IMG/VR virus record: IMGVR_UViG_3300033489_000005
Location: 1 to 64,000 of that record
Direction: 5' to 3' (one strand)
DNA: 64,000 nucleotides
Origin: a virus
In this document: piece after piece, positions 1 through 64,000 of the stretch
Layout: each line of letters starts with the position of its first letter
Numbering within the stretch: position 1 is the stretch's first letter
Notes under the pieces: generated by a model
The model's input: only the letters and a program-made list of their open reading frames with translations
Database searches by the model: none
Told to the model about the DNA's origin: nothing
Translations under genes and position numbers: made by a program

Positions 1-240
1 CGGGCTCTCCGTGACGCCCCAGCTCGGCGTGGGGCTATCGGCGGTCCTGAACGGCGTCTCCGGGCTCTCCGTGACGCCCCAGCTCGGCGTGGGGCTATCG
101 GCGGTCCTGAACGGCGTCTCCGGGCTCTCCGTGACGCCCCAGCTCGGCGTGGGGCTATCGGCGGTCCTGAACGGCGTCTCCGGGCTCTCCGTGACGCCCC
201 AGCTCGGCGTGGGGCTATCGGCGGTCCTGAACGGCGTCTC
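1..240. repeat. perfect 60-bp tandem repeat x4 (plus 7-nt partial fifth copy); array may continue upstream of the window
   Basis: Positions 1-60, 61-120, 121-180 and 181-240 are identical. The repeat is in frame and encodes the 20-aa unit LSVTPQLGVGLSAVLNGVSG. Confidence 0.97.
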
Positions 241-1237
241 CGGGCTCGCGGCGTCAACCGCAGTTGGCATGGTTCAGACGGCGACGCTTACGGGCGCGTC
301 AAGCCTCTCGGCGCTTACAACCATGTCGCTCACGACTTTTTACGTCGCAACCACCACACTCACCATTCCGGCAGGCGTAACCACCATTGCGGCAAAGGCT
401 ATTGGCGGCGGCGCGGGCGGGTATGATTCAGTAGTCCCCACTAATTATGGCGGCGGCGGCGGCGGCGGGGCCTATGCCGCCACAACCGCCATTTCGGTTA
501 CGCCAGGAAATACTTCATGGATTACAGTCGGCGCAGGTGGAGCGCGCCTCACTAACGGCAATGATTCTTGGTATAACGTCGTCTCCAACGCCGCCCCCAC
601 GCTGACTTCACAGGGCGCGCGCGCCAAGGCGGGCCTCGCCGCGACCACCGCAGGAACGGTTGGCGGTCTGGGCGGCGCGGCGGCGAGCTGTGTAGGCAAC
701 ACGACTTTCAGCGGCGGCAATGGCGGGAGTTGCGCGACTCCCAGTTCAACCGGCGGCGGTGGCGGCGGCGGCGCTGCGGGCTCCGTTGGCGCTGGTAAAG
801 CGGGGGGCGCGTCTACAGGGACTAACGCGGGCGGCTGTGGCGGCGGCGGCTCGAATGGCGGAACTTCCACGGCGGGCGCCAACGGCGGAGCGGGGGCGTT
901 CGGCGCTGGCGGCGCTGGCACGGGCGGAACGGGCGGCGGCGCGACCTCTGGCGCGGCGGGCACGGTTGGCGGCGGCGGCGCGGGCAGTAATGGCGGCGTA
1001 TCCAACACGGCGGCGGGCGGCGCGGGCGGAAGCGACACGACATTGAACGCCACACACGGGTCTGGCGGCGGCGGCGGCGGGTCTGGCGGCGCGAGCAGCG
1101 GCACTTCAGGAAATGGCGGCGCAGGCGGCGCTTTCGGCGGTGGCGGCGGTGGTTCTGGTTTCCCTGTCTCGGCTGCCGGAAACGGCGGCGCTGGCGGCGC
1201 GGGGTTGGTTGCCTTAACATATACGATAACGAGCTAA
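2..1237 (+). CDS. tail-fibre-like protein, 5-prime partial: tandem 20-aa repeats plus glycine-rich C-terminal domain
   Basis: The frame is open from the window edge (ORF track 11..1237). The C-terminus ...ATHGSGGGGGG...GLVALTYT is paralogous to 14807..15622. It lies in the tail module. Confidence 0.7.
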   Translation, partial: GLSVTPQLGVGLSAVLNGVSGLSVTPQLGVGLSAVLNGVSGLSVTPQLGVGLSAVLNGVSGLSVTPQLGVGLSAVLNGVSGLAASTAVGMVQTATLTGASSLSALTTMSLTTFYVATTTLTIPAGVTTIAAKAIGGGAGGYDSVVPTNYGGGGGGGAYAATTAISVTPGNTSWITVGAGGARLTNGNDSWYNVVSNAAPTLTSQGARAKAGLAATTAGTVGGLGGAAASCVGNTTFSGGNGGSCATPSSTGGGGGGGAAGSVGAGKAGGASTGTNAGGCGGGGSNGGTSTAGANGGAGAFGAGGAGTGGTGGGATSGAAGTVGGGGAGSNGGVSNTAAGGAGGSDTTLNATHGSGGGGGGSGGASSGTSGNGGAGGAFGGGGGGSGFPVSAAGNGGAGGAGLVALTYTITS

Positions 1238-1249
1238 GGATTTGATGAC

Positions 1250-1642
1250 ATGGCGGCTTTTACGGCGACCCCGCGCAACGCGATGATTGACTGGTATACC
1301 GGCAAGACGACGCCTGCGGCCGTCGCAACGCGGTATATCTCGATTTGGAACGGTGACCCTCAGGGCGCCGGAACCGAGGTTATCTCGACTATCACAGGCT
1401 CGGCCAACCGACAACCGATTACCGCGAGCATGGCGGCTGCGGCGGCGGGCTCGGCGGCCTCAACCGCCAACATCGTGTTCACGACAAGCGCGGTTGGCTC
1501 CGCCGTGGTCAACTTCATCGCGATTCACGACGCAATAACAGCCGGAAATATCATTGGCTCTGTTGGTGTTACGTCGAAAACCCCCCAAGTCGGTGATAGT
1601 CTGTCAATTCTGTCAGGCAATCTCGTCGTCAGCATCACATAA
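1250..1642 (+). CDS. hypothetical small tail-module protein
   Basis: 130-aa ORF starting 12 nt after the previous stop, with coding-like composition. Function not recognisable. Confidence 0.7.
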   Translation: MAAFTATPRNAMIDWYTGKTTPAAVATRYISIWNGDPQGAGTEVISTITGSANRQPITASMAAAAAGSAASTANIVFTTSAVGSAVVNFIAIHDAITAGNIIGSVGVTSKTPQVGDSLSILSGNLVVSIT

Positions 1643-1651
1643 GGAGCCGCC

Positions 1652-1957
1652 ATGCCGGAAAACGAACTGACCATTTCGGTTCACCAAGCTTTTGTCACCC
1701 GCCAGGAAATGCTGGCGGGAGTCGCCGTTCATGCGCGCTCGATAGCGCTCTGCCTGGACCAGCATTTGACCACGGACTTAAGCAATCTCAACCTCAAGTG
1801 GCTGTTTGAGGAAGTGAAAAGGATGGAAGAATTGATAATTCAGGCCAATAATGCGACCATGGCTGAAATTCAGCTCAGAAATACAACTGAACTCGCCAAT
1901 GAAGCTAAAATTTCGTGCGAGCTTACCGTCACAAAGCCTGACGGTTCTGTGGAGTAA
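1652..1957 (+). CDS. hypothetical protein
   Basis: 101-aa ORF, lower GC than its neighbours, tightly packed. Confidence 0.6.
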   Translation: MPENELTISVHQAFVTRQEMLAGVAVHARSIALCLDQHLTTDLSNLNLKWLFEEVKRMEELIIQANNATMAEIQLRNTTELANEAKISCELTVTKPDGSVE

Positions 1958-1977
1958 CATAAAGAGCGGAGCAGCGC

Positions 1978-2688
1978 ATGTCTTTTACCTATTCAACGTT
2001 TTTGACCGCGCTTGCTCAAGAAATCGCGATCACTACGACAAATCCTGACTTTCAGGCTATACTTCCGACGTTTATCCAGAACGCGGAGTTGAGGATTTTT
2101 CGTGACCTCGACCTATTGTCGACTGTTTTTCGTGACGCCGCGCTTACCCCGGCGCACAACCAGCGCTCACAGACGCTGCCGCAGACCTACGGGCAGTTTG
2201 TGGTGGTTGAGGGGGTCAACTTCATGAATCAGACAGTGCGTTTAAACGCTCTCACCCCCTGTTCGCGTGAGTTCATTGACGGACTGTTCCCAACCGAGAC
2301 CGCCCCGGCGTCGACCTCATCGCCCCGGTTTTTCGCCCGAGACACGGACCAAACGATTCTGGTGGCCCCCTCATTGGGGAACGGATACGCCACACCCAGT
2401 CTCGAAGTCGTGGGGACCGTGCGCCCCAATCCGCTCAGCGCGACCACGACCACGACGTTCATTTCGCAGAATCTGCCGGACCTGCTGCTCTATGCGGCCA
2501 TGGTTGAGGCGACGGGGTGGATGAAAAACTATGGCGCGCAGGCTGAAGACCCGAAGATGGGGATGAGCTGGGAGTCCCGGTATCAGGGCGCGCTCAGCCC
2601 GGCGCTGTCCGAAGAGACGCGGAAAAAATTCCAATCAGGCTCATGGTCCGCGAAGTCCAGGCCGATGAGCCAGCCGGAAAGGGTGTGA
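1978..2688 (+). CDS. virion structural protein, possibly tail tubular/adaptor protein (T7 gp11-like position)
   Basis: 236-aa ORF immediately upstream of a 686-aa ORF and the internal-virion-protein block. The assignment rests on size and order only. Confidence 0.4.
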   Translation: MSFTYSTFLTALAQEIAITTTNPDFQAILPTFIQNAELRIFRDLDLLSTVFRDAALTPAHNQRSQTLPQTYGQFVVVEGVNFMNQTVRLNALTPCSREFIDGLFPTETAPASTSSPRFFARDTDQTILVAPSLGNGYATPSLEVVGTVRPNPLSATTTTTFISQNLPDLLLYAAMVEATGWMKNYGAQAEDPKMGMSWESRYQGALSPALSEETRKKFQSGSWSAKSRPMSQPERV

Positions 2689-2689
2689 T

Positions 2690-4750
2690 ATGGGCGTCTC
2701 CACCGTCACCCTCAGACCAGGGCTCAATGTCGAGATTACGCCGACCCAGAACCAGGGCGGCTATACCGTAACCCAGCTCGGCCGCTACAAGGCCGGGCTG
2801 TTTCAGAAAATGGGCGGCTGGGCGAAGTTTTTTCCCGTGAAGGTCGACGGGGTTTCTAAGGTCTCTCATACATGGCGCGACCTTGCCGGGAACAATCATT
2901 TATCCATCGGCACGACAGCCGACTTGGATGTAATCACCAATGGCGTTTATCGAGATGTATGTCCGCAAACCCTAACGACGAACCCAGCTGTCAATTTTGC
3001 AACGACGATAAACACAAATATCGTCACTATTACTGACACTGCAGTCAATAATATCACCAATTATGATGCAGTATTCTTGAATACGCCTATATCTGTTGGC
3101 GGTCTGAATCTATCTGGGTTATATCAGGTTGCGGCCAATATCTCGCCTACATCCTACCAGATTTATGCTTCGTCGCTGGCGACCGCGACCGTCGTTGCGC
3201 CCGGCGGCGCTGCGCCAGCGTTCACAACCGTATCCGGCTCGGCGCTGGTCACCGTCACCTTCGCCAACCACGGCCTGCAGGCGGCCTATGATATCGTGTT
3301 CCCCATCGCTACCACCACGGGCGGCGTCACGATTCTTGGCCGGTACGAGGTGGTCAGCATCATAGACGCCAACAACTTTATCATCAGCGCCACGAACGCG
3401 GCGTCATCGGCGGCCGGGCCAACGCCCATGAACGGCGGGCTGGCGCAATTCCTATACTACATCGCCATCGGCCCCCAGGCGCTCGCCGGAGCATACGGAG
3501 CCGGGCCGTATGGCGCCGGGCCATACGGCATCGGGACGCCGATTACTGGCCAGACAGGAACCGATATCCAGGCTGTCGACTGGTCCTTGGACCACTGGGG
3601 CGAGCTGCTGATGAGCTGCCCCAAGAACGGCCCTATCTTCTATTGGGGGCCGTCATCCGGGTTCGTGAACAGCTCTGTGGTTCCGGCCGGGCCGCCGATT
3701 AACACCGGCATGTTCGTGAGCACCAACAATCAGTTCGTCATCGCATACGGCTCGACGTCGTATGCGTCCATCGGCGTGTATCAGGACCCGCTGCTCATCC
3801 GGTGGTGCGACGCCAACAACTTTTTCAACTGGCAGCTGTCAGCGGTCACCCAGGCGGGCAGCTGGCGCCTGTCATCCGGCTCCCAAATCATGGGCGGCGC
3901 GTCGACGCAGCTGCGGAATCTAGTCTGGACCGATAAAGATCTCTGGGTGAGTTCCTACATCGGCTCGACCCTGGTGTTCAATATGGTCAAGACGGCCGAG
4001 GGGGCCGGGATGATTGCCCAACACGCGTGGGGCAAGCTGGGGGACACCGTCTACTGGATGGGGCAGAAAAATATCTGGGCGTACGACAACAGTGGCCCGC
4101 GCATCGTGCCGTGCCCGGTGTGGGACGCCATTTTTCAGGATATGGACCCGAACCACATGGATAAATGCTTTGTTGGCGTCAATAAAGCATTTAGCGAGAT
4201 TATGTTTTTCTGGCCTTCTGAGTCCGGCGCCCTTGGTTATTGTGACAAGATGGCCAAGATGAACATCGAAGAGGGGGCGTGGGACCTCTCTAGCATTCAG
4301 AGAAACACATGGACAGATGTTGATACATTCAACTATCCCATAGCAACTACAAATGATGGGCTAATTTATTCCCATGAATACGGATATGATGCTGATGGGA
4401 ACGTCCTGAACCCCTATTTTGAAACAGGCTATTTCTACATCAGCGACGGAGAAGACAAAGTTTTCGTCGACCGAATCTATCCTGACTTCAAGTGGGGTGA
4501 ATATAACGGCACCCAGAACGCCAATATGCTGATTACAATCAAGGCTATTGACGAAATGGGGCAGATAACGCCAGATGTCTATGGCCCGTTTCTGGTCACC
4601 AACACCTCGCGGTGGATTGAGCCACGGCTGCGCGGGCGGATGATTTCCATCCGCATCGAGAGCCAGGACGCCGGGTCATTCTGGCGGCTCGGCGCGGTGC
4701 GCTTCAGATGGTGCCCGGATGGCCGGGCTGGAGGGTTGAACAATGGTTGA
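2690..4750 (+). CDS. large virion structural protein, possibly tail tubular/nozzle protein (T7 gp12-like position)
   Basis: 686-aa ORF starting 2 nt after the previous stop. The assignment rests on position and size. It contains lower-GC patches (about 2880-3130 and 4150-4560). Confidence 0.4.
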   Translation: MGVSTVTLRPGLNVEITPTQNQGGYTVTQLGRYKAGLFQKMGGWAKFFPVKVDGVSKVSHTWRDLAGNNHLSIGTTADLDVITNGVYRDVCPQTLTTNPAVNFATTINTNIVTITDTAVNNITNYDAVFLNTPISVGGLNLSGLYQVAANISPTSYQIYASSLATATVVAPGGAAPAFTTVSGSALVTVTFANHGLQAAYDIVFPIATTTGGVTILGRYEVVSIIDANNFIISATNAASSAAGPTPMNGGLAQFLYYIAIGPQALAGAYGAGPYGAGPYGIGTPITGQTGTDIQAVDWSLDHWGELLMSCPKNGPIFYWGPSSGFVNSSVVPAGPPINTGMFVSTNNQFVIAYGSTSYASIGVYQDPLLIRWCDANNFFNWQLSAVTQAGSWRLSSGSQIMGGASTQLRNLVWTDKDLWVSSYIGSTLVFNMVKTAEGAGMIAQHAWGKLGDTVYWMGQKNIWAYDNSGPRIVPCPVWDAIFQDMDPNHMDKCFVGVNKAFSEIMFFWPSESGALGYCDKMAKMNIEEGAWDLSSIQRNTWTDVDTFNYPIATTNDGLIYSHEYGYDADGNVLNPYFETGYFYISDGEDKVFVDRIYPDFKWGEYNGTQNANMLITIKAIDEMGQITPDVYGPFLVTNTSRWIEPRLRGRMISIRIESQDAGSFWRLGAVRFRWCPDGRAGGLNNG

Positions 4751-5120
4751 GTTTAGGGCGACCGCCCAACAGTCGCGGGGTGGCGGCGATATCGATATGC
4801 TGGCGCAGGCGAACGGCCTGAACGCCAACATAGGACAGCTCATATCCGTTATGAAGAGCCGGTTCGCCTTGAGCGCCTTCAACGGGTCTTTCACCATGGG
4901 CGCTGTCGTCACCCAGGTTATCCCGGACGTGAACGCCAAGGCGAACTCGATTATCTGGCTGGTCGCCGATAACGCAGCCGCCGCGACCATGCAGGCGACG
5001 ACCAAGAACGCCTACGTCTCGGCGAAGGCGGCCGGGACCAGTTTCACCGTGGCGACGGCGGACGGGACGGCGGCGACCGGCGGCCAGATTTTCAGCTATG
5101 TTATCTTGAACGTGGGGTGA
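4743..5120 (+). CDS. hypothetical virion protein
   Basis: 125-aa ORF with an 8-nt ATGGTTGA overlap onto the upstream stop. An alternative start at 4797 is possible. Confidence 0.6.
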   Translation: MVEFRATAQQSRGGGDIDMLAQANGLNANIGQLISVMKSRFALSAFNGSFTMGAVVTQVIPDVNAKANSIIWLVADNAAAATMQATTKNAYVSAKAAGTSFTVATADGTAATGGQIFSYVILNVG

Positions 5121-5123
5121 GCC

Positions 5124-5870
5124 ATGCCGTTAGCAAAGGGCAAAAGCGCCAAAACCGTGAGTAAAAACATAGTTGAGATGGTCCGCTCGGGGCATCCGAG
5201 GAACCAAAGCATTGCTGCGGCGCTCGACACCGCGCGCCGGTCTAGCAAAGCCATGGGCGGCCCAATCAAGAAAATGCCCGGTATGCCCAACATGCCGGGA
5301 ATAACCAAGCCTGAAGAAGACCAGGGCCAGAACAAGGGGCGCGGCGGCCCGACCGTGAACCCCCCGGCAGTCGCCCATGTCCCGTGGCGAGTGAAACCCA
5401 TGATAGCCGCGCCGACCAAGGTTGTGCCCCCGGTCAAGATCGTGACGGGCGCTCTTACCGGCCCGACGTCGGGCCGGGCCGACAAGTTGCCGATGAGCGT
5501 TCTCAACGGCTCTCATGTGCTCCCGGCCGACACGGTCGCGGCGCTCGGCGACGGGAATTCGATGTCCGGGCACCACGTCTTGAAAAGCATGTTCCCGCGC
5601 TCATCCGCCACGGCGAGCGGGTCTTTGGGCGGAGGCTCGAAGGCGGGGCATCCGTTCGGCCCCAGGGGACGGCGGTTTGCCTCCGGCGGGGCGCCAGAGA
5701 CCGTTCCCGTGAATGTCAGCGATGGCGAGTTCATAATCCATCCAGAAGACGTTCTCAAAATCGGAAAAGGGGACGCCAAGCGCGGCCATGAGATTCTTGA
5801 CAAGTTTATTCTACATGTCAGGAGTCACTATCAAAAGAAACTCAAAAATCTGCCGGGACCAAGTAAATGA
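5124..5870 (+). CDS. hypothetical internal virion protein
   Basis: 248-aa ORF with a basic N-terminus (KGKSAKTVSKNIVEM...QSIAAAL) and a Pro/Gly-rich middle. Confidence 0.6.
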   Translation: MPLAKGKSAKTVSKNIVEMVRSGHPRNQSIAAALDTARRSSKAMGGPIKKMPGMPNMPGITKPEEDQGQNKGRGGPTVNPPAVAHVPWRVKPMIAAPTKVVPPVKIVTGALTGPTSGRADKLPMSVLNGSHVLPADTVAALGDGNSMSGHHVLKSMFPRSSATASGSLGGGSKAGHPFGPRGRRFASGGAPETVPVNVSDGEFIIHPEDVLKIGKGDAKRGHEILDKFILHVRSHYQKKLKNLPGPSK

Positions 5871-6349
5871 ATAAAAGCAATGTCCAGCCATTGCCCCACG
5901 TAAGAGTAGCAGTCGCAGGTGATTTTAATGACCTAATCAGAATGGGACACGAGGTTTTTGCCGAAAACGGGCTTATGACGCTCAATGAAGACATGATTCG
6001 TACGGGGGCTCTGAGAGCTATTGAAGGCGTTGATTCTGTTGTAGGATGTATTGGCCCTGTTGGCGCGCTTGAGGCGGCAATTCACCTGTCTATGCGTCAT
6101 TTCTGGTACACTGAGCAGGCGCATCTTGAGGAGCTATGGGCGTTCGTCCGGCCTGAATTCAGGAAAACGAGGAACGCACAGGCTCTTATTGAGTTTGCTA
6201 AGAATTTAGCGGTGGAGTTAAAGAGACCTCTGTTAATAGGTGTTCTGTCATCGCATAGAACCGAAGCTAAAGTTAAGATGTATCGACGTAAATTGGGGGC
6301 TCCATCGGGGGCGTACTTCCTCTATAATGCTAAAACAGGGGTTGGATGA
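5867..6349 (+). CDS. hypothetical protein, possible GNAT-fold acetyltransferase
   Basis: 160-aa low-GC ORF with an ATGA overlap. VRPEFRKTRNAQALIEFAKNLA resembles GNAT motif A, but the match is weak. Confidence 0.4.
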   Translation: MNKSNVQPLPHVRVAVAGDFNDLIRMGHEVFAENGLMTLNEDMIRTGALRAIEGVDSVVGCIGPVGALEAAIHLSMRHFWYTEQAHLEELWAFVRPEFRKTRNAQALIEFAKNLAVELKRPLLIGVLSSHRTEAKVKMYRRKLGAPSGAYFLYNAKTGVG

Positions 6350-9300
6350 TGGGCGGCGGCTCTCAGAATCAGGACACTAGCCAGACGTACACGCCGAACG
6401 CTGAAGCCATGAGCGCGTTCAGGGGCGTCATGAGCGGCGCGCAGGGCGTCGCCAACCGGAACCAGACCTGGAATCCGGCCATGGCGCAGCGCGTCGCCGG
6501 TCAGAACGCCATGCAAACGCAGGGGTATTCCGGCATTCAGGGCCAGCTGGGGCAGTACTCGCCCCAGGTTAACGAGGCCCTTGGAATGACCAGCGCCGCC
6601 GGTCAGAACATCACCGGCGAGGACATTTCCCGTTATCAGAACCCCTACACCCAACAGGTCATAAACGCCACGATGGCCAACGCCCAGCAGCAGCAGGGCG
6701 CAGGCATGGCGAACGTGGTAGGCAACCAGATTGCTCAGAACGCCCAAGGCGGCGACCGGGCGATGCTGCAGAAGGCGCTCACTCAGGGCCAGTACGCCAT
6801 GGCCAACAACCAGACAATCGCCGGGCTGGAGCAGCAGGGCTACAACACCGCGCTCGCCACCGCGCAGGGGGAGAAAGGGCGCCAGCTGCAGGCGGGCATG
6901 GGCCTCATGAGCGAGGCTGGCGCGGCGCAGAATTACAATCTGCAGGGCCTCGGCGCGATGATAGGCGCGGGCGGAGCACAGCAGGGGCAGCAGCAGAACG
7001 AATACAACGCCGCGACCCAGAACGCGACCAGTCAGACCATGTGGCCGATGCAGCTTCAGCAGTGGCTCGCGGGCATTACCGGCTCGATGGGTTCGCTGAT
7101 GGGCGGCACCACCACCGGCACGTCGCAGACAACTGAGCACCCAGGCTTCTACAACTATCTCGGCGCGGGCATGGGCGGCCTGTCGGCGATGTCCGACGAG
7201 CGCGTAAAAGAGAATAAGCGCGAAGTTGGCGAGCTGTTCGACGGTCAGAAGGTTTATGCGTTCAACTATAAGGGCCACCCCACGACCCAACTCGGGTTGA
7301 TGGCGCAGGAAGTTGAGCGCCGTCATCCGGAGTCCGTTGGCCAGACCGAGGACGGCGTAAAAACCGTTCAATACGACATGGCCACCGACCGCGCGGCCAA
7401 GCGCGGCAACTTCGCCGATGGCGGGGCGCCGGGGTTCGGCGGCTCGAACCCATGGGATACGGCGAGCAGCCCGTGGGGCTCGCTTATCCAGAGCGCGCCG
7501 CAGATTCATTCAGGCGGGTTCAACCCGCCGGTCGCCGCCGGTACGGCCCCCGCGCCCATGTCTTCAAAAGATAAGGAACAGCGCGAGCAGGCCCAACAGG
7601 GCAAGCAGGGCGGCCAGGGCATGAAGGATATCTACAACAAATACCTCAACAAAGAGGGAACGGGAACGCCCGGCAGTACGGGAACGCCTTCCACAGCCAA
7701 CGGATGGGAGGCAAAAACCGTGCCTTCCAGCGAACTTGGCGGCTCGACGGATTTGACGGTGACCACCCCCGTTGAGACGGTGAGCGAAAGCACGTCTGGC
7801 CTTGGGAGCATGGGCGCAAGCGCCCCCGCGAGCGCGGCCCCATCGAGCATGATGGGCGCGGCCCCGGCGGGCGCAGGCGCAGCGGCTCCAATAGGAGAGG
7901 CTGCAACCGGGTTCGGCGGCGCGGCTACTGGGGCTGGAGGCGCGAGTCTCGCCAGCACTGGTTCTCTTGGCGCGGCTCTGTCGGCTGGGATGGGCGGCGC
8001 GGGCGCAGCCGGAGCTGCTGGAGCTGGCGCGGCGGGAGCCGGAGCCGCTGGCGCGGCGGGAGCCGGAGCCGCTGGCGCAGGCGCGGCCGGAGCTGCCGGA
8101 GCGGGCGCGGCCGGAGCTGCAGGGGCAGGCACGGCTGCAGCCGGTTCAGCTGCGGCTGCGGGCGCGGCTGGCGCGGGCGGCGCGGCCGGAGGCGGCCTCG
8201 GGGCGCTGATTGGCGCGCTCTTTTCAGACGAGCGCATGAAAGAGAACAAGCGCGTCGTGGGCCGCACGTTCGACGGTCAGAACATCTATGCCTACAACTA
8301 CAAGGGCCATCCCATGACCCAGCTCGGGTTGATGGCGCAGGAAGTGGAGAAGCGTCACCCCGGCTCCGTGGGCGAGCACGGCGGCATGAAGACGGTTCAA
8401 TATGACCGGGCGATTCAGGCGGCGTCCAGGCGCGGCCACTTCGCCAACGGCGGCGACGCGTCCAGCAACGATGATATGCGCCGCCATGCGGAGCGCATGC
8501 TGCATCTGGCGTCCGGCGGCGCGGCGCAGAACTTCGCCGATGGCGGCGAGCCGTTCATCAATCCTGACGAATTTACCTTTGACGCGCCGGAGCCCTATGA
8601 GCCCACAAAACGTGATTATGGCCATTTCGATCCATATGGCGGCGTCTCCGCTAGCGGGAATATAGAGAATATGATTCCCGGCGGGTTTTCAGCAAAACGG
8701 GCATACCGGAGGGAGCAGGCAGACAACGCCTATAATCTGAAAAACCCGGAAGACAGCCAAAAAGACACGACTGAAACACCGCTGGATACGCCAGATATTC
8801 GTGATGGCATGTGGCGCAGTCCGCACGAACAGCGCACGCATTTTGACCCGTACATGGGCAAATTCCCTGTCATGGAGCCCATCGTTCCGCATGAGCAGGT
8901 GAAAACCATGGTCCGCGCGCCAGAGGTTCCTGAACCAGGGGAGCCAAAAGGCCGGGCGCTTCCTGACTATGCGCCAAAACTCTCGCATGAGATGTTATCG
9001 GACCGGCCGCTGACTTCCGCGCCCGTGGCGACCGCGCTTGCGGAAGCGAAGATGGCGCGCAACCAGGGGCTCGACCAGCCTCCGGAGACCATGGCGCGCG
9101 GCCGGTTACCGGCTGAAGGGGCCGGGCAGCGCCCATCGTTCGAAATTCCCAAGTTCCCGGCTGGCGTCGACGTGGCGGACGTCGGCCGCGCCGCGATAAA
9201 CAAAATCACCGACCCCTATGCGGAGGCCCTGCGCGAAAGAGTATCGGATGCTGGCGGCCTGTATGCGCAGGCCGGGAGAGAGGCTCGCGGTCTTGCGCCT

Positions 9301-12168
9301 AATCTGCGCCTCCCCACGCGCGCCGATGTCACGGAGCTTATGCGCTCGGCGCGCGGCGCTGGCGAGATGGCGGCCGATTATGCTTCGCCAGGCTCCCGGA
9401 TGGAGCGCGCGCAGGCCGCAGACGCCGCAGGCGAGTTCAAATGGAACCCGGCTTCCGGCCGCTCGGAATTTATCTCGGGCGAGCAGCTGGCGCGCGAGCA
9501 GGCGGCGAAAGGAACGCCGCGCCTCGATGCAGAGCGCGGGCAAAGCATCCAGCCGGGAACGCCTTTTGAGGGCGGCCCGCCGCTCCCAGAACGCAGGCCT
9601 GCGACTCCGGCCGCCGCCGAACCCGTTCCGCCCATGCCGGAGCGCAATATTGTCGAGCAGTCCAGGCTTGAGGCGGAGCGCGCCCTTGAGGATGAAAAGC
9701 GCGCCAAGCTTCTGCGCTACTTTGAGGCCGCTCAGGATGCAGTGCGTTTAAACGCTCCCGCTGCTGGCGGCGTGACGCCGGAGGCCGCCGCAGAGCGCGG
9801 ACACGCTGACCGCGCGGCCATCATGGACACGCTGAAGCAGTATTTCCCCCATACGCTCGGCGGCGAACCGATTACGCCCGCCGCGCCAGCTGCAGCGCCC
9901 GCAGAAGCGCCGCGCCAGCATGGGCCGGAGGCGTATCCTAAGGAACTCGGGCTCGGCGACGTCGCGCCAACCAAAGTCCATTCTCAGGAACTCACTGATT
10001 TAGAAAAGGACCTGCAGACAAAAGTCGAGCCTTACTCGGCGGCTGTCGGCGCGCCCAAGGCGCAGACTTTCCAGGAACAGCAGCCGGACCGGTACGCGGC
10101 GGGGGCTCAAACCTCCATGACCAAACGGCTTAAGTTTGAGAACGACTTGGGCGGCGTGACGCGGGACACCGGCGGCAACCCATCCATGGGCAATTACGGC
10201 ATCCTCGCCCGCAAGGGCGGCGCGTCTTCAGGAAGCGACTTTTACGACAACTACGGCGAAAAGCTCGGGTTCACCCATGACCCGCGCCATGACCCGTGGG
10301 GGTTCGCCGCCGATTGGAAGCGCGTCGCCAAGGACAACCCGCAAGGGCTGGAGGCCGCAGAGGACGCGTGGCACAACAAGTTCATCAAAGGCTCCGTGCG
10401 CGCCCACGTTCTGAACGCAAATCTCCCCGGAACGCTCGCCGATGACCCGCGCGTGCAGGAGTACTTTCAGGACCGGTACGTGCAGCACGGCACCGGCATC
10501 AGCAAGGACCCGAACGGCCGCAACGGCGCGGGCCGTCTGAAGCAGGCTTGGGCGAAGGCCGAGGGCGATATCCCGACTTTCTTGAAAGAAATGTCGGCCA
10601 TCGACAAGGCCCATATCCGCCACGACTTTGAGACGTATCTGAGCGAGCATCCCGACCACCAGCCGGGCCTTGAAAAGCGCATCAGCAACCGGCTCGCCGG
10701 GGCGCTTGGCGAAAAGGTTCAGCCGGGCGGAACTTCGGAGCAGGTCACCCAGGCGGCTTCCGATAAGAAGGAGACTGCCGCGAACACGCCGAAGTCGGCG
10801 GCCGAGCTGCTCCCGCACGAGCAGGACCAAGTCGGGTTCATCAAGAAAATCATGGGCGGTTGGAACCCGCTCGAAGGCGTCACCGGCCCTGGAAAAGAGG
10901 GAAAAGACAGTTGGAACCCCCTCGGGCTGACGTCGGACCAGCGCCGCAACCTTATGATGACCGGCCTGCAGATGGCGGGCGGCTCGCCGCTGGGCATGCG
11001 GGCGCTCGCGGGCGGCGCGTCCGGCATGCAGGCCGCGCAGCAGATGCAGATGAACGAGCAGAGCATGGGCATCCAGCGCGCTAAGCTGGCGCTTGACGCC
11101 ATGAACCAGCCGAAGTTCTCGCCGGTTCACTGGACCGACTTCATGGGTATGCAGCACGCGGGCTCGATGGACGTGCACAGTGGCGCGATAACCGAGGCCG
11201 GGCAGACTGCGCCCGTGCCAGCAGGCAGCATTGCGCCGGGGACCGTGCAGGCGGCGCCCGAGGCCGGGGGAGCCGGAGCGCCAGGGGCAGGCGCGGCCGA
11301 CCAGCCAACCGGCAACGCTCAGATAGACCAGATGTTCAAGCAGTATCCGGAGGCTCGCGGCACTGTAGAGGGCCTGCTTGACGGCCGGTTCACGCTTCAG
11401 CAAATCCCGACCCGCCAGCGCGCCGGAATGGAAATGGCGGCGAACGCCGTGGCCAGGACGCGCGGCGAGGTCTACGACCCCGTTAAAATTCAGAAGCAGA
11501 GCGACTTTGAGAAGGACTTTTTAAAGCCCGACTCCAAGACCGCAATCCAGGTCGAGAGCCTGAACCGCGCCAGCGAACATATCGGCACCATGATGGGTCT
11601 GAGCGAGCAGCTTGGCGCAAACACCGGGCTCGGCGACTACCTGTCCGGCAAGGCGGCCGACAACATCACCATGATGCGCGACCCCAAGCGCGAACAGTAC
11701 CGGGTTATGGGTCGCGCCATCGCTTCCGAGCTGGCTAAACTGGAGTCCGGCGGCAAGGGCGCGCAGAAGACAACCGAAGAGTGGGAGTCCATGTTCGACC
11801 CGAGCTTGCCGAAGGCGGTCCGGGACGGCAACATCATGCAGGCCTTCAATATCATGAAGGGCAACATGAAAGGGCTCGACCAGAAGTGGATTAACGGCGC
11901 CCGCAGAGGGAAAAACGGACCGACAATCGACTATATGGCCCCTGAAGTGCGGCAGAACATGCACACCGCGCAGCTCAGATATGAGCAGGCGACCGGCCGC
12001 ACGCCGGAAGGGACTAAGTCAACGGTCGAGAGGCCCCCGGCTCCCATTCCTGAAATCCGGGAACAGCTTGGCCGCGCTCTGAAAAAAGCGGATACGCCGG
12101 AGAAAAAGGCGGCTATCCTTGAGCGCGCTAAGAAGTGGGGCGTTTACGGACTGGAGACTCAGCAGTGA
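6346..12168 (+). CDS. giant (1940 aa) internal-virion/ejection-type polyprotein with two peptidase-S74-like intramolecular chaperone domains
   Basis: Uninterrupted ORF. Two homologous segments, SDERVKENKREVGELFDGQKVYAFNYKGHPTTQLGLMAQEVERRHPESV (7192..7425) and SDERMKENKRVVGRTFDGQNIYAYNYKGHPMTQLGLMAQEVEKRHPGSV (8224..8454), match the S74 pattern SDxRxKxN...GxxAQEVexxxPexV. Confidence 0.7.
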   Translation: MMGGGSQNQDTSQTYTPNAEAMSAFRGVMSGAQGVANRNQTWNPAMAQRVAGQNAMQTQGYSGIQGQLGQYSPQVNEALGMTSAAGQNITGEDISRYQNPYTQQVINATMANAQQQQGAGMANVVGNQIAQNAQGGDRAMLQKALTQGQYAMANNQTIAGLEQQGYNTALATAQGEKGRQLQAGMGLMSEAGAAQNYNLQGLGAMIGAGGAQQGQQQNEYNAATQNATSQTMWPMQLQQWLAGITGSMGSLMGGTTTGTSQTTEHPGFYNYLGAGMGGLSAMSDERVKENKREVGELFDGQKVYAFNYKGHPTTQLGLMAQEVERRHPESVGQTEDGVKTVQYDMATDRAAKRGNFADGGAPGFGGSNPWDTASSPWGSLIQSAPQIHSGGFNPPVAAGTAPAPMSSKDKEQREQAQQGKQGGQGMKDIYNKYLNKEGTGTPGSTGTPSTANGWEAKTVPSSELGGSTDLTVTTPVETVSESTSGLGSMGASAPASAAPSSMMGAAPAGAGAAAPIGEAATGFGGAATGAGGASLASTGSLGAALSAGMGGAGAAGAAGAGAAGAGAAGAAGAGAAGAGAAGAAGAGAAGAAGAGTAAAGSAAAAGAAGAGGAAGGGLGALIGALFSDERMKENKRVVGRTFDGQNIYAYNYKGHPMTQLGLMAQEVEKRHPGSVGEHGGMKTVQYDRAIQAASRRGHFANGGDASSNDDMRRHAERMLHLASGGAAQNFADGGEPFINPDEFTFDAPEPYEPTKRDYGHFDPYGGVSASGNIENMIPGGFSAKRAYRREQADNAYNLKNPEDSQKDTTETPLDTPDIRDGMWRSPHEQRTHFDPYMGKFPVMEPIVPHEQVKTMVRAPEVPEPGEPKGRALPDYAPKLSHEMLSDRPLTSAPVATALAEAKMARNQGLDQPPETMARGRLPAEGAGQRPSFEIPKFPAGVDVADVGRAAINKITDPYAEALRERVSDAGGLYAQAGREARGLAPNLRLPTRADVTELMRSARGAGEMAADYASPGSRMERAQAADAAGEFKWNPASGRSEFISGEQLAREQAAKGTPRLDAERGQSIQPGTPFEGGPPLPERRPATPAAAEPVPPMPERNIVEQSRLEAERALEDEKRAKLLRYFEAAQDAVRLNAPAAGGVTPEAAAERGHADRAAIMDTLKQYFPHTLGGEPITPAAPAAAPAEAPRQHGPEAYPKELGLGDVAPTKVHSQELTDLEKDLQTKVEPYSAAVGAPKAQTFQEQQPDRYAAGAQTSMTKRLKFENDLGGVTRDTGGNPSMGNYGILARKGGASSGSDFYDNYGEKLGFTHDPRHDPWGFAADWKRVAKDNPQGLEAAEDAWHNKFIKGSVRAHVLNANLPGTLADDPRVQEYFQDRYVQHGTGISKDPNGRNGAGRLKQAWAKAEGDIPTFLKEMSAIDKAHIRHDFETYLSEHPDHQPGLEKRISNRLAGALGEKVQPGGTSEQVTQAASDKKETAANTPKSAAELLPHEQDQVGFIKKIMGGWNPLEGVTGPGKEGKDSWNPLGLTSDQRRNLMMTGLQMAGGSPLGMRALAGGASGMQAAQQMQMNEQSMGIQRAKLALDAMNQPKFSPVHWTDFMGMQHAGSMDVHSGAITEAGQTAPVPAGSIAPGTVQAAPEAGGAGAPGAGAADQPTGNAQIDQMFKQYPEARGTVEGLLDGRFTLQQIPTRQRAGMEMAANAVARTRGEVYDPVKIQKQSDFEKDFLKPDSKTAIQVESLNRASEHIGTMMGLSEQLGANTGLGDYLSGKAADNITMMRDPKREQYRVMGRAIASELAKLESGGKGAQKTTEEWESMFDPSLPKAVRDGNIMQAFNIMKGNMKGLDQKWINGARRGKNGPTIDYMAPEVRQNMHTAQLRYEQATGRTPEGTKSTVERPPAPIPEIREQLGRALKKADTPEKKAAILERAKKWGVYGLETQQ
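7987..8190 (+). repeat. Ala/Gly low-complexity coding repeat (GAAGAAGAGAAGAG...)
   Basis: Reiterated gccggagc(c/t)gc(t/c)gg units at the DNA level. They encode about 68 aa of (A/G)n between the two S74-like domains. Confidence 0.85.
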
Positions 12169-13982
12169 GCGGCACCGAGCTATTTGACGATATCCTGAAC
12201 GCTCCCTCGCATGCGCCCGTAAGAACGGCGGATGCGGGGCCGTCCAACACGCCTCTGTTTGACGACGTTCTTCAGAACGCGCCGCGAGGCGAGCAGAACC
12301 CGTCCATCCGGCGGCCGGTAGAGCGTGCATCGGAGACCGCGCCCGAGCCAGGGTTCGGGTCTTCAAAAATCGGCCGGTTCGCCCTCGGCGCAGCTGAGCC
12401 GGTTGTCGGCGCCGCACAGATGGTTTCCCATCTTATGCCGTTCGGCGGCGAGACCATGGATTCAGCCGCGGGGGCGTTTAAACGCTACCAAGAGGACCGC
12501 CGCCGGGCGGCGGGCATCGAGCCGGGCGGCTGGGATGTGCCCGGCCTTATCGGCAACATCGCGGCGACGGCCATGCCGTTGGCGCGCGCCGCCTCGATGG
12601 CGTCCAAGGCCCCATCGTATCTCGGCATGATGGGCCGGGGCGCGGCGGCCGGAGCCGCCGGAGCCGCTGCAGAGCCGATTGCAGACACGTCTGAAGGGTA
12701 TTGGGGCCAGAAGGCCGGGAACGTCGCCCTTGGCGCAGGCCTCGGCGCGGGCGCTGGCGTCCTCGGCGAGACGGCCGCCCGCGTCGCGCTGCCGGTTATC
12801 GATGAAAAGGCGCGCTGGCTCGCCGAGCGAGGCGTGCGCACCACCATCGGCCAGACCATCGGCGGCTGGGCGAAACGAGCTGAAAACGTCGCCGAGTCTC
12901 TTCCATTCGTTGGCGAGAGTATCCGCCAGAAGCGCGAACAGGCGATGCATGACGCATGGCGCGGCATGGGCAAGGAGACAGCCGGGCTCGTCGGCGAGAC
13001 TATTCCCGAAGATATGCCGACCGAAGATATCCTGAAGCACCTTGGCGGCATGGGGGCGGACGCCAACGCGGCGGCCGGGCAAACCCCAGGCGGCATACTT
13101 GGTCAGAAATTCGATGAGGCCTATCAGAACGCCGCCCTGCTGCCGCAAGGGCCGTCTGGCGTTGGGAACCGAACGTTCGCACGGCTGAAGACCAATATGA
13201 AGGCGCAGGCCCGGCGCGCGCTTACCGAGTCTGAATTCGAAGCGTTCGAAAAGAAGATGAATACGCACGTTGACGACGTCATTAAAAAGGCGGCGCACCC
13301 TTCAAGAGGCGGCAGAGGCGCGCCCATCGCCGGTAAAGACCTTCAGCAGATGATTTCTGACCTAAAAGGGTTAGAAACTGAGGCTTATAACGCTGGTTCG
13401 ACAACTGAGCGCAATCTTGCGCCGTGGTATACAAAGTACCGCGAAGCTATCGAGACGGCCGCCGATACGAATACGCCGGGTTTTATACAGAAACTTGAGG
13501 CCGCAAGCGACGCGTGGAGCAATTTCACGCGCATGCAGAAGGCGGCCGGGACCTCGGCGGCTATCGGCCATGATAATATCCCGACCATGACGCAATTCGC
13601 GTCGGCTGTCGCGCACCTGGACCCGTCGACCCGGAACCGGCTGACAAGCACCGGCCGCTCGCCGCTGCAGGAGTGGCCGGAACACGGCAAGGCGGTGTTG
13701 CCCGCCAAAGTCTCCGACTCCGGCACGCCGGAGCGCGGGTTCTGGGGAGGCCTCGGCGCGGCGGTGGCGACCGGCACCCTGCCACATGTCGCCATTCCCG
13801 CTATCGCGGCGACCGGCATAGGGATTCCAACGCTCTACACGAACACGGGTCAGAATCTTGCCCGGCGGTATCTGCTCTCGCGCACCGCGCCACAGCGGGC
13901 CATCGCCGGGACAATCAGAAATGCAACTCCATGGGGGAGCCTCTACGCCGGTCACGAAGTCGCCGACAGAGAACAGCCATAA
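12135..13982 (+). CDS. internal virion protein (hypothetical)
   Basis: 615-aa ORF. The true start may be GTG at 12165, overlapping the upstream TGA as GTGA. It has Ala/Gly-rich hydrophobic stretches. Confidence 0.65.
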   Translation: MGRLRTGDSAVSGTELFDDILNAPSHAPVRTADAGPSNTPLFDDVLQNAPRGEQNPSIRRPVERASETAPEPGFGSSKIGRFALGAAEPVVGAAQMVSHLMPFGGETMDSAAGAFKRYQEDRRRAAGIEPGGWDVPGLIGNIAATAMPLARAASMASKAPSYLGMMGRGAAAGAAGAAAEPIADTSEGYWGQKAGNVALGAGLGAGAGVLGETAARVALPVIDEKARWLAERGVRTTIGQTIGGWAKRAENVAESLPFVGESIRQKREQAMHDAWRGMGKETAGLVGETIPEDMPTEDILKHLGGMGADANAAAGQTPGGILGQKFDEAYQNAALLPQGPSGVGNRTFARLKTNMKAQARRALTESEFEAFEKKMNTHVDDVIKKAAHPSRGGRGAPIAGKDLQQMISDLKGLETEAYNAGSTTERNLAPWYTKYREAIETAADTNTPGFIQKLEAASDAWSNFTRMQKAAGTSAAIGHDNIPTMTQFASAVAHLDPSTRNRLTSTGRSPLQEWPEHGKAVLPAKVSDSGTPERGFWGGLGAAVATGTLPHVAIPAIAATGIGIPTLYTNTGQNLARRYLLSRTAPQRAIAGTIRNATPWGSLYAGHEVADREQP

Positions 13983-13994
13983 GGAACGGGCGTC

Positions 13995-14810
13995 ATGCCA
14001 GCAACAGTTTATAAGGGATACAGCGTCCCGACGCCGGGCACCGAGAGCGGTACATGGGGCGCAGACCTGAACGCCAACACTTTCGCCGTAATTGACTCCA
14101 ATCTCGGCGGCATTGTGACGAAAACTCTCAGCAACGCGCCCGTCACGCTTTCGGCGGCCGAGAGCCAGAACCTTATCTTGAGGCTGACCGGCACGCTAAC
14201 CAGCGCGGTTCAGGTCACCACCGCGTGCCAGGGGTTGACGATTATCGAGAACGCCACGACCGGCGCGTTCAACGTGACGCTGGCGAACGGCTTCGGGACG
14301 CCTGTTTTCTGTAAACAGGGGTATCAGACGCTTGTCGTGTTCGATACGACCAACGGCCCGCGCGTCGTGTCGGACTCGACAATATGGGGTCTGGCGACTG
14401 CTGGGGCGGTTATCCGGAGCGCGGCGGGCGTTATCAGCACCGACTCGTGTGTGGCCTCGGCGCAGTTTCAGCGCGATAACGGCGGCGCGGCGCTGACAAC
14501 CGGCATCCAGGGCGATATCCTGATTCCTTTCGCCGGGACAATCACGGGGGCGACCCTGCTTGCCGACGTCTCCGGCTCCATGATTGTTGACCTATGGAAA
14601 GCGCCGTATGCGTCATTCCCGCCAACCGTCGCCAACACCATAGTTTCACTGACCCCGCCGACTCTCGCGACGGCTAACAAATATCAGGATACGACGTTAA
14701 CCGGCTGGACAACGGCGATTGCTGCAAACGACGTTATTAGGGTTAATATTAACAGTGTAACGACTATAAGCCGCTTCGTTATCGCGCTTTCAATCGCGAG
14801 ATACACATGA
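13995..14810 (+). CDS. tail fibre / receptor-binding-type protein
   Basis: 271-aa ORF. The N-terminus YSVPTPGTESGTWGADLNANTFAVIDSNLG resembles the conserved N-terminal motif of phage tail fibres. It sits next to the Gly-rich fibre paralogue. Confidence 0.5.
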   Translation: MPATVYKGYSVPTPGTESGTWGADLNANTFAVIDSNLGGIVTKTLSNAPVTLSAAESQNLILRLTGTLTSAVQVTTACQGLTIIENATTGAFNVTLANGFGTPVFCKQGYQTLVVFDTTNGPRVVSDSTIWGLATAGAVIRSAAGVISTDSCVASAQFQRDNGGAALTTGIQGDILIPFAGTITGATLLADVSGSMIVDLWKAPYASFPPTVANTIVSLTPPTLATANKYQDTTLTGWTTAIAANDVIRVNINSVTTISRFVIALSIARYT

Positions 14811-15622
14811 CGATTATAAATCTGTTCTACACTTTTGGTTCAGGAACTGTCCCGACCCCTAGCGGTTGGAACCCAACCGATAACTCGTGCAAATGCTGGG
14901 GCGCTGGCGGAGGCGGAGGGGGCGGCGGCTCCGATAACAATAACCATGGCGTGTCCGGAGGCGGAGGCGGAGGGGGCGGCTTCTCTTCGGCCGCCAACGT
15001 CACGCTGCCGTTCGGCGGCTCGACCGCCTATAGCGTCGCCTCCGGAGGAGCGGGAGGCAGCCACTACACGACCGGAACCGCTGGAGGCCAGACTACGTTC
15101 GGGGCTATTCTGCTGGCGAACGGCGGCAACGGCGGCGGGGGCGGCGTTGGCGGTGGAGGCGGGGGCGGCCTTGGGGGGTCAACGACTGGCGCTATCGGGG
15201 ACGTCAAATATGGAGGCGGCCGAGGCGCGTCTGGCGGTCTGTCGCCAAACTCGGGCGGCGGAGGCGGCGGCGCTGGCGGTCCGGCTGGCGTAGGAGGGAC
15301 GGCTACAGCTGGCTCCGCGTCGGCGGGCGCGGCGGGCGGCTTTGGCTCCGGCGGCGCGGGCGGGACCGGCGGCACAGCGGGCACAGGCGGAACCGGGACC
15401 GAAGTTGACGCCACGCACGGGTCAGGCGGAGGCGGCGGCGGACGGTATTATGCGAACTCGGGCGCAGGCGGCACAGGCGGCGCTTATGGCGGCGGCGGCG
15501 GCGGTTCGGGCGGCTATGATAACGGCGGCTACGGCGGGCCGGGCGGCGTGGGCGGCCATGGCCTCCTTGCTCTCACATATACGAGAGTCATCCCAAATAT
15601 TATAACGATGATCATCTGCTAA
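14807..15622 (+). CDS. glycine-rich tail-associated protein (paralogue of 2..1237 C-terminal domain)
   Basis: Shares VDATHGSGGGGGG...GLLALTYT and overall poly-Gly architecture with the first ORF. ATGA overlap with the upstream gene. Confidence 0.7.
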   Translation: MTIINLFYTFGSGTVPTPSGWNPTDNSCKCWGAGGGGGGGGSDNNNHGVSGGGGGGGGFSSAANVTLPFGGSTAYSVASGGAGGSHYTTGTAGGQTTFGAILLANGGNGGGGGVGGGGGGGLGGSTTGAIGDVKYGGGRGASGGLSPNSGGGGGGAGGPAGVGGTATAGSASAGAAGGFGSGGAGGTGGTAGTGGTGTEVDATHGSGGGGGGRYYANSGAGGTGGAYGGGGGGSGGYDNGGYGGPGGVGGHGLLALTYTRVIPNIITMIIC

Positions 15623-15637
15623 CTGAACAGGTCCAGC

Positions 15638-17128
15638 ATGGCGAAAAACCTCAGCTTCTCATTCAACCGGGAAGAATACAACGCCTTGGCCGCATGCGCG
15701 CATCCGTCAAATGCGGAGCAAGCAGCCAAAATCCTCAACCGCGCCCATGTAATCCTTCGCTTTAAACCTCGGTATATGGCGGTTCAGCAAAGAACCGGCA
15801 TTCCGGCGCTTTGGTACATGGTGATTAATGAACGGGAGTCAGGCGGAGACTTCAGAACGTATCTCGGCAACGGGCAGTCCCTGCGCCGGGTCACGACCCT
15901 TGTTCCGGCCGGGCGGGGACCATGGGCAAGCTGGGAGGATGGCGCAATTGACGCGACCACTTATGACCATGTCGGGCGTCCAGGCCCGGATGGCTGGACG
16001 TGGTCCTGGTTCCTTTTCAAATGCGAGGGATGGAACGGGTTTGGCCCCAGGCTGCGCGGCCGTCATACCGGATACCTGTGGGCCGGGACGCAGGCCTATG
16101 ACGGCGGAAAATACGTGGCGGATGGCGTATGGGATGCGACCGCCCACGATACGCAGCCCGGATGCTACCCGCTCGCCCGCGCGCTCGTTCAGCTCGACTC
16201 ATCGCTAAAACTTATCGGCGAACCTCCGTTCTCTACATCTTGGGGCGTGGAGAGCGGCAAGCCACTACCTGTTGTGTCCAAGCCTGAACCGCAACCATTA
16301 AAGCTTACCGGCATCCGCTGGCTGCAGGTTTCGCTGAACAAGATTCAGGGCTCAGGCCTGATTGTAGATGGCTCGTACGGGCGGCATACTCGGGCGGCGG
16401 TCAGACGCTTCCAGGATATTCACGGACTGAACGTTGATGGGCAAGCCGGTGACCTGACGTGTTCAGCTATTGACGCACAACTCATCGTTATGTCAAAATC
16501 TGCAGGCATTCCGACAGAGTTAGCCGCTGCCCCCTCAAACTCTGCCCCCCAAAAAGGACGGTCCATGGACTTCACATCAATCATCAATCTCGCTCGGCTT
16601 GTGGCGCCCAAGTTCGTGCCCGCGCTCGGCGCGGTGAATCCGCTTCTGCCAGTCGCGCTCGAAGCGCTTGGCAAGGCGTTGGGGGCCGATGGCCCTCATA
16701 CGGGCGACACCATCACAGCCGCAGCGAAAGAAAAGCTGCCCGATGAAGTGGCGAACGCCATCAAGTTGGCGGCTGTCGAGTATGCAAAGCACGTCACGGG
16801 GGCTGCAACCTCCATCGGCGTGTCTGTCGGCGACGCAGCTGTTTACCGCCCGGCCTCTCCCGTGACCACGCCAGTAAGCGCGCCTGCCCCGCTGCCGTCG
16901 ACCGGAGGCATTCTCATGAATCCATGGATTCAAAGCGGCCTCCACGTCATCAGCGGCCTCGGCGGCGTTATCGCCGGGTCCGGGCTGCTCGACCCCAACG
17001 GCCCCCTCGCGGGCCTCACCAACGGGCGGCCTGTTCTCGGGCTGTTGTTTGTCATCGCGTCGTCCGTCATCAACCATTACATGATTAAGGCGTCCAATGA
17101 GGCGACTGTTCAGGCTGGCCTGAAATAA
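15638..17128 (+). CDS. peptidoglycan hydrolase (endolysin-like) with PG_binding_1-like domain and hydrophobic C-terminus
   Basis: The N-terminal lysozyme-family-like region contains INERESGG...GRGPWASWEDGAIDA. The central WLQVSLNKI..LIVDGSYGRHTRAAVRRFQDIHGLNVDGQAG resembles a PG-binding repeat. The C-terminal roughly 70 aa are hydrophobic and Gly-rich. Confidence 0.6.
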   Translation: MAKNLSFSFNREEYNALAACAHPSNAEQAAKILNRAHVILRFKPRYMAVQQRTGIPALWYMVINERESGGDFRTYLGNGQSLRRVTTLVPAGRGPWASWEDGAIDATTYDHVGRPGPDGWTWSWFLFKCEGWNGFGPRLRGRHTGYLWAGTQAYDGGKYVADGVWDATAHDTQPGCYPLARALVQLDSSLKLIGEPPFSTSWGVESGKPLPVVSKPEPQPLKLTGIRWLQVSLNKIQGSGLIVDGSYGRHTRAAVRRFQDIHGLNVDGQAGDLTCSAIDAQLIVMSKSAGIPTELAAAPSNSAPQKGRSMDFTSIINLARLVAPKFVPALGAVNPLLPVALEALGKALGADGPHTGDTITAAAKEKLPDEVANAIKLAAVEYAKHVTGAATSIGVSVGDAAVYRPASPVTTPVSAPAPLPSTGGILMNPWIQSGLHVISGLGGVIAGSGLLDPNGPLAGLTNGRPVLGLLFVIASSVINHYMIKASNEATVQAGLK

Positions 17129-17136
17129 GCATGCAT

Positions 17137-17175
17137 CCGCCCGGCGCTATTTTGTAGCGCCGGGCGTTCTTTTGA
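17137..17175 (+). terminator. rho-independent terminator
   Basis: Stem CCGCCCGGCGCT / AGCGCCGGGCG with loop attttgt, followed by ttcttttgag. Confidence 0.75.
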
Positions 17176-17203
17176 GACTTTTTCAGGCGGGTTGGGCGTT
17201 GTT

Positions 17204-17653
17204 ATGGTAAGAAAGACGACCGAAAACGGAACGCCAACATCGGAGCGCCCGGTGCATGAACGTATTTCACGTCTGGAGGGGAACTACGAGACGCTGGCGT
17301 CTCGCATCGGCGGCGTTGAAGTCAAGATGGATAGAATGCTGGACATTCTGTCGCAGCAGAAAGCCAAGCAGCTCCCCCCGATTCAAACAATTCTGACCAC
17401 GGCCGCCATCAGCATGGGACTCATATCGAGCCTGTTAGGGGGTTTTTTTTGGCTGGTGGATGCGAGAGTTGGTTCCGCAGTTGCCGACAGCAACAAATTC
17501 ATGAACCAGATGACCGACAAAGGCGGGATATGGGTGACCCTGTCGAGGATGGAAGACCGTTTAAACGGGCTGGAGAAGGACGTTAACGGCGTTGTGAAAT
17601 GGCGCCCGGTCATCTCCAGCGAAGCGGAGCAACCGGGCGCCCAGAGGCGTTAG
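17204..17653 (+). CDS. membrane protein, holin- or i-spanin-like (lysis module)
   Basis: One TM segment (ILTTAAISMGLISSLLGGFFWLV) followed by a coiled-coil-like tail, immediately after the lysin. The ATG at 17204 is preferred over the track start at 17192. Confidence 0.5.
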   Translation: MVRKTTENGTPTSERPVHERISRLEGNYETLASRIGGVEVKMDRMLDILSQQKAKQLPPIQTILTTAAISMGLISSLLGGFFWLVDARVGSAVADSNKFMNQMTDKGGIWVTLSRMEDRLNGLEKDVNGVVKWRPVISSEAEQPGAQRR

Positions 17654-18336
17654 GCCGGGAAGTTCAGCGCATACCACTTCTCGTAAAGAACAGTGTACAC
17701 GCCGTCAAAACGCTCCCCTTCTTTCAGTATCATGAAGACTGTGCGGGCTCCGCCTCGATGAAGGCCAAGGCGCACCTTGTTCGACCCATCGCTAAACCCA
17801 GACATTGTGGACACATCCCTGAGGTCAATCACCGTGGGTAGACCGCCAACGTCGCGAAACGCCTGCACCGTCCCCGTCATGCGCGGCGGCATCTCCATAA
17901 CCGGCCCAAGCTGGCCCACGACGGACGGAGGGGACGCGGGGAACTGGGGCCGGGTCTGGACTGGGGAGACTATTACCCCACTTTTCAACAGCTCATCAGC
18001 CATCGCCGTAAGCGCCTTGCGTGGCGTTGCAGGCGTGGGCGCAACCGGCTCAACGACCTTTGCCGGACGCCCAACCTTCTTTGGCGGCTCAACTTCATGG
18101 AGTTTCCGCCACGCCGCTGTCATCTCAATAAACTTGTCGGCAGACCTATTCAAAAGTTCAATGCCGGACGCCCGCTCAGACGCCAGGGAGTATTCGTACC
18201 AGCCGCCGGGAACCACGACCCCCACTGTGTTCTGCCCAATTCTGATAATCGCGTTGACTTCTGAAAGGTTAATCAAAGCTTCATGAATAGCTGGCTCTTT
18301 TGAATTCTCTTTATAGTAAAGCTGAATTATATTCAT
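17650..18336 (-). CDS. hypothetical protein
   Basis: 228-aa ORF, last gene of the leftward module, convergent with the lysis genes. Confidence 0.7.
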   Translation of the reverse strand: MNIIQLYYKENSKEPAIHEALINLSEVNAIIRIGQNTVGVVVPGGWYEYSLASERASGIELLNRSADKFIEMTAAWRKLHEVEPPKKVGRPAKVVEPVAPTPATPRKALTAMADELLKSGVIVSPVQTRPQFPASPPSVVGQLGPVMEMPPRMTGTVQAFRDVGGLPTVIDLRDVSTMSGFSDGSNKVRLGLHRGGARTVFMILKEGERFDGVYTVLYEKWYALNFPA

Positions 18337-18340
18337 CTGG

Positions 18341-18715
18341 TTACTCCTCTGTTTTAGCTGGGGCGGACATGAGTCTGGTAACGCCTATTATTCGCCTAAA
18401 CTCATCGTAGAATGGGTTGTGTCTTGGGCGAGTTGCAGGCGCAAAAACGTCTTTTCGTCCGGAAACTTCAGGGTGGTTGAGTACTTCTCTAGAGACTAAA
18501 TATGCTATGCCCTTAACCGGGTCTGGAAGTCCGATAATTTCCCCCCTACATGATGATAAGACAGGGATATCTCCTATTGGTTCATCGTCGCCTTCAAGCA
18601 TAACTACTCTAGCGACTCCATGAGATACGATATCAAACCTTCTATGTTTTGCGTCAACGATAGTAACTTCATGTGGTGTTAAGTTGATGAGGCGTAAATC
18701 CTCACGTTTCATCAA
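18341..18715 (-). CDS. hypothetical protein
   Basis: 124-aa low-GC ORF with coding-like sequence (LINLTPHEVTIV...). Confidence 0.7.
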   Translation of the reverse strand: MMKREDLRLINLTPHEVTIVDAKHRRFDIVSHGVARVVMLEGDDEPIGDIPVLSSCRGEIIGLPDPVKGIAYLVSREVLNHPEVSGRKDVFAPATRPRHNPFYDEFRRIIGVTRLMSAPAKTEE

Positions 18716-18929
18716 TTTTTCTCCTATAAGATTTTGGCGGTCTTACGACAGATTCGAGCTCAACTGGTGGCTTCATACTGAACGGGCCATCATTAAGAGG
18801 TCTATTCATAATTCCTCGCAGAAACCCATCGGGTTGATTGCCGCAAGGGCATTTTTTAAAATCTGTTATCTTTAGGAAGAACAAATTTATCTGTATCTGC
18901 TCTTCTTCAGAAAACTGTTGTTCTTTCAT
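18702..18929 (-). CDS. hypothetical small protein (75 aa)
   Basis: Internal ATG (MKEQQFSEEEQ...) of track ORF 18702..19349. It follows a terminator and is low in GC. The upstream part of the track ORF is Arg-rich shadow sequence. Confidence 0.5.
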   Translation of the reverse strand: MKEQQFSEEEQIQINLFFLKITDFKKCPCGNQPDGFLRGIMNRPLNDGPFSMKPPVELESVVRPPKSYRRKIDET

Positions 18930-18944
18930 GAGTGATTTCTTTCT

Positions 18945-18981
18945 GAAAAAAGGCGACCGGCGGTTCAGCGCCGCCGGTCGC
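18945..18981 (-). terminator. rho-independent terminator (minus strand)
   Basis: Stem GGCGACCGGCGG / GCCGCCGGTCGC with loop ttcagc. The A-run on the + strand gives a U-run on the minus transcript. Confidence 0.7.
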
Positions 18982-18987
18982 TGCGCC

Positions 18988-20475
18988 TCAGTTGTTGGGA
19001 ATGGACATGCCGAGCGCAGAATTAAGCTGGCTCTGCAGAGCGTTGGTCGCAGGAGTTCCCCCAGCCATGCCGTAGCCCGCTGAGAGGTTGGGTTGCGGCT
19101 GCTGGCCGCCAGATGGGCCGTTTGAAGGCAACGCCTGCGCCTGCGCGGCTGCTGCGTTGTCCGCCGCAATCTGCGCCTTCGTCCGGCGAGTGCGCTTGGC
19201 CTTGGCTGCCTCGCCCTCAATCTCGGCGCCGTCGTGCATGCCCGGCTGACCCTGCTGTGTCGGCGGGATGTATTCGACCTCAGCTGACGGGGGCGGCGGA
19301 AGCTGCGCAGGCTGGCCGTAACCGGCCGGGGGCTGCCCGTAACCGCCATTTCCTACTCCAGATGGCTGATTTTGGGCCTGATAAGCCCCAGGACCGCCAG
19401 AATAGCCGCCAACCGGCGGATACGCCGAGGGCTGCGCCGCCGGTCCTGCAGCCGCGCCATAGCCCGCAGGGGTGACAGGAGCGGGAGCCGGGTTATATGA
19501 CGCGGGCGCGTTCTGCTGGTGAGCCGGCGGAGCCTGATAGGCCGCCGGAGGAGGGTTGTATTGGTCAGACGGCCCTGCCTGATGGGACGGAGCCGGGGCC
19601 TGATGCTGCGCGGGTTGAGCATAGTTCTGAATCGGTTGAGTCTGGACATAGCCGACAGCTGGCTGACCGACTGAGGCGGCGAGCTGCGCGGCGCCAGCGG
19701 GAGCCGCCAAGCCAGGGTTCCACTTGGACGGGTCCATCGGCTTGTCATTGCCGCCGAGCAGCACACGGGTTTCATCGCTCAACATATGCCGGTGAACGGC
19801 GGGCATGGCCGTAGGGCCGAAAACCTGCTCATTGTAGCCAAGCGGCGACAGCGTGAACTTTAGGAACCCATCCTCGTTGGCGATGAAATAGGCGCGAATC
19901 ATCACCTGCTCGGGCCGGGTAATCTTGCCGTCCCGGAGCATCTGCGTAAGAGCCGCCCAGTTCTGGAAAGCCGCCGGAGGGATGTCGAACTGAAGCGGGG
20001 TATCCCAGCCGAACGCGGGAACGATGACGGCGAGGCGCTTCTTGGTGGTGCACGCCGGGATACGCTCGCCGCGCTGCGACAGCGCCGATCCCCACTCACG
20101 CGCCCAGCAGTTCGCGCAGAACGCCGCCTGTGGCTGGCGGGCGTCCACTGAGGGGCCAACGCCGTTTTCTGAAGAGCAAACAGGGGGCTGCTTGTTCTTT
20201 GGGTCGTAGGTGCTGACCTGAGCGGGGTTCGGGTTGTTCGGGTCCTTCGCCGCCAGGGGGAAGTGCAGGCGAATCGGGTGTTTGGCCATCCCGACCAGAA
20301 TAAACTCCAGATACATCGTCCGCGCCTGTTCATCGTATAGAGCGATGGGGCGCAGTTCCTTGCCGACGACGGCGGCAAACTCCTTATTATCCGTGCTGAT
20401 GTGCGGCATCCGTCCAACGGATATGCCGACCATCATGTCATCCATAAGATTGGGCAACGCCAATTCAGTCGTCAT
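18988..20475 (-). CDS. hypothetical replication-module protein with Cys cluster and long P/Q/A/G-rich C-terminal low-complexity region
   Basis: 495-aa ORF. The N-terminal roughly 260 aa look globular, with several Cys. The C-terminal roughly 200 aa are PAAYQAPPAHQQ...-type low complexity. A possible ssDNA-binding role is speculation. Confidence 0.6.
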   Translation of the reverse strand: MTTELALPNLMDDMMVGISVGRMPHISTDNKEFAAVVGKELRPIALYDEQARTMYLEFILVGMAKHPIRLHFPLAAKDPNNPNPAQVSTYDPKNKQPPVCSSENGVGPSVDARQPQAAFCANCWAREWGSALSQRGERIPACTTKKRLAVIVPAFGWDTPLQFDIPPAAFQNWAALTQMLRDGKITRPEQVMIRAYFIANEDGFLKFTLSPLGYNEQVFGPTAMPAVHRHMLSDETRVLLGGNDKPMDPSKWNPGLAAPAGAAQLAASVGQPAVGYVQTQPIQNYAQPAQHQAPAPSHQAGPSDQYNPPPAAYQAPPAHQQNAPASYNPAPAPVTPAGYGAAAGPAAQPSAYPPVGGYSGGPGAYQAQNQPSGVGNGGYGQPPAGYGQPAQLPPPPSAEVEYIPPTQQGQPGMHDGAEIEGEAAKAKRTRRTKAQIAADNAAAAQAQALPSNGPSGGQQPQPNLSAGYGMAGGTPATNALQSQLNSALGMSIPNN

Positions 20476-20959
20476 CCGATATGTCTCCCTTTTTGCGGAC
20501 TTTAATAAAAACTGTCGAGTTTCTGTTTAGTCCTGGCGGTAAAAAGTCCTCAAATTTATATATGACTTTGTCACCGCCTGTTTTTACATACTCTCGGTAA
20601 TCTTCGAACCGCCGCCCCGCCCAAGCGTCAATCTCTTTGGCGTCGGGCTGGAGCTTTACAAGCTCCCAAATATTGGGGTCATTCTGAGAAAGTAACCATC
20701 TCAGGAACTCGGTCTTGTCGACTACCTTATACTCTACCTTGCTGGTTGTAAATGCTGTTCCTGACGGCGCAGCTACGCCGTTAAGCTTGCTCTGAGTGAG
20801 GGTGGCGGCGAGATAGTTTCCGAGAAACACCTTGCTTTTCTCATACTCAGCCATTGCGCCTTTGAGCTTTTCTTTTTCGGCATCAATAAAAGCTCTGAGC
20901 TGGATAAATTTTCTTATGATGGGTTCTAGCTCAGTGACTAGCGTATTATTATCAGTCAC
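20465..20959 (-). CDS. hypothetical protein, acidic C-terminus (Gp157-like size and position)
   Basis: 164-aa ORF with a GTG start in an 8-nt GTGACTGA overlap with the helicase stop. It ends in GDISDDD. Confidence 0.6.
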   Translation of the reverse strand: MTDNNTLVTELEPIIRKFIQLRAFIDAEKEKLKGAMAEYEKSKVFLGNYLAATLTQSKLNGVAAPSGTAFTTSKVEYKVVDKTEFLRWLLSQNDPNIWELVKLQPDAKEIDAWAGRRFEDYREYVKTGGDKVIYKFEDFLPPGLNRNSTVFIKVRKKGDISDDD

Positions 20960-22634
20960 GGATATCCCTATCTTCTATCAGTTTTAGAAACACATCTTGC
21001 ATGTCCTCCTGAGATTGGAGTCTATCATAGACTGCATCCTCTAAGTGATGAGACGAAATGCAAATTACAAGGGTCGGTTTCTTCTGGTTTGGGCCGCAAA
21101 CGCGTCGGTTTGCTTGTATCCACGTTTCGGTCTTATCAACCGGGCCAAACCAAACTATGATAGAGGCGGCGGATAGGTCAAGCCCAAATTTTAATATTTC
21201 TGGCTGTGCGACTAAAAACCGTTTCTGGTCACCCATAAGGAAGTCGTTTAAACGGTCTGACCGCTCGTTATATGGGGTTGAGCCGTCGATAAAAACGCTT
21301 TTAGCAGCGCCGAGGTGTTTATGCAGTATGTGCAAAACGGAGGTGAACGGAGCTAAAATAATAAGTTTATCGTCCGTCTCCTCGATAATCTCATCTAATA
21401 CGGCGAGTCTACCGGGGGCGTCGACCTTAAGCGCAACGCCTGCGTCGTCATAAACTGCGCCAGACAGGATTTGCAGGGATTTGGAGCGCATGACGCCAGC
21501 GTTCGCCACGCTGACTTTTGAGACGTCGCCGTTGGCCTGCTGGAGCATGGCCAAGGCGTCACTCTTGAGCCTGCGCAGCAGCGCCCGCTGCGAATCGGAC
21601 ATCTGCGCCCGGCGGCGCACGATGGTCTGAGGCAGCGCATCAAAGCAATCAGCGGCCCGGAACCGGACAGCCGGGCGCAGGAGGCGGGCGGCCATCTCGA
21701 TGGCCGTAACGGACTCGGTGAAGCCGTCCGGGCGCCGGATGATAATCTGTTCCTTCGGTTTCCATCGGTACTGGGTCTTGAGCTCCATCAGGAGCGCCCG
21801 GACATTGTCAAACCGGTCAATATAGTCGGGCTCGCACAGACGGCGCAACCCGTGAATGTCCGTGGGGGCCTGCGCTGTCGGCGAGCCGGTCATCGGCCAG
21901 CGAACCAGCTTGTTCTTGGCGATGATTTCGCGGCCCGCCTTTGAGCGGTCTGTGGTCCCATCCTTGAACGCCGACGCCTCATCAATGATGACAACCCCGA
22001 TGTCGGTGCGCTCGATAAGGCGCTTGGCCATGCCGCCGATTCGCATGAACTTGGCGCCGTTCGACCGGCGTTCCCAGCTCACCCCCATGCGGAGCATGTC
22101 ATGGTTGCCGATGTAGAAATCTACATCGGCCTCCAGTTTCTTCAGGCGGGCCTCGGCCGAGTGGGCGTGCAGGACGACGCAGGTGCGCCGCCCCAGGAAG
22201 TTTCTGATAATTGACTGCCGCCAGACGTCCTTCAGCGTGCTGAGATTGGACAGCACAAGACATTTCAAGCCGGGATGGATGCGCATCAGGAAGTCAGCCG
22301 CCCAAAGGCTCGCCATGGTTTTGCCCGTCCTCATTTCGTTCAGGACGTAGCAGCAGGGGTTCAGGACGAGCATGTTCGCCGTAACGCGCTGGGAGCTGTA
22401 CGGCCTGAACTCGCCGGGCCAGTCATAGCCGAAAAAATCTAGCGGGGGCGGGACGTCGATTTTGTGCTGGTGGAGCGTTTGGAGGTTCCCGAGCGTGGCT
22501 TTGACACAGAGATAATTGGGGAGGTTGACGAGCGGGCCTTGTACGTCCTCTTGACGCGGAACCCAAGAGCCTCTCTCAAGGCGGTCCCGGTCATAGAACA
22601 GATAACCGGAGGCTTGATCCCACATGAAAGGCAT
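20952..22634 (-). CDS. SNF2-family DNA helicase
   Basis: Motif I LNEMRTGKT, motif II VVIIDEASAF, motif III MTGSPTAQ, and a C-terminal helicase lobe (FIDGSTPYNERSDRLNDF...FGLDLSAASIIVWF...QANRRV). The ATG at 22634 is preceded by GGAG. Confidence 0.85.
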   Translation of the reverse strand: MPFMWDQASGYLFYDRDRLERGSWVPRQEDVQGPLVNLPNYLCVKATLGNLQTLHQHKIDVPPPLDFFGYDWPGEFRPYSSQRVTANMLVLNPCCYVLNEMRTGKTMASLWAADFLMRIHPGLKCLVLSNLSTLKDVWRQSIIRNFLGRRTCVVLHAHSAEARLKKLEADVDFYIGNHDMLRMGVSWERRSNGAKFMRIGGMAKRLIERTDIGVVIIDEASAFKDGTTDRSKAGREIIAKNKLVRWPMTGSPTAQAPTDIHGLRRLCEPDYIDRFDNVRALLMELKTQYRWKPKEQIIIRRPDGFTESVTAIEMAARLLRPAVRFRAADCFDALPQTIVRRRAQMSDSQRALLRRLKSDALAMLQQANGDVSKVSVANAGVMRSKSLQILSGAVYDDAGVALKVDAPGRLAVLDEIIEETDDKLIILAPFTSVLHILHKHLGAAKSVFIDGSTPYNERSDRLNDFLMGDQKRFLVAQPEILKFGLDLSAASIIVWFGPVDKTETWIQANRRVCGPNQKKPTLVICISSHHLEDAVYDRLQSQEDMQDVFLKLIEDRDIRD

Positions 22635-22987
22635 TCTTCGCTCCACTGCTGCAACAGGCTCTCGATGCTGTCGGCTTCAAACGCCCAACCGCCGCGCTTG
22701 GCCCACTCGTTCAAAAAATCGCGCTGTTTGTCCGTCGCTTTTTCACCAGGCGCCTTAGCCTCTACAGCGACCGCCGCCGACCTCCAGACGCCAAGGAAGT
22801 CAACGGCGCGGTCGCCGCGCCCGTTCTGAGAGGGCATGAACTTGAAGACGCCGATGGCGTCAAAGAAGGCCTTCATCTCGGCCTTGACGATTCCCTCCGG
22901 CGTCTCGCCGGAGGGGATGCTGCGCTTCTTTTTCGGGATGTCGAGGGTTTCGACCACCACGCCGGGAATAACCTCGATTTCACCCAT
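22439..22987 (-). CDS. VRR-NUC-like (PD-(D/E)xK) nuclease; its 3-prime end overlaps the helicase gene
   Basis: GDRAVDFLGVW...AVAVEAKAPGEKATDKQRDFLNEWAKRGGWAF fits the VRR-NUC pattern (D...ExK...Q). The frame stays open about 200 nt into the helicase gene. Confidence 0.6.
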   Translation of the reverse strand: MGEIEVIPGVVVETLDIPKKKRSIPSGETPEGIVKAEMKAFFDAIGVFKFMPSQNGRGDRAVDFLGVWRSAAVAVEAKAPGEKATDKQRDFLNEWAKRGGWAFEADSIESLLQQWSEECLSCGIKPPVICSMTGTALREALGFRVKRTYKARSSTSPIISVSKPRSGTSKRSTSTKSTSRPR

Positions 22988-23150
22988 TTTTCTCATCCTC
23001 ATCAGCTGGCAGCTTCTCTTCGTGGGAAAAGCTAAGCTTGCCTTGCTTACACATGGGGCATATGTCCGGGGCATCGTCCGGATCGTAGTAGGCCGCTGAC
23101 TCGCCACAGGCGTTGCAGCGGAAAATGAACGTTATAATCTGCTCACTCAT
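22980..23150 (-). CDS. zinc-ribbon miniprotein (56 aa)
   Basis: MSEQIITFIFRCNACGESAAYYDPDDAPDICPMCKQGKL... has CxxC...CPxC. It has 8-nt overlaps with both neighbours (ATGAGTGA, ATGGGTGA). It is below the ORF-track size cut-off. Confidence 0.55.
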   Translation of the reverse strand: MSEQIITFIFRCNACGESAAYYDPDDAPDICPMCKQGKLSFSHEEKLPADEDEKNG

Positions 23151-23406
23151 TGATAAACCTTATGTTTTCTTCCCCATGCAGGAGAATCGAGCCGTTCCTG
23201 TACTCTCCCGAAACGCCGTTATGCGGGGCGGCGCCAAAGCCATCCCGTATGCATTTCCAGCCGCCCGGTTCGCTGATTGGCTTGATTTCGAAAACCAAAT
23301 CAGGGTCCGTGACCCCTTTGTTGGCGTTCTGGGGCCACGTCCAGGCGCGCATGTCATGGAGAACGGTCGCGCCAACTTTGATGCGTCCGCGAAGCCTGCG
23401 CGTCAT
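23143..23406 (-). CDS. hypothetical protein (87 aa)
   Basis: Internal ATG of track ORF 23143..23448, in an ATGA overlap with the upstream stop. Confidence 0.6.
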   Translation of the reverse strand: MTRRLRGRIKVGATVLHDMRAWTWPQNANKGVTDPDLVFEIKPISEPGGWKCIRDGFGAAPHNGVSGEYRNGSILLHGEENIRFINE

Positions 23407-24092
23407 TCGAACCCCGCGAACTCGCATGGCGCGTGGCACCATTTGCACGGGAACGGATCACCGGGAACCGCGGTGAATTTCCCGGCGTCGAGCGGCGACG
23501 TAACCCGCTCGTCGACGCCGTCAGCCATGGCGATAAGGCGCGGCATGGCCTTCTCCCACGCATCGTTGAGGTCATAGTGCGGGCCTGACCGCGCGTCCTG
23601 CGTCCAGTAATAGGCCCCCTTGATTGATTGAATCGAGGGGAAATGCGCCTGCACCACAATAGCCTGCAGGTATAGCTGAAACGGGTCTTCGCGCGGCTTG
23701 CCCGTCTTGATATCCAGCGTGAACGCCATAGAGCGGTCAGCGTTCATCAAGATGATATCTCCCTTGGCCGTCACGGCGCAGCCTTCCTTATACGGCTCGC
23801 GGGCCTCCCCTTCCCAGGACATTCCATAATTGCGCTCGGTAATGACAACCGGGTAAGCCTCAACTATCTGACAAAACGGCTCGAACTGTTGCATGTTCTC
23901 GGGAAGCGGGCGCTTGCCCTGCTTAAGCCGCAGCTCAATAGCCTTGTGAACGGCGTTTCCCCAGTCAAGAGCTTCAGATTTTGCCTGTTTGGGGTAGTCC
24001 TTGGCGATATGCCGGTGGAAGAATTTCTTCGGGCATTGCTCGAACTCATTGAACGACGTATAGGAAATCGAGTGTTTGCTACTCCAGGTCAT
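23403..24092 (-). CDS. Cas4/RecB-like PD-(D/E)xK exonuclease with 4-Cys cluster
   Basis: N-terminal CPKKF, the motif LDIKTGK, QLYLQA (QxxxY), and C-terminal CKWCHAPC. This is the typical Cas4/AddB-type nuclease layout. Confidence 0.75.
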   Translation of the reverse strand: MTWSSKHSISYTSFNEFEQCPKKFFHRHIAKDYPKQAKSEALDWGNAVHKAIELRLKQGKRPLPENMQQFEPFCQIVEAYPVVITERNYGMSWEGEAREPYKEGCAVTAKGDIILMNADRSMAFTLDIKTGKPREDPFQLYLQAIVVQAHFPSIQSIKGAYYWTQDARSGPHYDLNDAWEKAMPRLIAMADGVDERVTSPLDAGKFTAVPGDPFPCKWCHAPCEFAGFE

Positions 24093-24358
24093 TGAACTGT
24101 GTCGCTTTCGTTCTTATTCGCTGAGTTAATCTTGATGACGCTCGAAATAGAATCAATCGCCTTCATTCGTTCGGCTTCGTCTGGGAAATCTTTTTTGAAC
24201 ATCATAGATAATATTGTCAGGATGACGTTTAAAACGCGCTGTCTTGACATATCATCTTTTATGAAAACAGAGATGAGCTTAAGAACATCTTCGTTTGTCT
24301 GGTCAAGTTCAGCATCTGTGGTGAACCTGATTGACATATCTTCTGTTGTTAGCTTCAA
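24089..24358 (-). CDS. hypothetical protein
   Basis: 89-aa low-GC ORF with an ATGA overlap. Confidence 0.65.
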   Translation of the reverse strand: MKLTTEDMSIRFTTDAELDQTNEDVLKLISVFIKDDMSRQRVLNVILTILSMMFKKDFPDEAERMKAIDSISSVIKINSANKNESDTVQ

Positions 24359-24624
24359 TGTGTGACTCCATTGTCCACATCTTCAAACACGATGTTGGCC
24401 AAGATGGCCTCGCTAATCCCCTTTGCAAGCTTTATCTTCTTATCATTGGGGACTTCTTTTGCTGAAAGTGCAGACGCCAAGACCATTACTAGGGTATTGA
24501 TTCCAATCTGAAAGGGGACCGGCCCATTGTTGTCAAGAACCACCGTAATTTTACGGGCTAGTTCTATGACTATCCGCTTATCTTCGTCATTCGGAATGTA
24601 TATTTCTCCAATGGGAACTTTCAT
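24355..24624 (-). CDS. hypothetical protein
   Basis: 89-aa low-GC ORF, the same size as its neighbour (possible paralogue). Confidence 0.65.
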   Translation of the reverse strand: MKVPIGEIYIPNDEDKRIVIELARKITVVLDNNGPVPFQIGINTLVMVLASALSAKEVPNDKKIKLAKGISEAILANIVFEDVDNGVTH

Positions 24625-24682
24625 TGTGCCTGCGCTCCGAGGGGTTTCGCTGCCCTTGGTGTCGCATAAAATTCAGTGAATG

Positions 24683-26596
24683 TCACTTCGAATAGTCCTC
24701 GGCGATGCGGATATCCACCCCAAGAGGGATGTTCGGGAGCCACCAGATTTGGCGGGTAGGCTCCTCGCCGAGAATCTGCTTGGCTTCCTCGGCGCAGGCC
24801 TCCGGGCAGTGGACGGCCATATCGTCGTGGGTGTGCAGGCAGATGCGGCCCCAGCCCTTGATGCGCTCGCGGACGCGCAGCTCGGCCTGTGAGAACGCGA
24901 GCCTGGACAGGGCGGCCACGATGTTCTGTGTCATCTTGCCCCCGTACAGAACCTCAAAGCCGTTCAGGCGCGGCAGCTTCCACCCCTGTTTGACCACGTC
25001 CACGCCATCGATGCTCCGGGTGAATTCGCCCCAGTGAAGGCCGTCATAGTGGAGCATGAGGCCGGTGGGCAGGATGACTTTCTGATTCCTGATGCGCAGG
25101 AGAGGCCTGTCATAGAAGGGCTGTCCCGGCTCGACCGGCGCGAACACATCGAAGTTGTGGCGACCGGCGAGCAGCTTCAACCAGTCCTCGGCGTGCTGCC
25201 ATATGCCGCCTGTCAGCTGTCGGCCGTCACGCCGCCCGGCAATCTGCAGGTTATCGTCGCGGTACGTGCGCACGAACGCCTTGCACTCGTCTTCGGACAA
25301 GTCGACGCCGAACATGCGCTTGGCCGACGTCTGGACCTTGCCCCAGCCCGACTGGAAGCCTAATTGAAGTGTTCCTACTTTGCCTAGCTGGCGCTCGAAT
25401 TCGTCGGCCTTGGTTATCGGGCGCCCATAGAACTTGGACGCCAGCTCGCAATAGAGGTCGCGCTTCTCGCGGAACGCTCTCAGCTTATCGAACTGCCCGG
25501 CGAGGGCGCAGAGCATGCGGCACTGGATTTGCGCCATGTCGGCGACCACCAGCTTGGACCCAGGCTGCGACTTGATCGACTTGCGCAGCTCCTGGCCGTT
25601 GCGGCCGCGAGAGGGAAGATTTTGGAAGTTATCACCCCCAGACCCCGCCCAATGGCTTGTTTTTGTTCCATAATAATTGTATGGAACCCGCATTGCCCCC
25701 CGTTGGGCCTTGGTCAGGAACCGGGCGGCCCGCGTCTCCTGAATAGTCGACTTGACGTCGAGCCGCATCTGCGCCAGATGGGCATGATGTTCGTCCGGCG
25801 AGTCGAGCAGGTCCACCATGAACGGGTCTGATTTGGCGAACGCCCCTTTCCAACCGCGCTTGGTCTTGGCGGGCTTCAGAATGACCTCAATGCCTTCGCG
25901 AAGTAGAAGCGCCTCGAACCGGTCATCGGACGCAAAGTCCTCGCGGGTCAGCTGCAGGCGGTCGAGCAGCTCTTGCTTGCGGAACGCCTCATCATGAACA
26001 AGGGTGTTTAAACGCGCTATGTCGCCGCGCAGGCAGGGCTCGGTGAACATGCGAATCGTCATATCGATAAGCTCAAGTTCCTCAGCGGGCAAAAGCGGAA
26101 CCATGAGCTGTGCGATGGTCCAAGTGCGCTGGCTGTCGCCGAGGCACTGGGAGCCAAGGTTCATCCGCTCCTGAGCCGTCAGCTCGGCCCATCGCTTGCC
26201 CTTGAAGACGTTGTACTCGACCGTTTTCGGAGGCAACCCGTAGCGCTTGCATTGGGCGTCCAGGCTGTGCAGGACGGCGACGCCAGACAGCGCCCGGCTC
26301 ATGGCCAGGGTGTCCACGATGAAGGCGGGGTAAAAATCGAAATGTTCAGCCAGGATACCAGCGTCAAACATGGCGTTCTGTGCAATCAAACCAGTCTTGG
26401 CGGGGTTTTGCCGGGACAGCCACCCGGCGATGGCTTCTTGGGGTAGGATAATCCGTGTATTGGTGTTAAAGACCGATAGACACAGCGGCTCAAAACGTTC
26501 ATCGCTTATGTATTCGTCAGTTGTCATCTTACCGCGATACAGAGTGTACTCATCGCTATAATGAGTCTCAAAATCCATCGCATAAAACGTTATCAT
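24683..26596 (-). CDS. family-A DNA polymerase with 3-5 exonuclease domain
   Basis: Exo I AMDFETH and Exo II NAMFDAGIL. Pol motif A LVVADMAQIQCRML, motif B RQLGKVGTLQLGFQSG, motif C HTHDD. Confidence 0.9.
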   Translation of the reverse strand: MITFYAMDFETHYSDEYTLYRGKMTTDEYISDERFEPLCLSVFNTNTRIILPQEAIAGWLSRQNPAKTGLIAQNAMFDAGILAEHFDFYPAFIVDTLAMSRALSGVAVLHSLDAQCKRYGLPPKTVEYNVFKGKRWAELTAQERMNLGSQCLGDSQRTWTIAQLMVPLLPAEELELIDMTIRMFTEPCLRGDIARLNTLVHDEAFRKQELLDRLQLTREDFASDDRFEALLLREGIEVILKPAKTKRGWKGAFAKSDPFMVDLLDSPDEHHAHLAQMRLDVKSTIQETRAARFLTKAQRGAMRVPYNYYGTKTSHWAGSGGDNFQNLPSRGRNGQELRKSIKSQPGSKLVVADMAQIQCRMLCALAGQFDKLRAFREKRDLYCELASKFYGRPITKADEFERQLGKVGTLQLGFQSGWGKVQTSAKRMFGVDLSEDECKAFVRTYRDDNLQIAGRRDGRQLTGGIWQHAEDWLKLLAGRHNFDVFAPVEPGQPFYDRPLLRIRNQKVILPTGLMLHYDGLHWGEFTRSIDGVDVVKQGWKLPRLNGFEVLYGGKMTQNIVAALSRLAFSQAELRVRERIKGWGRICLHTHDDMAVHCPEACAEEAKQILGEEPTRQIWWLPNIPLGVDIRIAEDYSK

Positions 26597-26599
26597 CGT

Positions 26600-27091
26600 T
26601 CACTCCCTCACAGGCTTAGATGATACGGTAATAGCGTTTTTGGCGTAGTCAAGAGCCTGAACGCTAGAGGATAATCTAGACCACTCAGGGTCTATCGTAG
26701 TGACTGTTAGAAGCCTATTCTCAGTAGTGCTAATCATTCTATTAAGATTAGAGAACTTACGAGAAAACAGAGGGTCATTAGTGGGGGTGGTCAGCAGCTC
26801 TTTAGAGCGCAAGAGCAATTTTTTTGTAATGGCTACAAGAGCGCTCTTAAACTGCATGCACTCTATATAATCAAGTCGAGTGTCTTCTCCACTAATCTCC
26901 CGCCTCTTGACGCTCAGGGACCGGGTTCTGGGCGTGCAGTTCATCTTTACATACATCCACTGCACCCAATAGGGAGACCTGTTAAAGTATTCAGCAATCT
27001 GGGGACGCGTCATGCGTTCGTCGCCGTCAAGCTCCCAGATTCGCGTGAACTCTTCAAAAACAGGGTCCTCTGCAGCTCTCTTAGTACGCAT
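26600..27091 (-). CDS. hypothetical protein
   Basis: 163-aa low-GC ORF. Confidence 0.65.
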   Translation of the reverse strand: MRTKRAAEDPVFEEFTRIWELDGDERMTRPQIAEYFNRSPYWVQWMYVKMNCTPRTRSLSVKRREISGEDTRLDYIECMQFKSALVAITKKLLLRSKELLTTPTNDPLFSRKFSNLNRMISTTENRLLTVTTIDPEWSRLSSSVQALDYAKNAITVSSKPVRE

Positions 27092-27169
27092 ACTGGCTTT
27101 CCATGAATTAAAATCACTCGTCTTTTTTACGGGAAAAGAGACAAATTTGTCAATAAGAACTATCGATTA

Positions 27170-27203
27170 GGCAAAAAAACACCCCCATGCGACAGCATGG
27201 GGG
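27170..27203 (-). terminator. rho-independent terminator (minus strand)
   Basis: Minus-strand stem CCCCCATGC / GCATGGGGG with loop tgtc, followed by TGTTTTTTTG. Confidence 0.75.
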
Positions 27204-27243
27204 CGGGCAGGAAGAAGATTTTCGCTCATCAGATGAGCCATAC

Positions 27244-27504
27244 TTAGGGCGTCCTCTTGTGTTTGGCAAGAGCTGATTCATGACAGCTCGGGCACAGATG
27301 CGCCCATGAGCCGCTGCGCTGCACAGACTTCCACCCAGCCTTACGCGTCTCGGCCAGGGCGGATTCCCATCCATCAGCGTCTGGCATATCCAGGCTTTCT
27401 GAACAGTCATCACAATGACACTCCCAGCCGCCGCCATCACTCTTAGGTTTTCTTTGAAGCACTGTAGCCTCCCAATAGAGGAAATCGAACAGAGTTATTG
27501 TCAT
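27244..27504 (-). CDS. hypothetical Cys-rich protein
   Basis: 86-aa ORF with CHCDDC...CPSC. Confidence 0.65.
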   Translation of the reverse strand: MTITLFDFLYWEATVLQRKPKSDGGGWECHCDDCSESLDMPDADGWESALAETRKAGWKSVQRSGSWAHLCPSCHESALAKHKRTP

Positions 27505-27875
27505 GCCTCTGGTAGAACTCCAGAACCGAGCGCCGAGAAGATAACATTAGCCTCAGATGTTCTTGGCTGCGTCTTAAGAAGCTGGAATAACGGCCGCCAT
27601 GGAGGCGTGTCAAGCTCTGTCATGGCTTTGAATTCAATATTTGTCATGTGGCATACGGCCTGCACCATCTGTGCGGCCACAGTACGATAGATGACACGCG
27701 TTTCTTCATCGCATGATTTCCAGTTCATAAGGAGGAGCTGGTCAACGTTCTCTTTGTTTTTCATCTGATTCGCGATGGCGCAGAGCGCCATGGACTCGTA
27801 GGCTATTTGGCCGACTAGGTCTATACCGGCTCTATCAACGTATAGCGTCCGGTCTTCTACGTTCTCTACTTTCAT
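27501..27875 (-). CDS. hypothetical protein
   Basis: 124-aa ORF with an ATGA overlap onto the downstream gene. Confidence 0.7.
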   Translation of the reverse strand: MKVENVEDRTLYVDRAGIDLVGQIAYESMALCAIANQMKNKENVDQLLLMNWKSCDEETRVIYRTVAAQMVQAVCHMTNIEFKAMTELDTPPWRPLFQLLKTQPRTSEANVIFSALGSGVLPEA

Positions 27876-27906
27876 GCGATTTCCCTCTCATGAGCACAAC
27901 AGAATA

Positions 27907-27938
27907 AGCCGGGGATAGAGTGAGGTCTATCCCCGGCT
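27907..27938 (-). terminator. strong hairpin, probable terminator closing the tRNA/ncRNA unit
   Basis: Stem AGCCGGGGATAGA / TCTATCCCCGGCT (13 bp, loop of 6 nt), followed on the minus strand by TTATTCTGTT. Confidence 0.5.
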
Positions 27939-27945
27939 TTTCCCC

Positions 27946-28415
27946 CATTCACATGGGCCGGAGGCGCGGGCGCACGCATCCGGTTTCTCAGCCGCCGGAG
28001 AGGGAACCCCACGGCTTCGAATCTGTTACCGATGGCGCGCAGGAGTCGAACCTGCACCCGGCGCCGGGCCACCAAGAACGCGAACGCTTCATGAGGGATA
28101 GACCAGCGTTGCAACCCCGGTCAGTCCTTTGTCGCGAACCCCCGCTTGAGCGGGGCATCGGTAATCTGGCGAGAGGAGTTGCGTTTGGGCCTCGCCCGTT
28201 TGAACCACAAGACTAGCGTTAACCGCAACTCCCCTCATAAACTCGGCGGGCGGGGCATCGGATATAGCCCACGCTTTCGGCTTGCTGGCTCTTGTACAGC
28301 TCCCGCCTTCAAATCTTAACGACCGAGGCCCGTTGACGCGTCGGGCCTCGGTCGACAGAGGCGCTTCCCGGAGATGGACGTCACTATACCGGGCCGCGTT
28401 GCTCGTCTCAAAAAC
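27946..28415 (-). ncRNA. about 470-nt highly structured non-coding region co-oriented with the tRNAs, ending in a T-arm-like hairpin plus GCCA; function unknown
   Basis: Several 13-bp perfect or near-perfect stems. The 3-prime part reads GTGCAGG-TTCGACT-CCTGCGC-GCCA. The only ORF here (28089..28445) starts inside a tRNA and looks non-coding. Confidence 0.3.
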
Positions 28416-28490
28416 TGGCTGGGGCAGGTGGATTCGAACCACCATAACGCGAGTGATTAGCTCGCCGCCTTACCTGTCAGCCACACCCCA
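28416..28490 (-). tRNA. tRNA with Gln-like scaffold (U1-A72, G73, 3-bp D stem, encoded CCA) but anticodon loop CUAAUCA (formal anticodon AAU)
   Basis: Hand-folded cloverleaf: TGGGGTG/TGCCCCA acceptor, GGTGG-TTCGAAT-CCACC T arm, GCGAG-CTAATCA-CTCGC anticodon arm. Confidence 0.7.
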
Positions 28491-28717
28491 TAACGCCGCG
28501 ACACGAGGCCGGGCGCCGTCTCTGTGGGTCAACGGACCCTCCGCACTGGGCAGCGGTCAGCCCCGGCTTATCGGCGTCAAGACAGGGGGAGAATGAACAA
28601 AAAACTCCCCTGCAACGTGGCGCTCGCTTCCCCCGGCGGGGAATTGGGACCTGGACGCCGGGCGCCTCTCTTGAGGCTCACACGGACAGGGTTAGACCCG
28701 GCGTCCAGGAGGCTGAG

Positions 28718-28805
28718 TGGGCAGGTCAGGATTCGAACCCAAGAACCGCATCAAGCGGGGGCGGATTTACAGTCCGCTGGCGCTCACCACGCGCCACGCC
28801 TACCC
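28718..28805 (-). tRNA. tRNA-Tyr(GTA), type II with long variable arm, no encoded CCA
   Basis: Hand-folded: GGGTAGG/CCTGCCC acceptor, GCGGA-CTGTAAA-TCCGC anticodon arm, CCGC-TTGAT-GCGG variable arm, TTGGG-TTCGAAT-CCTGA T arm. Confidence 0.8.
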
Positions 28806-28899
28806 GAATTCATGACGGCAGGGGAAATGCAACAAACCCCTGCCGTCTCATGCGTTCGCGCCTCAAATGCCGCTGAGTCGCGCTTCGCATCCCTCATAG

Positions 28900-29217
28900 T
28901 CAATTTCCCTGCGTCGCCCCAATTCGAGCGTTGAACAGCAATTGGCTGGTGTCCCGTCGCTTCTGAAAGACTTCAGCCCTCTTCTTTGCGGACAACTCCC
29001 ATACGCGCGTTCTCGGGTTTTTCCCCAAAAAATGGACGCCAGCACATTTGGCGTGATAGAGGCTGCTGTATGGCTCGATATCAAATCTGGTGTACAGCAT
29101 ATCATGCATCTTAGAGGCGCTGACAGGCCCGTCAGCCAGGGCCTCGCATATGGCGTTCTGTATAGCCAGACTCCGCTTTGCCCGCCTGCCGGTCTTTGCC
29201 TGTCCTGCCAGCGCCAT
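28900..29217 (-). CDS. putative winged-helix/HTH DNA-binding protein
   Basis: Internal ATG (MALAGQAKTGRRAKRSLAIQNAICEALADGPVSASKMHDML...) of track ORF 28900..29262. The size and pattern are those of small transcription regulators. Confidence 0.45.
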   Translation of the reverse strand: MALAGQAKTGRRAKRSLAIQNAICEALADGPVSASKMHDMLYTRFDIEPYSSLYHAKCAGVHFLGKNPRTRVWELSAKKRAEVFQKRRDTSQLLFNARIGATQGN

Positions 29218-29503
29218 CTCACCACCCCATGCGCTTTGGGCGCTTCGTCTTGTTGTAGACATTCATATATTCGTAAGCCCGCATTAAAAGACTCATCAGG
29301 CTTCTTACGGCGACACCACCAGTTTATCCCCCCTTGTGGGCGGCTGGTAGGCGTTTCGTCTTTTTATTGGCGCCGCCCGACAAGGGAAACAGGTTGTCAG
29401 CCAGTTCCAATGTAGACAACCCGCGCATTCGGGCGGCGCTAAAGGTGCTTAGAAGGTAAACGGGCAGGGGGAGCCGGGGGCAACTCCCCCTATGGGACTG
29501 TGT

Positions 29504-29869
29504 TCAGGCTTCGTAGCGAACTAGCGATGGGTCGCTAAACCCGCTGACCAACTGTCTAACCCAGTCCGACACGCGTTGCAACATGTTTTTCGTTCGCTGA
29601 ATCTCTTTTTCTGGGGAGAGCCAACGGGCGAACGCCTTGTGAAAAAGATGCTCCTCAAGGCTGACCGGCGTCCAAACGCCGGTATAGCGGAACTCCAAAG
29701 AACGAGATTTGTCATAACGCTGGAGCTGCATCAACCACGCCCATTCGTTTTCGAACCAGATGGACGCCCCGGCGGGCACTTCGAAAGTGTTGAACCCCAG
29801 GCGGACCGCGTCACGCTCTGACGGCGTCAGGGCCACCCATTCCTCGTTTGTGAGCTGACAGACAATCAT
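29504..29869 (-). CDS. hypothetical protein
   Basis: ORF with its ATG at 29869 in a TGATG overlap with the upstream stop. Confidence 0.65.
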   Translation of the reverse strand: MIVCQLTNEEWVALTPSERDAVRLGFNTFEVPAGASIWFENEWAWLMQLQRYDKSRSLEFRYTGVWTPVSLEEHLFHKAFARWLSPEKEIQRTKNMLQRVSDWVRQLVSGFSDPSLVRYEA

Positions 29870-30111
29870 CACCAAACCGCCTTTGACCGCCGGGCGCGTC
29901 TCCAGGCGTCAATGATGCGCTCCATGGCGTCAGCGCCCGTCTCGGCGTCATGAGCGGGGATGATATTCACCTCGGTAGGGACTTCATCATCAAGAGATTC
30001 GAGCAAATCAAGCTCGAACTCTACATCGTCTGCCAATATTGAAACGACAGCAGACAGGTCGACCCACTGGAAAACACCAGGGCGACCGCGAGCTTTGAAC
30101 TTAAATATCAT
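29869..30111 (-). CDS. hypothetical protein
   Basis: 80-aa acidic ORF, translationally coupled. Confidence 0.65.
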   Translation of the reverse strand: MIFKFKARGRPGVFQWVDLSAVVSILADDVEFELDLLESLDDEVPTEVNIIPAHDAETGADAMERIIDAWRRARRSKAVW

Positions 30112-30428
30112 CGTCTTCCTCTTTGTCTATAAGGCCTGAAACTTGGTCTGCGCGCACACGCATGTAGCATGTGTGCTTTTTGTGAAACTGATGAAACGTG
30201 TATCCGGGGGGCAACCCCTCTGTGTTCGGCTCTGTCTTGCTGCGTTAGAACAAAGCGATATTCTTCATCAGGAAGTATTTCATGGGTAATACGGTCTTTA
30301 TCGTACACCCTAATGCTGTCGTAAACTATCCCGTACTCGGCAGAGCTATCATTCAGATAAACAGATCTGCCATTCTGAAGTTGTTCAAGGCATACCTTGA
30401 ACGAGATGATTTGCTGTTTCTTAAGCAT
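30108..30428 (-). CDS. hypothetical protein
   Basis: 106-aa ORF with a lower-GC 5-prime half. Confidence 0.6.
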   Translation of the reverse strand: MLKKQQIISFKVCLEQLQNGRSVYLNDSSAEYGIVYDSIRVYDKDRITHEILPDEEYRFVLTQQDRAEHRGVAPRIHVSSVSQKAHMLHACARRPSFRPYRQRGRR

Positions 30429-30431
30429 CTA

Positions 30432-31037
30432 TTACCCGCCGACCCCATCACCGCTGCGCGAGCGGTCCTTAATGCGAAGGTTCATCCAGGCCGAGAGCGC
30501 CGTCTTGGCGTTCGCCAGGGGGATGACGTCAAGTACGCCAGCGATAGGTTCGTTGGGCATACACGCATGATTCGTATAATCAATCTGGTCAATGAGGACC
30601 GCCAGGGCGGCGTAAAGCTCCTCGCCTGCGTTCTGCCAATCAAGTACGGGCTCAACCTTCGGGGCAGCGCCCTTGAAAGACTCAAGGAATTGAGCGGCCT
30701 TATCAGGCCCGCTAGAACTGCCACCCATTATCTGTTCTCCCTCTTTCCTGAAAAAGTCCATGAACCCATCCATGCGCCGGGGGCTGTGAGCCCACGACTT
30801 GCGGACGCCATACTCGGTGAAGCCGCCCGACAGCATCTTGCCGTTGCGCTCCTGCAGGGCAGATATCGCCGCGAGCTTGGCGTCTCCCACCGTGTCGAAC
30901 GGGGCGGCGTCCTTCTCCTCGTCGACAAGGAGAACTGCAAAGGCCCCTTGCTGCATGGGGCGCTTGTTGTACGCCACGAACCGCTTGTACGTGCCGCACG
31001 GCGTCGAGAGGATGGCTACAAATTTTCCATAACTCAT
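30432..31037 (-). CDS. hypothetical protein
   Basis: 201-aa ORF. The opposite-strand ORF 30282..31088 looks like a shadow. Confidence 0.65.
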   Translation of the reverse strand: MSYGKFVAILSTPCGTYKRFVAYNKRPMQQGAFAVLLVDEEKDAAPFDTVGDAKLAAISALQERNGKMLSGGFTEYGVRKSWAHSPRRMDGFMDFFRKEGEQIMGGSSSGPDKAAQFLESFKGAAPKVEPVLDWQNAGEELYAALAVLIDQIDYTNHACMPNEPIAGVLDVIPLANAKTALSAWMNLRIKDRSRSGDGVGG

Positions 31038-31105
31038 ATATATACCTCGAGTTCGTTCAGCACCCCGTCACCTCTTTATAGTAGTTGAACTCATGGATGA
31101 AGTCT

Positions 31106-31381
31106 TCAGTCTTTCTCATCGTTAATCCTTATCGTGAAAGAGACGACCAGATACCCAACGCCAAACACGAGCATCATCATAAGTAAGGCGAAGATAATAA
31201 CAAAGAACGAGATGGCCATAATCTTGGCTATCGTCAGGAAGAGGGGTATCTGAAACAAATCTCCTATGAAGCCGAAGATAACACCGATGAATAGAATAGA
31301 CCAGATAGCGACACCGGCAACTATATTGAGCCGGTCTTTTCTGGGAACCGGACGCCCCAGCTTGTCTTTGATGTAAATCAC
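31106..31381 (-). CDS. small integral membrane protein
   Basis: 91 aa with two or three hydrophobic helices (VAIWSILFIGVIFGFIG...FFVIIFALLMMMLVFGVGYLVV). Confidence 0.65.
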   Translation of the reverse strand: MIYIKDKLGRPVPRKDRLNIVAGVAIWSILFIGVIFGFIGDLFQIPLFLTIAKIMAISFFVIIFALLMMMLVFGVGYLVVSFTIRINDEKD

Positions 31382-31425
31382 GTTCCACCCATGGGATAGG
31401 CGACGCCGGAGCGTCGCCGTTGTTA

Positions 31426-32154
31426 TCAGCTCTTGTTGTGCTCTTCTTTCGGCTTCACCTGCTCAGCGGCGCTGATGGCGCGGTCAAGAAAATCACGGAC
31501 ATTGACCAGCTCGACGTCAACGTGCTCCCAGCTGAACGACTTCGCCATCATGACGCTGCGGTCCATCAGCATCCTGATGTCACGCAGACTTTGAATCAGC
31601 CTGCCGCGCATATGCTCCTCAGGGTTCGGCGCGGCGACGAGCGCCAACAGCTCATCAATAATGGGGGAGGGGGAAGAGGCTCGCCCGGCGGATTCCTTGG
31701 GGGTTATCTCCTCGCGAATCGTCGCTAAGAGGCTGCGTATGTCGCCAGGATTGACAGCGTGGAACTTGATTTCTCCGCTATCAAGAGGGATTTCGAAATA
31801 GGAGCCAAGGGCGTTGTCCGAGGCTGGCTTCGGGCTGGAGGCCTCCAGGTCTGCGGCCTCTATGCTCGCGGCTCCCGCTCCCCAGGGACCATCAACCTTG
31901 GCTTTCAACGCGGCGCGCTCGGCGCTGCCCGGCTCTGAAAAGGGGGAACCGGATATTTCCAGGGGGGCGACTTCATCGGCGGCGCCCTCAACCGGCGCAG
32001 GGCCAAACTTGGGCGCTTTCTCCGCCGCGAGCATGTTTTCCACATATTCGCACCCGAATTTCAGCGCGCTCTCGCGGCTCCGATTGGGGATATCGCAAAC
32101 GCCGCAGTCCTGGTCAACTGCCTTGTAAGCGGGGTTGTAGGTTAGTTTACTCAT
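31426..32154 (-). CDS. hypothetical protein (first gene of the leftward operon)
   Basis: The ATG at 32154 is preceded by GAGAGAG. The track start at 32190 is GTG. Confidence 0.65.
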   Translation of the reverse strand: MSKLTYNPAYKAVDQDCGVCDIPNRSRESALKFGCEYVENMLAAEKAPKFGPAPVEGAADEVAPLEISGSPFSEPGSAERAALKAKVDGPWGAGAASIEAADLEASSPKPASDNALGSYFEIPLDSGEIKFHAVNPGDIRSLLATIREEITPKESAGRASSPSPIIDELLALVAAPNPEEHMRGRLIQSLRDIRMLMDRSVMMAKSFSWEHVDVELVNVRDFLDRAISAAEQVKPKEEHNKS

Positions 32155-32247
32155 GTTTTCTCTCTCTGATGACGAATTATCTTCGTTCACCGATTACATA
32201 GTCCGAATAGGTTCGGACCGCAAGGGGGAAATCGGATTCGGTGAATT

Positions 32248-32276
32248 TTTATTGAACTGGAATAAACCCACGTCAA
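32248..32276 (-). promoter_or_regulatory. candidate sigma70-type promoter for the leftward replication operon
   Basis: Minus strand: TTGACG, 17 nt, AATAAA, with an A-rich upstream element. It lies about 60-90 nt upstream of the first minus-strand gene. Confidence 0.4.
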
Positions 32277-32310
32277 GCTTTTTATTTGCATACAGAGACA
32301 AAAGGGAGGG

Positions 32311-32457
32311 TTGACCGCGCGAGCCGGGCGGGCCTAACCTGCTGCCTCGCATCTGGGTTCTCGAACCCTGGCGCATGGATAGGGAGGCCACCCGAATAGC
32401 TGCTGGAAGGCTTCCCGGCGGCTCTCCATGCCTTTCCTAAGAAGCCGGGAGAAGCCC
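32311..32457 (+). promoter_or_regulatory. conserved promoter (TTGACC-N17/18-TAACCT) plus structured leader, family member 1
   Basis: Shares the TTGACC -35, a gccggg-containing spacer, and a leader with stem-ATAGGG-N-CCCGAA-...-stem-TTTCC with the copies at 35906, 36730 and 38657. Confidence 0.5.
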
Positions 32458-32679
32458 ATGGACCACCGCACCCGTACATGCAGAGATTGTAGTTTTTGGG
32501 AACAGAGTAGCCCAAAAAGTCTCTATGGGGTATGCGTAAGAAATTCTCCGCGCCCACAGCAAGCTGTACATGGTGAAGACGTGTGTGAACACAGAACATT
32601 TTGGCCTCTCACTGAACAGCATGAGAGGTGTGGAGATTTTGTGTTTGAGACCATAAGACCCGTCATAACATTTCCATAA
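32458..32679 (+). CDS. small Cys-containing protein (hypothetical)
   Basis: MDHRTRTCRDCSFWEQ...GVCVRNSP...WPLTEQHERCGDFV. RBS GGGAGAAG. It starts at an internal ATG of track ORF 32428. Confidence 0.6.
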   Translation: MDHRTRTCRDCSFWEQSSPKSLYGVCVRNSPRPQQAVHGEDVCEHRTFWPLTEQHERCGDFVFETIRPVITFP

Positions 32680-32681
32680 AG

Positions 32682-32720
32682 AAAAAACCCCCAGACCTGG
32701 AACTCTGGGGGTTACTTTAT
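32682..32720 (+). terminator. terminator/attenuator hairpin
   Basis: Stem AACCCCCAGA / TCTGGGGGTT flanked by an A-run and ACTTTATGCTT, between the small gene and the primase gene. Confidence 0.5.
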
Positions 32721-32743
32721 GCTTGCAACAACAAGGAGTTACT

Positions 32744-35533
32744 ATGAATTCATCTCGGCAGGAGACAAACCTTGCCTGCGCTCTTAGGCTCGCAAAGGCG
32801 GGGTACTCGGTATTTCCGCTGCAATATCCCAGGTTGTCAAGCAGTTTCACGATAGAAGCGCCTCTGCAACCCGGAAAATACACATGTTCATGCCATGCGA
32901 CCCGTTTTGGAGTCCCTTTAAGCGCTGCAGAGCGCAGTAGGGGGCTTACGCATGAGTTCGACCGGGGTTGTTGTGAACAAATCGGAAAACACCCTCTGTG
33001 GATAAGGGGCTTGTTCGAGTCCGGCCACAACGACGCGACCAACGACGTCGCCAAAATCACCAAGGCGTGGACGAAACACCCGGACGCCAACATCGGCATC
33101 GGTGGAATTTTCCATAACCCAGACGGCTCGACCTCGCGAATCATCGCAATCGACGTCGACGGCAACGCCGACCCGGAAAAGGACGGAGAGGCGACTATCG
33201 CCGCTCTTGAACAAAAGTATGGGCCTCTGCCGGTTACGTGTGAAGTCGTGTCGGGGCGCGAAGTCCCCGGCCGCGACATCGGCGGCCGTCACCTCATTTT
33301 CAGGATACCGGACGACTGGGGCGGAGTGTTTAAACGCACTCTCGGACCGGGCGTCGACATCAAATGCGCCGGGCTCGGCTACGTCGCCGCGCCCCCCTCG
33401 CTCCACAAGTCCGGCAAGCGTTACGCCTGGACGGCGACGCCGGACGGGGGGCCGGTCACGGCTCCGGAGTGGCTGCTGACCGAGGCGAGCCGCCCGGCGC
33501 AGGCCTCCGGCAAGAGCGGCCCGTCAACTCCCGTGGGCGACCCCTACGAGCCGGGCTCGATGCTGTCGAACGGCCTGCACGGCATCAGCTGGCAGGAGAC
33601 GGAGACCGGAGACCTGGAGGCTGTCGTGGGGGCTGTCATGGCGCTCGACGGCGACTGTGATTTCCGCCTGCGCGGCCAGCGCAAGTTCATGTCTCCCGAC
33701 GTTTTCAAGGAAATCCACTGGTCTCTGCGCGCCCTGCAGGACTGGTTCGCCCACGACCCCCGCGTCAGCACGCTGGCGTTCGCCCACGCGCATCAGTTCG
33801 CCGGGCACGACGAGCAGCGCTATTTCTCCACCCTGTGGAATTACCGGCGACCCAACGGCCGCGAATTCGGCCGTGGGCATCTTTTCGCCGCTGCTGACCG
33901 CGCGGCGCCGGGCTGGAGGCTGAGGTTGCCGGACGCCGCGCGCCGCGCGGCCCGGCGACTGCATGACGACGGTTCAGCTGTCGACATCCCAGCATGGATT
34001 TCCCCCGGCGCAATGGCCGGCGCCGGGGGCTCGCCTTCCGCGCGGCCAACGGCCGGCATGGACGGCGCGGGAAGCCCGGCGGCTCCGTACCCATCCGCCG
34101 GGGGGCCAGAGGGCGCAGATGGCCCAACACTCTCTCATGGCAACCCGGCGCGCTCGGCGCAGATTTTCCGTGAAACCCAAGCAAAGACGCTGATATGGGC
34201 GAACGGGGACTATCTGAACTGGGAAAACGGAGCCTATGCCGCCGAGGAAGTCGACGGCGTCGCTTCTGACGTCCACAAATTCCTCAAGCGGGCGAAAACA
34301 CGCACCAAATCCGAGACGGGGGAAGAGAAGATCAGCGCGTTCATCCCGCTCAACAAAGATATAACGGAGGTGACAGGGGCGCTGAAGCGGGAATACCACA
34401 AACCTCCGATGGACAAGCCACGGTGGATGAACGGAGTCACCGGCCCTGACCCCCGGAACATCATTTCATTTCCGAATGGGCTTCTCGACATAACGACAGG
34501 CGTTCTGTACGCGCCGAACCCAAATTTTTTCACCTACAACGCTCTTGGGTTCAAATATGACCCGGACGCCCCGGAGCCGGTCAACTTCCTCGCGTTCCTT
34601 GAATCGATTTTCGCCCCTGACCAAGTTAGAGAGGCTATCCCGCTGCTTCAGAAAATGTTCGGGTATCTGGTATCTGGTGATACCAGCATGCAGAAGATTT
34701 TTATGATTATAGGTGAGACCAGGAGCGGTAAAGGTACTCTTTCAGGAGTTATCAAGCATCTACTTGGTGAGCCTAACTATAATTCCTCAACCCTAAGTAG
34801 ACTTGACTCAAAATTTTCTATGGAATCGATGATAGGTAAGAGTATTACTGTCATTCCTGACGCACATGTTGGGAAAAAATCCGATTCTCAAGTAGTTGTT
34901 GAGATACTTAAGTCTATTTCTGGAGAAGACACTCAAAGTGTCGAGCGCAAATGGAAGGCTGATTGGACTGGAGTCTTGGGAACTCGCCTATTAATTCTAG
35001 CTAATAGAGCCCCAAAACTTATGGACACGTCGCAGGCTCTTGCTAATCGGCTCGTCGTATTCACAACGCCAAATTCTTTTGAAGGGCGTGAAGATTATAA
35101 GCTGGCGGAGAAGCTGGCGGCAGAAGCCCCAGGAATCTTGAATTGGGCGCTGCAGGGGCTGAAAGACCTCCGGGCGGATGGGCGCTTCATTCTTCCGAGC
35201 TGGGCTTCCGCCAGCCAGAGAGAAGTCGCCGAACTCGGCTCGACGGTTCAGGCGTTCTTCAACGAGTGCTGCGAATTCAGCCCGGCCGGAAAAGTCGGAA
35301 AGCAAGCGCTGTATGAAAAATATGTGGCGTGGGCGCTAGCGGCGCGCGAGCCCGTGACTCTGTCGAGACGTCAGTTTGCGGCTGACCTGTACAGTATTGG
35401 GCGCGGGAAAATCACAGGTCGTAAGGATGAAGTGAAGTTGCCGGTGACTGATCACACCGGCAAACCAGTGCGCGATAAAGACGGGAAACCGGAGAGAGCT
35501 ACAGCCTATGGTGGTATTTTAATCAGAATTTAG
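32744..35533 (+). CDS. bifunctional primase-polymerase / D5-P4-type helicase (NTPase)
   Basis: The N-terminal prim-pol-like region has AGYSVFPL, IIAIDVDG and GYVAAPPSLHKSGKRYAW. The C-terminal part has the P-loop GETRSGKGT and Walker B VIPDAHV. RBS AAGGAG lies before the ATG at 32744. Confidence 0.85.
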   Translation: MNSSRQETNLACALRLAKAGYSVFPLQYPRLSSSFTIEAPLQPGKYTCSCHATRFGVPLSAAERSRGLTHEFDRGCCEQIGKHPLWIRGLFESGHNDATNDVAKITKAWTKHPDANIGIGGIFHNPDGSTSRIIAIDVDGNADPEKDGEATIAALEQKYGPLPVTCEVVSGREVPGRDIGGRHLIFRIPDDWGGVFKRTLGPGVDIKCAGLGYVAAPPSLHKSGKRYAWTATPDGGPVTAPEWLLTEASRPAQASGKSGPSTPVGDPYEPGSMLSNGLHGISWQETETGDLEAVVGAVMALDGDCDFRLRGQRKFMSPDVFKEIHWSLRALQDWFAHDPRVSTLAFAHAHQFAGHDEQRYFSTLWNYRRPNGREFGRGHLFAAADRAAPGWRLRLPDAARRAARRLHDDGSAVDIPAWISPGAMAGAGGSPSARPTAGMDGAGSPAAPYPSAGGPEGADGPTLSHGNPARSAQIFRETQAKTLIWANGDYLNWENGAYAAEEVDGVASDVHKFLKRAKTRTKSETGEEKISAFIPLNKDITEVTGALKREYHKPPMDKPRWMNGVTGPDPRNIISFPNGLLDITTGVLYAPNPNFFTYNALGFKYDPDAPEPVNFLAFLESIFAPDQVREAIPLLQKMFGYLVSGDTSMQKIFMIIGETRSGKGTLSGVIKHLLGEPNYNSSTLSRLDSKFSMESMIGKSITVIPDAHVGKKSDSQVVVEILKSISGEDTQSVERKWKADWTGVLGTRLLILANRAPKLMDTSQALANRLVVFTTPNSFEGREDYKLAEKLAAEAPGILNWALQGLKDLRADGRFILPSWASASQREVAELGSTVQAFFNECCEFSPAGKVGKQALYEKYVAWALAAREPVTLSRRQFAADLYSIGRGKITGRKDEVKLPVTDHTGKPVRDKDGKPERATAYGGILIRI

Positions 35534-35552
35534 CTATTTTTAGCTAAATCCT

Positions 35553-35890
35553 TGTCCGGTAGGAAACCTGTCAATGTCCGGTATCTTTTTTGGGAAAGAA
35601 ACCGGACATGAGCGCAAGCCCGCTGTTAAAATCGTAAGATTTTTTAGCGGGCTTTTTATTGTCCGGTATCTTGCCCCGTGTCCGGCCGCCGTCCGGCTCC
35701 TAGTCCGGCTCTAAGCTATTGAATTTAAAGAAATGTCCGTCTGTCCGGTATTTTTTTCTTGATACTCAAAAAATATATAAAAAAGGTTTATATGTTAAAA
35801 TTATGTAAAAATATAATAGGGTTTATGTATAAATTATAAGGTGTATATAGGGTGGTATTTAAATAGGGTTTTGAACCGGACACCGGACAC
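35553..35890. repeat. iteron cluster (TGTCCGGTATCTT and shorter GTCCGG units, both orientations) flanking an AT-rich block; origin-like
   Basis: Copies at 35553, 35575, 35601(inv), 35660, 35678, 35691, 35703, 35733(variant), 35742, 35875(inv) and 35883(inv). The AT-rich stretch spans about 35756-35870. Confidence 0.6.
35617..35660 (+). terminator. rho-independent terminator after the primase-helicase gene
   Basis: Stem AGCCCGCT / AGCGGGCT followed by TTTTTATT. The loop is unusually long at 21 nt. Confidence 0.5.
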
Positions 35891-35905
35891 GGAGCCGATT
35901 GTGGG

Positions 35906-36035
35906 TTGACCGGACGCCGGGCGTCAGCCATAAGGGGTGGGCGGCGGATAGGGCGACGGCCTGAAACACCCGCTCTTATGCTTTCTGGCAGGTTTTCCGC
36001 CGCCTCATCTCACAGAAAGCATAGAGGAAAGCAGA
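35906..36035 (+). promoter_or_regulatory. conserved promoter (TTGACC-N17-CATAAG) plus structured leader, family member 2
   Basis: Leader: GGCGGCGG(35940-47)-ATAGGG-...-CCTGAAA-...-CCGCCGCC(35997-36004). Confidence 0.5.
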
Positions 36036-36689
36036 ATGTCTGGTGAAATAGTCCCATTCGGTAAGTATAAAGATCAGCCTGTTGAGGTTCTACTTGCTGA
36101 CCAACAATATGTTGGCTGGCTGATAAATCAGCCATGGCTGAAAGATGTAAAATTTCAGGCGATATATAATACTATCGTCAATTTCACGTCTCCCCCTGAA
36201 GACACCCCCGAACATAACGCCATGCAGGCCCGGTTTCTTGTTCCTATTGTCAGGAGGGCGATTTATGCATTTGTGGCGCTTAGAGAAGTTGGTCCTGACG
36301 AAAAACAGATGGTATTGCGCGATTGTTCCGTTAAGTTTGAGTGTAACGGATGGGATGTGGCCTTAAATCCAGCTGATTGCTTTGATAACTGGGCTACTGG
36401 CGTGGCTATCGAGATAAAACCTTCAGTGGGTGACGATTTTCCAGCGGTCTTGCGCCAGATGAACGCGAGAAAACCTATCCCAAGAACTGATAGGCCATAT
36501 AATATTGGAACATGGAATCCAAAATACAGGGTTTTGTATACAGATAAGTTCACCTGTTCTAACTTGACATTAGAGCAGGTGCGGGAGATGTTTAAACACT
36601 CTGGCGTTACGCTTGTATTATCTAGCGAAATAACAGATTTTGTTGTGGGTAACGAGAGCCGTCTTAGGAGTTTTCTCCTAGATGAATGA
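36036..36689 (+). CDS. hypothetical protein with DUF3820-like N-terminus
   Basis: The N-terminus PFGKYKDQPVEVLLADQQYVGWL matches the PFGKYKG...Y..W motif from memory. 217 aa, lower GC. Confidence 0.55.
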   Translation: MSGEIVPFGKYKDQPVEVLLADQQYVGWLINQPWLKDVKFQAIYNTIVNFTSPPEDTPEHNAMQARFLVPIVRRAIYAFVALREVGPDEKQMVLRDCSVKFECNGWDVALNPADCFDNWATGVAIEIKPSVGDDFPAVLRQMNARKPIPRTDRPYNIGTWNPKYRVLYTDKFTCSNLTLEQVREMFKHSGVTLVLSSEITDFVVGNESRLRSFLLDE

Positions 36690-36729
36690 AAAATGGTTAG
36701 GGTATCGCCGAGGCCCTTAAGAACCGGGA

Positions 36730-36856
36730 TTGACCGGAGGCCGGGAACCGGCTATCCAGGACCAGACGCGGCTAGGGGTTGCTCCCGAAAACCGTGACCT
36801 TGACGGGTCGCCGCGTTTTCCCACACAAGGACAACAGCCGAAAGGAGGCTGTTCAG
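36730..36856 (+). promoter_or_regulatory. conserved promoter (TTGACC-N17-TATCCA) plus structured leader, family member 3
   Basis: Leader: ACGCGGC(36766-72)-TAGGGG-...-CCCGAAAA-...-GCCGCGT(36810-16)-TTTCCC. Confidence 0.5.
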
Positions 36857-37594
36857 ATGACAGCCATCATTCCATTCCATTTTGAATCGTCCGAAGTCCG
36901 CGTTCTCGACCAGGACGGCGAGCCATGGTTCGTGCTTGCCGACGTGTGTTCGGTTCTGGAGATCGGACATACCGCCACAGCGGCGCTGCGCCTTGAGGAC
37001 GACGAGAAAGCTGGTGTGGTTTTGACCGACACCAGCTCTAACGGCGTATCACAGAAGCGGGAATTTACCATCATCAACGAGTCCGGCCTTTGGAATCTCG
37101 TTATCCGCTCTGATAAGCCCCAGGCGAAAACCTTTCGCAAGTGGCTCACATCCGAGGTTATCCCTCAAATCAGGAAAACCGGAGCCTATGCCCGGCCCCT
37201 GACCCCCGGCGAACAGCTCCTCGCCAGCGTGCAGCTTTCCGTCGAGCTGGAGCGCCGGACCGCCGCCATCGAGGCCAAACAGGTTCAGACGGCCGGTATT
37301 GCCCATCAGGCGCTTGCTGTCGCTCAACAGGTCCAGGTACAGTTAGGTGTTCATGAGACAAGCGAAGAGCTTATGTACACCGTTTCTCACTACTGCGAGC
37401 TTATGGGAGTGCGGTGGCCTGTAGATACTCTGTCTATGCTTGGTAAAAGGGCCGTGGCCCTTTGTGAGTACCGTGGCGTTCTCTATGAGCGCATCAGCAA
37501 TAAGCCATACGGAAAAGTCAATCTCCATCGCGTAAGTATTCTTCGTGATGTATTTGACCGTTATGTGGCTGAACTCGAAGATTACGCGAGCTAA
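36857..37594 (+). CDS. Bro-N domain protein (antirepressor-like)
   Basis: IIPFHFESSEVRVLDQDGEPWFVLADVCSVLEI...GLWNLVIRSDKPQAKTFRKWLTSEVIPQIRKTGAY is a classical Bro-N pattern. RBS AAGGAGG. Confidence 0.75.
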   Translation: MTAIIPFHFESSEVRVLDQDGEPWFVLADVCSVLEIGHTATAALRLEDDEKAGVVLTDTSSNGVSQKREFTIINESGLWNLVIRSDKPQAKTFRKWLTSEVIPQIRKTGAYARPLTPGEQLLASVQLSVELERRTAAIEAKQVQTAGIAHQALAVAQQVQVQLGVHETSEELMYTVSHYCELMGVRWPVDTLSMLGKRAVALCEYRGVLYERISNKPYGKVNLHRVSILRDVFDRYVAELEDYAS

Positions 37595-37596
37595 CC

Positions 37597-37773
37597 ATGA
37601 CCAAAAAATACAAACCTTGCCCATCCTGCAAGCAGAAGGGTCCTGAACCTTGCTCTGCTTGTTCAGGAACCAAAAAAGACGCCAAGGGGGGTAAATGCCC
37701 CAAGTGTGGCGGCTGGGGCTACCAGGACTGCGCCACCTGCAACGGCAATGGCCAGATTGTGGTGAGCGGCTGA
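37597..37773 (+). CDS. DnaJ-type zinc-finger miniprotein (58 aa)
   Basis: MTKKYKPCPSCKQKG..CSACSGTKK...CPKCGGWG..CATCNGNG: four CxxC(xGxG) units. It is below the track cut-off. Confidence 0.55.
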   Translation: MTKKYKPCPSCKQKGPEPCSACSGTKKDAKGGKCPKCGGWGYQDCATCNGNGQIVVSG

Positions 37774-37967
37774 TGGGCGACATCCACGGAGGCCGGAAAA
37801 TCTGCCCCAGCTGCGCGGGCGGGAAGCTCGTGAAATGCCCGGCGTGCGATGGCTGGGGCCATCCGGAGAACGACGGGTACAGGGTCTGCCCGACCTGTTC
37901 GGGCGGCGGTTCTGTGAGCTGCCCGACCTGCGGCGGCGCGGGGACTGTGACCGGAGGGAAATCTTAA
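37773..37967 (+). CDS. DnaJ-type zinc-finger miniprotein (64 aa), paralogue of 37597..37773
   Basis: MGDIHGGRKICPSCAGGK..CPACDGWG...CPTCSGGG..CPTCGGAG. TGATG overlap with the upstream stop. Confidence 0.55.
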   Translation: MGDIHGGRKICPSCAGGKLVKCPACDGWGHPENDGYRVCPTCSGGGSVSCPTCGGAGTVTGGKS

Positions 37968-38047
37968 TGGGAAACCGTGTCGTTTATATTTGGCTAGCTG
38001 TGTTGTTGATGTTCGTGGTCCTGGCGCTTATGGGCTACAACCCGTAA
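37967..38047 (+). CDS. 26-aa hydrophobic peptide
   Basis: MGNRVVYIWLAVLLMFVVLALMGYNP with a TAATG overlap. Confidence 0.35.
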   Translation: MGNRVVYIWLAVLLMFVVLALMGYNP

Positions 38048-38080
38048 ACGCTTCGAAGAACTGTTAATGGAGATTTTAAA

Positions 38081-38212
38081 ATGGGAAATCCGATGCAGAA
38101 TGCAGCCGGTGACGATATTGTGGAATCGTTTCCTGGCGGTAAACCCCGTCCGGCTCCGGCTCCGGCTCCGGCTCCGCAGCCTGCCCCGCAGCCAAAACCC
38201 CAGGGGAAGTGA
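38081..38212 (+). CDS. 43-aa Pro/Ala-rich mini-ORF containing a (CCGGCT)4 microsatellite
   Basis: MGNPMQNAAGDDIVESFPGGKPRPAPAPAPAPQPAPQPKPQGK. The alternative reading is the 111-aa track ORF 38067..38402. Confidence 0.3.
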   Translation: MGNPMQNAAGDDIVESFPGGKPRPAPAPAPAPQPAPQPKPQGK

Positions 38213-38325
38213 TGGCGAAGAAACCCAGAACGCCGGGAAAGCCGGGAACCGGCGGCGGTCCCGGCGGCCCGAAAAACCCGACAGACTACCCCCGGCCGAC
38301 GCCGCCGCGAAAACCGGGGGCGTGA
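38212..38325 (+). CDS. 37-aa basic Pro/Gly-rich mini-ORF
   Basis: MAKKPRTPGKPGTGGGPGGPKNPTDYPRPTPPRKPGA, coupled by TGATG at both ends. Confidence 0.3.
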   Translation: MAKKPRTPGKPGTGGGPGGPKNPTDYPRPTPPRKPGA

Positions 38326-38402
38326 TGAGCAATCCAACGTTTTTGCTGTGGGTGTTCGTGGGGTTCGTGATTGTGTTTGTGGCCGCGTCGCTCTGCTTGT
38401 GA
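38325..38402 (+). CDS. 25-aa hydrophobic peptide
   Basis: MSNPTFLLWVFVGFVIVFVAASLCL. Confidence 0.35.
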   Translation: MSNPTFLLWVFVGFVIVFVAASLCL

Positions 38403-38415
38403 AAGGAAAATCTGA

Positions 38416-38493
38416 ATGAAAATCCAGCTTTTATGGGTTCTCGTCGCCCTGCTGTCGATTGCCGCTTTTGCGATGGTGGTAGCGGGCTCCTGA
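38416..38493 (+). CDS. 25-aa hydrophobic peptide
   Basis: MKIQLLWVLVALLSIAAFAMVVAGS, preceded by GAAAGGAAAA. Confidence 0.35.
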   Translation: MKIQLLWVLVALLSIAAFAMVVAGS

Positions 38494-38656
38494 ACGGCGC
38501 CGGACAAGCTAAGTAGTTATCCGGAAAGGGGTAAAATGCCGGTTCTCGCTTCCGAATCGAAAAAATTCGAGGCCTCGAAATTGGGAGTATTTCAACCGGA
38601 GATATCCATCCCCAAAATTGGGGATGGGTACTAAAAGTTGTAATAGGCCATAGGTC

Positions 38657-38785
38657 TTGACTCGGGCGCCGGGAACCGGTTAACAACAGGCGGCGCGGAT
38701 AGGCTGATCCCCGAAAGACAGATACTCTGGCTGTTTGCCGCGCCGCCTTCCCTCCCAGAGCCAACAGCAACAAGAGGCTGTTCGC
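38657..38785 (+). promoter_or_regulatory. conserved promoter (TTGACT-N17/18-TAACAA) plus structured leader, family member 4
   Basis: Leader: GGCGGCGCGG(38689-98)-ATAGG-...-CCCCGAAA-...-CCGCGCCGCC(38738-47)-TTCCC, a perfect 10-bp closing stem. Confidence 0.5.
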
Positions 38786-39979
38786 ATGACCAGCAAAAAA
38801 TTTCCCCCGATTCCCCCGTACTATCCCGCTCCGTCCGAGGGATGGACTGTTCCGCAGCCGGGCGCCGGGTATCCTCCGCTTCCAGGCAACCCGATTCCGC
38901 GCCGCACGCCGCCGCCCCTTCCGCCCGCTTTTGAGCAGCAGGCGGGCGGGTATGCGGCTCCATCTTCCCCAATGGAAGGGGCAAGAACAGGTCTTGACCC
39001 CTGGCGGTCGTCAAACGTCGCCCAAAAGGACGGTATGAACCCAATCCAGAAATTTACGCATGCGCTGTCCACCGGCTACATGATGGAGCTTTCCGCCATT
39101 ATCGGCGCGGATGGCTCGCATTGGTTTCTCGCCTCGGAAACGGCGCGGGCGCTGGGATACCTTAATCCGCGAAAGGCGATTATTGACCACTGCAAGCATG
39201 CACAACTTGTAGGGGGCGTAACGAATCGTGACCCCATACCAGGGGTTGCATCGCTAGATCCCCAGACTAAAATTATCCCGGAGGGGGATGTAAACCGCCT
39301 GATTGCCCGGAGCCGGTTACCGGCTGCCGTCGAGATACAGGATTGGTGGTTTGATGAGGTTATCCCGACAATTCGCAGGACAGGGGGATATGGGGTTCAG
39401 AAGCCTCTGACGCCGCGCCAACTCGCTCAGATGGTGATCGACGCCGAGAACCGCGCCGACGCTGAGAACGCCGCCCGGCTCGCCGCCGAGGCCCGGCATC
39501 TGGTCGCCGAGCGGGATAATCACCGTCTGGAGCAAATTTCAAGCTATCAGAATGTGATTATCAAGCAACAGATGGAGGATTTGACCGGACTCCATATGGT
39601 TACAAACACTTCCGATTCTTTTGCTATTCGTACCGTAGTAAAGCTCCTCGGGCAGAAAGAGAAACTATTCAATAAGTGGCTTCGTGAAAAGAAGTTTACG
39701 TTCCCTTTCTACACAGAATCTGGGGAATTACGAGGCTATCAACCATACGCCGACAAGATTTCTGCCGGGTATATGGTTCTCCGCTGGCATAATGACGATT
39801 TTGTCGGGTATGACACTCGTGATCGGGGATGTAACCGCCCCGCATCCAGGTTTTTGAAGGCTGGGATTATTCACGTTGCCGGGCGGGCAGACCTTCCCTA
39901 CCCACGAACGCATGAGCTGTATGCTGTCAGGGACCGGATACTGAAAACCGGGAATCCATTTGAGATAGACGAGCCGTAA
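38786..39979 (+). CDS. Bro-N plus KilA-C/ANT-type antirepressor-like protein with Pro-rich N-terminus
   Basis: The Bro-N-like core has HWFLASETARALGY...DVNRLIARSRLPAAVEIQDWWFDEVIPTIRRTGGY. The C-terminal part (IRTVVKLLGQKEKLFNKWLREKKF...) is ANT/KilAC-like. Confidence 0.7.
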   Translation: MTSKKFPPIPPYYPAPSEGWTVPQPGAGYPPLPGNPIPRRTPPPLPPAFEQQAGGYAAPSSPMEGARTGLDPWRSSNVAQKDGMNPIQKFTHALSTGYMMELSAIIGADGSHWFLASETARALGYLNPRKAIIDHCKHAQLVGGVTNRDPIPGVASLDPQTKIIPEGDVNRLIARSRLPAAVEIQDWWFDEVIPTIRRTGGYGVQKPLTPRQLAQMVIDAENRADAENAARLAAEARHLVAERDNHRLEQISSYQNVIIKQQMEDLTGLHMVTNTSDSFAIRTVVKLLGQKEKLFNKWLREKKFTFPFYTESGELRGYQPYADKISAGYMVLRWHNDDFVGYDTRDRGCNRPASRFLKAGIIHVAGRADLPYPRTHELYAVRDRILKTGNPFEIDEP

Positions 39980-39983
39980 GACG

Positions 39984-40019
39984 AAAAAAGCCCCCGACCT
40001 CCCGGTCGGGGGCTTTTTT
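39984..40019. terminator. bidirectional rho-independent terminator at the convergence point
   Basis: AAAAAA-GCCCCCGACC-tccc-GGTCGGGGGC-TTTTTT. Confidence 0.85.
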
Positions 40020-40152
40020 CCTTTACCAAAGGCCGCGCTCCTCTTGTTTTCCTTCAAGAAATTTCCGTTCCCGGTTCGCCGCTTTCGCCAACATTCAAGC
40101 TTTGAACAGCCGGTCTCGCCGGTTCCCACACCAGCGCCGGAATGCCCGAATT

Positions 40153-40413
40153 TTATTCACAAAGGGCCTCCGCTTCCGCCAATTCGGATTTCCAGTTCAG
40201 GGGCAACGGTTCGCCCGCCAGGGCTTTTTTCTGCCATTTCCGCAGGATAGCCGCCCGCTGGCGGAGCATCCGAACCCGCTCGCCGTCAAATCTCCGTTTT
40301 TTGTCCGTGAACGATGCTCGGAATTTGAGGCATATCTCGTTTGCCCGGACTTCCAACTTTTCCGCGCTGCGCCCAAGTTCGACGTGGTCGAGCCAGTCAA
40401 GAAGCTTCTCCAT
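40153..40413 (-). CDS. hypothetical protein
   Basis: 86-aa ORF, last gene of the leftward early cluster. Confidence 0.6.
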   Translation of the reverse strand: MEKLLDWLDHVELGRSAEKLEVRANEICLKFRASFTDKKRRFDGERVRMLRQRAAILRKWQKKALAGEPLPLNWKSELAEAEALCE

Positions 40414-40891
40414 CCGCCTCCCCCTTCCGCGCTTTCCAGTCGAGCTGGGTGAGTTCCGCCGCAGTGCGCCATACGGAGGCCGTTGGGTCTGTCACCTCGC
40501 TAAGGTCGCCGTTGGCGAGCTGGAGGGCTTCCCAGAACTCCCGTTGCATCCAGGCCGCCCGGTCGTAGTAGTCCGAAACCGAGTGAATCGAGACGTCGAA
40601 TCCGAATTGAGCCGGGGATTTGCAGATTTCAATCAAAATCGCCCGGCCGTACAGCTCACAGATCCGGAATAGCTCCGCTTCAGAGAGCCGGAGAGGCTTC
40701 TCGGCCGGTTCACAGGCCCGGATGGTCCTGAGACGCGTCTCAGACGCCTGTAGCGGGCTCTCTGGCCCTCCTAGGGCCAAATTAGCCGCTATCGTCGCCT
40801 CCATGAGGCCCGTGGGGCTCAGAACGGCGTCTGGGGGCGTTTTCGCCCCCTTCCCAACGCCCGAAGTTTTCCATAATCCGAAAAGGCTCAT
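40397..40891 (-). CDS. hypothetical protein
   Basis: ATG at 40891 (MSLFGLWK...) abutting the upstream stop. Confidence 0.6.
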   Translation of the reverse strand: MSLFGLWKTSGVGKGAKTPPDAVLSPTGLMEATIAANLALGGPESPLQASETRLRTIRACEPAEKPLRLSEAELFRICELYGRAILIEICKSPAQFGFDVSIHSVSDYYDRAAWMQREFWEALQLANGDLSEVTDPTASVWRTAAELTQLDWKARKGEADGEAS

Positions 40892-41148
40892 CACGCGGCC
40901 CTCCAATCCGGTTTTGGCTCAAGGCGGACTTCTCCCCACGCGCCACGAAATTCGTTATCCTGGTTCCGGTACAGTCCGGCCCTGGTCAGCTGGGCAAACA
41001 GATTGCTGAGTTGCCGCCCGTCCGGTCGAGGCATCAATTCGGCCGTGGCGTTATCTAGGTAAACCATCCTCCAAATTGTTCCGTCTTTGTCCTCCTCGGC
41101 CTCTTGCTCCTTTTGGGAGGCGAGCGCTGAATACAGCGCCCGTCCCAT
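40891..41148 (-). CDS. hypothetical protein
   Basis: Internal ATG (MGRALYSALAS...) of track ORF 40891..41385. The upstream part of that ORF overlaps the better ORF 41165..41407. Confidence 0.5.
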   Translation of the reverse strand: MGRALYSALASQKEQEAEEDKDGTIWRMVYLDNATAELMPRPDGRQLSNLFAQLTRAGLYRNQDNEFRGAWGEVRLEPKPDWRAA

Positions 41149-41164
41149 TGCCGACACGTTGATT

Positions 41165-41407
41165 TTAGCCAACGGCTTTCCCCTTCTGACTGTTAGATAG
41201 TGGCAGGATATACTTATCAAACGCAGATTTAGGCGGCATAGGAACTTCGTAAAGCGGCTCACCTTCCCGTGTGCACGGGTAGAAGCCGAACTTTTCCGCC
41301 TCAAATCTTCCGTCATTCTGAATGCAGTAAAGTTTACGACTCTCCGGAGTAATATAGAATACTCGGAAAAAGCCGTTATCTTCACTGTGAAATTTATATT
41401 TAATCAT
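41165..41407 (-). CDS. hypothetical protein
   Basis: 80-aa ORF, MIKYKFHSEDNGFFRVFYITPE... Confidence 0.6.
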   Translation of the reverse strand: MIKYKFHSEDNGFFRVFYITPESRKLYCIQNDGRFEAEKFGFYPCTREGEPLYEVPMPPKSAFDKYILPLSNSQKGKAVG

Positions 41408-41618
41408 CTTCTCCTTCCACCGTGAGAGTTCCGCAAGATTTTCCGTTAGAATCCCGGAGTTTCAACTCGACTTTTTTCTGCTTTCCGCGTCCGCACAGCT
41501 CATGGGCCGCCCACGGGAAAGCCCGTTCAAAAAACGTGTACAGCTCCGCCGCTCTGCCTTCTCCCATGAAGGCGTCAGTTCCGCAGTCGATTTTGAGCGT
41601 AATTGTCTTAACTTTCAA
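41400..41618 (-). CDS. hypothetical protein
   Basis: 72-aa ORF with an 8-nt overlap. Confidence 0.6.
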   Translation of the reverse strand: MKVKTITLKIDCGTDAFMGEGRAAELYTFFERAFPWAAHELCGRGKQKKVELKLRDSNGKSCGTLTVEGEDD

Positions 41619-41800
41619 CGTCCTACCTCCAAAATTTGAGATGCAAGCCTGTCGCGGTCAGAACCGCGCACAACTCCGCCCTTTTTCCCTTCCGCGTCCG
41701 TGTACAGATAGACGTACTGGCCACGGATCTTATCGCCCGTTTTGCGCAAATAGAGGCGTTCATCCTTCTCTTGAGCTGAACGCAAGTCTTTCTTTTTCAT
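41615..41800 (-). CDS. hypothetical protein
   Basis: 61-aa basic ORF with an ATGA overlap. Confidence 0.55.
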   Translation of the reverse strand: MKKKDLRSAQEKDERLYLRKTGDKIRGQYVYLYTDAEGKKGGVVRGSDRDRLASQILEVGR

Positions 41801-41853
41801 GCTGTTTCTCCCTAAAATTTAGAGCGACGAGTTGCCCCGCCGCTCCGCCCCCT

Positions 41854-42111
41854 CTACGCCTTCACGAGTCCAAATTTTCCCATCCATTCAATGAGTTCGT
41901 GTTCCGACGTGAAGCATTTCGTTCCGTCGTGGCACTCCTCATTGTATGCTGGGCGTTCGTTCGGTTGTCCCCAGCCAATAGTGCTCACATTCCACAAGTC
42001 CTCGAGTTCAATCTCCGGAGTAGTTTTCACTATGGTTGCTCCAAAGTACACCGAAACGACTTTATCGTCGTCCCCATCATCTTCAGAGGGTATGAAGTGG
42101 ATTGTAATCAT
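41854..42111 (-). CDS. hypothetical protein
   Basis: 85-aa acidic ORF. Confidence 0.6.
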   Translation of the reverse strand: MITIHFIPSEDDGDDDKVVSVYFGATIVKTTPEIELEDLWNVSTIGWGQPNERPAYNEECHDGTKCFTSEHELIEWMGKFGLVKA

Positions 42112-42148
42112 CTTATTTCTCCGCTAGTCCGTTCGGATTGAACGTCGT

Positions 42149-42172
42149 GGGAGAGCGTTTAAACGCTCTCCC
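42149..42172. repeat. 24-bp perfect palindrome GGGAGAGCGTTTAAACGCTCTCCC
   Basis: Intergenic, centred on GTTTAAAC. Confidence 0.95.
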
Positions 42173-42179
42173 CAAAGCT

Positions 42180-42611
42180 TCAATCTTTAGTAGGGCTCAC
42201 GCGCAGCGATTCAGCCCGAATATCCCGAATAAGTTGAACATATCCGTCAATCTCGTCTTTAGATTGTGCCCCGTATGGGCAGTACATCTCAAGATAGTGC
42301 TCCAATGCGTTGCACAACTTCATGAGACGCGAGCCGTTGATTTCGATAGTCACGAGGTCGGGCCCAGCATGGCCTTTAGGCGTAGACGCCATGAACTTTT
42401 TGCGAACTTCCAACGTCTTATCCCCCACAATAAATGTGCTCGATAGTTCTCTATACGGCAGGCTGCCCGTTTTCATCGCTTCGCGAGCAAGACGATATGC
42501 ATCAAACGCGTTTTCCGGAGTTGGGTCAGCGTCGAAGCGCTTTTCGGCCGCCAGGGCGGCTTGATGCGCTTGCGTGGACTTTTCAAAATATGGGTTGTGA
42601 TTGTCCGTCAT
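42180..42611 (-). CDS. hypothetical protein
   Basis: 143-aa ORF. Confidence 0.65.
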   Translation of the reverse strand: MTDNHNPYFEKSTQAHQAALAAEKRFDADPTPENAFDAYRLAREAMKTGSLPYRELSSTFIVGDKTLEVRKKFMASTPKGHAGPDLVTIEINGSRLMKLCNALEHYLEMYCPYGAQSKDEIDGYVQLIRDIRAESLRVSPTKD

Positions 42612-42629
42612 GTTTGGTCCTTTCTCAGG

Positions 42630-43004
42630 TTATATTTTCGCTAGTTTTTCTAGCCCTTTGGCAGATACCCAGCGCCCGTGTGGGCTTATTCTTGCGAGAA
42701 CTGTTATCTTCTCCCAATATTCAGGTTTTGGTATTCTGCCTATCCCGCAAATAAATATGTAATCAAAGTTATTATACGACTCTTTTATACATATTTCACA
42801 TGGATTATTTATATAATCCATTATGTAATTTACTGCTTTTTCTGCGGTATCCCGTAAAGACACATCGATTCTAACATCATTATATACTGGACCAACTTGA
42901 AAACTATTTTCTTCGGTTTCGTCCACCTTGCTTATACTAACACTATATGCGCCCACACATTTTGAAGATTTACTTATTTTGTACTTCATTTGAATTCTAA
43001 ACAT
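42630..43004 (-). CDS. hypothetical protein
   Basis: AT-rich ORF. The ATG at 43004 is preceded by AAAGGA. The track start at 43028 is GTG. Confidence 0.6.
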   Translation of the reverse strand: MFRIQMKYKISKSSKCVGAYSVSISKVDETEENSFQVGPVYNDVRIDVSLRDTAEKAVNYIMDYINNPCEICIKESYNNFDYIFICGIGRIPKPEYWEKITVLARISPHGRWVSAKGLEKLAKI

Positions 43005-43061
43005 GCTTGGTCCTTTCAAGTTAACCACACAGTAGGGCGAATAAATCGCCCTACTATATTG

Positions 43062-43901
43062 TTAGCTAGTCGCACCATAGAAAGCATCGTGCCAGCGCTT
43101 CGAACCGGCTTTATCAGTCCCGAATGCATTGCGCGCTATTATTTCACTCCAGCGTTCAAGAGTTGAATTATACGGGTCGCGCCTACAACGATAACTCGCT
43201 GTAAATGGGACTGTGACGTCTTTCCCACCATGAAATCGCGCCATACGCCACACATAGTAAGCTCTGTTGAATGTAACCCTATCGTGTGTCGTTCCTTTCG
43301 GCTCACCTTTCCAGGCCCACGATGATTTGAGCCTGCCTTTGCTTTTGCCTTGCTGGGAGACGATAAGTAGCAAGATTCTGTCAAGTTCCGTTTTGCCAGC
43401 GTGGCGGAACTCCCCTAAACCCCAGCAAACGCCGCAGGTGTCCCATTCTTTTATGTTTTGGAATTCACTATCGACCTTCCCCGTTCCCCTGCACTTAATG
43501 CACGTGCAAATCGCGTCGTCCCCCTCCCCCTCTTGAACTACCGCCTTTTTCGGTTCTGGCGCGATTGACGCTGGGAAATGTTCTTCCGGAACACCTGGAT
43601 TGATGCATGGCGCTGAACGAAGCGTGTCAGTCAGTTTTTTGACGCCAATGCGGTTCGCAATGCGTCGCAGCGCCCGCCCCACTTTTTGAGCTTCTATGCC
43701 TGTCCATTCACTCAAGTCACGAACGGCGATATGACCGGAGTTGAATTCAGAGAGACGCAGGGCGCCATACTGTGACTTATGCGCCACAAAATAGAATTTA
43801 TCTTTTCCTATAAATACCTCGTATGCGGTTCCTTCGGCCGTTGTATAGGTTATTTCGTCGCTGTCTTTAGATTTTACAGGTATATTGAAGGCTATAGTCA
43901 T
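43062..43901 (-). CDS. hypothetical protein with CxxCxGxG-type zinc finger
   Basis: 279-aa ORF with CIKCRGTGKV...CGVCWGLG. Confidence 0.65.
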   Translation of the reverse strand: MTIAFNIPVKSKDSDEITYTTAEGTAYEVFIGKDKFYFVAHKSQYGALRLSEFNSGHIAVRDLSEWTGIEAQKVGRALRRIANRIGVKKLTDTLRSAPCINPGVPEEHFPASIAPEPKKAVVQEGEGDDAICTCIKCRGTGKVDSEFQNIKEWDTCGVCWGLGEFRHAGKTELDRILLLIVSQQGKSKGRLKSSWAWKGEPKGTTHDRVTFNRAYYVWRMARFHGGKDVTVPFTASYRCRRDPYNSTLERWSEIIARNAFGTDKAGSKRWHDAFYGATS

Positions 43902-43933
43902 CTTTACTTTCCTTTCTTCATAGTAAACAACCG

Positions 43934-43957
43934 CAGAGAGCGTTTAAACGCTCTCTG
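43934..43957. repeat. 24-bp perfect palindrome CAGAGAGCGTTTAAACGCTCTCTG
   Basis: Intergenic, centred on GTTTAAAC. Confidence 0.95.
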
Positions 43958-43967
43958 AAATTGTTCT

Positions 43968-44627
43968 CTATTTAGATTTAGGCTCTAAAAGGTGGGCTTC
44001 GTCATCATGAACCCAGACTGACCAAGTAACAGAGAATTGCTCTGTATCATCTATCTGGAAAATGAAGTCCTTAACGCCATGCTCGCGTAATTTCTTGGCA
44101 GCATCGCGAGGGTTATCATTCTGCCATTCATGCCAACCTGTAACATATGAGGAAGTTTGCTTGACATAACTATATTCTGTTAAGTCTATATCAAGCGTCA
44201 TTGCGGCGTTATCATTGCCTGTCAAAAACTCTATATACTCGGATGGTTCTTCCTTTACGCAATCACCGCAGATTATTTCACTAGCGCTTTCATTCAACCA
44301 GAAGTAGCGTTTCCACCCGTGACTATCGGGGGAAGTGCGTACGCACTTCCCACATTCACAAACTGCCCATTCATCACTCCATTCGAGTTCAGCGCCGAAG
44401 TGCTCAAGGATGTTGACCAAGCGAGACATGGTTCGCTCCGCTTTGGCCTCCCCCCTTGCGTGTTCGTTCCAGTTCGCTAGGACGACAACGCCGTTTTCGA
44501 GCGTCTCATATCCCGGTTCGGCATAACCGTTGTGAGCGACGCTCATATCCGGGCATACGTGAGGCATGGTCTGAGCAATCTCTAGAACTTTTCTAATCCA
44601 CCCAGTTCTTGCTTTCAAATCAGTCAT
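43968..44627 (-). CDS. hypothetical protein
   Basis: 219-aa ORF with several Cys pairs. Confidence 0.65.
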   Translation of the reverse strand: MTDLKARTGWIRKVLEIAQTMPHVCPDMSVAHNGYAEPGYETLENGVVVLANWNEHARGEAKAERTMSRLVNILEHFGAELEWSDEWAVCECGKCVRTSPDSHGWKRYFWLNESASEIICGDCVKEEPSEYIEFLTGNDNAAMTLDIDLTEYSYVKQTSSYVTGWHEWQNDNPRDAAKKLREHGVKDFIFQIDDTEQFSVTWSVWVHDDEAHLLEPKSK

Positions 44628-44698
44628 ATTCGCGCCTTCTCAAGTTAAACGCATTGCACTCATAATAAGCCACAGCATTGTGTGGCTTATCGCTGAAT

Positions 44699-45007
44699 TC
44701 AATCGCGTTTGTATGAAGAGTTAAATTCGCTATTCAGCTGTAAAGCTATATGTTCTTTGGCCTCGTCTAGCGACTCAGCCCTAAAAAATCGCTTCATTCT
44801 ATCCCACTGCACTATAATGTAGTAATTGGGATAACAAACTGTTTTATATTTGCCAGTAAATTTCCCCCCTCGTCTCACAGGTTCTTTTTCAAACTTCATA
44901 TCAAATACACATTCAATAGGGTCATACCCATTTACCTCAAGAGTGAACCCCTTGGGCGTGTCTTTACCTAACTTTACATCATTCGGCATAAGAAATGGCG
45001 CGCCCAT
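44699..45007 (-). CDS. hypothetical protein
   Basis: 102-aa AT-rich ORF with a TAATG overlap. Confidence 0.6.
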   Translation of the reverse strand: MGAPFLMPNDVKLGKDTPKGFTLEVNGYDPIECVFDMKFEKEPVRRGGKFTGKYKTVCYPNYYIIVQWDRMKRFFRAESLDEAKEHIALQLNSEFNSSYKRD

Positions 45008-45264
45008 TAGTATTCACTCCACATAAGGTTACCTTCTCTGCCCATTCCAATCCCGTAAGCATCAAGCGTGGCTTGCGCCAGTTCTTTCCGGAGCTTGATG
45101 ACCCTTTCGGTCAGCATGGCAAACGACAGCTTGGCGCGCTTGCACACATCGCTGTCAGGGCTAAACCGCCCGGCAATGCGTTCAGCGCTTTCGCGCCTGG
45201 ACATAGCCTCTCGATATTCGGCTTCAATCCGTTCGATTGAAGCCAATGCATCTACAAGTTGCAT
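45007..45264 (-). CDS. hypothetical protein
   Basis: The ATG at 45264 is preceded by AAAGGTGAG. Confidence 0.6.
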   Translation of the reverse strand: MQLVDALASIERIEAEYREAMSRRESAERIAGRFSPDSDVCKRAKLSFAMLTERVIKLRKELAQATLDAYGIGMGREGNLMWSEY

Positions 45265-45292
45265 CCTTCTCACCTTTCGCTTGCGTTAATCG

Positions 45293-45322
45293 CTACAGAG
45301 AGCGTTTAAACGCTCTCTGTAG
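45293..45322. repeat. 30-bp perfect palindrome CTACAGAGAGCGTTTAAACGCTCTCTGTAG
   Basis: Intergenic. Its flanks are conserved with the copies at 45680 and 46006. Confidence 0.95.
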
Positions 45323-45334
45323 ATTTAACACACT

Positions 45335-45649
45335 CTAAAGACCATTAAACGCGTCAAGCATGTCTTGATAACGAATATCGTCATAGTATGCTGTTATCTC
45401 ACGTCTCCACTGCTTACGCTTTGTGGCGTCTTTTGGAACGTATTTTAGAGGACAACTCCATGCTTCACGTTGCATACGTTTCTTTTCTAAGCGCATTGTG
45501 CGCTTTCTAAGCTCCGTTTTTGCTTTGATTTTGGTATATCTTAATCCTGGGATACTTCCTTCCGCATTAAATCTAACAGCATAGTGTTTCTTTCCTTTGA
45601 ATATGAAATGAATATTCATCACCATGCCACAGCAGATATAATCAGACAT
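45335..45649 (-). CDS. hypothetical protein
   Basis: The ATG at 45649 is preceded by AAAGGTG. Confidence 0.6.
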   Translation of the reverse strand: MSDYICCGMVMNIHFIFKGKKHYAVRFNAEGSIPGLRYTKIKAKTELRKRTMRLEKKRMQREAWSCPLKYVPKDATKRKQWRREITAYYDDIRYQDMLDAFNGL

Positions 45650-45679
45650 AAGTTTCACCTTTCGTTATGTGTTGATGGA

Positions 45680-45707
45680 TACAGAGAGCGTTTAAACGCT
45701 CTCTGTA
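45680..45707. repeat. 28-bp perfect palindrome TACAGAGAGCGTTTAAACGCTCTCTGTA
   Basis: Intergenic. Confidence 0.95.
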
Positions 45708-45721
45708 GATTTAACACAAGT

Positions 45722-45979
45722 TTAACTATCTGCTTTCCAAACAATCGTTTTATCTGTGAAAACAATATCTGCGTGAGTGTTGAGCATCATTTGAGCAACG
45801 GCTTTCGCGGCTTGCGTCATGCTATCGTATCTCTGCTCTTTCTGCTTATTAAACCACTCCTTATCATGAGTATCATAGTGGTCTGGATATGGGCTTAACC
45901 ATACCTGATAATCATGTGAGCACTGATACAGATAAGCCAGCGCCTTATCTAATGTAAGTTCTGTGTTTTCTTCCATCAT
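45722..45979 (-). CDS. hypothetical protein
   Basis: 85-aa ORF with RBS GGAGAAAGG. Confidence 0.6.
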   Translation of the reverse strand: MMEENTELTLDKALAYLYQCSHDYQVWLSPYPDHYDTHDKEWFNKQKEQRYDSMTQAAKAVAQMMLNTHADIVFTDKTIVWKADS

Positions 45980-46005
45980 ACTCGCCTTTCTCCATGTGTT
46001 GATGA

Positions 46006-46035
46006 TTACAGAGAGTGTTTAAACACTCTCTGTAA
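46006..46035. repeat. 30-bp perfect palindrome TTACAGAGAGTGTTTAAACACTCTCTGTAA (outer arms TGTGTTGA/TCAACACA extend it to about 50 bp)
   Basis: Intergenic. It carries compensated symmetric changes (CG to TG and CG to CA) relative to the other copies. Confidence 0.95.
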
Positions 46036-46047
46036 GTTCAACACACA

Positions 46048-46239
46048 TCAATAATAACGTATTTTCTTAGGAAAACGCTTTCCTGACAGCTTTCGTAGCA
46101 GTTTTAGCGCTCGCGTCTTCAGTGTGTCGTGCGTTAATGCACCGAGGCGTATACCGCTCAACTCTTCCTCAACAACGTAATTCCTACGCCCAATTCTGTT
46201 ATCTTCGATTGTCATGATAAATTTGCGTTTTCGCATCAC
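46048..46239 (-). CDS. hypothetical protein
   Basis: 63-aa basic ORF. Confidence 0.55.
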   Translation of the reverse strand: MMRKRKFIMTIEDNRIGRRNYVVEEELSGIRLGALTHDTLKTRALKLLRKLSGKRFPKKIRYY

Positions 46240-46469
46240 ACAACTCCTTGCTCTCGCATACGGAGTGCGCGCGCTTGCGCCACATGAAAGCGCGCAAGCC
46301 CATACTCCCCATAAAATCTATGGACTCTGGCTGACTCCAACAGTTCACTGTGTGAACCGTACGGAACCCATTTTTTAGAACGTGCTAATATATCAGCCAT
46401 AAGTTTAAGTTCTGAGAACATACATAACTCCCCCATAGGAAATGTTCTCACAATGAGAACACTCGCCAT
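46236..46469 (-). CDS. hypothetical protein (first gene of the leftward early cluster)
   Basis: 77-aa ORF with an ATGA overlap. Confidence 0.55.
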   Translation of the reverse strand: MASVLIVRTFPMGELCMFSELKLMADILARSKKWVPYGSHSELLESARVHRFYGEYGLARFHVAQARALRMREQGVV

Positions 46470-46761
46470 GAGGCGCTTGTACGCTTCAACCCATGGTGGA
46501 AGTCTTTAAACCCATAATCGCACTACGGGCATAAAGATCATTTACAATTTCAAAGAGCACTGCTTAGCAGACACACTTATGGCTTGCGGCCAAAAGCGCC
46601 TATGAAGGGTCAAAACCGGGGTAAACCCAGGGAAACCATCACCAAAACCTCACTAACTCAATTCATGCATTCACCATCAACATAAAAACACAACATATCA
46701 TTTCGTGCAAGCCTATTTCATCGGTTGTGGTAAAAAAATCTTTTCAACCTAAAATACCCCT

Positions 46762-46814
46762 CACAGAGGGCGTTTAAACGCACACTAATATGTTGCGTTT
46801 AAACGCCCTCTGTG
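46762..46814. promoter_or_regulatory. twin-operator-like inverted repeat in the divergent control region
   Basis: CACAGAGGGCGTTTAAACGC (46762-81), a 13-nt spacer, then GCGTTTAAACGCCCTCTGTG (46795-814). It lies between the divergent gene blocks (46469 leftward, 46878 rightward). Candidate -35/-10 elements overlap each arm. Confidence 0.55.
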
Positions 46815-46877
46815 CCAAATATGGGTTGGGTTGGTTATACCGAATAACTAACACGGTGATAAAGAAGGAAAAACAAT

Positions 46878-47453
46878 ATGTTAGCTAAATTGACGCGTGA
46901 AGGTTGGCTCGAACTGGCAATATCAAGACTGAAGCCACGTTTTGTTGAACATGGCGTGCAACTGCCTGACAATATCAGAGTAACAGTAGGGTTTACCTCA
47001 CGGGGCGGCAAAAAGGCGATAGGTCAAGTGTGGTCAGATACAGCATCTGAGGGCGGATACTATGAGATATTCATCCACCCCAGTCTTGAGCAAGCAAAAG
47101 CGCTGGGCGTGCTAGTTCATGAGTTGGTGCATATCGGAGTTGGGTTGAAAGCAGGCCATGGCCAACAGTTTAAGAAGATAGCTATCAAAGTTGGGTTGAC
47201 TGGCAAAATGCGAGCCACGGAAGAAACTGAAGAACTATTGGAGCATTTCAAGGATCTAGACTTGCCTGATTACCCCCATTACGTACTGAATTCTGACGCA
47301 ATATCCTCAGGACCAAAGAAACAAAGCACAAGACTAATAAAAGCAGAGTGCATTATTTGCGGATACAACTTCAGAATAACTCAGAAATGGATAGACGAGG
47401 CAGGATTACCTGATTGCCCTTGCTGTCGCGAGCCGATGACTGTGGCAGCGTAG
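46878..47453 (+). CDS. SprT-like zinc metalloprotease-domain protein with C-terminal zinc ribbon
   Basis: HELVH motif (LVHELVHIGVG) and C-terminal CIICG...CPCC. Confidence 0.55.
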   Translation: MLAKLTREGWLELAISRLKPRFVEHGVQLPDNIRVTVGFTSRGGKKAIGQVWSDTASEGGYYEIFIHPSLEQAKALGVLVHELVHIGVGLKAGHGQQFKKIAIKVGLTGKMRATEETEELLEHFKDLDLPDYPHYVLNSDAISSGPKKQSTRLIKAECIICGYNFRITQKWIDEAGLPDCPCCREPMTVAA

Positions 47454-47460
47454 GGTAATA

Positions 47461-47486
47461 CAGCGAGGCGTTTAAACGCCTCGCTG
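47461..47486. repeat. 26-bp perfect palindrome CAGCGAGGCGTTTAAACGCCTCGCTG
   Basis: Lies 8 nt downstream of the stop of 46878..47453. Confidence 0.95.
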
Positions 47487-47550
47487 ACTATTCGAAATAT
47501 GCACGAATATTGATATTCCAGAATACATGTTATGCGAATGGAGAGACGAC

Positions 47551-47868
47551 ATGCTGACAACCATCACACGTATATTCGGAATGACCATGAGACGCCCACA
47601 GAAGCCCACAGAAGCCCCCAAGCCCAGAGAGGCTACGCCCATAGCAGTGTATGCCAGAAGGGCGCTAGAAGAGCTGGAATGGCTGTCTGAGCAGGTTTAT
47701 TGGGAGGGGTTAAGGGAAGAGCGTCAAGCGGCAGTTGAGCTAGCGGCGTTTGAGCGGGAGCAAGCGGCAATCGGCGCCCGACAACTGGCAGCCAAGCGCA
47801 GGGAATGGAGCAAGCGGATGCATGCGGCCAAGGCAGCCAAGAAGGCAGCAATGAAGAAAGCTAAATGA
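47551..47868 (+). CDS. hypothetical basic coiled-coil protein
   Basis: The ATG at 47551 is preceded by GGAGAG. The track start is 47527. Confidence 0.55.
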   Translation: MLTTITRIFGMTMRRPQKPTEAPKPREATPIAVYARRALEELEWLSEQVYWEGLREERQAAVELAAFEREQAAIGARQLAAKRREWSKRMHAAKAAKKAAMKKAK

Positions 47869-47886
47869 TATCAATGAGTTATCAAT

Positions 47887-47910
47887 GCGAGAGCGTTTAA
47901 ACGCTCTCGC
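47887..47910. repeat. 24-bp perfect palindrome GCGAGAGCGTTTAAACGCTCTCGC
   Basis: Lies 19 nt downstream of the stop of 47551..47868. Confidence 0.95.
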
Positions 47911-47984
47911 CATACGCCAACGATATCAATGGGTTAGTATACATTTACACATTTGAGTATTCCATAACACAGGGGCTAGCTCCC

Positions 47985-48006
47985 GTGAAACATTTAAATG
48001 TTTCAC
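47985..48006. repeat. 22-bp perfect palindrome GTGAAACATTTAAATGTTTCAC
   Basis: Intergenic, centred on ATTTAAAT, upstream of the tRNA and the late genes. Confidence 0.95.
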
Positions 48007-48178
48007 AGCCGGAGGGGGGAGGGGCCCCTGGCCAAGGCCCGAGCTTTGGCTAAGCGTCGTCCAAAAATTTTTTTGAAATTTTCTGGTAGGGCCAAAACCC
48101 CCTTGCCGCTGCCCGGTCCCTGACTTATGTTCCCCAAGCTCATTGCGTTTCTTTCTGAGTCCCGGCGGCCGGTCTTAA

Positions 48179-48255
48179 TGCGGGATAGAGAAGTGGCCCA
48201 TCTCGTCGGTCTCATAAACCGGAAACCGGCAGTTCGAATCTGCCTCCCGCTCCCA
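48179..48255 (+). tRNA. tRNA(CAT), Met/initiator-like, with encoded CCA
   Basis: Hand-folded: GAGA/TCTC D stem, TCGGT-CTCATAA-ACCGG anticodon arm, GGCAG-TTCGAAT-CTGCC T arm, acceptor TGCGGGA/TCCCGCT with a 1:72 U-U mismatch, then C-CCA. Confidence 0.75.
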
Positions 48256-48275
48256 ACTATCAGGACCACCAACCC

Positions 48276-48482
48276 ATGAAGCCCAACGCCGCCATTGCCT
48301 TCTTTGTTTTTGTCGTCTTCCTTATCATCAGCTCAGCAATCTATCACGCCCACGCCGCCGGTAGCTGCACGTACGAAACGCGCATCCGCCACGCCGAGGG
48401 CGGCGGGACGGTCGCCGTCACCGTCCGTATCTGTTGCGACGCCAGAGGCCGGTGCACGGAAACCGTCATCCCGAATCGCTAA
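48276..48482 (+). CDS. small secreted/membrane Cys-rich protein
   Basis: Signal-peptide or TM-like N-terminus (AIAFFVFVVFLIISSAIYHAHA) followed by 5 Cys. Confidence 0.55.
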   Translation: MKPNAAIAFFVFVVFLIISSAIYHAHAAGSCTYETRIRHAEGGGTVAVTVRICCDARGRCTETVIPNR

Positions 48483-48552
48483 AAATCTACCCATGACCCC
48501 GATGTCATGGGTAAATTATCTCGTTTTTTACCCATGACTCAGGAATCCAGCC

Positions 48553-48822
48553 ATGCCCCAGAAAATCACTGTCCACACGTCGGGGTTCATTATCATCGAG
48601 AACTCGGACGCCGAGCCCTGCAGGCTTCCCGGCGCCTTCTCTCTGGCCATCGATAAAATCTATTGCGTCTCCCCATTCCAGTACGAGGGCGGCGGCGAAG
48701 GCGTCGTTGTCTACGTTGACGGCTCAGACGAGGTATACAACGTTGAGCTGCCGCTCATAACGGTCCTGAACGCCATCGCCGACGCGGCCCGCATGCGCGC
48801 AATCGATCTGAAGCACATCTGA
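48553..48822 (+). CDS. hypothetical protein
   Basis: 89-aa ORF. Confidence 0.6.
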   Translation: MPQKITVHTSGFIIIENSDAEPCRLPGAFSLAIDKIYCVSPFQYEGGGEGVVVYVDGSDEVYNVELPLITVLNAIADAARMRAIDLKHI

Positions 48823-49034
48823 TGCCGTCGCGCGCTAATCCTCCGGCCCGGCCGACCCGATGGTCAGACACACAGCAGCGCAAGGATTTTGACCGTATCC
48901 GGCAACTGTGGTCCGAGTGGAAGAACAAGCACACCGGCGACTTTCTTGAGATAGAGGAAGCCGCCGATGGCATAGACGCGGCGCTTGAAGTTCTGGACGA
49001 ATTGATGAAAGGTCGTATCATATACGACGAGTAA
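48822..49034 (+). CDS. hypothetical protein
   Basis: 70-aa ORF with a TGATG overlap. Confidence 0.6.
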   Translation: MPSRANPPARPTRWSDTQQRKDFDRIRQLWSEWKNKHTGDFLEIEEAADGIDAALEVLDELMKGRIIYDE

Positions 49035-49054
49035 TCATTCGGGAGTCCAGCCCC

Positions 49055-49579
49055 ATGGCGTCTATCAGTTTTATCAAACCGGCTCTGCCGGTAATCGACC
49101 CAACAAAGCAGCGCGCCCCCGCGCCGGAAGCCCAAGAGCTGCAATGCTCGACCACCATCCAGATGCAGGGCGCGCTGACCGTCGCTATAGAAGCTCCGGC
49201 CGATGACCAGCTTTTATTTAAGCTTGTCCCCCCAGCCGACCGGCAGCAGGGAATGCTCAAGCTCGTTTGGGTTCAGTCGTCCATTCGCGCGCTTATGCCG
49301 ACCGTCAACCAGATGGTTGAGCAGGCGCTTGTTCAGACACAGCTTTTCCCCATCGCCCGTGTCGTGAATCCGGCGTTCGCCACCGACGCCCAAGGCGGCC
49401 TGCTTTATCTTTTTCAAGTGCCCGTCAGCACGTTCCCGCCCCAGCAAGCGCCATCCCCCACGCCCCAACAGCGCCCGGCTGCGCCCGGCCCCATCGAGCC
49501 GCTTCCTTACACGACAAACCCGGCGATGACCCAGGCGGACATTGACGCTTTAATTGGGGTGTCCAATGGCGGCGCGTAA
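49055..49579 (+). CDS. hypothetical protein
   Basis: 174-aa ORF. Confidence 0.6.
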   Translation: MASISFIKPALPVIDPTKQRAPAPEAQELQCSTTIQMQGALTVAIEAPADDQLLFKLVPPADRQQGMLKLVWVQSSIRALMPTVNQMVEQALVQTQLFPIARVVNPAFATDAQGGLLYLFQVPVSTFPPQQAPSPTPQQRPAAPGPIEPLPYTTNPAMTQADIDALIGVSNGGA

Positions 49580-50228
49580 GGGCGAGCCACACGGGCAGGT
49601 CAACCCGAAGACGGGGCTTGTCCCCCGTCAGGAGTTGTTTTGTCAGTATATCGTCGCTGGGATGACCCTGGCCGAGGCCACCAAGCTTGCCGGTTACCAG
49701 ATAACGTCCGCCGCGACCACCAAGCGCGACATAGACCAGTATTGGTCAGAACGAGGCGCTAAAATACGGAAAGCTCCGCTCGTTCAGGCGCGCATCGGCG
49801 TGTTGATGGCTGAACAAGCGGAAGTGCTGGCCAAGCAGCGCAATCAGCTGTCTGATAAATTTCAGATGAACATCGAGCGCTTGACGGAGATGCTTCTTCA
49901 GGACAGGCATTTCGCCCGAACTGGCCGTCTGTCCATGGAGGAGAACGCCGAGGTTCAGCCGGACCATCGGCCGGACGCCCGCGCCGCCGTGCAGGCCTCC
50001 ATGGGGCTCGCCAAGCTGCACGGCCTCTTAATCGACAAGTCGGAAATCACCGTCCAGGGTTCGATTACCCGGATGTCGAATGAGGAGCTTTTGCGGTTCA
50101 TCGACACTGTGCATAAGGAAATCGGCCCCATGATTGAGGTAGAGGCCCTGGAGATTCCGGACTCCCCCCGACAGCGGCGTCTACCGGCTAAGAAGGGGCA
50201 TGTGGTTCTGGATTTAGACAATGACTGA
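49566..50228 (+). CDS. terS: terminase small subunit
   Basis: LVPRQELFCQYIVAGMTLAEATKLAGYQ... fits the HTH N-terminus typical of TerS, and the gene is immediately upstream of TerL. Confidence 0.7.
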   Translation: MAARKGEPHGQVNPKTGLVPRQELFCQYIVAGMTLAEATKLAGYQITSAATTKRDIDQYWSERGAKIRKAPLVQARIGVLMAEQAEVLAKQRNQLSDKFQMNIERLTEMLLQDRHFARTGRLSMEENAEVQPDHRPDARAAVQASMGLAKLHGLLIDKSEITVQGSITRMSNEELLRFIDTVHKEIGPMIEVEALEIPDSPRQRRLPAKKGHVVLDLDND

Positions 50229-53016
50229 CGACTACCACTTCCGCCGCCTGCTGGAGAAGACGGCCGACCCGAGGCAGGCCCATGAGCTGCTGGCCTCGGC
50301 GATGCACGAGTTCAAGATGCGCATCGAGCGCCAGAAGCAGAGCCGCCCTGGCGGTCTGCTGGAGTTCGTAGAGTATTTTTGGGAGTGCATCGAGCCGGGG
50401 CGCGAGTTCGTCAAGGGCTGGCCGCTTGAGGCGATGGCCATGCACTTGGAAGGAGTGACATATGGAGCTATTACCAGATTATTAATTAATGTGCCGCCTG
50501 GAAGCATGAAAAGTTTACTCTTAAATTGTTTTTGGCCTGCATGGGAGTGGTCAGCATGCGATAGACCAGGAACTCGGTACATATCGTTCAGTTATTCTTC
50601 ATTACTTACTGAGCGCGATAACCAGCGTATGCTTGACCTTATTGAGAGTCAGAAATTCCAAGACTTGTGGGGGCACAAGTTTTCTATGCGTCAGAAGGGC
50701 GTTACTAAGATTTCCAACACTAAGTTCGGTTGGAAGTTCGCATCCTCTGTGCGCGGCACTGGCACCGGCGAGCGCGCCGACCGGGTTCTATGCTTCCCCC
50801 ATGAAACGCTGGTCGCCACTGAGCACGGGCCGATGGCCATCGGCGATATCGTCAAGAAGCGTTTAAACGTTCGCGTCTGGAGCCGGAATTTGGTGACCGG
50901 CCGCAACGAGCTGCGGCCGGTCACCGGCTGGCGGCATAACCCAGGCTCAGACCTTGTCAGGATCAGCTATACTGGGGGCTCCATCAGATGTACGCTTGAC
51001 CACAGGTTCTGGGTTGAGGGGCGCGGATGGGTTGAGGCCCGGCTTTTGGAGGCCGGTGACGTGGTTCCATGTGCGGCCGGTTTTAATGTGCGTGACATTT
51101 TGCCCGCTCATTCCATATCTGAGTCCTATTTCAGTGGGCGTCCCGGCAGCATTGAAAATCTCAAGCGCAGTTTCCGCCGTTATTTTGGCAGTCGGCCTTG
51201 GGTGAGCCACGCCTTTTTTAACCCTTTCTCCATGATTTCCCGCAATAAGATTAAGGTGCGCCCACGTTCTACCGTTAAATATACTCTCGATAGTGCTAGG
51301 ATGGACGCCGAACTCAAGAGCTACGCTTTTAGCGGTATGCGTATCTCTTCTGGAGAATATTTTGCGGACGAGTTCATCGGTAAGATGTGCCGCGCCGTTA
51401 CGGAATCCTCCGTTTTTCTTGCAGTCCGCAATATTTTGCGCCCGCGTTCCATATTCGAGGTTGGAAAGACGACAGTTCGCGCGTTTGTCGTTGCGGTGTC
51501 TGACTTCTTGGCCTTCAGGAACCGGCCCTATGAACGTCAGCATCATGAGCTGATGGACGAACACATAATGGGTTTGTCCATCCCGGCGCAGGGTGACGCG
51601 GGGGTAGCCCTTACTCAAAGTCGGGGTCATAAAACGGCCGTCGCGGCTGATTGTGTGGGCGGTGGTAGAGTTCCGATCCCGGTCAGTGTAGACAGGGGCG
51701 CTTCCCTTGCGCGCTGTGGTTCGAGGCTTGCTATAGACGCGGCCGTAGTTGGAAATAAGGTAGTTGGGGAAGCCAGCGGCTTCACGCCAGACTTCGGGAC
51801 CGTTCTCGGCGTCGAGGATGATGGACATGTTATGGAAACCTTCTGTTTGACCGTAGAAGGCAACCATAACATGTTCGTTTCTGACAAGCAAGACACTGTG
51901 TTCAGTCTTGCCAGCAATTGTGATGATCCACACAACATCAAAGAGGGCGAGTCGCAGACCATCCGCGAAGAGACGGTGCGCTGGTTCCGCGAGGCCATGT
52001 CTAACCGCCTCAACCACATGACCAAGTCGGCGATTATCGTCATCATGCAGCGCGTCCATCAAGAGGACGTGTCGGGCGTCATCCTTCATGAGGACCTCGG
52101 CTACGACCACCTCATGATTCCGATGCTCTATGAGGAGGGCGCCCGCTGCCACACCTCCCTCGGCTGGACCGACCCGCGCAGCGTCGACGGCGAGTGCTTC
52201 TGGCCAGACCGGTTCCCGCCCGCCGCCGTCGAGGAGTGCTTGAAGCTCGGCGAGTTTGCTTTTGCCAGTCAATACCAACAGAGGCCCGCGCCGCGCGGCG
52301 GCGGCATCTTCAAGAACGAATATTGGAACATCTGGGAACCGGATGACGGCCGCTACCCCCGGTTTGACTTCATCCTGGCCTCGGTGGACCCGGCGTACAC
52401 GCACCATGATGAGAACGACCCGTCAGCCATGACGGTCTGGGGGCTCAATTACGCCGATGACGGGACGCCGCGCGTGTTCCTTATCGCCGCGTGGCGCAAG
52501 TGGCTGCAGATTCACGGGCCGGACGTTGACCGGGAGTATGGGGAGCCACTCCAGGCCTATGAGGAGCGACGGAAAAAGAGCTGGGGGCTGGTTGAGTGGA
52601 TTTCGCACACCTGCAAGCGGTTCCAGGTCGACCGCCTTCTTGTCGAGGCCAAGGCCTCCGGCATCTCTGTGGTTCAGGAACTGCAGCGCCTCTTGTTTCA
52701 GCAACAGTTCGGCATCGAGTTTGTCAATCCTGGCCGGGCTGACAAAGAAGTCAGGGCGAACCGAGTGCAGCATATCTGGTCCGCAGGCATGATTTACCGA
52801 CCAGATCGCCCTTGGGCGGAGATGGTTGAGGAAGAAATGGCCGCTTTTCCAAAAGCGCGCTATGATGACCTGTGCGACTCCGCCACCCAGGCTTTGTGGT
52901 GGTTCAGGCAGAACAATATGCTGATGCGCCGGGAAGAAATACGGGCCGCGAATGACCCGGAGACGAACGCTAGCAGCAACCCGATGGCGGATTCAGCGCC
53001 TCTTTATCCGATGTGA
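50221..53016 (+). CDS. terL: terminase large subunit interrupted by a 376-aa intein (spliced product about 555 aa)
   Basis: Walker A VPPGSMKS. The Walker-B-like ADRVL|CDDPHN is restored across the insert. A C-terminal nuclease-type region is present. The ORF is 931 aa. Confidence 0.85.
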   Translation: MTDDYHFRRLLEKTADPRQAHELLASAMHEFKMRIERQKQSRPGGLLEFVEYFWECIEPGREFVKGWPLEAMAMHLEGVTYGAITRLLINVPPGSMKSLLLNCFWPAWEWSACDRPGTRYISFSYSSLLTERDNQRMLDLIESQKFQDLWGHKFSMRQKGVTKISNTKFGWKFASSVRGTGTGERADRVLCFPHETLVATEHGPMAIGDIVKKRLNVRVWSRNLVTGRNELRPVTGWRHNPGSDLVRISYTGGSIRCTLDHRFWVEGRGWVEARLLEAGDVVPCAAGFNVRDILPAHSISESYFSGRPGSIENLKRSFRRYFGSRPWVSHAFFNPFSMISRNKIKVRPRSTVKYTLDSARMDAELKSYAFSGMRISSGEYFADEFIGKMCRAVTESSVFLAVRNILRPRSIFEVGKTTVRAFVVAVSDFLAFRNRPYERQHHELMDEHIMGLSIPAQGDAGVALTQSRGHKTAVAADCVGGGRVPIPVSVDRGASLARCGSRLAIDAAVVGNKVVGEASGFTPDFGTVLGVEDDGHVMETFCLTVEGNHNMFVSDKQDTVFSLASNCDDPHNIKEGESQTIREETVRWFREAMSNRLNHMTKSAIIVIMQRVHQEDVSGVILHEDLGYDHLMIPMLYEEGARCHTSLGWTDPRSVDGECFWPDRFPPAAVEECLKLGEFAFASQYQQRPAPRGGGIFKNEYWNIWEPDDGRYPRFDFILASVDPAYTHHDENDPSAMTVWGLNYADDGTPRVFLIAAWRKWLQIHGPDVDREYGEPLQAYEERRKKSWGLVEWISHTCKRFQVDRLLVEAKASGISVVQELQRLLFQQQFGIEFVNPGRADKEVRANRVQHIWSAGMIYRPDRPWAEMVEEEMAAFPKARYDDLCDSATQALWWFRQNNMLMRREEIRAANDPETNASSNPMADSAPLYPM
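50791..51918 (+). mobile_element. intein (Hint domain split by a 0.9-kb insert)
   Basis: It starts CFPHETLVATEHGPMAIGDIV, has TLDH (block B-like), then FCLTVEGNHNMFV...SLASN followed by the +1 Cys. Confidence 0.8.
50947..51828 (-). CDS. HNH homing endonuclease (NUMOD4-like + HNH_3-like + two NUMOD1/IENR1-like HTH repeats), antisense inside the intein
   Basis: MSIILDAENGPEVWREAAGFPNYLISNYGRVYS...GYPRVTLRRDGQTHYVFVHQLMMLTFIGPVPEGQEVRHRNDKRANCRLSNLEYGTRAQN...STIESIFNGRTWAHL...NVTHIKTGRTWNHV. The internal ATG at 51828 of track ORF 50947..52407 is preceded by GAAGG. Confidence 0.75.
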   Translation of the reverse strand: MSIILDAENGPEVWREAAGFPNYLISNYGRVYSKPRTTARKGSAPVYTDRDRNSTTAHTISRDGRFMTPTLSKGYPRVTLRRDGQTHYVFVHQLMMLTFIGPVPEGQEVRHRNDKRANCRLSNLEYGTRAQNIADCKKNGGFRNGAAHLTDELVRKIFSRRDTHTAKSVALEFGVHPSTIESIFNGRTWAHLNLIAGNHGERVKKGVAHPRPTAKITAETALEIFNAAGTPTEIGLRYGMSGQNVTHIKTGRTWNHVTGLQKPGLNPSAPLNPEPVVKRTSDGAPSIADPDKV

Positions 53017-55175
53017 CGGAGCAAATTATGCTAAATACGGCTCAAGTCTTTGACTTTCAGAAATATATTGACGAACAGCCGTCATTTGAGCCGCAGGGCG
53101 TTCGGTTTTCAGAAAGTAATGACGCTCTGGTTATTGATGAGCCGGACGGCGGCGTCACTATCGAGTTCAACCCGCGAAATCATAACGTCAAGGCTGGGCG
53201 CGCGGACCACAACGCGAATCTGGCGGAGTTCATTGATGAGGGCGACCTCAACGCCCTGGCTGTTGACCTGATTGAGGGCATCGAGGAAGACCGCCGGAGC
53301 TTTTCGGAGTGGCTGCAGACGCGGGCGAACGGGGTCAAGCTGCTTGGGTTCAAGGTCGAGGAGCCGCGCAGTGACTTGGCGTCCACGTCCGCCCCCCTTG
53401 AGGGCATGTCGACAGTTCGGCATCCGCTGCTCGGCGAGGCGTGCCTGCACTTTCAGGGAAACGCCCGTCGTGAGATGATTCCGAGCAATGGACCGGCGAA
53501 AATCGCCGTTTATGGCGGCCAGACCGCCGTGAAAGACTGGCTGGCGGAGAAATTAGAGTCAGAAATCAACTGGTATCTGACCAAAAAGGCCACTGAATTC
53601 ACCCCTGGCACCGACCGTCTCCTGTTCATGGTGGGGTTCTCGGGCATGGCGTTCAAAAAGGTGTATTTTTGCCCGATGCGGCGCCGCCCGGTCTCCGAGA
53701 TGGTGGACGCCGAGCACTTCGTGGTGGCCAACACCACCACAGACATTCAGACCACGCCGCGCGTGACCCACATCATCCCCATGCAGCAGACGACGTTTAA
53801 ACGCATGCAGTTGCTGGGGGTCTACCGGGACATTCCCATCCAGCGGCCGGACGCCAACATCAACGCCTTTGACGCCGCCGTGGCGCGCTCCCAGGGCATC
53901 AGCCTCAATGTGACCCGTCCAGAAGACCAAGTGCACACGATCTACGAATGTTATGCCGATGTCGACCTCCCCGAGTTTGAGCACCATCTTGATGGAGAGC
54001 CCACAGGCCTTCCGCTCCCTTATCGAATCACCATTGACCTCACGTCACGAGCAATTCTGGAAATCAGAAGGGATTGGGACGAAGGCGACGAGGATTTCAT
54101 CCGGAGACGCACTTTCGTTCCCTTTGGCTTCGCCCCAACCTTCGGGTTCTACTGCACTGGTCTCCTTCAGATACTCGGTAACGCGACGTCTGCCCTGACC
54201 GGCGCATGGCGCCTGCTGCTCGACGCCGGGATGTTCAGCAACTTCCCCGGCTTCCTCTACGCCAAGAACGGCGCGAAGCAGAGCAACAACACGTTTCGCG
54301 TCCCGCCCGGCGGCGGCGCGCCCGTCGACGTGCCCGGCGGCGTCAAGCTGGCCGACGCCATCATGCCGTTGCCGTATAAGGAGCCGTCGCAGACCCTTAT
54401 CGCCTTGACCCAGACCATCGGCGCGGCCGGGCAGAAACTTGGCGGGACAGCCGAGCTGCCGACCGCCGAGGGCAAGGCTGACGTGCCCGTTGGCACGATG
54501 CTCGCCGCCATTGAGCAGGCCGGGAAAATCCTGAACGCGGTGCATACGCGGCTTCATGACGCGCAGACAGTTGAGCTGGAATTGATTCTGGAGCACCTGC
54601 GCCAGCATCCCGAGGCCCTGTACCGGCCCGACCCGGACCAGCCGCTCTGGACCCTGGACATGGTCAGGCAGGCCCTGGCCAACTACAATCTCGTGCCCCG
54701 GTCCGACCCGAACACCCCGAGCCATGCGCACCGGCTGATGAAGGCCATCGCCCTTGGGACAGTGGCGCAGCAGACGCCGCCCGGCGTGTTCGACCCGAAG
54801 AAGATTGCGACGCGCGTGCTGCACATGATGCAGATTGATGACGTTGACGACCTGTTTATGCCGCCGCCGCCCCCTGGCGCCGCGCCGCCGCCCAACCCGG
54901 AGCAGATTAAGGCGCAGTCGGCCATGCAGACGAACCAGGCTAAGCTGGCGACCGCCGCGCAGACCAGCCAGACCAAGATGGCGGATATCCAGGCCCGCGT
55001 GCAGGTCGAGATGGCCAAGATGGACCATGAGAAACAGCTTGAATATATGCGCCTGATGCAGCATTTGGTAACGCATCCCCTTGCCGCGCACATCTTTGGT
55101 TTGGGGGGAGAAACAGGGGGTCAGGGGCAGGTTCCAGCCATGCCCGGAGGTTATGACCCGTTAGCCCAACAGTGA
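53013..55175 (+). CDS. portal protein
   Basis: 720-aa ORF directly after TerL (GTG at 53013 overlapping the TerL stop; alternative ATG at 53028). The assignment rests on size and position. Confidence 0.65.
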   Translation: MTEQIMLNTAQVFDFQKYIDEQPSFEPQGVRFSESNDALVIDEPDGGVTIEFNPRNHNVKAGRADHNANLAEFIDEGDLNALAVDLIEGIEEDRRSFSEWLQTRANGVKLLGFKVEEPRSDLASTSAPLEGMSTVRHPLLGEACLHFQGNARREMIPSNGPAKIAVYGGQTAVKDWLAEKLESEINWYLTKKATEFTPGTDRLLFMVGFSGMAFKKVYFCPMRRRPVSEMVDAEHFVVANTTTDIQTTPRVTHIIPMQQTTFKRMQLLGVYRDIPIQRPDANINAFDAAVARSQGISLNVTRPEDQVHTIYECYADVDLPEFEHHLDGEPTGLPLPYRITIDLTSRAILEIRRDWDEGDEDFIRRRTFVPFGFAPTFGFYCTGLLQILGNATSALTGAWRLLLDAGMFSNFPGFLYAKNGAKQSNNTFRVPPGGGAPVDVPGGVKLADAIMPLPYKEPSQTLIALTQTIGAAGQKLGGTAELPTAEGKADVPVGTMLAAIEQAGKILNAVHTRLHDAQTVELELILEHLRQHPEALYRPDPDQPLWTLDMVRQALANYNLVPRSDPNTPSHAHRLMKAIALGTVAQQTPPGVFDPKKIATRVLHMMQIDDVDDLFMPPPPPGAAPPPNPEQIKAQSAMQTNQAKLATAAQTSQTKMADIQARVQVEMAKMDHEKQLEYMRLMQHLVTHPLAAHIFGLGGETGGQGQVPAMPGGYDPLAQQ

Positions 55176-55182
55176 GAAAAAC

Positions 55183-56037
55183 ATGAATGACGTCGTCCAG
55201 AACGGCTTTCGGATTCACATCGAAACCAAGCAACTCGCCGAGGGCCTGCTTGCGTCCGAGGCCTATTTTCAATTCCCAGGCACGACGGTTGTCGTCTGCC
55301 TGTTGACCACGCACCACGGCCATCATGCGGTTGGTTCGAGCTATTTTCCCGACCCGATGGAGTTTGAAGACGCCCTCGCCCGTCAGGGTTCGCGTGAAGA
55401 CGCGATGGAGAAGCTTTTCCCTGTCGCGGACTATCTTTATCGGGAGAGACGGTACAACGACGGCGCGACGCTTGAGCCGGCTGTTCCCGCGCCTGTTGTT
55501 CAAGAGGTGGGGATGGGCTATTCAATCACGCGGGTTCCCATTGTGGAGGCCATGACGCGCCCGCCCATCGTTGAGCCGGGCGGCATTAAGTTCATTGAGC
55601 GGGACGCGCCCCCGTTCGTGTACAGCGACGTCGGTCCGGAGGAGTTGAGCGCGGCGATGGTCGAGGTAGTCGAGGATGATATCGCCGAGGTCATCACCCG
55701 TATGTATGCGGCCATGAAGGCCAAAAAGGAAACCCGGAAGGAAGTCTATCAGCGCGAGCTTGAGCGCCTTGGTCAGGAAATGGATCAGCAGCTTGCCGCC
55801 GAGATTGAGGCGACCAAGCAGTACACGGCGGGCGCGGGCGAAGAGCTTATTGCCGAGATTGCCGCCACTCTTCACAAGGGCGACCTGATTACCGCCGACG
55901 AGGCGGCCCGCGTCTCAGGGGGAGCGGCGATGGCGTCGTTTAAACGCTCTGACCTCGTGCGCGACTCCATGGTGAGCGGCGACGGCGTCGCGCTGATATC
56001 TATCACGCATCCCGGTTCAGTGGAGGATATGGAATGA
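55183..56037 (+). CDS. hypothetical head-module protein (N-terminus reminiscent of the N4 gp49 / Sf6 gp66 family)
   Basis: TTVVVCLLTTHHGHHAVGSSYFPDPMEFEDALARQGSREDAMEKLFPVADYLYRE. The match is from memory only. Confidence 0.4.
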   Translation: MNDVVQNGFRIHIETKQLAEGLLASEAYFQFPGTTVVVCLLTTHHGHHAVGSSYFPDPMEFEDALARQGSREDAMEKLFPVADYLYRERRYNDGATLEPAVPAPVVQEVGMGYSITRVPIVEAMTRPPIVEPGGIKFIERDAPPFVYSDVGPEELSAAMVEVVEDDIAEVITRMYAAMKAKKETRKEVYQRELERLGQEMDQQLAAEIEATKQYTAGAGEELIAEIAATLHKGDLITADEAARVSGGAAMASFKRSDLVRDSMVSGDGVALISITHPGSVEDME

Positions 56038-56342
56038 GCGCGCGTCATCCAGAGCGAGAATCCCGCGAACCCGCCGCCCGCCGCCGGAAGGGCTCAAGTC
56101 AGGACCGCCTGAACGCCGAGATTGCGCTCGCCGAGGGCGGCAGACGCCTGATTCGCGAGCGTGGCCGGAAAAAGCTGTTCGCCCAGCCGCGCAACCTGAT
56201 TGCCCATTGGGCGACATTCGACGGCAAGTGGAATGGCGTTGAAATCCGTCATAACCGCCTTATCAAGGGCGTTGGACGGCCCCCGAAAGCACGTTTCATC
56301 CCGGACCCGGTTATCGGCGTCCTGGAAAAGTGGGGGTTCTGA
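56034..56342 (+). CDS. hypothetical basic protein
   Basis: 102-aa ORF with an ATGA overlap. Confidence 0.6.
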   Translation: MSARHPERESREPAARRRKGSSQDRLNAEIALAEGGRRLIRERGRKKLFAQPRNLIAHWATFDGKWNGVEIRHNRLIKGVGRPPKARFIPDPVIGVLEKWGF

Positions 56343-56698
56343 TGGTCGAGCTGTTCACATGGGAGCATGTCCCGGAGCTGGTTAAGCTGGCTGTCGAGAA
56401 GGGGCGCGTCGTCAAAAACGCGTTTCCGTCCGTCCGATGCGCTACGGGCGAAAACTATACAGAGTTCCAAATCGGCGCAGATGGCCCGGACATTAATTTC
56501 CGGGAGGCGGCGGCGTATATCGCCGTGAATATAATCTCCCATTTCGAACCGGCCTCAAAGTATCTATACTGGAGAATCAGGCCGGAGTTTGAGCCAGTTG
56601 AGGTTGACTGGCTTGAAGGGACCACATGTAAAAAGAAGACGATTTATAAGTTCTATGCCCGTCTTCTCATTACAGACGCAGAAGAAATCTATGTGTGA
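56342..56698 (+). CDS. hypothetical protein
   Basis: ATG at 56342 in a TGATG overlap (track start 56330). Confidence 0.6.
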   Translation: MVELFTWEHVPELVKLAVEKGRVVKNAFPSVRCATGENYTEFQIGADGPDINFREAAAYIAVNIISHFEPASKYLYWRIRPEFEPVEVDWLEGTTCKKKTIYKFYARLLITDAEEIYV

Positions 56699-56734
56699 AA
56701 AGACCAAGAGTTAGTCTCACGGGAATAGGAAACC

Positions 56735-57310
56735 ATGAAAGAAATCAAGGCGCGGGCGAAAGCCCTGCACGGGGCGCGGTTCGCCAGCTACGGCGCAAGC
56801 TCGACGTCCAAGCATCCTGGCAAGGCTAATGGCGGGCATGCCGACGCCGCTGAAGACCGCGCCATGATTAAAGGCATGGTCAAACCTTCGGCGATGAACC
56901 GGGCGAGCGGCGGTCAAATCGCCCGGTTGGGCGATTTGGTCAAGAGCACTGCCGACCCGAACTTGGCCAAAGACCCAAAGACAAACCCCGGCGCGCAGAA
57001 AGCGGGCTATAAGCGCGGCGGCCGGACGACGAAAAAGGGAAAGACCCACGTCAATATCATCGTGGGGCAACCGGGCGGCCAAGCCAAGCAGCCCGTGCCC
57101 ATCCCCGTGCCTATGCCCGCTCCGGGCGGGGGAGCTGGCGGCATGCCTCCAGCCGGACCGATGGGCGGCATGCCCCCGGCTGGACCGCCGCCATCTATCG
57201 GCGCGCTCGGCGGCACGGCTGGCCTGCCCCGCAAGAAGGGCGGCATGGTCCACCTGACCGGCGGCGCTGGCGGCGGGCGTGGCCGTCTTCAGAAGAACCA
57301 CATGCGCTAA
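56735..57310 (+). CDS. hypothetical basic Gly/Pro-rich protein (possible internal head protein)
   Basis: 191-aa ORF, basic, with PAGPMGGMPPAGPPP repeats. Confidence 0.55.
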   Translation: MKEIKARAKALHGARFASYGASSTSKHPGKANGGHADAAEDRAMIKGMVKPSAMNRASGGQIARLGDLVKSTADPNLAKDPKTNPGAQKAGYKRGGRTTKKGKTHVNIIVGQPGGQAKQPVPIPVPMPAPGGGAGGMPPAGPMGGMPPAGPPPSIGALGGTAGLPRKKGGMVHLTGGAGGGRGRLQKNHMR

Positions 57311-57336
57311 TCGCGCCAACATAAGGAAGGCCGCAG

Positions 57337-57444
57337 ATGGAGTCCGAAAAGCATCCGGAGCTTATTAAGTTCATCAAAACATACGTGTTTTGGATGACGT
57401 TTGTCGGGGTGCTGGTCACTGCGGCCTACTTCCTCTTAACCTGA
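57337..57444 (+). CDS. 35-aa membrane mini-protein
   Basis: MESEKHPELIKFIKTYVFWMTFVGVLVTAAYFLLT with RBS AAGGAAGG. It is below the track cut-off. Confidence 0.4.
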   Translation: MESEKHPELIKFIKTYVFWMTFVGVLVTAAYFLLT

Positions 57445-57456
57445 AGACTTTAAACC

Positions 57457-57660
57457 ATGGTTCAAGTAAGCTATTGGGATGAGGTCTTTTATGAGAAGTT
57501 CGTAGCCGCGCTGGAATTGAAGCGGCTTGAACTTCTGGAAGGTCTTGCTCGGGGCGTCGAGTATGACGAGTATTTACGGCAGGTAGGGCAAATCAACGGC
57601 TTAAGGATTGCGGGGGATATCGCGAAAGAACTTCAGGATAAATACAGGTCCAGCACATGA
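57457..57660 (+). CDS. hypothetical protein
   Basis: 67-aa ORF. Confidence 0.6.
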   Translation: MVQVSYWDEVFYEKFVAALELKRLELLEGLARGVEYDEYLRQVGQINGLRIAGDIAKELQDKYRSST

Positions 57661-58139
57661 GCAGTTTTTTCAAGTCTGATTTAATCAGACTTCTGGCTAA
57701 AGCCGAAGACCAGAAAGCAGCAATCGTCGAAGCCCTAGGCGATTCTATTGAACATCTTTCTCTTACTGGCAATGATGTTATTATTGCTGTTTATATAGAG
57801 AAAGAGATAAGCAAAGGCGGGCTCATTATGCCGGATGAGCGCCTTAAGGAGAGCCTCTACCAGTCCAAAGTTGGGCTTGTGGCCAGGGCAGGTCCTGACG
57901 CCTTCCGGTTCCGTGGCGCGTTCCCGTGGGTCAGCCCGCGCCCCGAAGAAATCGGCGAAGACGGCAAGCTCAAGAAGGGCTACGGCATGCGCTCAAAAAA
58001 GCACACGCCAAAAGTGGGCGATTGGGTTGTCCACTTCCCAACCGACTCGAAGCTGTTTGGCCTGCGTGGCGTGCCATGCCGGTACTCGCTCGACAGCACG
58101 GTGAAGATGATCACCACAGCGCCAGACGAGATTTTGTAA
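57657..58139 (+). CDS. GroES/Cpn10-like co-chaperonin candidate
   Basis: GNDVIIAVYIEKEISKGGLIMPD...SKVGLVARAG...PKVGDWVVHFP...STVKMITTAPDEIL parallels GroES (DRVIVKR..AGGIVL...GEVLAVG...VKVGDIVIF...SDILAIV). Confidence 0.45.
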   Translation: MSSFFKSDLIRLLAKAEDQKAAIVEALGDSIEHLSLTGNDVIIAVYIEKEISKGGLIMPDERLKESLYQSKVGLVARAGPDAFRFRGAFPWVSPRPEEIGEDGKLKKGYGMRSKKHTPKVGDWVVHFPTDSKLFGLRGVPCRYSLDSTVKMITTAPDEIL

Positions 58140-58148
58140 GGAGCCCCC

Positions 58149-59198
58149 ATGTCCAGGCGGAAAAGAGCGGCTGCAGCGCAGCTTGAACAGATGGCCAGCG
58201 CGCGCGAGGCGGCGCCCGAGATTGAGTTCGAGGTCGTTGACGAGTCAGGCGTGGTTATCGCCGAGTCGTTGAGCGACGAGATTATCATCGAGCATGCGGA
58301 GGAACACGCCCCGGCGTATGAGCAGCGCGCCGAGGAAGAGCCGGACGCGCTGACCAAGCTCAAGGCGCAGTACGCTGAGCGCGAGACGGAGATTCAGCGG
58401 CTCAAGCGCGAGCGGGCGGAGGCCGAGCACCGGGCGAACGAGAACGCCAACCACGCCGTTCAGGGAGAGCGGAATTACCGTGAGGCGACAGTGGCGGCGG
58501 TGGAGAACGCCATCGCCCTGGCCAAGTCCAACATCAATCAGGCCCAACAGGCGGCGTCCCTGGCGGCGCAGCGCGGCGACTGGGATACGCACGCCAAGGC
58601 CCTGGCGGCGTTGACCGAGAACACCGCGCAGATTCAAAGTCTGGAGCGGGCGAAGTCAGATGTCGAGCGGGCCCCCGAACCAACGGCGCAGCACTATCAG
58701 CGCCCGCCCGATAACGACTTTGAAATGCAGATTAAGGCGTTCCCGCACAGGACCCAGGCGTGGCTCCGGGAGCATAAGGACGATATCTACCTGAACCAGG
58801 AACGCGCCATGCTGGCGGAGTCAGCGGCCAATCTGGCGCAGCGGAAGGGGATTGAAGTCGAGAGCCAGGACTACTTTGATTTCATTGACGAGCAGATGGG
58901 GTATAAAACCGTGACCAGCGATTCCAGGTCGAATGGCGGCTCCGGCGTCCCGCCAGTTCAGAGGAAGGCCCAGACGCCCGCCGCCCCTCCGGCCCGGACG
59001 TCATTTGGCGCGCCTCAGGGGAAGGGAAGGCGCGTGCAGCTCTCTCAAGAGCAGAGGAAGGCCGCCGTCCAGCTTTACGCTGACCTCCCCGAGCATGAGG
59101 CCCTGGCGCAGTACGCTAAGGGCGTCGCTGAAATCGACTCGGGCAAGTCCAACTTGCTCTGGTCAAGAGACAAGTATAAGGGAGGCGTCGGTGTCTAA
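58149..59198 (+). CDS. scaffolding-like protein
   Basis: 349-aa, Ala/Glu/Gln-rich coiled-coil-type sequence lying between portal and capsid. Confidence 0.5.
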   Translation: MSRRKRAAAAQLEQMASAREAAPEIEFEVVDESGVVIAESLSDEIIIEHAEEHAPAYEQRAEEEPDALTKLKAQYAERETEIQRLKRERAEAEHRANENANHAVQGERNYREATVAAVENAIALAKSNINQAQQAASLAAQRGDWDTHAKALAALTENTAQIQSLERAKSDVERAPEPTAQHYQRPPDNDFEMQIKAFPHRTQAWLREHKDDIYLNQERAMLAESAANLAQRKGIEVESQDYFDFIDEQMGYKTVTSDSRSNGGSGVPPVQRKAQTPAAPPARTSFGAPQGKGRRVQLSQEQRKAAVQLYADLPEHEALAQYAKGVAEIDSGKSNLLWSRDKYKGGVGV

Positions 59199-59997
59199 AC
59201 CCCCATACAATTGGCGCAAGACCGAGAAAACACCGGTCGCCAAGCCCGTAATCAAGAAACCACCCGAGGTTGAGGAACCCATGACAAAAGCGCCTCAAGC
59301 GTCTGATCCCGTCGCCATTGAGGCGCTTACGATTCAGATGGCGCAGCTCGCATCTATGATGGCCGAGTCCCAAAAGCAAATGGCGGAGCAGATTACCGCG
59401 CTCGGGAGACAGGTCGCCGAGGACCGCAAAGAGGTGCGCGTCGAAGCTGCGCGGCCCAAGCGCCCCCAGGCTCGGGAAACCGGGATTACTACGGCGATTG
59501 GCCGCGACGGTGAAGTTGTCACGCGCCGGGCGCAGTTTGCGTCCAGTGACCCTTTCGAGCTGCCGCCCGAATTCGTGGAGGCTACTTTAGCCGAGGGATA
59601 TACTCTTGAATGGAAAACCCGGTTCGTCTACAATGAGGAGCGCGGAGTTTATATTTCTCGACTCCAAAGAGATGGCGGATGGCGACCTGTTAAGAATAGC
59701 AGGCTACTCGGCGTCTTCTCTGGTGAAGAAGAGGAGGCTGTTCAACACGATGGTATGATTTTGATGGAGCGTCGCGTAGAGTTAACCAACGCAGCGCGAC
59801 GTGAGGAACAGATTAGCGCCCGTGAACAGCTTTTGATGCGTCAACGGAATTGGGGTGTCGATTCGAAACGGGAAGACTATTTCGACCCGAACACCCAGGA
59901 AGCACAGAAGCATACGCTTTTGAGAGCGCAGCGTGAGCGGGCGGACCCATCATGGGCTCCATCGCACACTATCGCTGGAGGCGACGAGTTTTCGTAA
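59191..59997 (+). CDS. hypothetical head-morphogenesis protein
   Basis: GTG at 59191, 5 nt after GGAGG, overlapping the scaffold stop. An alternative ATG lies at 59281. It is the in-frame portion of track ORF 58933..59997. Confidence 0.55.
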   Translation: MSKPPYNWRKTEKTPVAKPVIKKPPEVEEPMTKAPQASDPVAIEALTIQMAQLASMMAESQKQMAEQITALGRQVAEDRKEVRVEAARPKRPQARETGITTAIGRDGEVVTRRAQFASSDPFELPPEFVEATLAEGYTLEWKTRFVYNEERGVYISRLQRDGGWRPVKNSRLLGVFSGEEEEAVQHDGMILMERRVELTNAARREEQISAREQLLMRQRNWGVDSKREDYFDPNTQEAQKHTLLRAQRERADPSWAPSHTIAGGDEFS

Positions 59998-60006
59998 CGC
60001 GTGAAG

Positions 60007-60032
60007 GTCCAGACCGTTTAAACGGTCTGGAC
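60007..60032. repeat. 26-bp perfect palindrome GTCCAGACCGTTTAAACGGTCTGGAC
   Basis: Lies 10 nt downstream of the stop at 59997. Confidence 0.95.
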
Positions 60033-60051
60033 GCCAGACTTTCAGACCACC

Positions 60052-60172
60052 GTTCCGCCTCGGCGTTGAAGGTGGCAGTACAGCAGAACCGCACAGTTCC
60101 GCCTCGGCGTTGAAAGTGCAAAAGACCCAGGCATGCGCCATTCCGCCCCCGCGCCGGGGAGCGTTGAAAGCA
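60052..60172 (+). repeat. three direct repeats (G/A)TTCCGCC..GGCGTTGAA(G/A)G upstream of the capsid-region genes
   Basis: 60052-60074 and 60096-60118 are 22/23 identical. The third copy, 60140-60172, is expanded. Confidence 0.8.
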
Positions 60173-60202
60173 AAGCCGGTTAACCCAATCAGGATTTAAG
60201 AA

Positions 60203-60808
60203 ATGGCCAATACGAACAGCCCGTTCGGATTGCGCCCGCTAGGGATTTACGGCGCGGCGCAGCCAACGTTTCAGCAGCAGGCTTGGAAAGTTGCCAGCGG
60301 CAACACGCACCAGTTCTTTAGGGGCGACCCGATTATCCGCCTGAACACCGGTTACGTTGACTATTGGGTCAACGGTCAGCCCGCGAGCTATCTCGTTGGC
60401 GTGTTCTGGGGCGCGAAATACCTGTCGACAGCGCTCGGCCGCACGACTCAGAACACATTCTGGCCGGGTAACGACGCCACCACCGACGGCACCGTTTACG
60501 TTATCCCCTGCGATAACTTCCCGACCCCCCTGTTCGCCATCCAGGCCAGCAGCGCTTCCACCCCGATTGCTTTGTCTGACGTCGGCAAGAACGCCGATAT
60601 CGTCATGGGCACCGGCCATATCCTCGGCGGCTCTCTCGGCCTGTCCGGCGCCACGCTCGGCGTTCCGACCACCACCGCCACGTTGCCGTTCCGCGTTGTG
60701 GGCCTCTTGTCGGACTATTTCCCGGCCGGAACCCCAGGCGCCGACAACACCACCCCATACAATATCGCAGTGGTGACGCCTAACACCGCTCAGATGACCG
60801 GCATTTAA
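60203..60808 (+). CDS. capsid-associated protein (decoration/cement or second capsid protein candidate)
   Basis: 201-aa ORF immediately upstream of the major capsid gene. The assignment rests on position only. Confidence 0.4.
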   Translation: MANTNSPFGLRPLGIYGAAQPTFQQQAWKVASGNTHQFFRGDPIIRLNTGYVDYWVNGQPASYLVGVFWGAKYLSTALGRTTQNTFWPGNDATTDGTVYVIPCDNFPTPLFAIQASSASTPIALSDVGKNADIVMGTGHILGGSLGLSGATLGVPTTTATLPFRVVGLLSDYFPAGTPGADNTTPYNIAVVTPNTAQMTGI

Positions 60809-60822
60809 GGAGGGCGTAAACA

Positions 60823-61752
60823 ATGGCTATTAATCTAGCGGCAGAACGCGACCTCCTACTTCCAGGTCTCGCGGCCATCACCGGCCAGTATCGGAATATC
60901 GAGCCTCAGTGGAAGCGCGTGTTCCGTTCTATCCAGTCAAAAATGCAGATTGAGCGCACCGTTCAGGCGCGATATTTGCAACTCGCGGCTCTTAAGGAAG
61001 AAGGCGCTCAGACGTTGTTTGATAACAACGCTGGCCAGCGCTGGATTTACAATATGGAGCCTATCGAAGCTGGTCTGGGGTACGCAATTACCCGTAAGGC
61101 TATCGACGATAACTTGTACAAGTCCGATTTCAACCCAATGAATCTTGGGTTGGCTAAGTCGTTCGCGGACTACTGGGAGATTCAAGCAGCGAACATCTTC
61201 AATACCGCTGGCACGTACAATGCGTCCATCGGCGGCGACGGCGTTTCCCTGCTCAACAGCGCGCATCCGCTTACAGAAACTTCGCCGTTCGTCGGGGGCT
61301 CTTGGGGCAACCGGCCAAGCGTCGATGTAGACCTCAACGAGGCAACCCTCATCGCAGGTCTAAAGCAGATTCGCGCTGGGTTCGTGAACGAGGCGGGCCT
61401 GAAAATCCGGGCTCGCGGCCGTCTTCTCTGCGCCCCAATCGCCCTTGAGGATGTGTGCATCCGCCTTATCAAGGCCGAGCTGCGGCCGGGCACCACCGAC
61501 AATGACCCGAACGCCATTCACACGCTGTCCGGCGGTCTGCATGACTTCGAGATTTTTGATTACTTCACGTCGAACTTCTCCTGGTTCATCAAGACCGACG
61601 TCGAGGGACTGGTTCATATCGACCGGATACCGTTTGAACTAGACATGCACGTGGACTTTATGACGGATAATCTCCTTGTGAAAGGATATCAACGTGCAGG
61701 GTTCTTTTTTAATGATCCGCGCTGCCTGTATGGGAGCCTTCCCACGTCTTGA
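60823..61752 (+). CDS. major capsid protein (HK97-fold type)
   Basis: 309-aa ORF whose size, position after the scaffold and overall pattern are typical of podovirus major capsid proteins. It needs HMM confirmation. Confidence 0.6.
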   Translation: MAINLAAERDLLLPGLAAITGQYRNIEPQWKRVFRSIQSKMQIERTVQARYLQLAALKEEGAQTLFDNNAGQRWIYNMEPIEAGLGYAITRKAIDDNLYKSDFNPMNLGLAKSFADYWEIQAANIFNTAGTYNASIGGDGVSLLNSAHPLTETSPFVGGSWGNRPSVDVDLNEATLIAGLKQIRAGFVNEAGLKIRARGRLLCAPIALEDVCIRLIKAELRPGTTDNDPNAIHTLSGGLHDFEIFDYFTSNFSWFIKTDVEGLVHIDRIPFELDMHVDFMTDNLLVKGYQRAGFFFNDPRCLYGSLPTS

Positions 61753-61754
61753 TA

Positions 61755-61783
61755 TTGACTAGGTGGGTAGTTTTTGCTAGAAT
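61755..61783 (+). promoter_or_regulatory. near-consensus sigma70 promoter TTGACT-N17-TAGAAT
   Basis: Lies directly upstream of the HNH-AP2 gene. It is followed by the inverted repeat GCTAGAATCCT...AGGATTCTAGC, which ends at the start codon. Confidence 0.6.
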
Positions 61784-61815
61784 CCTTTGGTTGCAACCAT
61801 AAATAGGATTCTAGC

Positions 61816-62370
61816 ATGGCTACACCTACAGATAGAGAGCACGCGCTCACGGTTCGGGAATTAAGATCGCGTCTTGATTACGACCCGCACACAGGTATCT
61901 TTAAGTACAAGATACCACCTAAGTACAGTAAAGTTCGGGCCGGTGACATAGCGGGGTATGTCAGAGATGGAAACTATCTACTGATTAAAATAGATAGTAT
62001 TGCGTATTACGCGCATCGTCTTGCATGGCTCTATGTCTACGGAGCATGGCCTAAAGAATACTTAGATCATGCTAATTTGAATAAGCTGGATAATCGTATC
62101 GCAAATTTACGACCAGCTAGTATGGCAGAAAATAGGACAAATACCCCCCTAAGTAAGGGAAATTCGTCCGGGTTTAAAGGTGTGACAAAATATAGGTGCA
62201 AGCATGTTCAAAAAGGAATTGAATGTACTTGCCCAACACGCTGGAAAGCACAAGCGACGATAGACCAAAAGGTAATATACCTTGGGCTATTCGACACGAA
62301 GGAACTGGCTCATGAAGCCTACGTTAAAGCAGTTACTGCGGCGCGGCCAGATTTTGTTCGTGTCGGATAA
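61816..62370 (+). CDS. free-standing HNH-AP2 homing endonuclease
   Basis: YYAHRLAWLYVYGAWPKEYLDHANLNKLDNRIANLRPASMAENRTN is HNH_3-like. SGFKGVT...WKAQATIDQKVIYLGLFDTKELAHEAY is AP2-like. It forms a low-GC island between structural genes. Confidence 0.8.
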   Translation: MATPTDREHALTVRELRSRLDYDPHTGIFKYKIPPKYSKVRAGDIAGYVRDGNYLLIKIDSIAYYAHRLAWLYVYGAWPKEYLDHANLNKLDNRIANLRPASMAENRTNTPLSKGNSSGFKGVTKYRCKHVQKGIECTCPTRWKAQATIDQKVIYLGLFDTKELAHEAYVKAVTAARPDFVRVG

Positions 62371-62384
62371 GGGAGAGCCCCGTA

Positions 62385-63329
62385 ATGGCTAAGTCAACTA
62401 TCAGCGGCCCTTTCATCGTCTACGGGAACGAGGCGACCCCTCCGGGGATGGCCGCCCGGTCCGCGAACCAGAACCCGGACGCGGGGCCGAGCGTCTTCTA
62501 TGGCGGCGTGGCGTCTCTTGACCCGCGCCCCATTTTCACGTTCTTCCCCGGTCAGACGCCCGGCTCGCCGCCGGTTCTCGCCTGGATGAGTTCGGATATC
62601 ATGGCCGTTGACTTCGCCCCCCTGGCTGCGGCCACGGCGAACCTCGCGGCCCTGCAGGGCAACACGATAAACGTTCCTCTCACGCTGGTCACCGTCAGCG
62701 GGGGAGACGTCACCGTTGGCGACACGTTCAAGAACGCGTCGACTGGCGCCACGGTCACCGGCGCCCGGCGCATCGGTCCAAAACCCGCCGTGCTCCCAGT
62801 CGGCTCGTCCGGGCTGGTGAACTTCTGGGACCCCGCAACCGTCAGCAGCCGGGCGGTGTCCATCACCTCCGGCACGACCACGCTTGCGGGCATCACCTAC
62901 ACCGTTGTCGGCTATGACGTGTTCGGCCAGCCCCAGACCGAGGCCATCACCGGCCCTGGCGCGGGCCTGACTGTCAGCGGCAAGAAGACCTGGAAGTGGA
63001 TTGCCAGCGTGACCCCCTCGGCGACCAACGCCGCGACGGTCAGCATCGGGACTCCGGATATTTTCGGCTTCCCAATCAAAGTCGCTTCCTATCCGTACGT
63101 CCAGGTGTATTGGAATAACGTCCAGCAGCTGACGGCCACGGTCACGGCTGCCGACGCCACATCTCCAGCCACCACGACAACTGGCGATGTGAGGGGAACT
63201 TTCACGCCGGGTTCGGCTGCAAACGGAACCATTCGCATGGTGGCGTTCGTCAATATCCCAGTGGCGGGCATTGCGGTGACTTCAACAGCAGCCCTGACCA
63301 CGGCCATGTTTGGCGTAACGCCAGTATAA
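62385..63329 (+). CDS. virion structural protein (hypothetical)
   Basis: 314-aa Thr/Ala/Gly/Val-rich ORF in the structural module. Confidence 0.6.
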   Translation: MAKSTISGPFIVYGNEATPPGMAARSANQNPDAGPSVFYGGVASLDPRPIFTFFPGQTPGSPPVLAWMSSDIMAVDFAPLAAATANLAALQGNTINVPLTLVTVSGGDVTVGDTFKNASTGATVTGARRIGPKPAVLPVGSSGLVNFWDPATVSSRAVSITSGTTTLAGITYTVVGYDVFGQPQTEAITGPGAGLTVSGKKTWKWIASVTPSATNAATVSIGTPDIFGFPIKVASYPYVQVYWNNVQQLTATVTAADATSPATTTTGDVRGTFTPGSAANGTIRMVAFVNIPVAGIAVTSTAALTTAMFGVTPV

Positions 63330-63341
63330 GGACAAGTCGAT

Positions 63342-63551
63342 ATGGCTAAGACTAAAGGCGGCCTCAGCTCCAAGACCCCGGCTTTCGCCGGGGGCAACAA
63401 GGACGTGATTAAAGAGGCCAAAGCCGGTAAGAACATTGGTAAGGTGGGCGGCGTCTCGCGCAAGCGCGGCGGGGCCTGCAAGGCCTCCGGCGGCGGCGCG
63501 GATACGTCCCCCTACAGCTCTGCGGGCCGGAGCCTGCGCAACAAGAGCTAA
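63342..63551 (+). CDS. small basic protein
   Basis: 69-aa Lys/Gly-rich ORF. Confidence 0.55.
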   Translation: MAKTKGGLSSKTPAFAGGNKDVIKEAKAGKNIGKVGGVSRKRGGACKASGGGADTSPYSSAGRSLRNKS

Positions 63552-63578
63552 CATCGAGAGCGTTTAAACGAGGCGACC

Positions 63579-64000
63579 ATGAGCAGAATCATTCAGGCGA
63601 CGGTTGGTCCATTAGCTGCGGCGGCTGCGAACAATGTTGGGCTGTCCCAGACGCCACTTGCGGCGGGCGACCTGACCCTGAATGGCGTGCTTGTCGTGGG
63701 CGGCGTGGCTACGCTGGATCAGCCACGCCGCATCATCATCACGTCGGCCGGGAACGACAGCGCCGTGACGTTCACCGCCTATGGGACTGACTGGAGCGGG
63801 CAGGCGCTGCAGGCCAGCGTGGCTGGCGCCAACGTGGGCGCGGCGGACTTCGGCGTGAGCTTCAAGACGGTAACCCGCATCGCCGTCTCGGCCGCCACGG
63901 CGGCGGCTGTGACCGTCGGGACCAACGGCGTAGCGGACTCGCGGCCCATTTTTCTCGACGCGTTCGGGTTTGCCCCGACGTCGCTGCAGGTGACCGTGAC
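63579..64000 (+). CDS. virion structural protein, 3-prime partial
   Basis: ATG at 63579, open to the window end (MSRIIQATVGPLAAAAANNVGLSQTPLAAGDLTLNG...). Its composition resembles 62385..63329. Confidence 0.55.
   Translation, partial: MSRIIQATVGPLAAAAANNVGLSQTPLAAGDLTLNGVLVVGGVATLDQPRRIIITSAGNDSAVTFTAYGTDWSGQALQASVAGANVGAADFGVSFKTVTRIAVSAATAAAVTVGTNGVADSRPIFLDAFGFAPTSLQVTV

Follow-up and report, generated by a model that had tools for sequence, protein, structure and literature searches.

A putative operator-like palindrome dispersed through a phage genome and associated with a SprT-like zinc-ribbon gene

Repeated promoter and stem-loop elements occur in T4-type phages, and the sites described here recall them where they lie around the small genes of the early region. 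The zinc-binding domains of SprT/Spartan-type proteins are known for binding DNA in a structure-specific and not a sequence-specific manner, which speaks against a member of this group as the reader of such a site. In Cluster AZ phages, a sigma-like HTH gene lies beside a SprT-like gene (preprint 10.1101/2025.05.26.655371). This study concerns GTTTAAAC, an 8-base palindrome present in 22 exact copies in the window, that is, the 64,000 nt at positions 1 to 64,000 of the IMG/VR virus record IMGVR_UViG_3300033489_000005. No published account of such a site was found in the literature.

A copy number far above expectation had been claimed in an earlier note on this DNA, and the claim is borne out. 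Dinucleotide shuffles of the window give 0.61 ± 0.65 copies with a maximum of 2, Markov models of order 0 to 3 predict 0.50–0.81, and GTTTAAAC ranks first among the 8-mers of the window by over-representation (z = 24.6). The window contains TTTAAA 33 times, 22 of them within GTTTAAAC, and the one-mismatch variants of the 8-mer total 9, fewer than the exact copies. The coordinates given earlier hold for all copies except one, which starts at 53795 rather than 53794. Likewise, the extended form CGTTTAAACG is again counted 18 times, and the placing of 11 copies inside coding sequences agrees with the gene calls (11 genic and 11 intergenic).

The genic copies occupy two reading frames, six R-L-N (CGT TTA AAC) and five F-K-R/H, as had been assigned before. 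The R-L-N sites are 2240..2247 in the virion structural gene 1978-2688 and 9746..9753 in the gene of a 1940-aa ejection/virion protein (6346-12168), each matching 7 of the 8 positions of the extended consensus given below; 17559..17566 close to the end of 17252-17653, the last of the rightward genes; 21246..21253 in the helicase gene (20952-22634) and 26006..26013 in the DNA polymerase gene (24683-26596), both read on the minus strand; and 50861..50868 in the large terminase gene (50221-53016). F-K-R is encoded at 12476..12483 (gene 12165-13982; consensus 8/8), 33328..33335 (primase gene 33011-35533), 53795..53802 (portal gene 53028-55175) and 55938..55945 (gene 55183-56037, 96 nt before its end), and F-K-H at 36590..36597, near the 3′ end of ORF 36036-36689. 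The copies in late and replication genes occur at fairly even intervals of 2–8 kb, an evenness tested post hoc.

GTTTAAAC is almost certainly a cis-element under selection as DNA. When the codons of 44.5 kb of coding sequence are shuffled synonymously 300 times, 0.52 ± 0.69 copies arise on average (maximum 3) versus 10 observed. The proteome offers only 27 positions at which the word could be encoded, and 10–11 of these carry it. Relatives at 70–78% nucleotide identity keep the 8-mer at 8 of 8 orthologous genic positions with the flanks changed. For instance, the sites at 17559, 21246 and 26006 are kept in L009 and L010, the last with different flanks, and the terminase site is kept in L002 and L007. 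At the protein level, the R-L-N of site 26006 is absent in 81 more distant polymerases, the tripeptide of site 21246 is unconserved among distant helicases, and the F-K-R of site 53795 is unconserved among other portals. The shuffles, the relatives and the unconserved tripeptides thus support the view of the earlier note that the constraint acts on DNA and not on protein; codon shuffling, which that note had named as a test, gives no refutation.

Extended to its full length, the site follows a symmetric 18-bp consensus, RnRGY-GTTTAAAC-RCYnY. Combined in a logo, 167 unique sites of other phages have R at position −5 in 149 cases and Y at +5 in 129, and the genic sites of the window match 5–8 of the 8 positions of this consensus. 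A second word, GTTTACAC, is a one-base variant of GTTTAAAC and is non-palindromic. We propose that GTTTAAAC is kept by selection because a sequence-specific protein of the phage binds it, and that it would form the core of a double-stranded recognition site of about 18 bp; that the factor reading it is encoded by the phage is likely. A dispersed site bound by a dimeric DNA-binding protein of the phage, as suggested before, best fits the symmetric consensus and the operator-like positions described below. The small HTH protein put forward for this role (28900..29217) has neither a family match nor a link to the motif, and a SprT-like gene at 46878-47453, which the earlier note had not singled out, tracks the motif across phages instead.

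This gene (46878..47453, plus strand) encodes a SprT-like zincin of 191 aa with HELVH...H, a basic stretch KKQSTRLIK and a C-terminal CxxC...CPCC zinc ribbon, although its score lies below the Pfam SprT-like cut-off (17.1 vs 25.6 bits). Within the rightward arm it comes first, with a twin site on one side and a hairpin site on the other. A set of 42 motif-rich loci was assembled, most of them by scanning for three GTTTAAAC in some 90 bp. The gene that the largest number of these loci have in common is the homologue of 46878-47453, which 25 of them carry (GC content 34–57%). The reverse approach used 80 loci chosen purely by homology to the encoded protein (39–47% identity, GC 32–73%). These hold 256 copies of GTTTAAAC versus 11.3 expected and 200 of GTTTACAC versus 22.7 expected; 25 loci reach 4 or more copies of the former word and 20 of the latter. 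In contrast, 78 control loci fetched by polymerase homology show 15 observed versus 15.5 expected, and none has at least 4 copies (Fisher P = 7e-9 when only GTTTAAAC is counted, 1e-17 when either word counts). Related phages without this SprT-like subfamily (CRP-901, Caulobacter RW and MW202675.1) are also without the motif.

Homologues that have lost HExxH and kept the zinc ribbon lie in very motif-rich loci (L091, L109, L152 and L157, 17–26 copies), whereas Pseudomonas phage Epa5 and Bordetella phage CN1, which have lost the zinc-ribbon cysteines and KKQxTR, have 0 copies; in the sequences compared, this is a double dissociation. In L235, Ala replaces the near-invariant Arg of KKQxTR and the enriched palindrome is CTTTAAAG, with one copy 32 nt upstream of the gene, a single case of covariation between a protein residue and the motif.

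The sites are also placed as operators would be. Site density is near background further upstream of the SprT-like gene and rises sharply at −500. A site lies within 250 bp upstream of the start in 26 of 78 loci and within the gene itself in 29 of 80, versus 4–8% for windows further upstream. In the relative L007, TTGC-GTTTAAAC-GCAA lies 57 nt upstream of the SprT-like orthologue. In E. coli phage ECO1230-10, a perfect TATAAT precedes the site by 8 nt, and the SprT-like ORF follows 27 nt after it. Actinophage-like loci carry the variant site in the spacer of promoter-like sequences, over the −10, or just after them, in a register that varies.

Since GTTTAAAC or its one-base variant turns up again in widely differing phages that have the SprT-like gene in common, the SprT-like protein is the likeliest reader, a candidate to which the sequences give somewhat less than an even chance. 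The association is nonetheless a correlation among partly related phages, so that shared ancestry or linkage within an early-gene module could produce much of it. Alternatively, the operator may be read by another phage protein, such as a small early protein, a Bro-N protein or the actinophage sigma-like HTH protein, the SprT-like gene being the first regulated, co-travelling gene. A motif on the SprT-like promoter fits a regulated target equally well, and about 30 of the 80 loci chosen by homology have the gene and no motif enrichment, even at one mismatch; among them, L196 and L240 retain HExxH, KKQxTR and the zinc ribbon intact. Several motif-rich loci, all of them fragments (e.g. L179, with 28 copies), have no SprT-like homologue in the available sequence, which, for fragments, speaks neither for nor against the link. 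The sigma-like HTH gene adjoins the SprT-like gene in 11–12 actinophage-like loci, as in the Cluster AZ phages, and two Bro-N proteins are encoded in the window, as are many small early proteins that lack annotation. However, neither the window nor any GTTTAAAC-type locus has the sigma-like protein, and no other gene family within ±4 kb of the motif-bearing loci co-occurs across them. A fast-evolving small regulator is unlikely to keep one 8-mer from actinophages to E. coli phages, and the loss of the motif coincides with the loss of the zinc ribbon. Another phage reader is an unlikely alternative.

The intergenic sites add a further feature. The leftward operon (40153..46421, minus strand) comprises about 18 small genes of unknown function with a low GC content of 45–51%, and five of its spacers, of about 70 bp, contain hairpin sites. 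The perfect 24-bp palindrome GGGAGAGC-GTTTAAAC-GCTCTCCC (42149..42172) lies in a 68-bp spacer with its core, site 42157, 46 nt upstream of the ATG at 42111, and folds as RNA with −22.1 kcal/mol (z = −5.8). A second perfect 24-bp palindrome (43934..43957, site 43942) occupies the spacer 43902-43967; the site is kept in L007, its arms showing a compensatory G..C to T..A change. The other three are a 30-bp palindrome with 11-bp arms at 45293..45322 (site 45304, spacer 45265-45334), a 28-bp palindrome with 10-bp arms at 45680..45707 (site 45690, spacer 45650-45721), and a 30-bp palindrome with 11-bp arms at 46006..46035 (site 46017, spacer 45980-46047), in which the flank pair is T..A and not C..G. 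Within the 456-bp divergent control region 46422-46877, twin sites at 46772 and 46797 lie 81–106 nt upstream of the SprT-like gene, one in each 21-bp arm of a single inverted repeat (46762..46814; −39.1 kcal/mol, z = −12.3). Directly 3′ of the SprT-like stop codon follows a 26-bp palindrome with 9-bp arms (47461..47486, site 47470); at the orthologous site in L002 and L007 the arms are wholly different, yet perfectly complementary. A 24-bp palindrome at 47887..47910 (site 47895), 3′ of gene 47551-47868, is kept in L007, and the 26-bp palindrome TCCAGACC-GTTTAAAC-GGTCTGGA at 60007..60032 (site 60016), just 3′ of gene 59191-59997, is not conserved in the relative L001. The last site, 63562..63569, is plain: it lies 10 nt upstream of the ATG at 63579 with the RBS GAGG directly 3′, and no palindromic extension was found around it. 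All 11 intergenic copies had been described as centres of longer palindromes; this stands for eight, whereas 46772 and 46797 lie in repeat arms and 63562 has no arms.

These eight palindromes, perfect over 24–30 bp with arms of 8–11 bp, have folding energies of −18 to −22 kcal/mol (z −4.7 to −8.8), and the covarying arms show that pairing of the bases is under selection there in addition to protein contact. The element could also work as a nucleic-acid hairpin with GTTTAAAC as its conserved tip, whether as a DNA cruciform or, in RNA, as a terminator, an attenuator or a stem-loop for processing or stabilisation; the compensatory substitutions between relatives and the location in the early spacers speak for it. 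One related genome has its own palindrome located in T-tailed terminator hairpins. In the window, however, the hairpins have no U-tracts, and in a permissive terminator scan only 43942 passed, on both strands. Arms are absent at the 11 genic sites (0–2 bp), at 63562 and at about 95% of 567 sites in other phages. Moreover, the flank consensus is symmetric and sequence-specific, and the core is kept as an exact word, which pairing alone would not demand. A hairpin as the explanation of the motif is thus improbable; it is probably a second layer at the eight sites.

Recognition by a host factor, for instance as part of a host RNA polymerase promoter or as a nucleoid protein site, is less probable again. 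Universal recognition of the sigma-70 type could explain why the same word is found in phages whose hosts differ greatly, TTTACA and TTTAAA are similar to −35 hexamers, and the sites cluster in early control regions. However, the register to promoter-like hexamers varies, the TATAAT of ECO1230-10 is beside the site and not within it, and the site is palindromic and present within genes on both strands. The control phage loci are unenriched, the GC content of the hosts covers 32–73%, and the nucleoid proteins differ among the phyla concerned.

Slightly less credible still is a target of a DNA-acting enzyme, be it modification or restriction of PmeI type, a site-specific nickase, or a recombination hotspot for early cassettes. 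The excess of exact over one-mismatch copies is typical of restriction-type enzymes, GTTTAAAC is the PmeI site, and early-region sites flank nearly every small gene. Nevertheless, scans of the window proteins revealed no methyltransferase, restriction enzyme, nickase or recombinase, enrichment runs opposite to restriction avoidance, GTTTACAC is non-palindromic, and the symmetric consensus is longer than a restriction-type site; nothing was found in favour of the modification or nicking target, or the restriction decoy, proposed in the earlier note. Finally, TTTAAAC is a classic slippery heptamer and six genic copies have the frame CGU-UUA-AAC that −1 ribosomal frameshifting on U_UUA_AAC requires, but this reading is effectively refuted by the other frame of five genic copies and the intergenic location of eleven, the sites also falling on both coding strands, showing no downstream stimulatory structure at the genic copies, whose arms are 0–2 bp, and leaving the SprT-like gene association unexplained.

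The best explanation overall, with about an even chance of being right, is a putative operator-like site whose probable reader is the SprT-like protein and whose dispersed copies were recruited. The basic stretch KKQxTRxxK and the zinc ribbon at the C-terminus would contact DNA, and the bound form would probably be a dimer or a pair of monomers, one per half-site. The ancestral copy may have been on or beside the SprT-like gene's own promoter, through which the protein would regulate its own gene as well as early transcription. Further copies would have been recruited into almost all spacers of the leftward early operon, where the covarying arms of 8–11 bp would add a hairpin or cruciform, and into late and replication genes via the codons CGT-TTA-AAC or TTT-AAA-C. 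Evenly spaced copies would station the SprT-like protein along the entire genome, and may serve as roadblock or regulatory sites, or as tethering points for the protease.

The 8-bp palindrome GTTTAAAC occurs 22 times in the window. Pattern search returned the coordinates of the hand scan in the earlier note with one correction (53794 becomes 53795), and the extended form CGTTTAAACG was counted 18 times, as had been claimed. Dinucleotide shuffles of the window predict 0.61 ± 0.65 copies with a largest count of 2, and Markov models of orders 0 to 3, of which the note had called for the third, predict 0.5–0.8 copies. GTTTAAAC is the most over-represented 8-mer in the window (z = 24.6), the next ranks being its own overlapping extensions, and 22 of the 33 TTTAAA hexamers fall within it. 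Recognition appears to be strict, since the 22 exact copies outnumber the one-mismatch variants, of which there are 9 altogether. A second over-represented family, GGTCCTGAACG, was rejected as a dispersed signal. Its four exact copies, at a 60-nt period in 43–233, belong to a 20-aa tandem repeat within one gene, the 5′-truncated first ORF (2–1237).

The copies divide into 11 genic and 11 intergenic. The reading frames had been assigned correctly: six genic sites read CGT-TTA-AAC (R-L-N) and five read TTT-AAA-C (F-K-R or F-K-H). The claim that all 11 intergenic copies sit at the centre of longer palindromes holds for eight, where the palindromes are perfect and 24–30 bp long, and fails for three. 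Sites 46772 and 46797 form the two arms of a single 21-bp inverted repeat, and 63562 is a plain intergenic site. Outside the early region, 13 sites are spaced 2.1–8.3 kb apart in late and replication genes. Their spacing is more even than random (CV 0.44, P ~0.003) and their smallest gap is 2143 bp (P ~0.0006), both being post hoc tests to be read with caution.

The window contains the greater part of the genome of a novel tailed phage (~70 kb). Packaging and structural genes run rightward from ~48.3 kb, presumably round to 17.6 kb (terS at 49566, terL at 50221, portal at 53028, ejection protein at 6346–12168), replication genes for DNA polymerase, helicase and exonuclease run leftward from 32 to 17.6 kb, and a primase and two Bro-N proteins are encoded rightward in 33–40 kb. 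A low-GC block at 40–48 kb holds ~20 small genes of no known function in two divergent arms. No close DNA relative was found among cultured phages, to the nearest of which protein identity is 28–46%. By polymerase the nearest are Pseudomonas KPP25-like and Rhizobium phages (~30% identical), and by portal (28–46% identical) a Manatee Spring virome genome and phages of the pelagiphage HTVC023P, roseophage CRP-901 and Caulobacter RW types. The large terminase (50221–53016, 931 aa) has its terminase-family matches split between residues 47–189 and 567–909, which suggests an intein or other large insertion. The 1940-aa ejection/virion protein (6346–12168) carries Peptidase_S74, an intramolecular chaperone, in an unusual position near the N-terminus (residues 283–329).

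The palindrome is a symmetric DNA site under strict purifying selection. Codon shuffling, which the earlier note had named as a refuting test, gives 0.52 ± 0.69 copies with a largest count of 3 (300 shuffles, 44.5 kb of coding sequence) against 10 observed. Only 27 places in the scanned proteins could encode GTTTAAAC, and 10–11 of them carry it, despite the rare TTA codon. Conservation of position, also raised in the note, was found at all eight orthologous genic positions compared, where the 8-mer is kept while flanking bases differ; the comparison covered sites 17559, 21246, 26006 and 50861 in the metagenomic relatives L002, L007, L009 and L010, at 70–78% nucleotide identity. The tripeptides at the sites are not conserved in more distant polymerases, helicases and portals, so the protein sequence seems to have been bent to carry the DNA word. 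Coding sequences are thus shaped, through their R-L-N and F-K-R codons, to bear a DNA signal. Between genes, the core is likewise unchanged in orthologues and the arms are substituted in compensatory fashion. At 43942 a G..C pair of the arms becomes T..A in a relative, and at 47470 the arms are wholly different in relatives, yet again perfect.

In the early region the sites take up regular places. The divergent control region (46422–46877) holds the twin sites 46772 and 46797. Hairpin site 47470 lies directly after the first rightward gene (46878–47453), which encodes a SprT-like protein, and 47895 lies directly after the next. In the leftward operon, five of the ~70-bp spacers contain a perfect palindrome with its core 38–46 nt 5′ of the following ATG. 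The spacer at 43031–43055 is without the motif and has another hairpin, AGTAGGGCG-AATAAAT-CGCCCTACT, and that at ~44643–44650 has a decayed copy, GTTTAACT, where the relative L007 has an exact site; sites have therefore been gained and lost. Neither the distance from motif to next start codon nor the use of its TAA as a stop codon stood out clearly from random positions when crude ORF calls were used. The region 40000–48000 has 45–51% GC, against 55–65% elsewhere, and is barely scored as coding by codon-usage-based ORF scoring.

IMG/VR was searched by motif twice, once for the exact extended palindrome and once for three GTTTAAAC within ~90 bp. The many viral contigs recovered (34–55% GC) hold 8–28 copies per ~10 kb against 0.1–0.5 expected. 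When all ORFs of 42 motif-rich loci were compared, the gene most widely in common was a homologue of the SprT-like protein (25 loci), ahead of the large terminase (17), primase (12) and portal (9). Conversely, 80 viral loci were fetched by homology to the SprT-like protein alone (39–47% identity, GC 32–73%). They hold 256 copies of GTTTAAAC against 11.3 expected; 25 loci have at least four copies, and it is often the top 8-mer. The one-base, non-palindromic variant GTTTACAC occurs 200 times in this set, with 22.7 expected, in 20 loci that are mostly of high GC and actinophage-like, and other variants (CTTTAAAG, GTCCACAC, GGTTTGAC) occur in a few loci. Among 78 control loci fetched by polymerase homology there are 15 copies against 15.5 expected, and no locus has four or more. 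The difference between the two sets (Fisher P 7e-9 for GTTTAAAC alone, 1e-17 for either word) is a correlation among partly related, fragmentary genomes.

The placement of the sites follows the same gene. With loci oriented on the SprT-like gene, site density is near background from −10 to −1.5 kb, increases at −500 and remains elevated over several kb downstream. A site lies within 250 bp upstream of the SprT-like start in 26 of 78 loci, and inside the gene, at the conserved F98-K99 codons, in 29 of 80. The site is concentrated on the promoter side of this gene and in early regions. A logo drawn from 167 unique sites shows symmetry across 18 bp, R-n-R-G-Y-GTTTAAAC-R-C-Y-n-Y; the genic sites of the window match this independently derived consensus at 5–8 of 8 positions, with ~3.6 expected by chance, and the 567 motif-first sites follow the flank rule Y-GTTTAAAC-R. 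An ATG begins 0–1 nt after the site in 27 of the 167. Locus L121 (IMGVR_UViG_3300027697_000033, 41% GC) has many sites precisely between a GGAG-type ribosome-binding site and the ATG, arranged as GGGAGT-GTTTAAAC-ATG, one per small gene.

Two cultured phages have the arrangement. In E. coli phage vB_EcoM_ECO1230-10, where 0.48 copies would be expected, 5 are present (P = 1e-4); one of these follows a perfect TATAAT at 8 nt and precedes the SprT-like Orf1 by 27 nt. At 30398 of this phage, an AAGGAG ribosome-binding site is directly followed by a GTTTAAAC that overlaps the Orf39 start codon (ATG-TTT-AAA-CGC, M-F-K-R). In Microbacterium phage SuMoo, 18.6 kb at 70% GC contain 8 GTTTACAC where 0.11 are expected, one just upstream of the SprT-like gp54; its intergenic copies are in opposite orientation. 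In other loci the asymmetric GTTTACAC is strongly orientation-biased within the genome (L209, with 15 of 15, L202, L205 and L254), and there it precedes small-gene families starting ATGACGAACAAC, often after a GC-rich palindrome.

The SprT-like protein (191 aa) has the zincin motif HELVH...H, a basic KKQSTRLIK stretch and a C-terminal CxxC...CPCC zinc ribbon. HELVH occupies residues 81–85, and the third metal ligand, H94, is invariant in 44 homologues. The protein matches PHROG 6361, of no known function, and scores 17.1 bits with Pfam PF10263 (E = 0.005), below the curated cut-off of 25.6; many of its homologues carry PF10263. It has no match in NCBIfam. The AlphaFold2 model (pLDDT 92) finds, by Foldseek against viral models, the SprT of Bordetella phage FP1 (E = 5e-18) and further SprT-like proteins (E 1e-7 to 1e-3), and nothing significant came from sequence and fold searches against the PDB. 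The model is consistent with a SprT-like fold joined to a putative zinc-binding DNA module with four C-terminal cysteines. Conservation within the protein is highest over the basic stretch and zinc ribbon, which fits an unchanged DNA word. Homologues in Bordetella phages are annotated as antirestriction proteins. Spartan-type zinc domains are known as readers of DNA structure, not of sequence, which counts against the SprT-like protein as reader.

This family is the only one that tracks the motif. In the richest loci (L091, L109, L152 and L157) members have lost HExxH and kept the zinc ribbon, and in genomes with no copies (Epa5, Bordetella CN1) the ribbon cysteines and KKQxTR are lost. In L235 (IMGVR_UViG_3300010397_000548) the near-invariant Arg of KKQxTR is Ala and the phage uses the palindrome CTTTAAAG, 7 times in 6.3 kb, including 5125, with one copy 32 nt upstream of the SprT-like start. 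Relatives without the SprT-like subfamily (CRP-901, Caulobacter RW and MW202675.1) are without the motif; the SprT gene of MW202675.1 is of a different subfamily, 24% identical. Two of these have other words: Caulobacter phage RW (1–50000) has CGGACCTCAGCGG dispersed 22–36 times against 1–4 expected, and MW202675.1 has the palindrome TCGTACGA 8 times against 0.9, two of these copies, at 20394 and 21318, being in the loops of T-tailed terminator hairpins just 5′ of its own SprT gene. Against a SprT-like reader, enrichment is absent from ~30 of the 80 loci although the protein is intact there, and L196 and L240 show none even at one mismatch. Residues that might determine the GTTTAAAC and GTTTACAC classes were also sought; the loss of the second zinc-knuckle cysteine in 13 of 20 GTTTACAC loci was set aside as confounded with phylogeny.

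We tentatively propose that the SprT-like protein may be a sequence-specific, DNA-tethered metalloprotease that reads GTTTAAAC, or GTTTACAC in actinophages, through its zinc ribbon, with a specificity maintained in phages of Actinobacteria, of E. coli and of low-GC bacteria alike. A doubtful but possible alternative is that another, unrecognised regulator reads the site and that the SprT-like gene is its target. The two adjoining Bro-N/Ant-like paralogues (36857–37594 and 38786–39979) are candidate readers because Bro-N is a DNA-binding domain. Searches of Pfam, PHROGs and NCBIfam placed the small early proteins, the Bro-N proteins and other unknowns in no DNA-binding family, and the HTH candidate suggested in the earlier note (28900–29262) drew no match in them either. 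Repressor, HTH and integrase families had no match among the scanned proteins of the window, which covers 64 of ~70 kb. The sigma-like HTH neighbour of actinophage SprT genes was rejected as reader, since neither the window nor the GTTTAAAC-type loci have it. A terminase small subunit acting at a pac site was dropped because in actinophages the peak of the motif goes with the SprT-like gene and lies at a distance from the terminase that is large.

It is unlikely that the site is a purely structural hairpin element, which would fit 8 of the 22 window sites but only ~5% of sites elsewhere; arms of at least 5 bp are found in only ~30 of the 567 motif-first sites. As RNA, the hairpin sites have folding energies of −18 to −22 kcal/mol, a UUAA loop and stems of 10–13 bp, and the twin repeat folds at −39 kcal/mol. 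Eight hairpin sites have the GC-rich stem-loop of an intrinsic terminator, with no proper U-tract directly after the stem. Site 43942 is the only one to pass a permissive terminator scan, and does so on both strands; the tails of the others are not T-rich.

That a host factor reads the site, or that it is a promoter element, is very unlikely. Scans of 40–49 kb for sigma-70 promoters and terminators gave counts that match shuffled expectation. In actinophage-like loci GTTTACAC lies within the spacer, over the −10 or just past promoter-like hexamers, and the varying register suggests the placement of operators rather than of core promoter elements. Hairpin promoters for a virion RNA polymerase of the N4 type were also rejected: no large protein matches an RNA polymerase family, and N4 promoters have a 3-nt loop and lie only at the genome end, whereas the window sites are dispersed and mostly not hairpins. 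Still less probable is an enzyme target for modification, nicking or recombination. No cognate methyltransferase or endonuclease of a PmeI-type system was detected among the scanned window proteins, and GTTTAAAC is enriched ~30-fold rather than avoided. A −1 frameshift signal can be practically dismissed, as only 6 of 22 copies stand in the X_XXY_YYZ frame and genic copies are without adjacent pairing arms.

The closest analogues are multi-copy operator systems, namely the stoperators of mycobacteriophages, the C1 operators of phage P1 and the KorA/KorB operators of plasmid RK2, and by analogy the GTTTAAAC element probably works like them. Cluster A stoperators are asymmetric sites of 13–14 bp, oriented with transcription and read by the monomeric HTH repressor (L5 gp71-type immunity repressor) of temperate phages, with a specificity that diverges between subclusters (PMC9283540, PMC6550527). 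Like them, GTTTAAAC is one short site in tens of copies, in and between genes, with an operator at the early promoter; here there are 22 dispersed copies, the twin sites lying in the divergent early control region. Stoperators are bound by a phage-encoded protein, as GTTTAAAC would be, though its candidate reader is a SprT-like zinc-ribbon protease. Unlike stoperators, GTTTAAAC is a perfect palindrome with symmetric flanks, only the GTTTACAC variant of other phages being asymmetric, and one and the same 8-mer is retained in phages whose hosts range over 32–73% GC.

The KorA (GTTTAGCTAAAC) and KorB (TTTAGCSGCTAAA) operators of the IncP plasmid RK2 and the C1 operators of P1 are short palindromic or conserved sites, scattered in 7–17 copies over a mobile genome, including the promoter of the regulator's own operon. 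They are read by HTH or ParB-type proteins and stand almost only in promoter regions. GTTTAAAC resembles them as a short conserved site scattered in many copies, the promoter of its putative regulator included, and differs in being written into coding sequence by codon choice. Its half-site GTTTA resembles the KorA operator, which may be chance. Because it is palindromic, has no HTH repressor or integrase among the scanned window proteins and is conserved across phyla, the element falls outside these analogues. In T4-type phages, repeated early promoter/stem-loop elements separate nearly every small gene of a plastic early region. The likeness lies in a repeated element with a stem-loop between small early genes; the T4-type elements are host-type promoters and stem-loops specific to each phage group, with no known copies inside late genes and no known 8-mer common to unrelated phages, unlike GTTTAAAC.

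On the protein side the nearest precedent is ArdC of plasmid R388, a zincin metalloprotease with a DNA-binding module that is expressed early on entering DNA and whose N-terminal domain binds single-stranded DNA without sequence specificity (PMC7213743). The SprT-like protein resembles ArdC and Spartan in the fusion of a zincin domain to a DNA-binding module, here putative, and differs from ArdC in that its zinc ribbon is C-terminal. Neither ArdC nor Spartan is known to have a dispersed cognate sequence motif. Cluster AZ Arthrobacter phages have a conserved SprT-like gene according to a 2025 preprint, which identifies the encoded C-terminus as a DNA-binding domain and mentions repeats near the gene that it leaves unexamined (10.1101/2025.05.26.655371). 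No published description of the motif or of its link to the gene was found in the literature on the motif words or on SprT-like phage proteins with promoters, repeats or anti-defence. Since the closest analogues are multi-copy operators and no such description was found, the element is classed as kin to dispersed phage operator sites; that it is something new, a sequence-directed protease system, has an appreciable though minor probability.

Mechanistically, the site would be bound through two symmetric half-site contacts by a protein of the phage, most probably the SprT-like one acting by its zinc-ribbon module. When bound at its own promoter, this protein would feed back on early transcription, and each early gene would be regulated, or bounded, by the copies in early spacers. 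The genic copies, which are evenly spread, may be roadblock-type regulatory sites or tethering points for the protease. The covarying arms of 8–11 bp, peculiar to the window lineage, would add a hairpin or cruciform, and may stabilise or end early transcripts. Single-strand/double-strand junctions activate Spartan-type proteases, and more speculatively the arms may offer such junctions. If the protease is tethered in this way, sites written at regular intervals into promoters, spacers and coding sequence would park it along the entering genome, where it would switch early transcription and/or clear DNA-bound host proteins such as silencers, translocating restriction complexes and repressors.

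Phage operators normally diverge fast. Here the exact 8-mer or its one-base variant heads the over-represented words in phages of different virion types from hosts of 32–73% GC, and the only common denominator of these phages is a widespread 'SprT-like protease' gene whose role is not known. SEA-PHAGES annotators have assigned this gene in hundreds of actinophages. The arrangement is directly testable in the cultured phages vB_EcoM_ECO1230-10 and SuMoo. If the protein reads the site, this would give a function to the SprT-like gene family, provide a conserved regulatory code that predicts the early regions of metagenomic phages, and make the protein the first protease known to be targeted to particular DNA sequences. 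The tethered protease, if true, would form with its cis-element a pair of a new kind and would amount to a new anti-host strategy.

Follow-up and report, generated by a model that had tools for sequence, protein, structure and literature searches.

The closest described relatives of the domains considered here are the S74-type intramolecular chaperone auto-processing (ICA) domains that close phage proteins such as K1F endoNF, T5 pb1, GA-1 gp12, and the S16 long tail fiber, together with the ICA of the membrane-tethered transcription factors MYRF and Dictyostelium MrfA, which is internal to a long protein. In MyRF and endoNF, a serine and the lysine five residues after it form an indispensable dyad (S587/K592 and S911/K916, respectively), and in MyRF a long C-terminal coiled coil drives trimerization, which is required for cleavage (PMC8326128). 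The MYRF ICA cuts just before the Ser of its dyad, which frees the N-terminal product, and remains on the C-terminal fragment (PMC3742440, PMC3828593, PMC8326128). Podovirus ejection proteins are the second relevant group. P22 gp7, gp20, and gp16, T7 gp14, gp15, and gp16, and SU10 gp20-24 are encoded by separate genes, without S74 domains, that follow the genes for the adaptor, nozzle, and IVP-A-like proteins, and P22 gp7 undergoes N-terminal processing. P22 gp7* is dodecameric in its functional form (bioRxiv 10.64898/2026.09.03.749273). In the literature searched, we found no paper describing S74/ICA domains in ejection or internal virion polyproteins, and the phiGT1 and SU10 papers make no mention of S74 in ejection proteins.

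The window analyzed here, a 64,000-nucleotide stretch of IMG/VR record IMGVR_UViG_3300033489_000005, represents the ∼70-kb genome of an uncultured podovirus with an SU10-type portal and adaptor; megablast of its first 20 kb against deposited phages gave no match. The genes run in the order SU10 adaptor (1978-2688), a 686-aa nozzle-like protein (2690-4750), a 248-aa ORF, a 160-aa GNAT-like gene (5867..6349), a 1940-aa ORF (6346..12168) whose start codon overlaps the stop of the GNAT gene, a 605-aa ORF (12165..13982; 615 aa from a GTG at 12135; gene call in L014), and then separate fiber-like ORFs (13995-15622). The adaptor, nozzle, GNAT, 1940-aa, and 605-aa genes, and all features described below within the 1940-aa ORF, are on the plus strand. 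The adaptor and nozzle, which set the synteny, were assigned on the basis of PF24175 (76.8 bits) and phrog_3287 (E 1.9e-54). The same gene order is present in Tb, pCB2047-C, PAE2, L004, L005, and the metagenomic relative L012, and the GNAT-like gene (phrog_1249 acetyltransferase, E 1e-4) lies where Tb and pCB2047-C have acyl-CoA N-acyltransferase genes. This is the IVP-A/P22 gene 14 position, with the IVP-A equivalence taken from PMC10386132.

The 1940-aa ORF encodes a putative ejection (internal virion) polyprotein in which two S74/ICA domains separate three modules. Module 1 (aa 1-282; 6346..7191), at the gp7/IVP-B position, is rich in Gln (16%), Gly (16%), Ala (14%), and Asn (8%); its AF2 model is all-helical and of low confidence (pLDDT 61, and below 50 for aa 227-282), and its tail is predicted to be disordered, hydrophobic, and Gly/Ala-rich. 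S74 copy 1 (aa 283-360; 7192..7425) is followed by module 2 (aa 361-626; 7426..8223), consisting of an S/T/P/G linker and then a hydrophobic segment (aa 521-626; 46% Ala, 36% Gly) that is encoded in part by imperfect tandem repeats (nt 7994-8143) and ends in GLGALIGALF, with aa 608-626 forming the top hydropathy window of the protein. After S74 copy 2 (aa 627-703; 8224..8454) come the 1237 aa of module 3 (aa 704-1940; 8455..12165), which is collinear with a homolog (P0004) at aa 1227-1887. A sequence-only reading of this DNA had described a Q/N/G-rich start, an Ala/Gly low-complexity segment, and a long region downstream of the second copy, and all three descriptions are accurate. When five sub-segments of the protein were searched against Pfam at E ≤ 10, S74 alone matched, and no domain was found in modules 2 and 3.

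Both segments are true S74/ICA-type domains. PF13884 (Peptidase_S74) matches the whole protein (E 1.4e-11) and each copy individually, at 31.0 bits (E 3e-7) for copy 1 and 28.4 bits (E 2e-6) for copy 2, above the gathering cutoff of 22 bits, and phrog_6121 spans aa 581-693 (E 3.9e-32). The sequence-only reading had proposed two paralogous domains of this type; our own iterated HMM returned exactly the same limits for both, and the peptides that it quoted are correct. Both copies have the dyad of Ser and Lys(+5) (S283/K288 and S627/K632), and among 147 domains in 107 homologs the Ser and the Asp at +1 are each conserved in 146, the Arg at +3 in 142, and the Lys at +5 in all 147. The domain profile matches four solved S74/ICA-bearing proteins, with 3GUD, 6F45, and 8HQZ extending the likeness to C-terminal ICA proteins beyond a shared Pfam family and S-D-x-R-x-K motif, and 7DC3 providing the likeness to MYRF. 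The motif is in register in the alignments to 3GUD, 7DC3, and 6F45, and residue 1 of the 3GUD chain is the Ser of SDERHK, which aligns to the domain Ser. Structure prediction, which had been suggested as a check, gave a divided outcome. The AF2 monomer model of copy 1 (pLDDT 83) has 24 BFVD matches at E ≤ 1e-3 (TMq 0.63-0.93), annotated as ICA, endosialidase chaperone, or tail fiber, with neck appendage and Peptidase S74 proteins next (E 0.0015-0.01); against solved PDB chains, Foldseek found no ICA match (best E 1.3). In our opinion a monomer model is ill suited to this search, because solved ICAs are intertwined trimers.

The domains differ from the described cases in several respects. They are truncated ICAs of ∼60-77 aa, compared with ∼110-150 aa in solved cases, which extend ∼50-60 residues further; the terminal helix of the model has only 15 residues (H61-75) before a Gly-rich linker, and minimal forms in stand-alone relatives stop directly after the VDY motif. 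No long trimerizing C-terminal coiled coil was found in the AF2 model of the domain, and no upstream trimeric beta-helix or fiber stalk is predicted, as the low-confidence model of module 1 is all-alpha and copy 2 is preceded by the Ala/Gly segment. Compared with the C-terminal ICA proteins, the window protein therefore has an internal, duplicated, and shortened domain that follows helical or low-complexity hydrophobic segments and not a triple beta-helix, and the host protein appears to be of the ejection type and not a receptor-binding fiber. MYRF, whose biological context is unrelated, has a single ICA with a beta-helical stalk upstream and a long C-terminal coiled coil; the window protein carries the domain twice and in C-terminally truncated form, with no stalk. 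The proposal that trimeric N-terminal fragments are released is not supported: module 1 is modeled as all-alpha with no triple beta-helix, the ICA is truncated, and the P22 counterpart, gp7*, is dodecameric.

Copies 1 and 2 are identical at 55 of 77 amino acids (71%) and 176 of 231 nucleotides (76%). Identity is 82-84% at the first and second codon positions and 62% at the third, a pattern indicating purifying selection on both copies and a duplication that is not fresh. Two orthologs (P0002 and P0003) have an identical two-copy layout, and each window copy most resembles its positional equivalent in them (92% and 88% for copy 1, 86% and 83% for copy 2), which rules out a recent intragenic duplication. 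Among the orthologs, the S74 copies align without gaps and are 83-93% conserved, whereas the linkers are 52-78% conserved and contain indels.

Fused and split arrangements of these modules are equivalent: modules of the window type are separate adjacent genes in relatives, with the gene boundary directly after a C-terminal S74. Stand-alone homologs of module 1 (318-435 aa) end in S74, which is at the extreme C terminus in 16 of 26 short module-1 homologs, although the contigs of the two closest (P0123 and P0124) stop right after the gene and are uninformative as to what lies downstream. The next gene directly follows the S74-terminated gene in Tb, pCB2047-C, PAE2, EBPR2, a Bradyrhizobium phage, L004, and L005. 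In L012, a 332-aa S74 protein is followed by a stand-alone 1073-aa protein (P0113) homologous to window aa 1267-1455 (E 5e-24), and then by a homolog of the window's next ORF. Similarly, EBPR2 gp28 (E 1e-45) and the pCB2047-C 'endolysin' (E 1e-48) match a homolog (P0092) directly after its second S74. PAE2 gp13 combines phrog_598 ('DNA ejection') with a C-terminal S74, and presumably occupies the gene 7 position of a P22-like phage. The S74-terminated proteins of cultured phages (Tb gp23, pCB2047-A/C, phiGT1 IVP-B, PAE2 gp13, and EBPR podovirus 2 gp27) belong to the same domain subfamily (41-54% S74 identity), lie in the same synteny after an acetyltransferase gene, and share the hydrophobic Gly/Ala/Leu tail that precedes the Ser; they differ in that the domain ends the protein, as in endosialidases and tail fibers, and the next ejection genes are separate, whereas in the window these are fused and S74 is internal. 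Brucella Tb gp23, gp25, and gp26 showed no BLASTP similarity to the window modules beyond S74, so the link between the window and Tb is one of synteny.

Internal S74 domains are present in 107 of 120 long homologs, with two copies in 40, and at least two matched S74 stretches are present in 143 of the top 150 cluster representatives (clustered at 50% identity). The internal arrangement is common in metagenomes and absent from cultured phages. Its description as unusual is accordingly apt for cultured phages and for the literature searched, but not for metagenomes, and MYRF provides a precedent for an internal ICA.

We consider it reasonably probable that the 1940-aa protein is a self-processing ejection polyprotein, as the sequence-only reading had predicted, with the two S74 domains acting as built-in separators and three predicted products of ∼29, 32, and 142 kDa. 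The position of the ORF among ejection genes, together with two internal self-cutting domains, suggests that one chain probably cuts itself into three, and this is the best reading of the finding that relatives encode the modules as separate genes with the boundary after S74. One reading frame would fuse ejection proteins for which related podoviruses have two or three adjacent genes, and cleavage, which we infer, would be post-translational and probably occur upon oligomerization of the S74 modules. Each Ser-Lys dyad is predicted to cut the bond directly before its own Ser, S283/K288 between M282 and S283 and S627/K632 between F626 and S627, at the position cut in MYRF. Fragment A (aa 1-282; 29.3 kDa) would be a helical protein at the gp7/IVP-B position; fragment B (aa 283-626; 32.0 kDa) would contain S74-1, the linker, and the Ala/Gly hydrophobic tail; and fragment C (aa 627-1940; 142.4 kDa) would contain S74-2, a candidate GH108-like region, and a C-terminal portion that is conserved. 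Each S74 would be retained at the N terminus of the following fragment, as is the MYRF ICA, and each cut would bare a hydrophobic Gly/Ala/Leu-rich C terminus resembling the membrane-embedded C-terminal arms of P22 gp7. Because the ICA is truncated and lacks the long trimerizing coiled coil, its competence for cleavage is something that we infer and is not assured.

A more speculative extension, which we think doubtful as a whole, is that the S74 domains serve as removable caps for membrane-inserting ejection proteins and license their gene fusion. S74 might keep the hydrophobic Gly/Ala/Leu tail of the preceding module soluble and oligomerization-competent, and then self-excise to expose a gp7-like membrane-insertion C terminus. 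Because the cut would be autonomous, adjacent ejection genes could fuse freely, with 1:1:1 stoichiometry guaranteed. At its strongest, this idea has the uncut chain threading the tail in fixed order and cleaving only on periplasmic refolding.

The alternative that survives best, although we think it rather unlikely, is that the S74 domains are noncleaving folding or oligomerization modules and that the virion contains an intact, giant 1940-aa ejection protein. Twelve of the 120 long homologs are fused without any S74, and in one of these (P0011) module 1 is joined to the downstream part at the same junction with the S74 cassette cleanly absent, so S74 cleavage is not obligatory in the family; either an uncleaved fusion works, and may be viable, or another protease cuts. 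A noncleaving role would also fit a domain without the long C-terminal coiled coil needed for the trimerization-dependent cleavage of MyRF, and without a predicted beta-helix upstream. However, the near-invariance of the Ser, Asp, Arg, and Lys of the motif (the Lys without exception) is hard to explain without catalysis, and in split relatives the end of S74 coincides with a gene boundary.

If another protease cuts, for example a prohead protease acting at a linker motif, then S74 could be a chaperone only. A FADGG sequence closes S74-1 (7411..7425), and related copies occur at nt 8440-8454 (FANGG), 8506-8520 (LASGG), and 8533-8547 (FADGG). Across the family, [FYHMLW][AYS]xGG is enriched ∼5-fold (304 observed versus 63 expected), following 94 of the 147 S74 domains with 175 occurrences elsewhere, and it is also kept in S74-less fusions at the same junction. 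We nonetheless consider processing by another protease improbable: no protease gene was found near the structural module in the parts scanned, no phage protease is known to be associated with the motif, and conservation of the Ser-Lys dyad would be left unexplained.

Less probable still is that the protein is an external component of the tail fiber or tail tip, where S74 is usually found. Weak PHROG tail-fiber matches (phrog_25848, E 0.008) and the source names of relatives, such as 'tail fiber domain-containing protein', point in this direction, but the PHROG tail-fiber matches are confined to the S74 segment. Synteny, PHROG matches, and family content instead support an internal or ejection-type virion protein, in keeping with the earlier assignment. 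The gene lies between the nozzle and GNAT genes and a 605-aa ejection-protein candidate, whose product is homologous to an L012 590-aa protein (E 5.5e-32) that matches phrog_26400 'DNA ejection protein' (E 3.7e-14), and fiber-like genes are encoded separately downstream. Phrog_4287 spans aa 1-344 (E 2.3e-28), its label of 'DNA ejection protein' being an annotation, and the Q/N-rich module 1, modeled as helical with a hydrophobic C-terminal tail, is similar to podovirus ejection proteins. The largest module of many homologs includes a muralytic domain, as in T7 gp16 (SLT) and SU10 gp20 (transglycosylase). Homology or fold likeness of the window modules to P22 gp7, gp20, and gp16 or T7 gp14, gp15, and gp16 was not detected, so the link to these proteins rests on synteny and PHROG labels: phmmer with the whole protein and a module 1 profile gave no matches to PDB sequences, and Foldseek with the low-confidence module 1 model gave no significant PDB match (best E 0.55), with T7 chain 8e4g_a (probability 0.54, E 2.9) only a lead. 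Finally, joining of separate genes by an assembly or frameshift error is effectively refuted, as the identical protein (P0001) is called on independent JGI and ENA contigs (70.3-70.4 kb), P0002 and P0003 share the two-copy layout, and the architecture is common to >140 cluster representatives.

If the protein is indeed a self-processing ejection polyprotein, it would account for the processing of the very large 'internal virion protein' ORFs that metagenomes commonly contain, give S74/ICA a second role in phages beyond receptor-binding fibers, and make it the prokaryotic-virus equivalent of MYRF's internal ICA. Brucella Tb gp23, the Sulfitobacter pCB2047 proteins, and Pseudomonas PAE2 gp13 should then lose their last ∼60 residues, and a minimal self-cleaving module of ∼60 aa, as predicted here, might serve as a protein-engineering tag. 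We note that a PF13884 match can place an incorrect label of 'tail fiber domain-containing protein' on an ejection protein.

Homologs of the 1940-aa protein carry GH24, SLT, Hydrolase_2, GH108, or Phage_lysozyme2 domains, and in each of the six homologs scanned the cell-wall hydrolase follows the last S74. Pfam identifies no muralytic domain in the 1940-aa protein itself, but hhalign of the ortholog alignment against the GH108 domain of one homolog (P0019) gave a probability of 68% (E 4.9e-5), and nothing scored against five other hydrolase types. The candidate divergent GH108-like region (aa ∼1257-1358; 10114..10419) sits where another homolog (P0007) has a GH24 lysozyme, and it is 93-95% conserved among three orthologs.

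The 1940-aa ORF (6346..12168, plus strand) carries two internal copies of the S74 domain (intramolecular chaperone auto-processing, ICA; PF13884). Independent gene calling on JGI and ENA contigs of about 70.3-70.4 kb gave a protein, P0001, that is identical to its product. A domain HMM, seeded with both window segments and then iterated over homologues, places the copies at aa 283-360 (nt 7192-7425) and aa 627-703 (nt 8224-8454), exactly where the sequence-only reading had put two paralogous domains, and they are identical at 55 of 77 residues (71%) and 176 of 231 nt (76%). The S74 assignment made in that reading also stands, with each isolated copy exceeding the PF13884 (Peptidase_S74) cutoff of 22 (31.0 bits for copy 1, 28.4 bits for copy 2) and the entire protein matching at E 1.4e-11. 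Identity between the copies is 82-84% at codon positions 1 and 2 and only 62% at position 3, which argues that both are old and kept by purifying selection. Among orthologues, the copies align without gaps at 83-93% identity; in the linkers identity is 52-78% and indels occur. The composition had likewise been described well: aa 1-282 (module 1) are rich in Q/G/A/N, aa 521-626 are 46% Ala and 36% Gly, and 1237 residues lie C-terminal of copy 2, where about 1240 had been reckoned. We note that imperfect tandem DNA repeats (nt 7994-8143; periods 24-54, 70-85% matches) code for the Ala/Gly-rich segment before copy 2, and that this segment is indel-prone (73-76% identity with gaps among orthologues), which suggests that its length varies through repeats.

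Both domains are very probably members of the S74/ICA family. Over 147 domain instances, the catalytic Ser is present in 146, Asp+1 in 146, Arg+3 in 142, and Lys+5 in 147; the Ser and Lys(+5) dyad is indispensable in MyRF (S587/K592) and endoNF (S911/K916), where the cut falls just before Ser (PMC8326128). The domain profile matches, with E within 0.007-0.12, the solved structures 3GUD (GA-1 neck-appendage chaperone domain), 7DC3 (MyRF ICA), 6F45 (S16 long tail fibre), and 8HQZ (T5 pb1); the motif is in register in the 3GUD, 7DC3, and 6F45 alignments, and residue 1 of the 3GUD chain is the Ser of SDERHK. Copy 1 as modelled by AF2 (pLDDT 83) has 24 BFVD matches at E<=1e-3 (TMq 0.63-0.93) whose annotations read ICA, endosialidase chaperone, or tail fibre, with neck appendage and Peptidase S74 proteins next (E 0.0015-0.01), but a Foldseek comparison with solved structures matched nothing.

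The domain is short, at about 77 aa (about 60 aa in stand-alone forms ending just past the VDY motif), and its terminal helix has only 15 residues; in MyRF, trimerisation is driven by a long C-terminal coiled coil and is needed for cleavage (PMC8326128). No beta-helical stalk is predicted upstream of either copy, and module 1 is predicted by AF2, at low confidence, to be all-alpha, with pLDDT < 50 over its last 56 residues. The window domain shares sequence and motif with canonical S74/ICA domains but is without their long C-terminal coiled coil and upstream trimeric stalk and is positioned differently, and on these grounds is best read as a truncated ICA-type rather than a canonical domain.

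In the deposited phages that were matched, S74 always ends a 300-370-aa protein and the next gene begins immediately. These S74-terminated products are gp23 of Brucella phage Tb (L003 6254-7240), followed by gp24 and gp25 (peptidoglycan hydrolase); gp13 of Pseudomonas phage PAE2 (L008 5317-6228), followed by gp14 and gp15; SUBG_00009 of Sulfitobacter pCB2047-C, followed by an 'endolysin'; WAX24423 of Bradyrhizobium ppBeUSDA76-2, followed by 496-aa and 561-aa proteins; and gp27 of EBPR podovirus 2, followed by gp28 (peptidoglycan hydrolase). The S74-terminated 'virion structural proteins' that the Brucella, Sulfitobacter, and Pseudomonas PAE2 phages encode are the nearest relatives. In PAE2, the coat protein is of P22 type and the tail accessory factor of gp4 type; gp13, in which S74 comes after a phrog_598 'DNA ejection' module (E 6e-30), is flanked by P22-type tail genes and, downstream, by two larger genes, presumably at the gene 7 position of the P22 order 7, 20, 16. 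The Tb and PAE2 proteins bear no annotation beyond 'chaperone of endosialidase' or 'virion structural protein'. With module 1 plus S74 as the query, 27 short homologues (230-622 aa) were recovered, and S74 lies 0-4 residues from the C-terminus in 16 of the 26 bearing the domain. The SU10-adaptor synteny is likewise seen in two metagenomic split relatives, L004 and L005.

The metagenomic relative L012 is the most direct split/fused case. It encodes a Q/N-rich 332-aa protein with a terminal S74, and ten bases on starts P0113 (1073 aa), a homologue of aa 1267-1455 of the window protein (E 5e-24); there follows a 590-aa homologue (E 5.5e-32) of the 605-aa ORF that is next in the window, and this protein matches phrog_26400 'DNA ejection protein'. 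Conversely, the region directly after the second S74 of the fused protein P0092 is matched by EBPR2 gp28 (E 1e-45) and the pCB2047-C 'endolysin' (E 1e-48), and the Bradyrhizobium downstream gene matches C-terminal parts in four fused proteins. The same modules thus occur in two arrangements: as separate genes, the first ending in S74, or fused into a single ORF whose junctions carry S74.

Fusion also occurs without the domain. No S74 was detectable in 12 of 120 long homologues (P0011, P0035, P0078, P0088, P0089, P0101, P0104, P0109, P0110, P0115, P0117, and P0118), though module 1 is fused to the downstream part, which indicates that S74 cleavage is not universal in the family. The P0011 junction, ...GMGGMS/RGGKVKRRHFADGG..., equals that of the window with the S74 cassette precisely absent, and S74 thus behaves like an insertable, deletable cassette. 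Weighing the short domain and these fusions against the conserved dyad and the profile and fold matches, we regard cleavage as well motivated and predict, with moderate confidence, that the 1940-aa protein cleaves itself into three fragments.

Searching 5.8 billion proteins gave 151 homologues, and all 120 of those listed exceed 1000 aa; at least one internal S74 copy is present in 107 of the 120 and two copies in 40, and the S74-bearing long homologues all continue for hundreds of residues past the domain. When 1.84 billion cluster representatives were searched exhaustively with the profile, S74-like proteins numbered 18,678 at E<=1e-3 and 269 at E<=1e-30. At least two matched stretches occur in 143 of the best 150 representatives, nearly all of roughly 1000-2300 aa, which argues that the multi-S74 architecture is real and common in uncultured phages. 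One representative, P0148 (1794 aa), has three matched stretches, so the separator can be present at least three times per protein.

That the ORF belongs in an ejection-protein context is quite likely. Two PHROG families align to the protein: phrog_4287 'DNA ejection protein' to aa 1-344 (E 2.3e-28, over profile positions 1-384 of 392), and phrog_6121 'virion structural protein', through its C-terminal end, to aa 581-693 (E 3.9e-32, over positions 278-391 of 392); since both alignments run to the end of the profile at S74, both families appear to be S74-terminated. The window covers the greater part of a ~70-kb genome of podovirus type and encodes a SU10-type portal (53013-55175), large terminase (50221-53016), DNA polymerase A, a primase-polymerase/D5 protein, and an SNF2 helicase. 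A SU10-type adaptor (1978-2688) is followed by a 686-aa nozzle-like protein, a 125-aa ORF, a 248-aa ORF (5124-5870), a 160-aa GNAT-like ORF, the 1940-aa ORF, and the 605-aa ORF, beyond which lie fibre-like ORFs and a gene whose product has a peptidoglycan-binding domain. In podoviruses, internal virion (ejection) protein genes occupy this position after adaptor, nozzle, and GNAT-like genes. In phiGT1, the gene at the acetyltransferase position is equated with IVP-A/P22 gene 14, and the next genes with IVP-B and IVP-D (PMC10386132).

Many listed homologues bear a cell-wall hydrolase, whose type differs between them (GH24, SLT, Hydrolase_2, GH108, Phage_lysozyme2, or VanY), downstream of the last S74 in all six scanned; an exchangeable muralytic domain characterises the large ejection protein of podoviruses, the SU10 gp20 transglycosylase being an example (PMC9509320). 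No Pfam hydrolase matched the 1940-aa protein itself. Its aa ~1257-1358 (window 10114-10419), which may be a divergent muralytic domain, align to GH108 of homologue P0019 when profiles are compared (probability 68%, E 4.9e-5), sharing the pattern F-E-x-x-x-G...D-x-x-G-x-P-S-M...Y-G-I; five other hydrolase types gave no score. This candidate occupies the slot of the GH24 lysozyme in P0007, as in other homologues, and is the most conserved part among the three orthologues (93-95%).

We propose that a 204-kDa precursor is translated, that its S74 modules associate, and that each dyad would cut ahead of its own Ser, giving fragments of 29.3, 32.0, and 142.4 kDa (masses computed for the predicted cuts). 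Each S74 would remain on the N-terminus of the next fragment as in MYRF, the nearest functional analogue, whose internal ICA releases the N-terminal part. Because S74 would cut autonomously, adjacent ejection genes could fuse with function kept. In split and fused forms alike, a hydrophobic Gly/Ala/Leu-rich tail precedes the Ser (GLGLYALL/SD, GGLFSL/SD, and SMLPF/SD in split forms; GMGGLSAM/SD and GALIGALF/SD in the window), and 126 of the 147 domains have F, L, or M at position -1. P22 gp7 has 229 aa, which would make F229 its final residue. P22 gp7* is a dodecamer of helical hairpins with hydrophobic C-terminal arms in the outer membrane, where listed membrane residues extend up to F229 (bioRxiv 10.64898/2026.09.03.749273). 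An S74 cut would expose a similar free hydrophobic C-terminus, and on this analogy we suggest that S74 serves membrane-inserting ejection modules as a removable cap or aids their assembly. The release of trimeric fragments, as had been predicted, is not supported: in the model phage P22, mature oligomers are 12-mers (bioRxiv 10.64898/2026.09.03.749273). An S74 trimer, if formed, is likely transient.

Some family members carry the database auto-labels 'Intramolecular chaperone auto-processing domain containing protein' or 'tail fiber domain-containing protein', and full-text searches gave no paper linking S74/ICA domains to ejection or internal virion proteins or to phage polyproteins. The self-cleaving domain is known; its position, copy number, and class of host protein are new, and the arrangement is apparently widespread. 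The finding, drawn from sequence and predicted structure, bears on how podovirus ejectosomes are built and is directly testable in cultured phages, for which Tb and PAE2 are ready systems to test S74 cleavage.

A motif, [FYHMLW][AYS]xGG, mostly R-G-H/G-F-A-D-G-G, recurs in the 1940-aa protein (window 7411-7425, 8440-8454, 8506-8520, and 8533-8547) and its homologues, with 304 occurrences in 120 proteins against 63 expected from shuffling. It follows 94 of 147 S74 domains, occurs 175 times elsewhere, and is still at the junction in S74-less fusions; it could be a linker, docking motif, or protease site. The 248-aa ORF has it as RRFASGG. The N-terminal 44 aa of that ORF match phrog_2423, a PHROG without assigned function, and its C-terminal 'VSDGEFIIHPEDVLKIG' resembles the post-S74 tails of short homologues P0131 and P0141 ('GEFVVPKDVMSW...'); it may be a small module common to the ejection-gene block. 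The TerL (50221-53016) is unusually long at 931 aa, with Terminase_6C at aa 768-892, and may contain a candidate intein at aa 205-553, where an Intein_splicing match falls below threshold (21 bits, cutoff 35.8).
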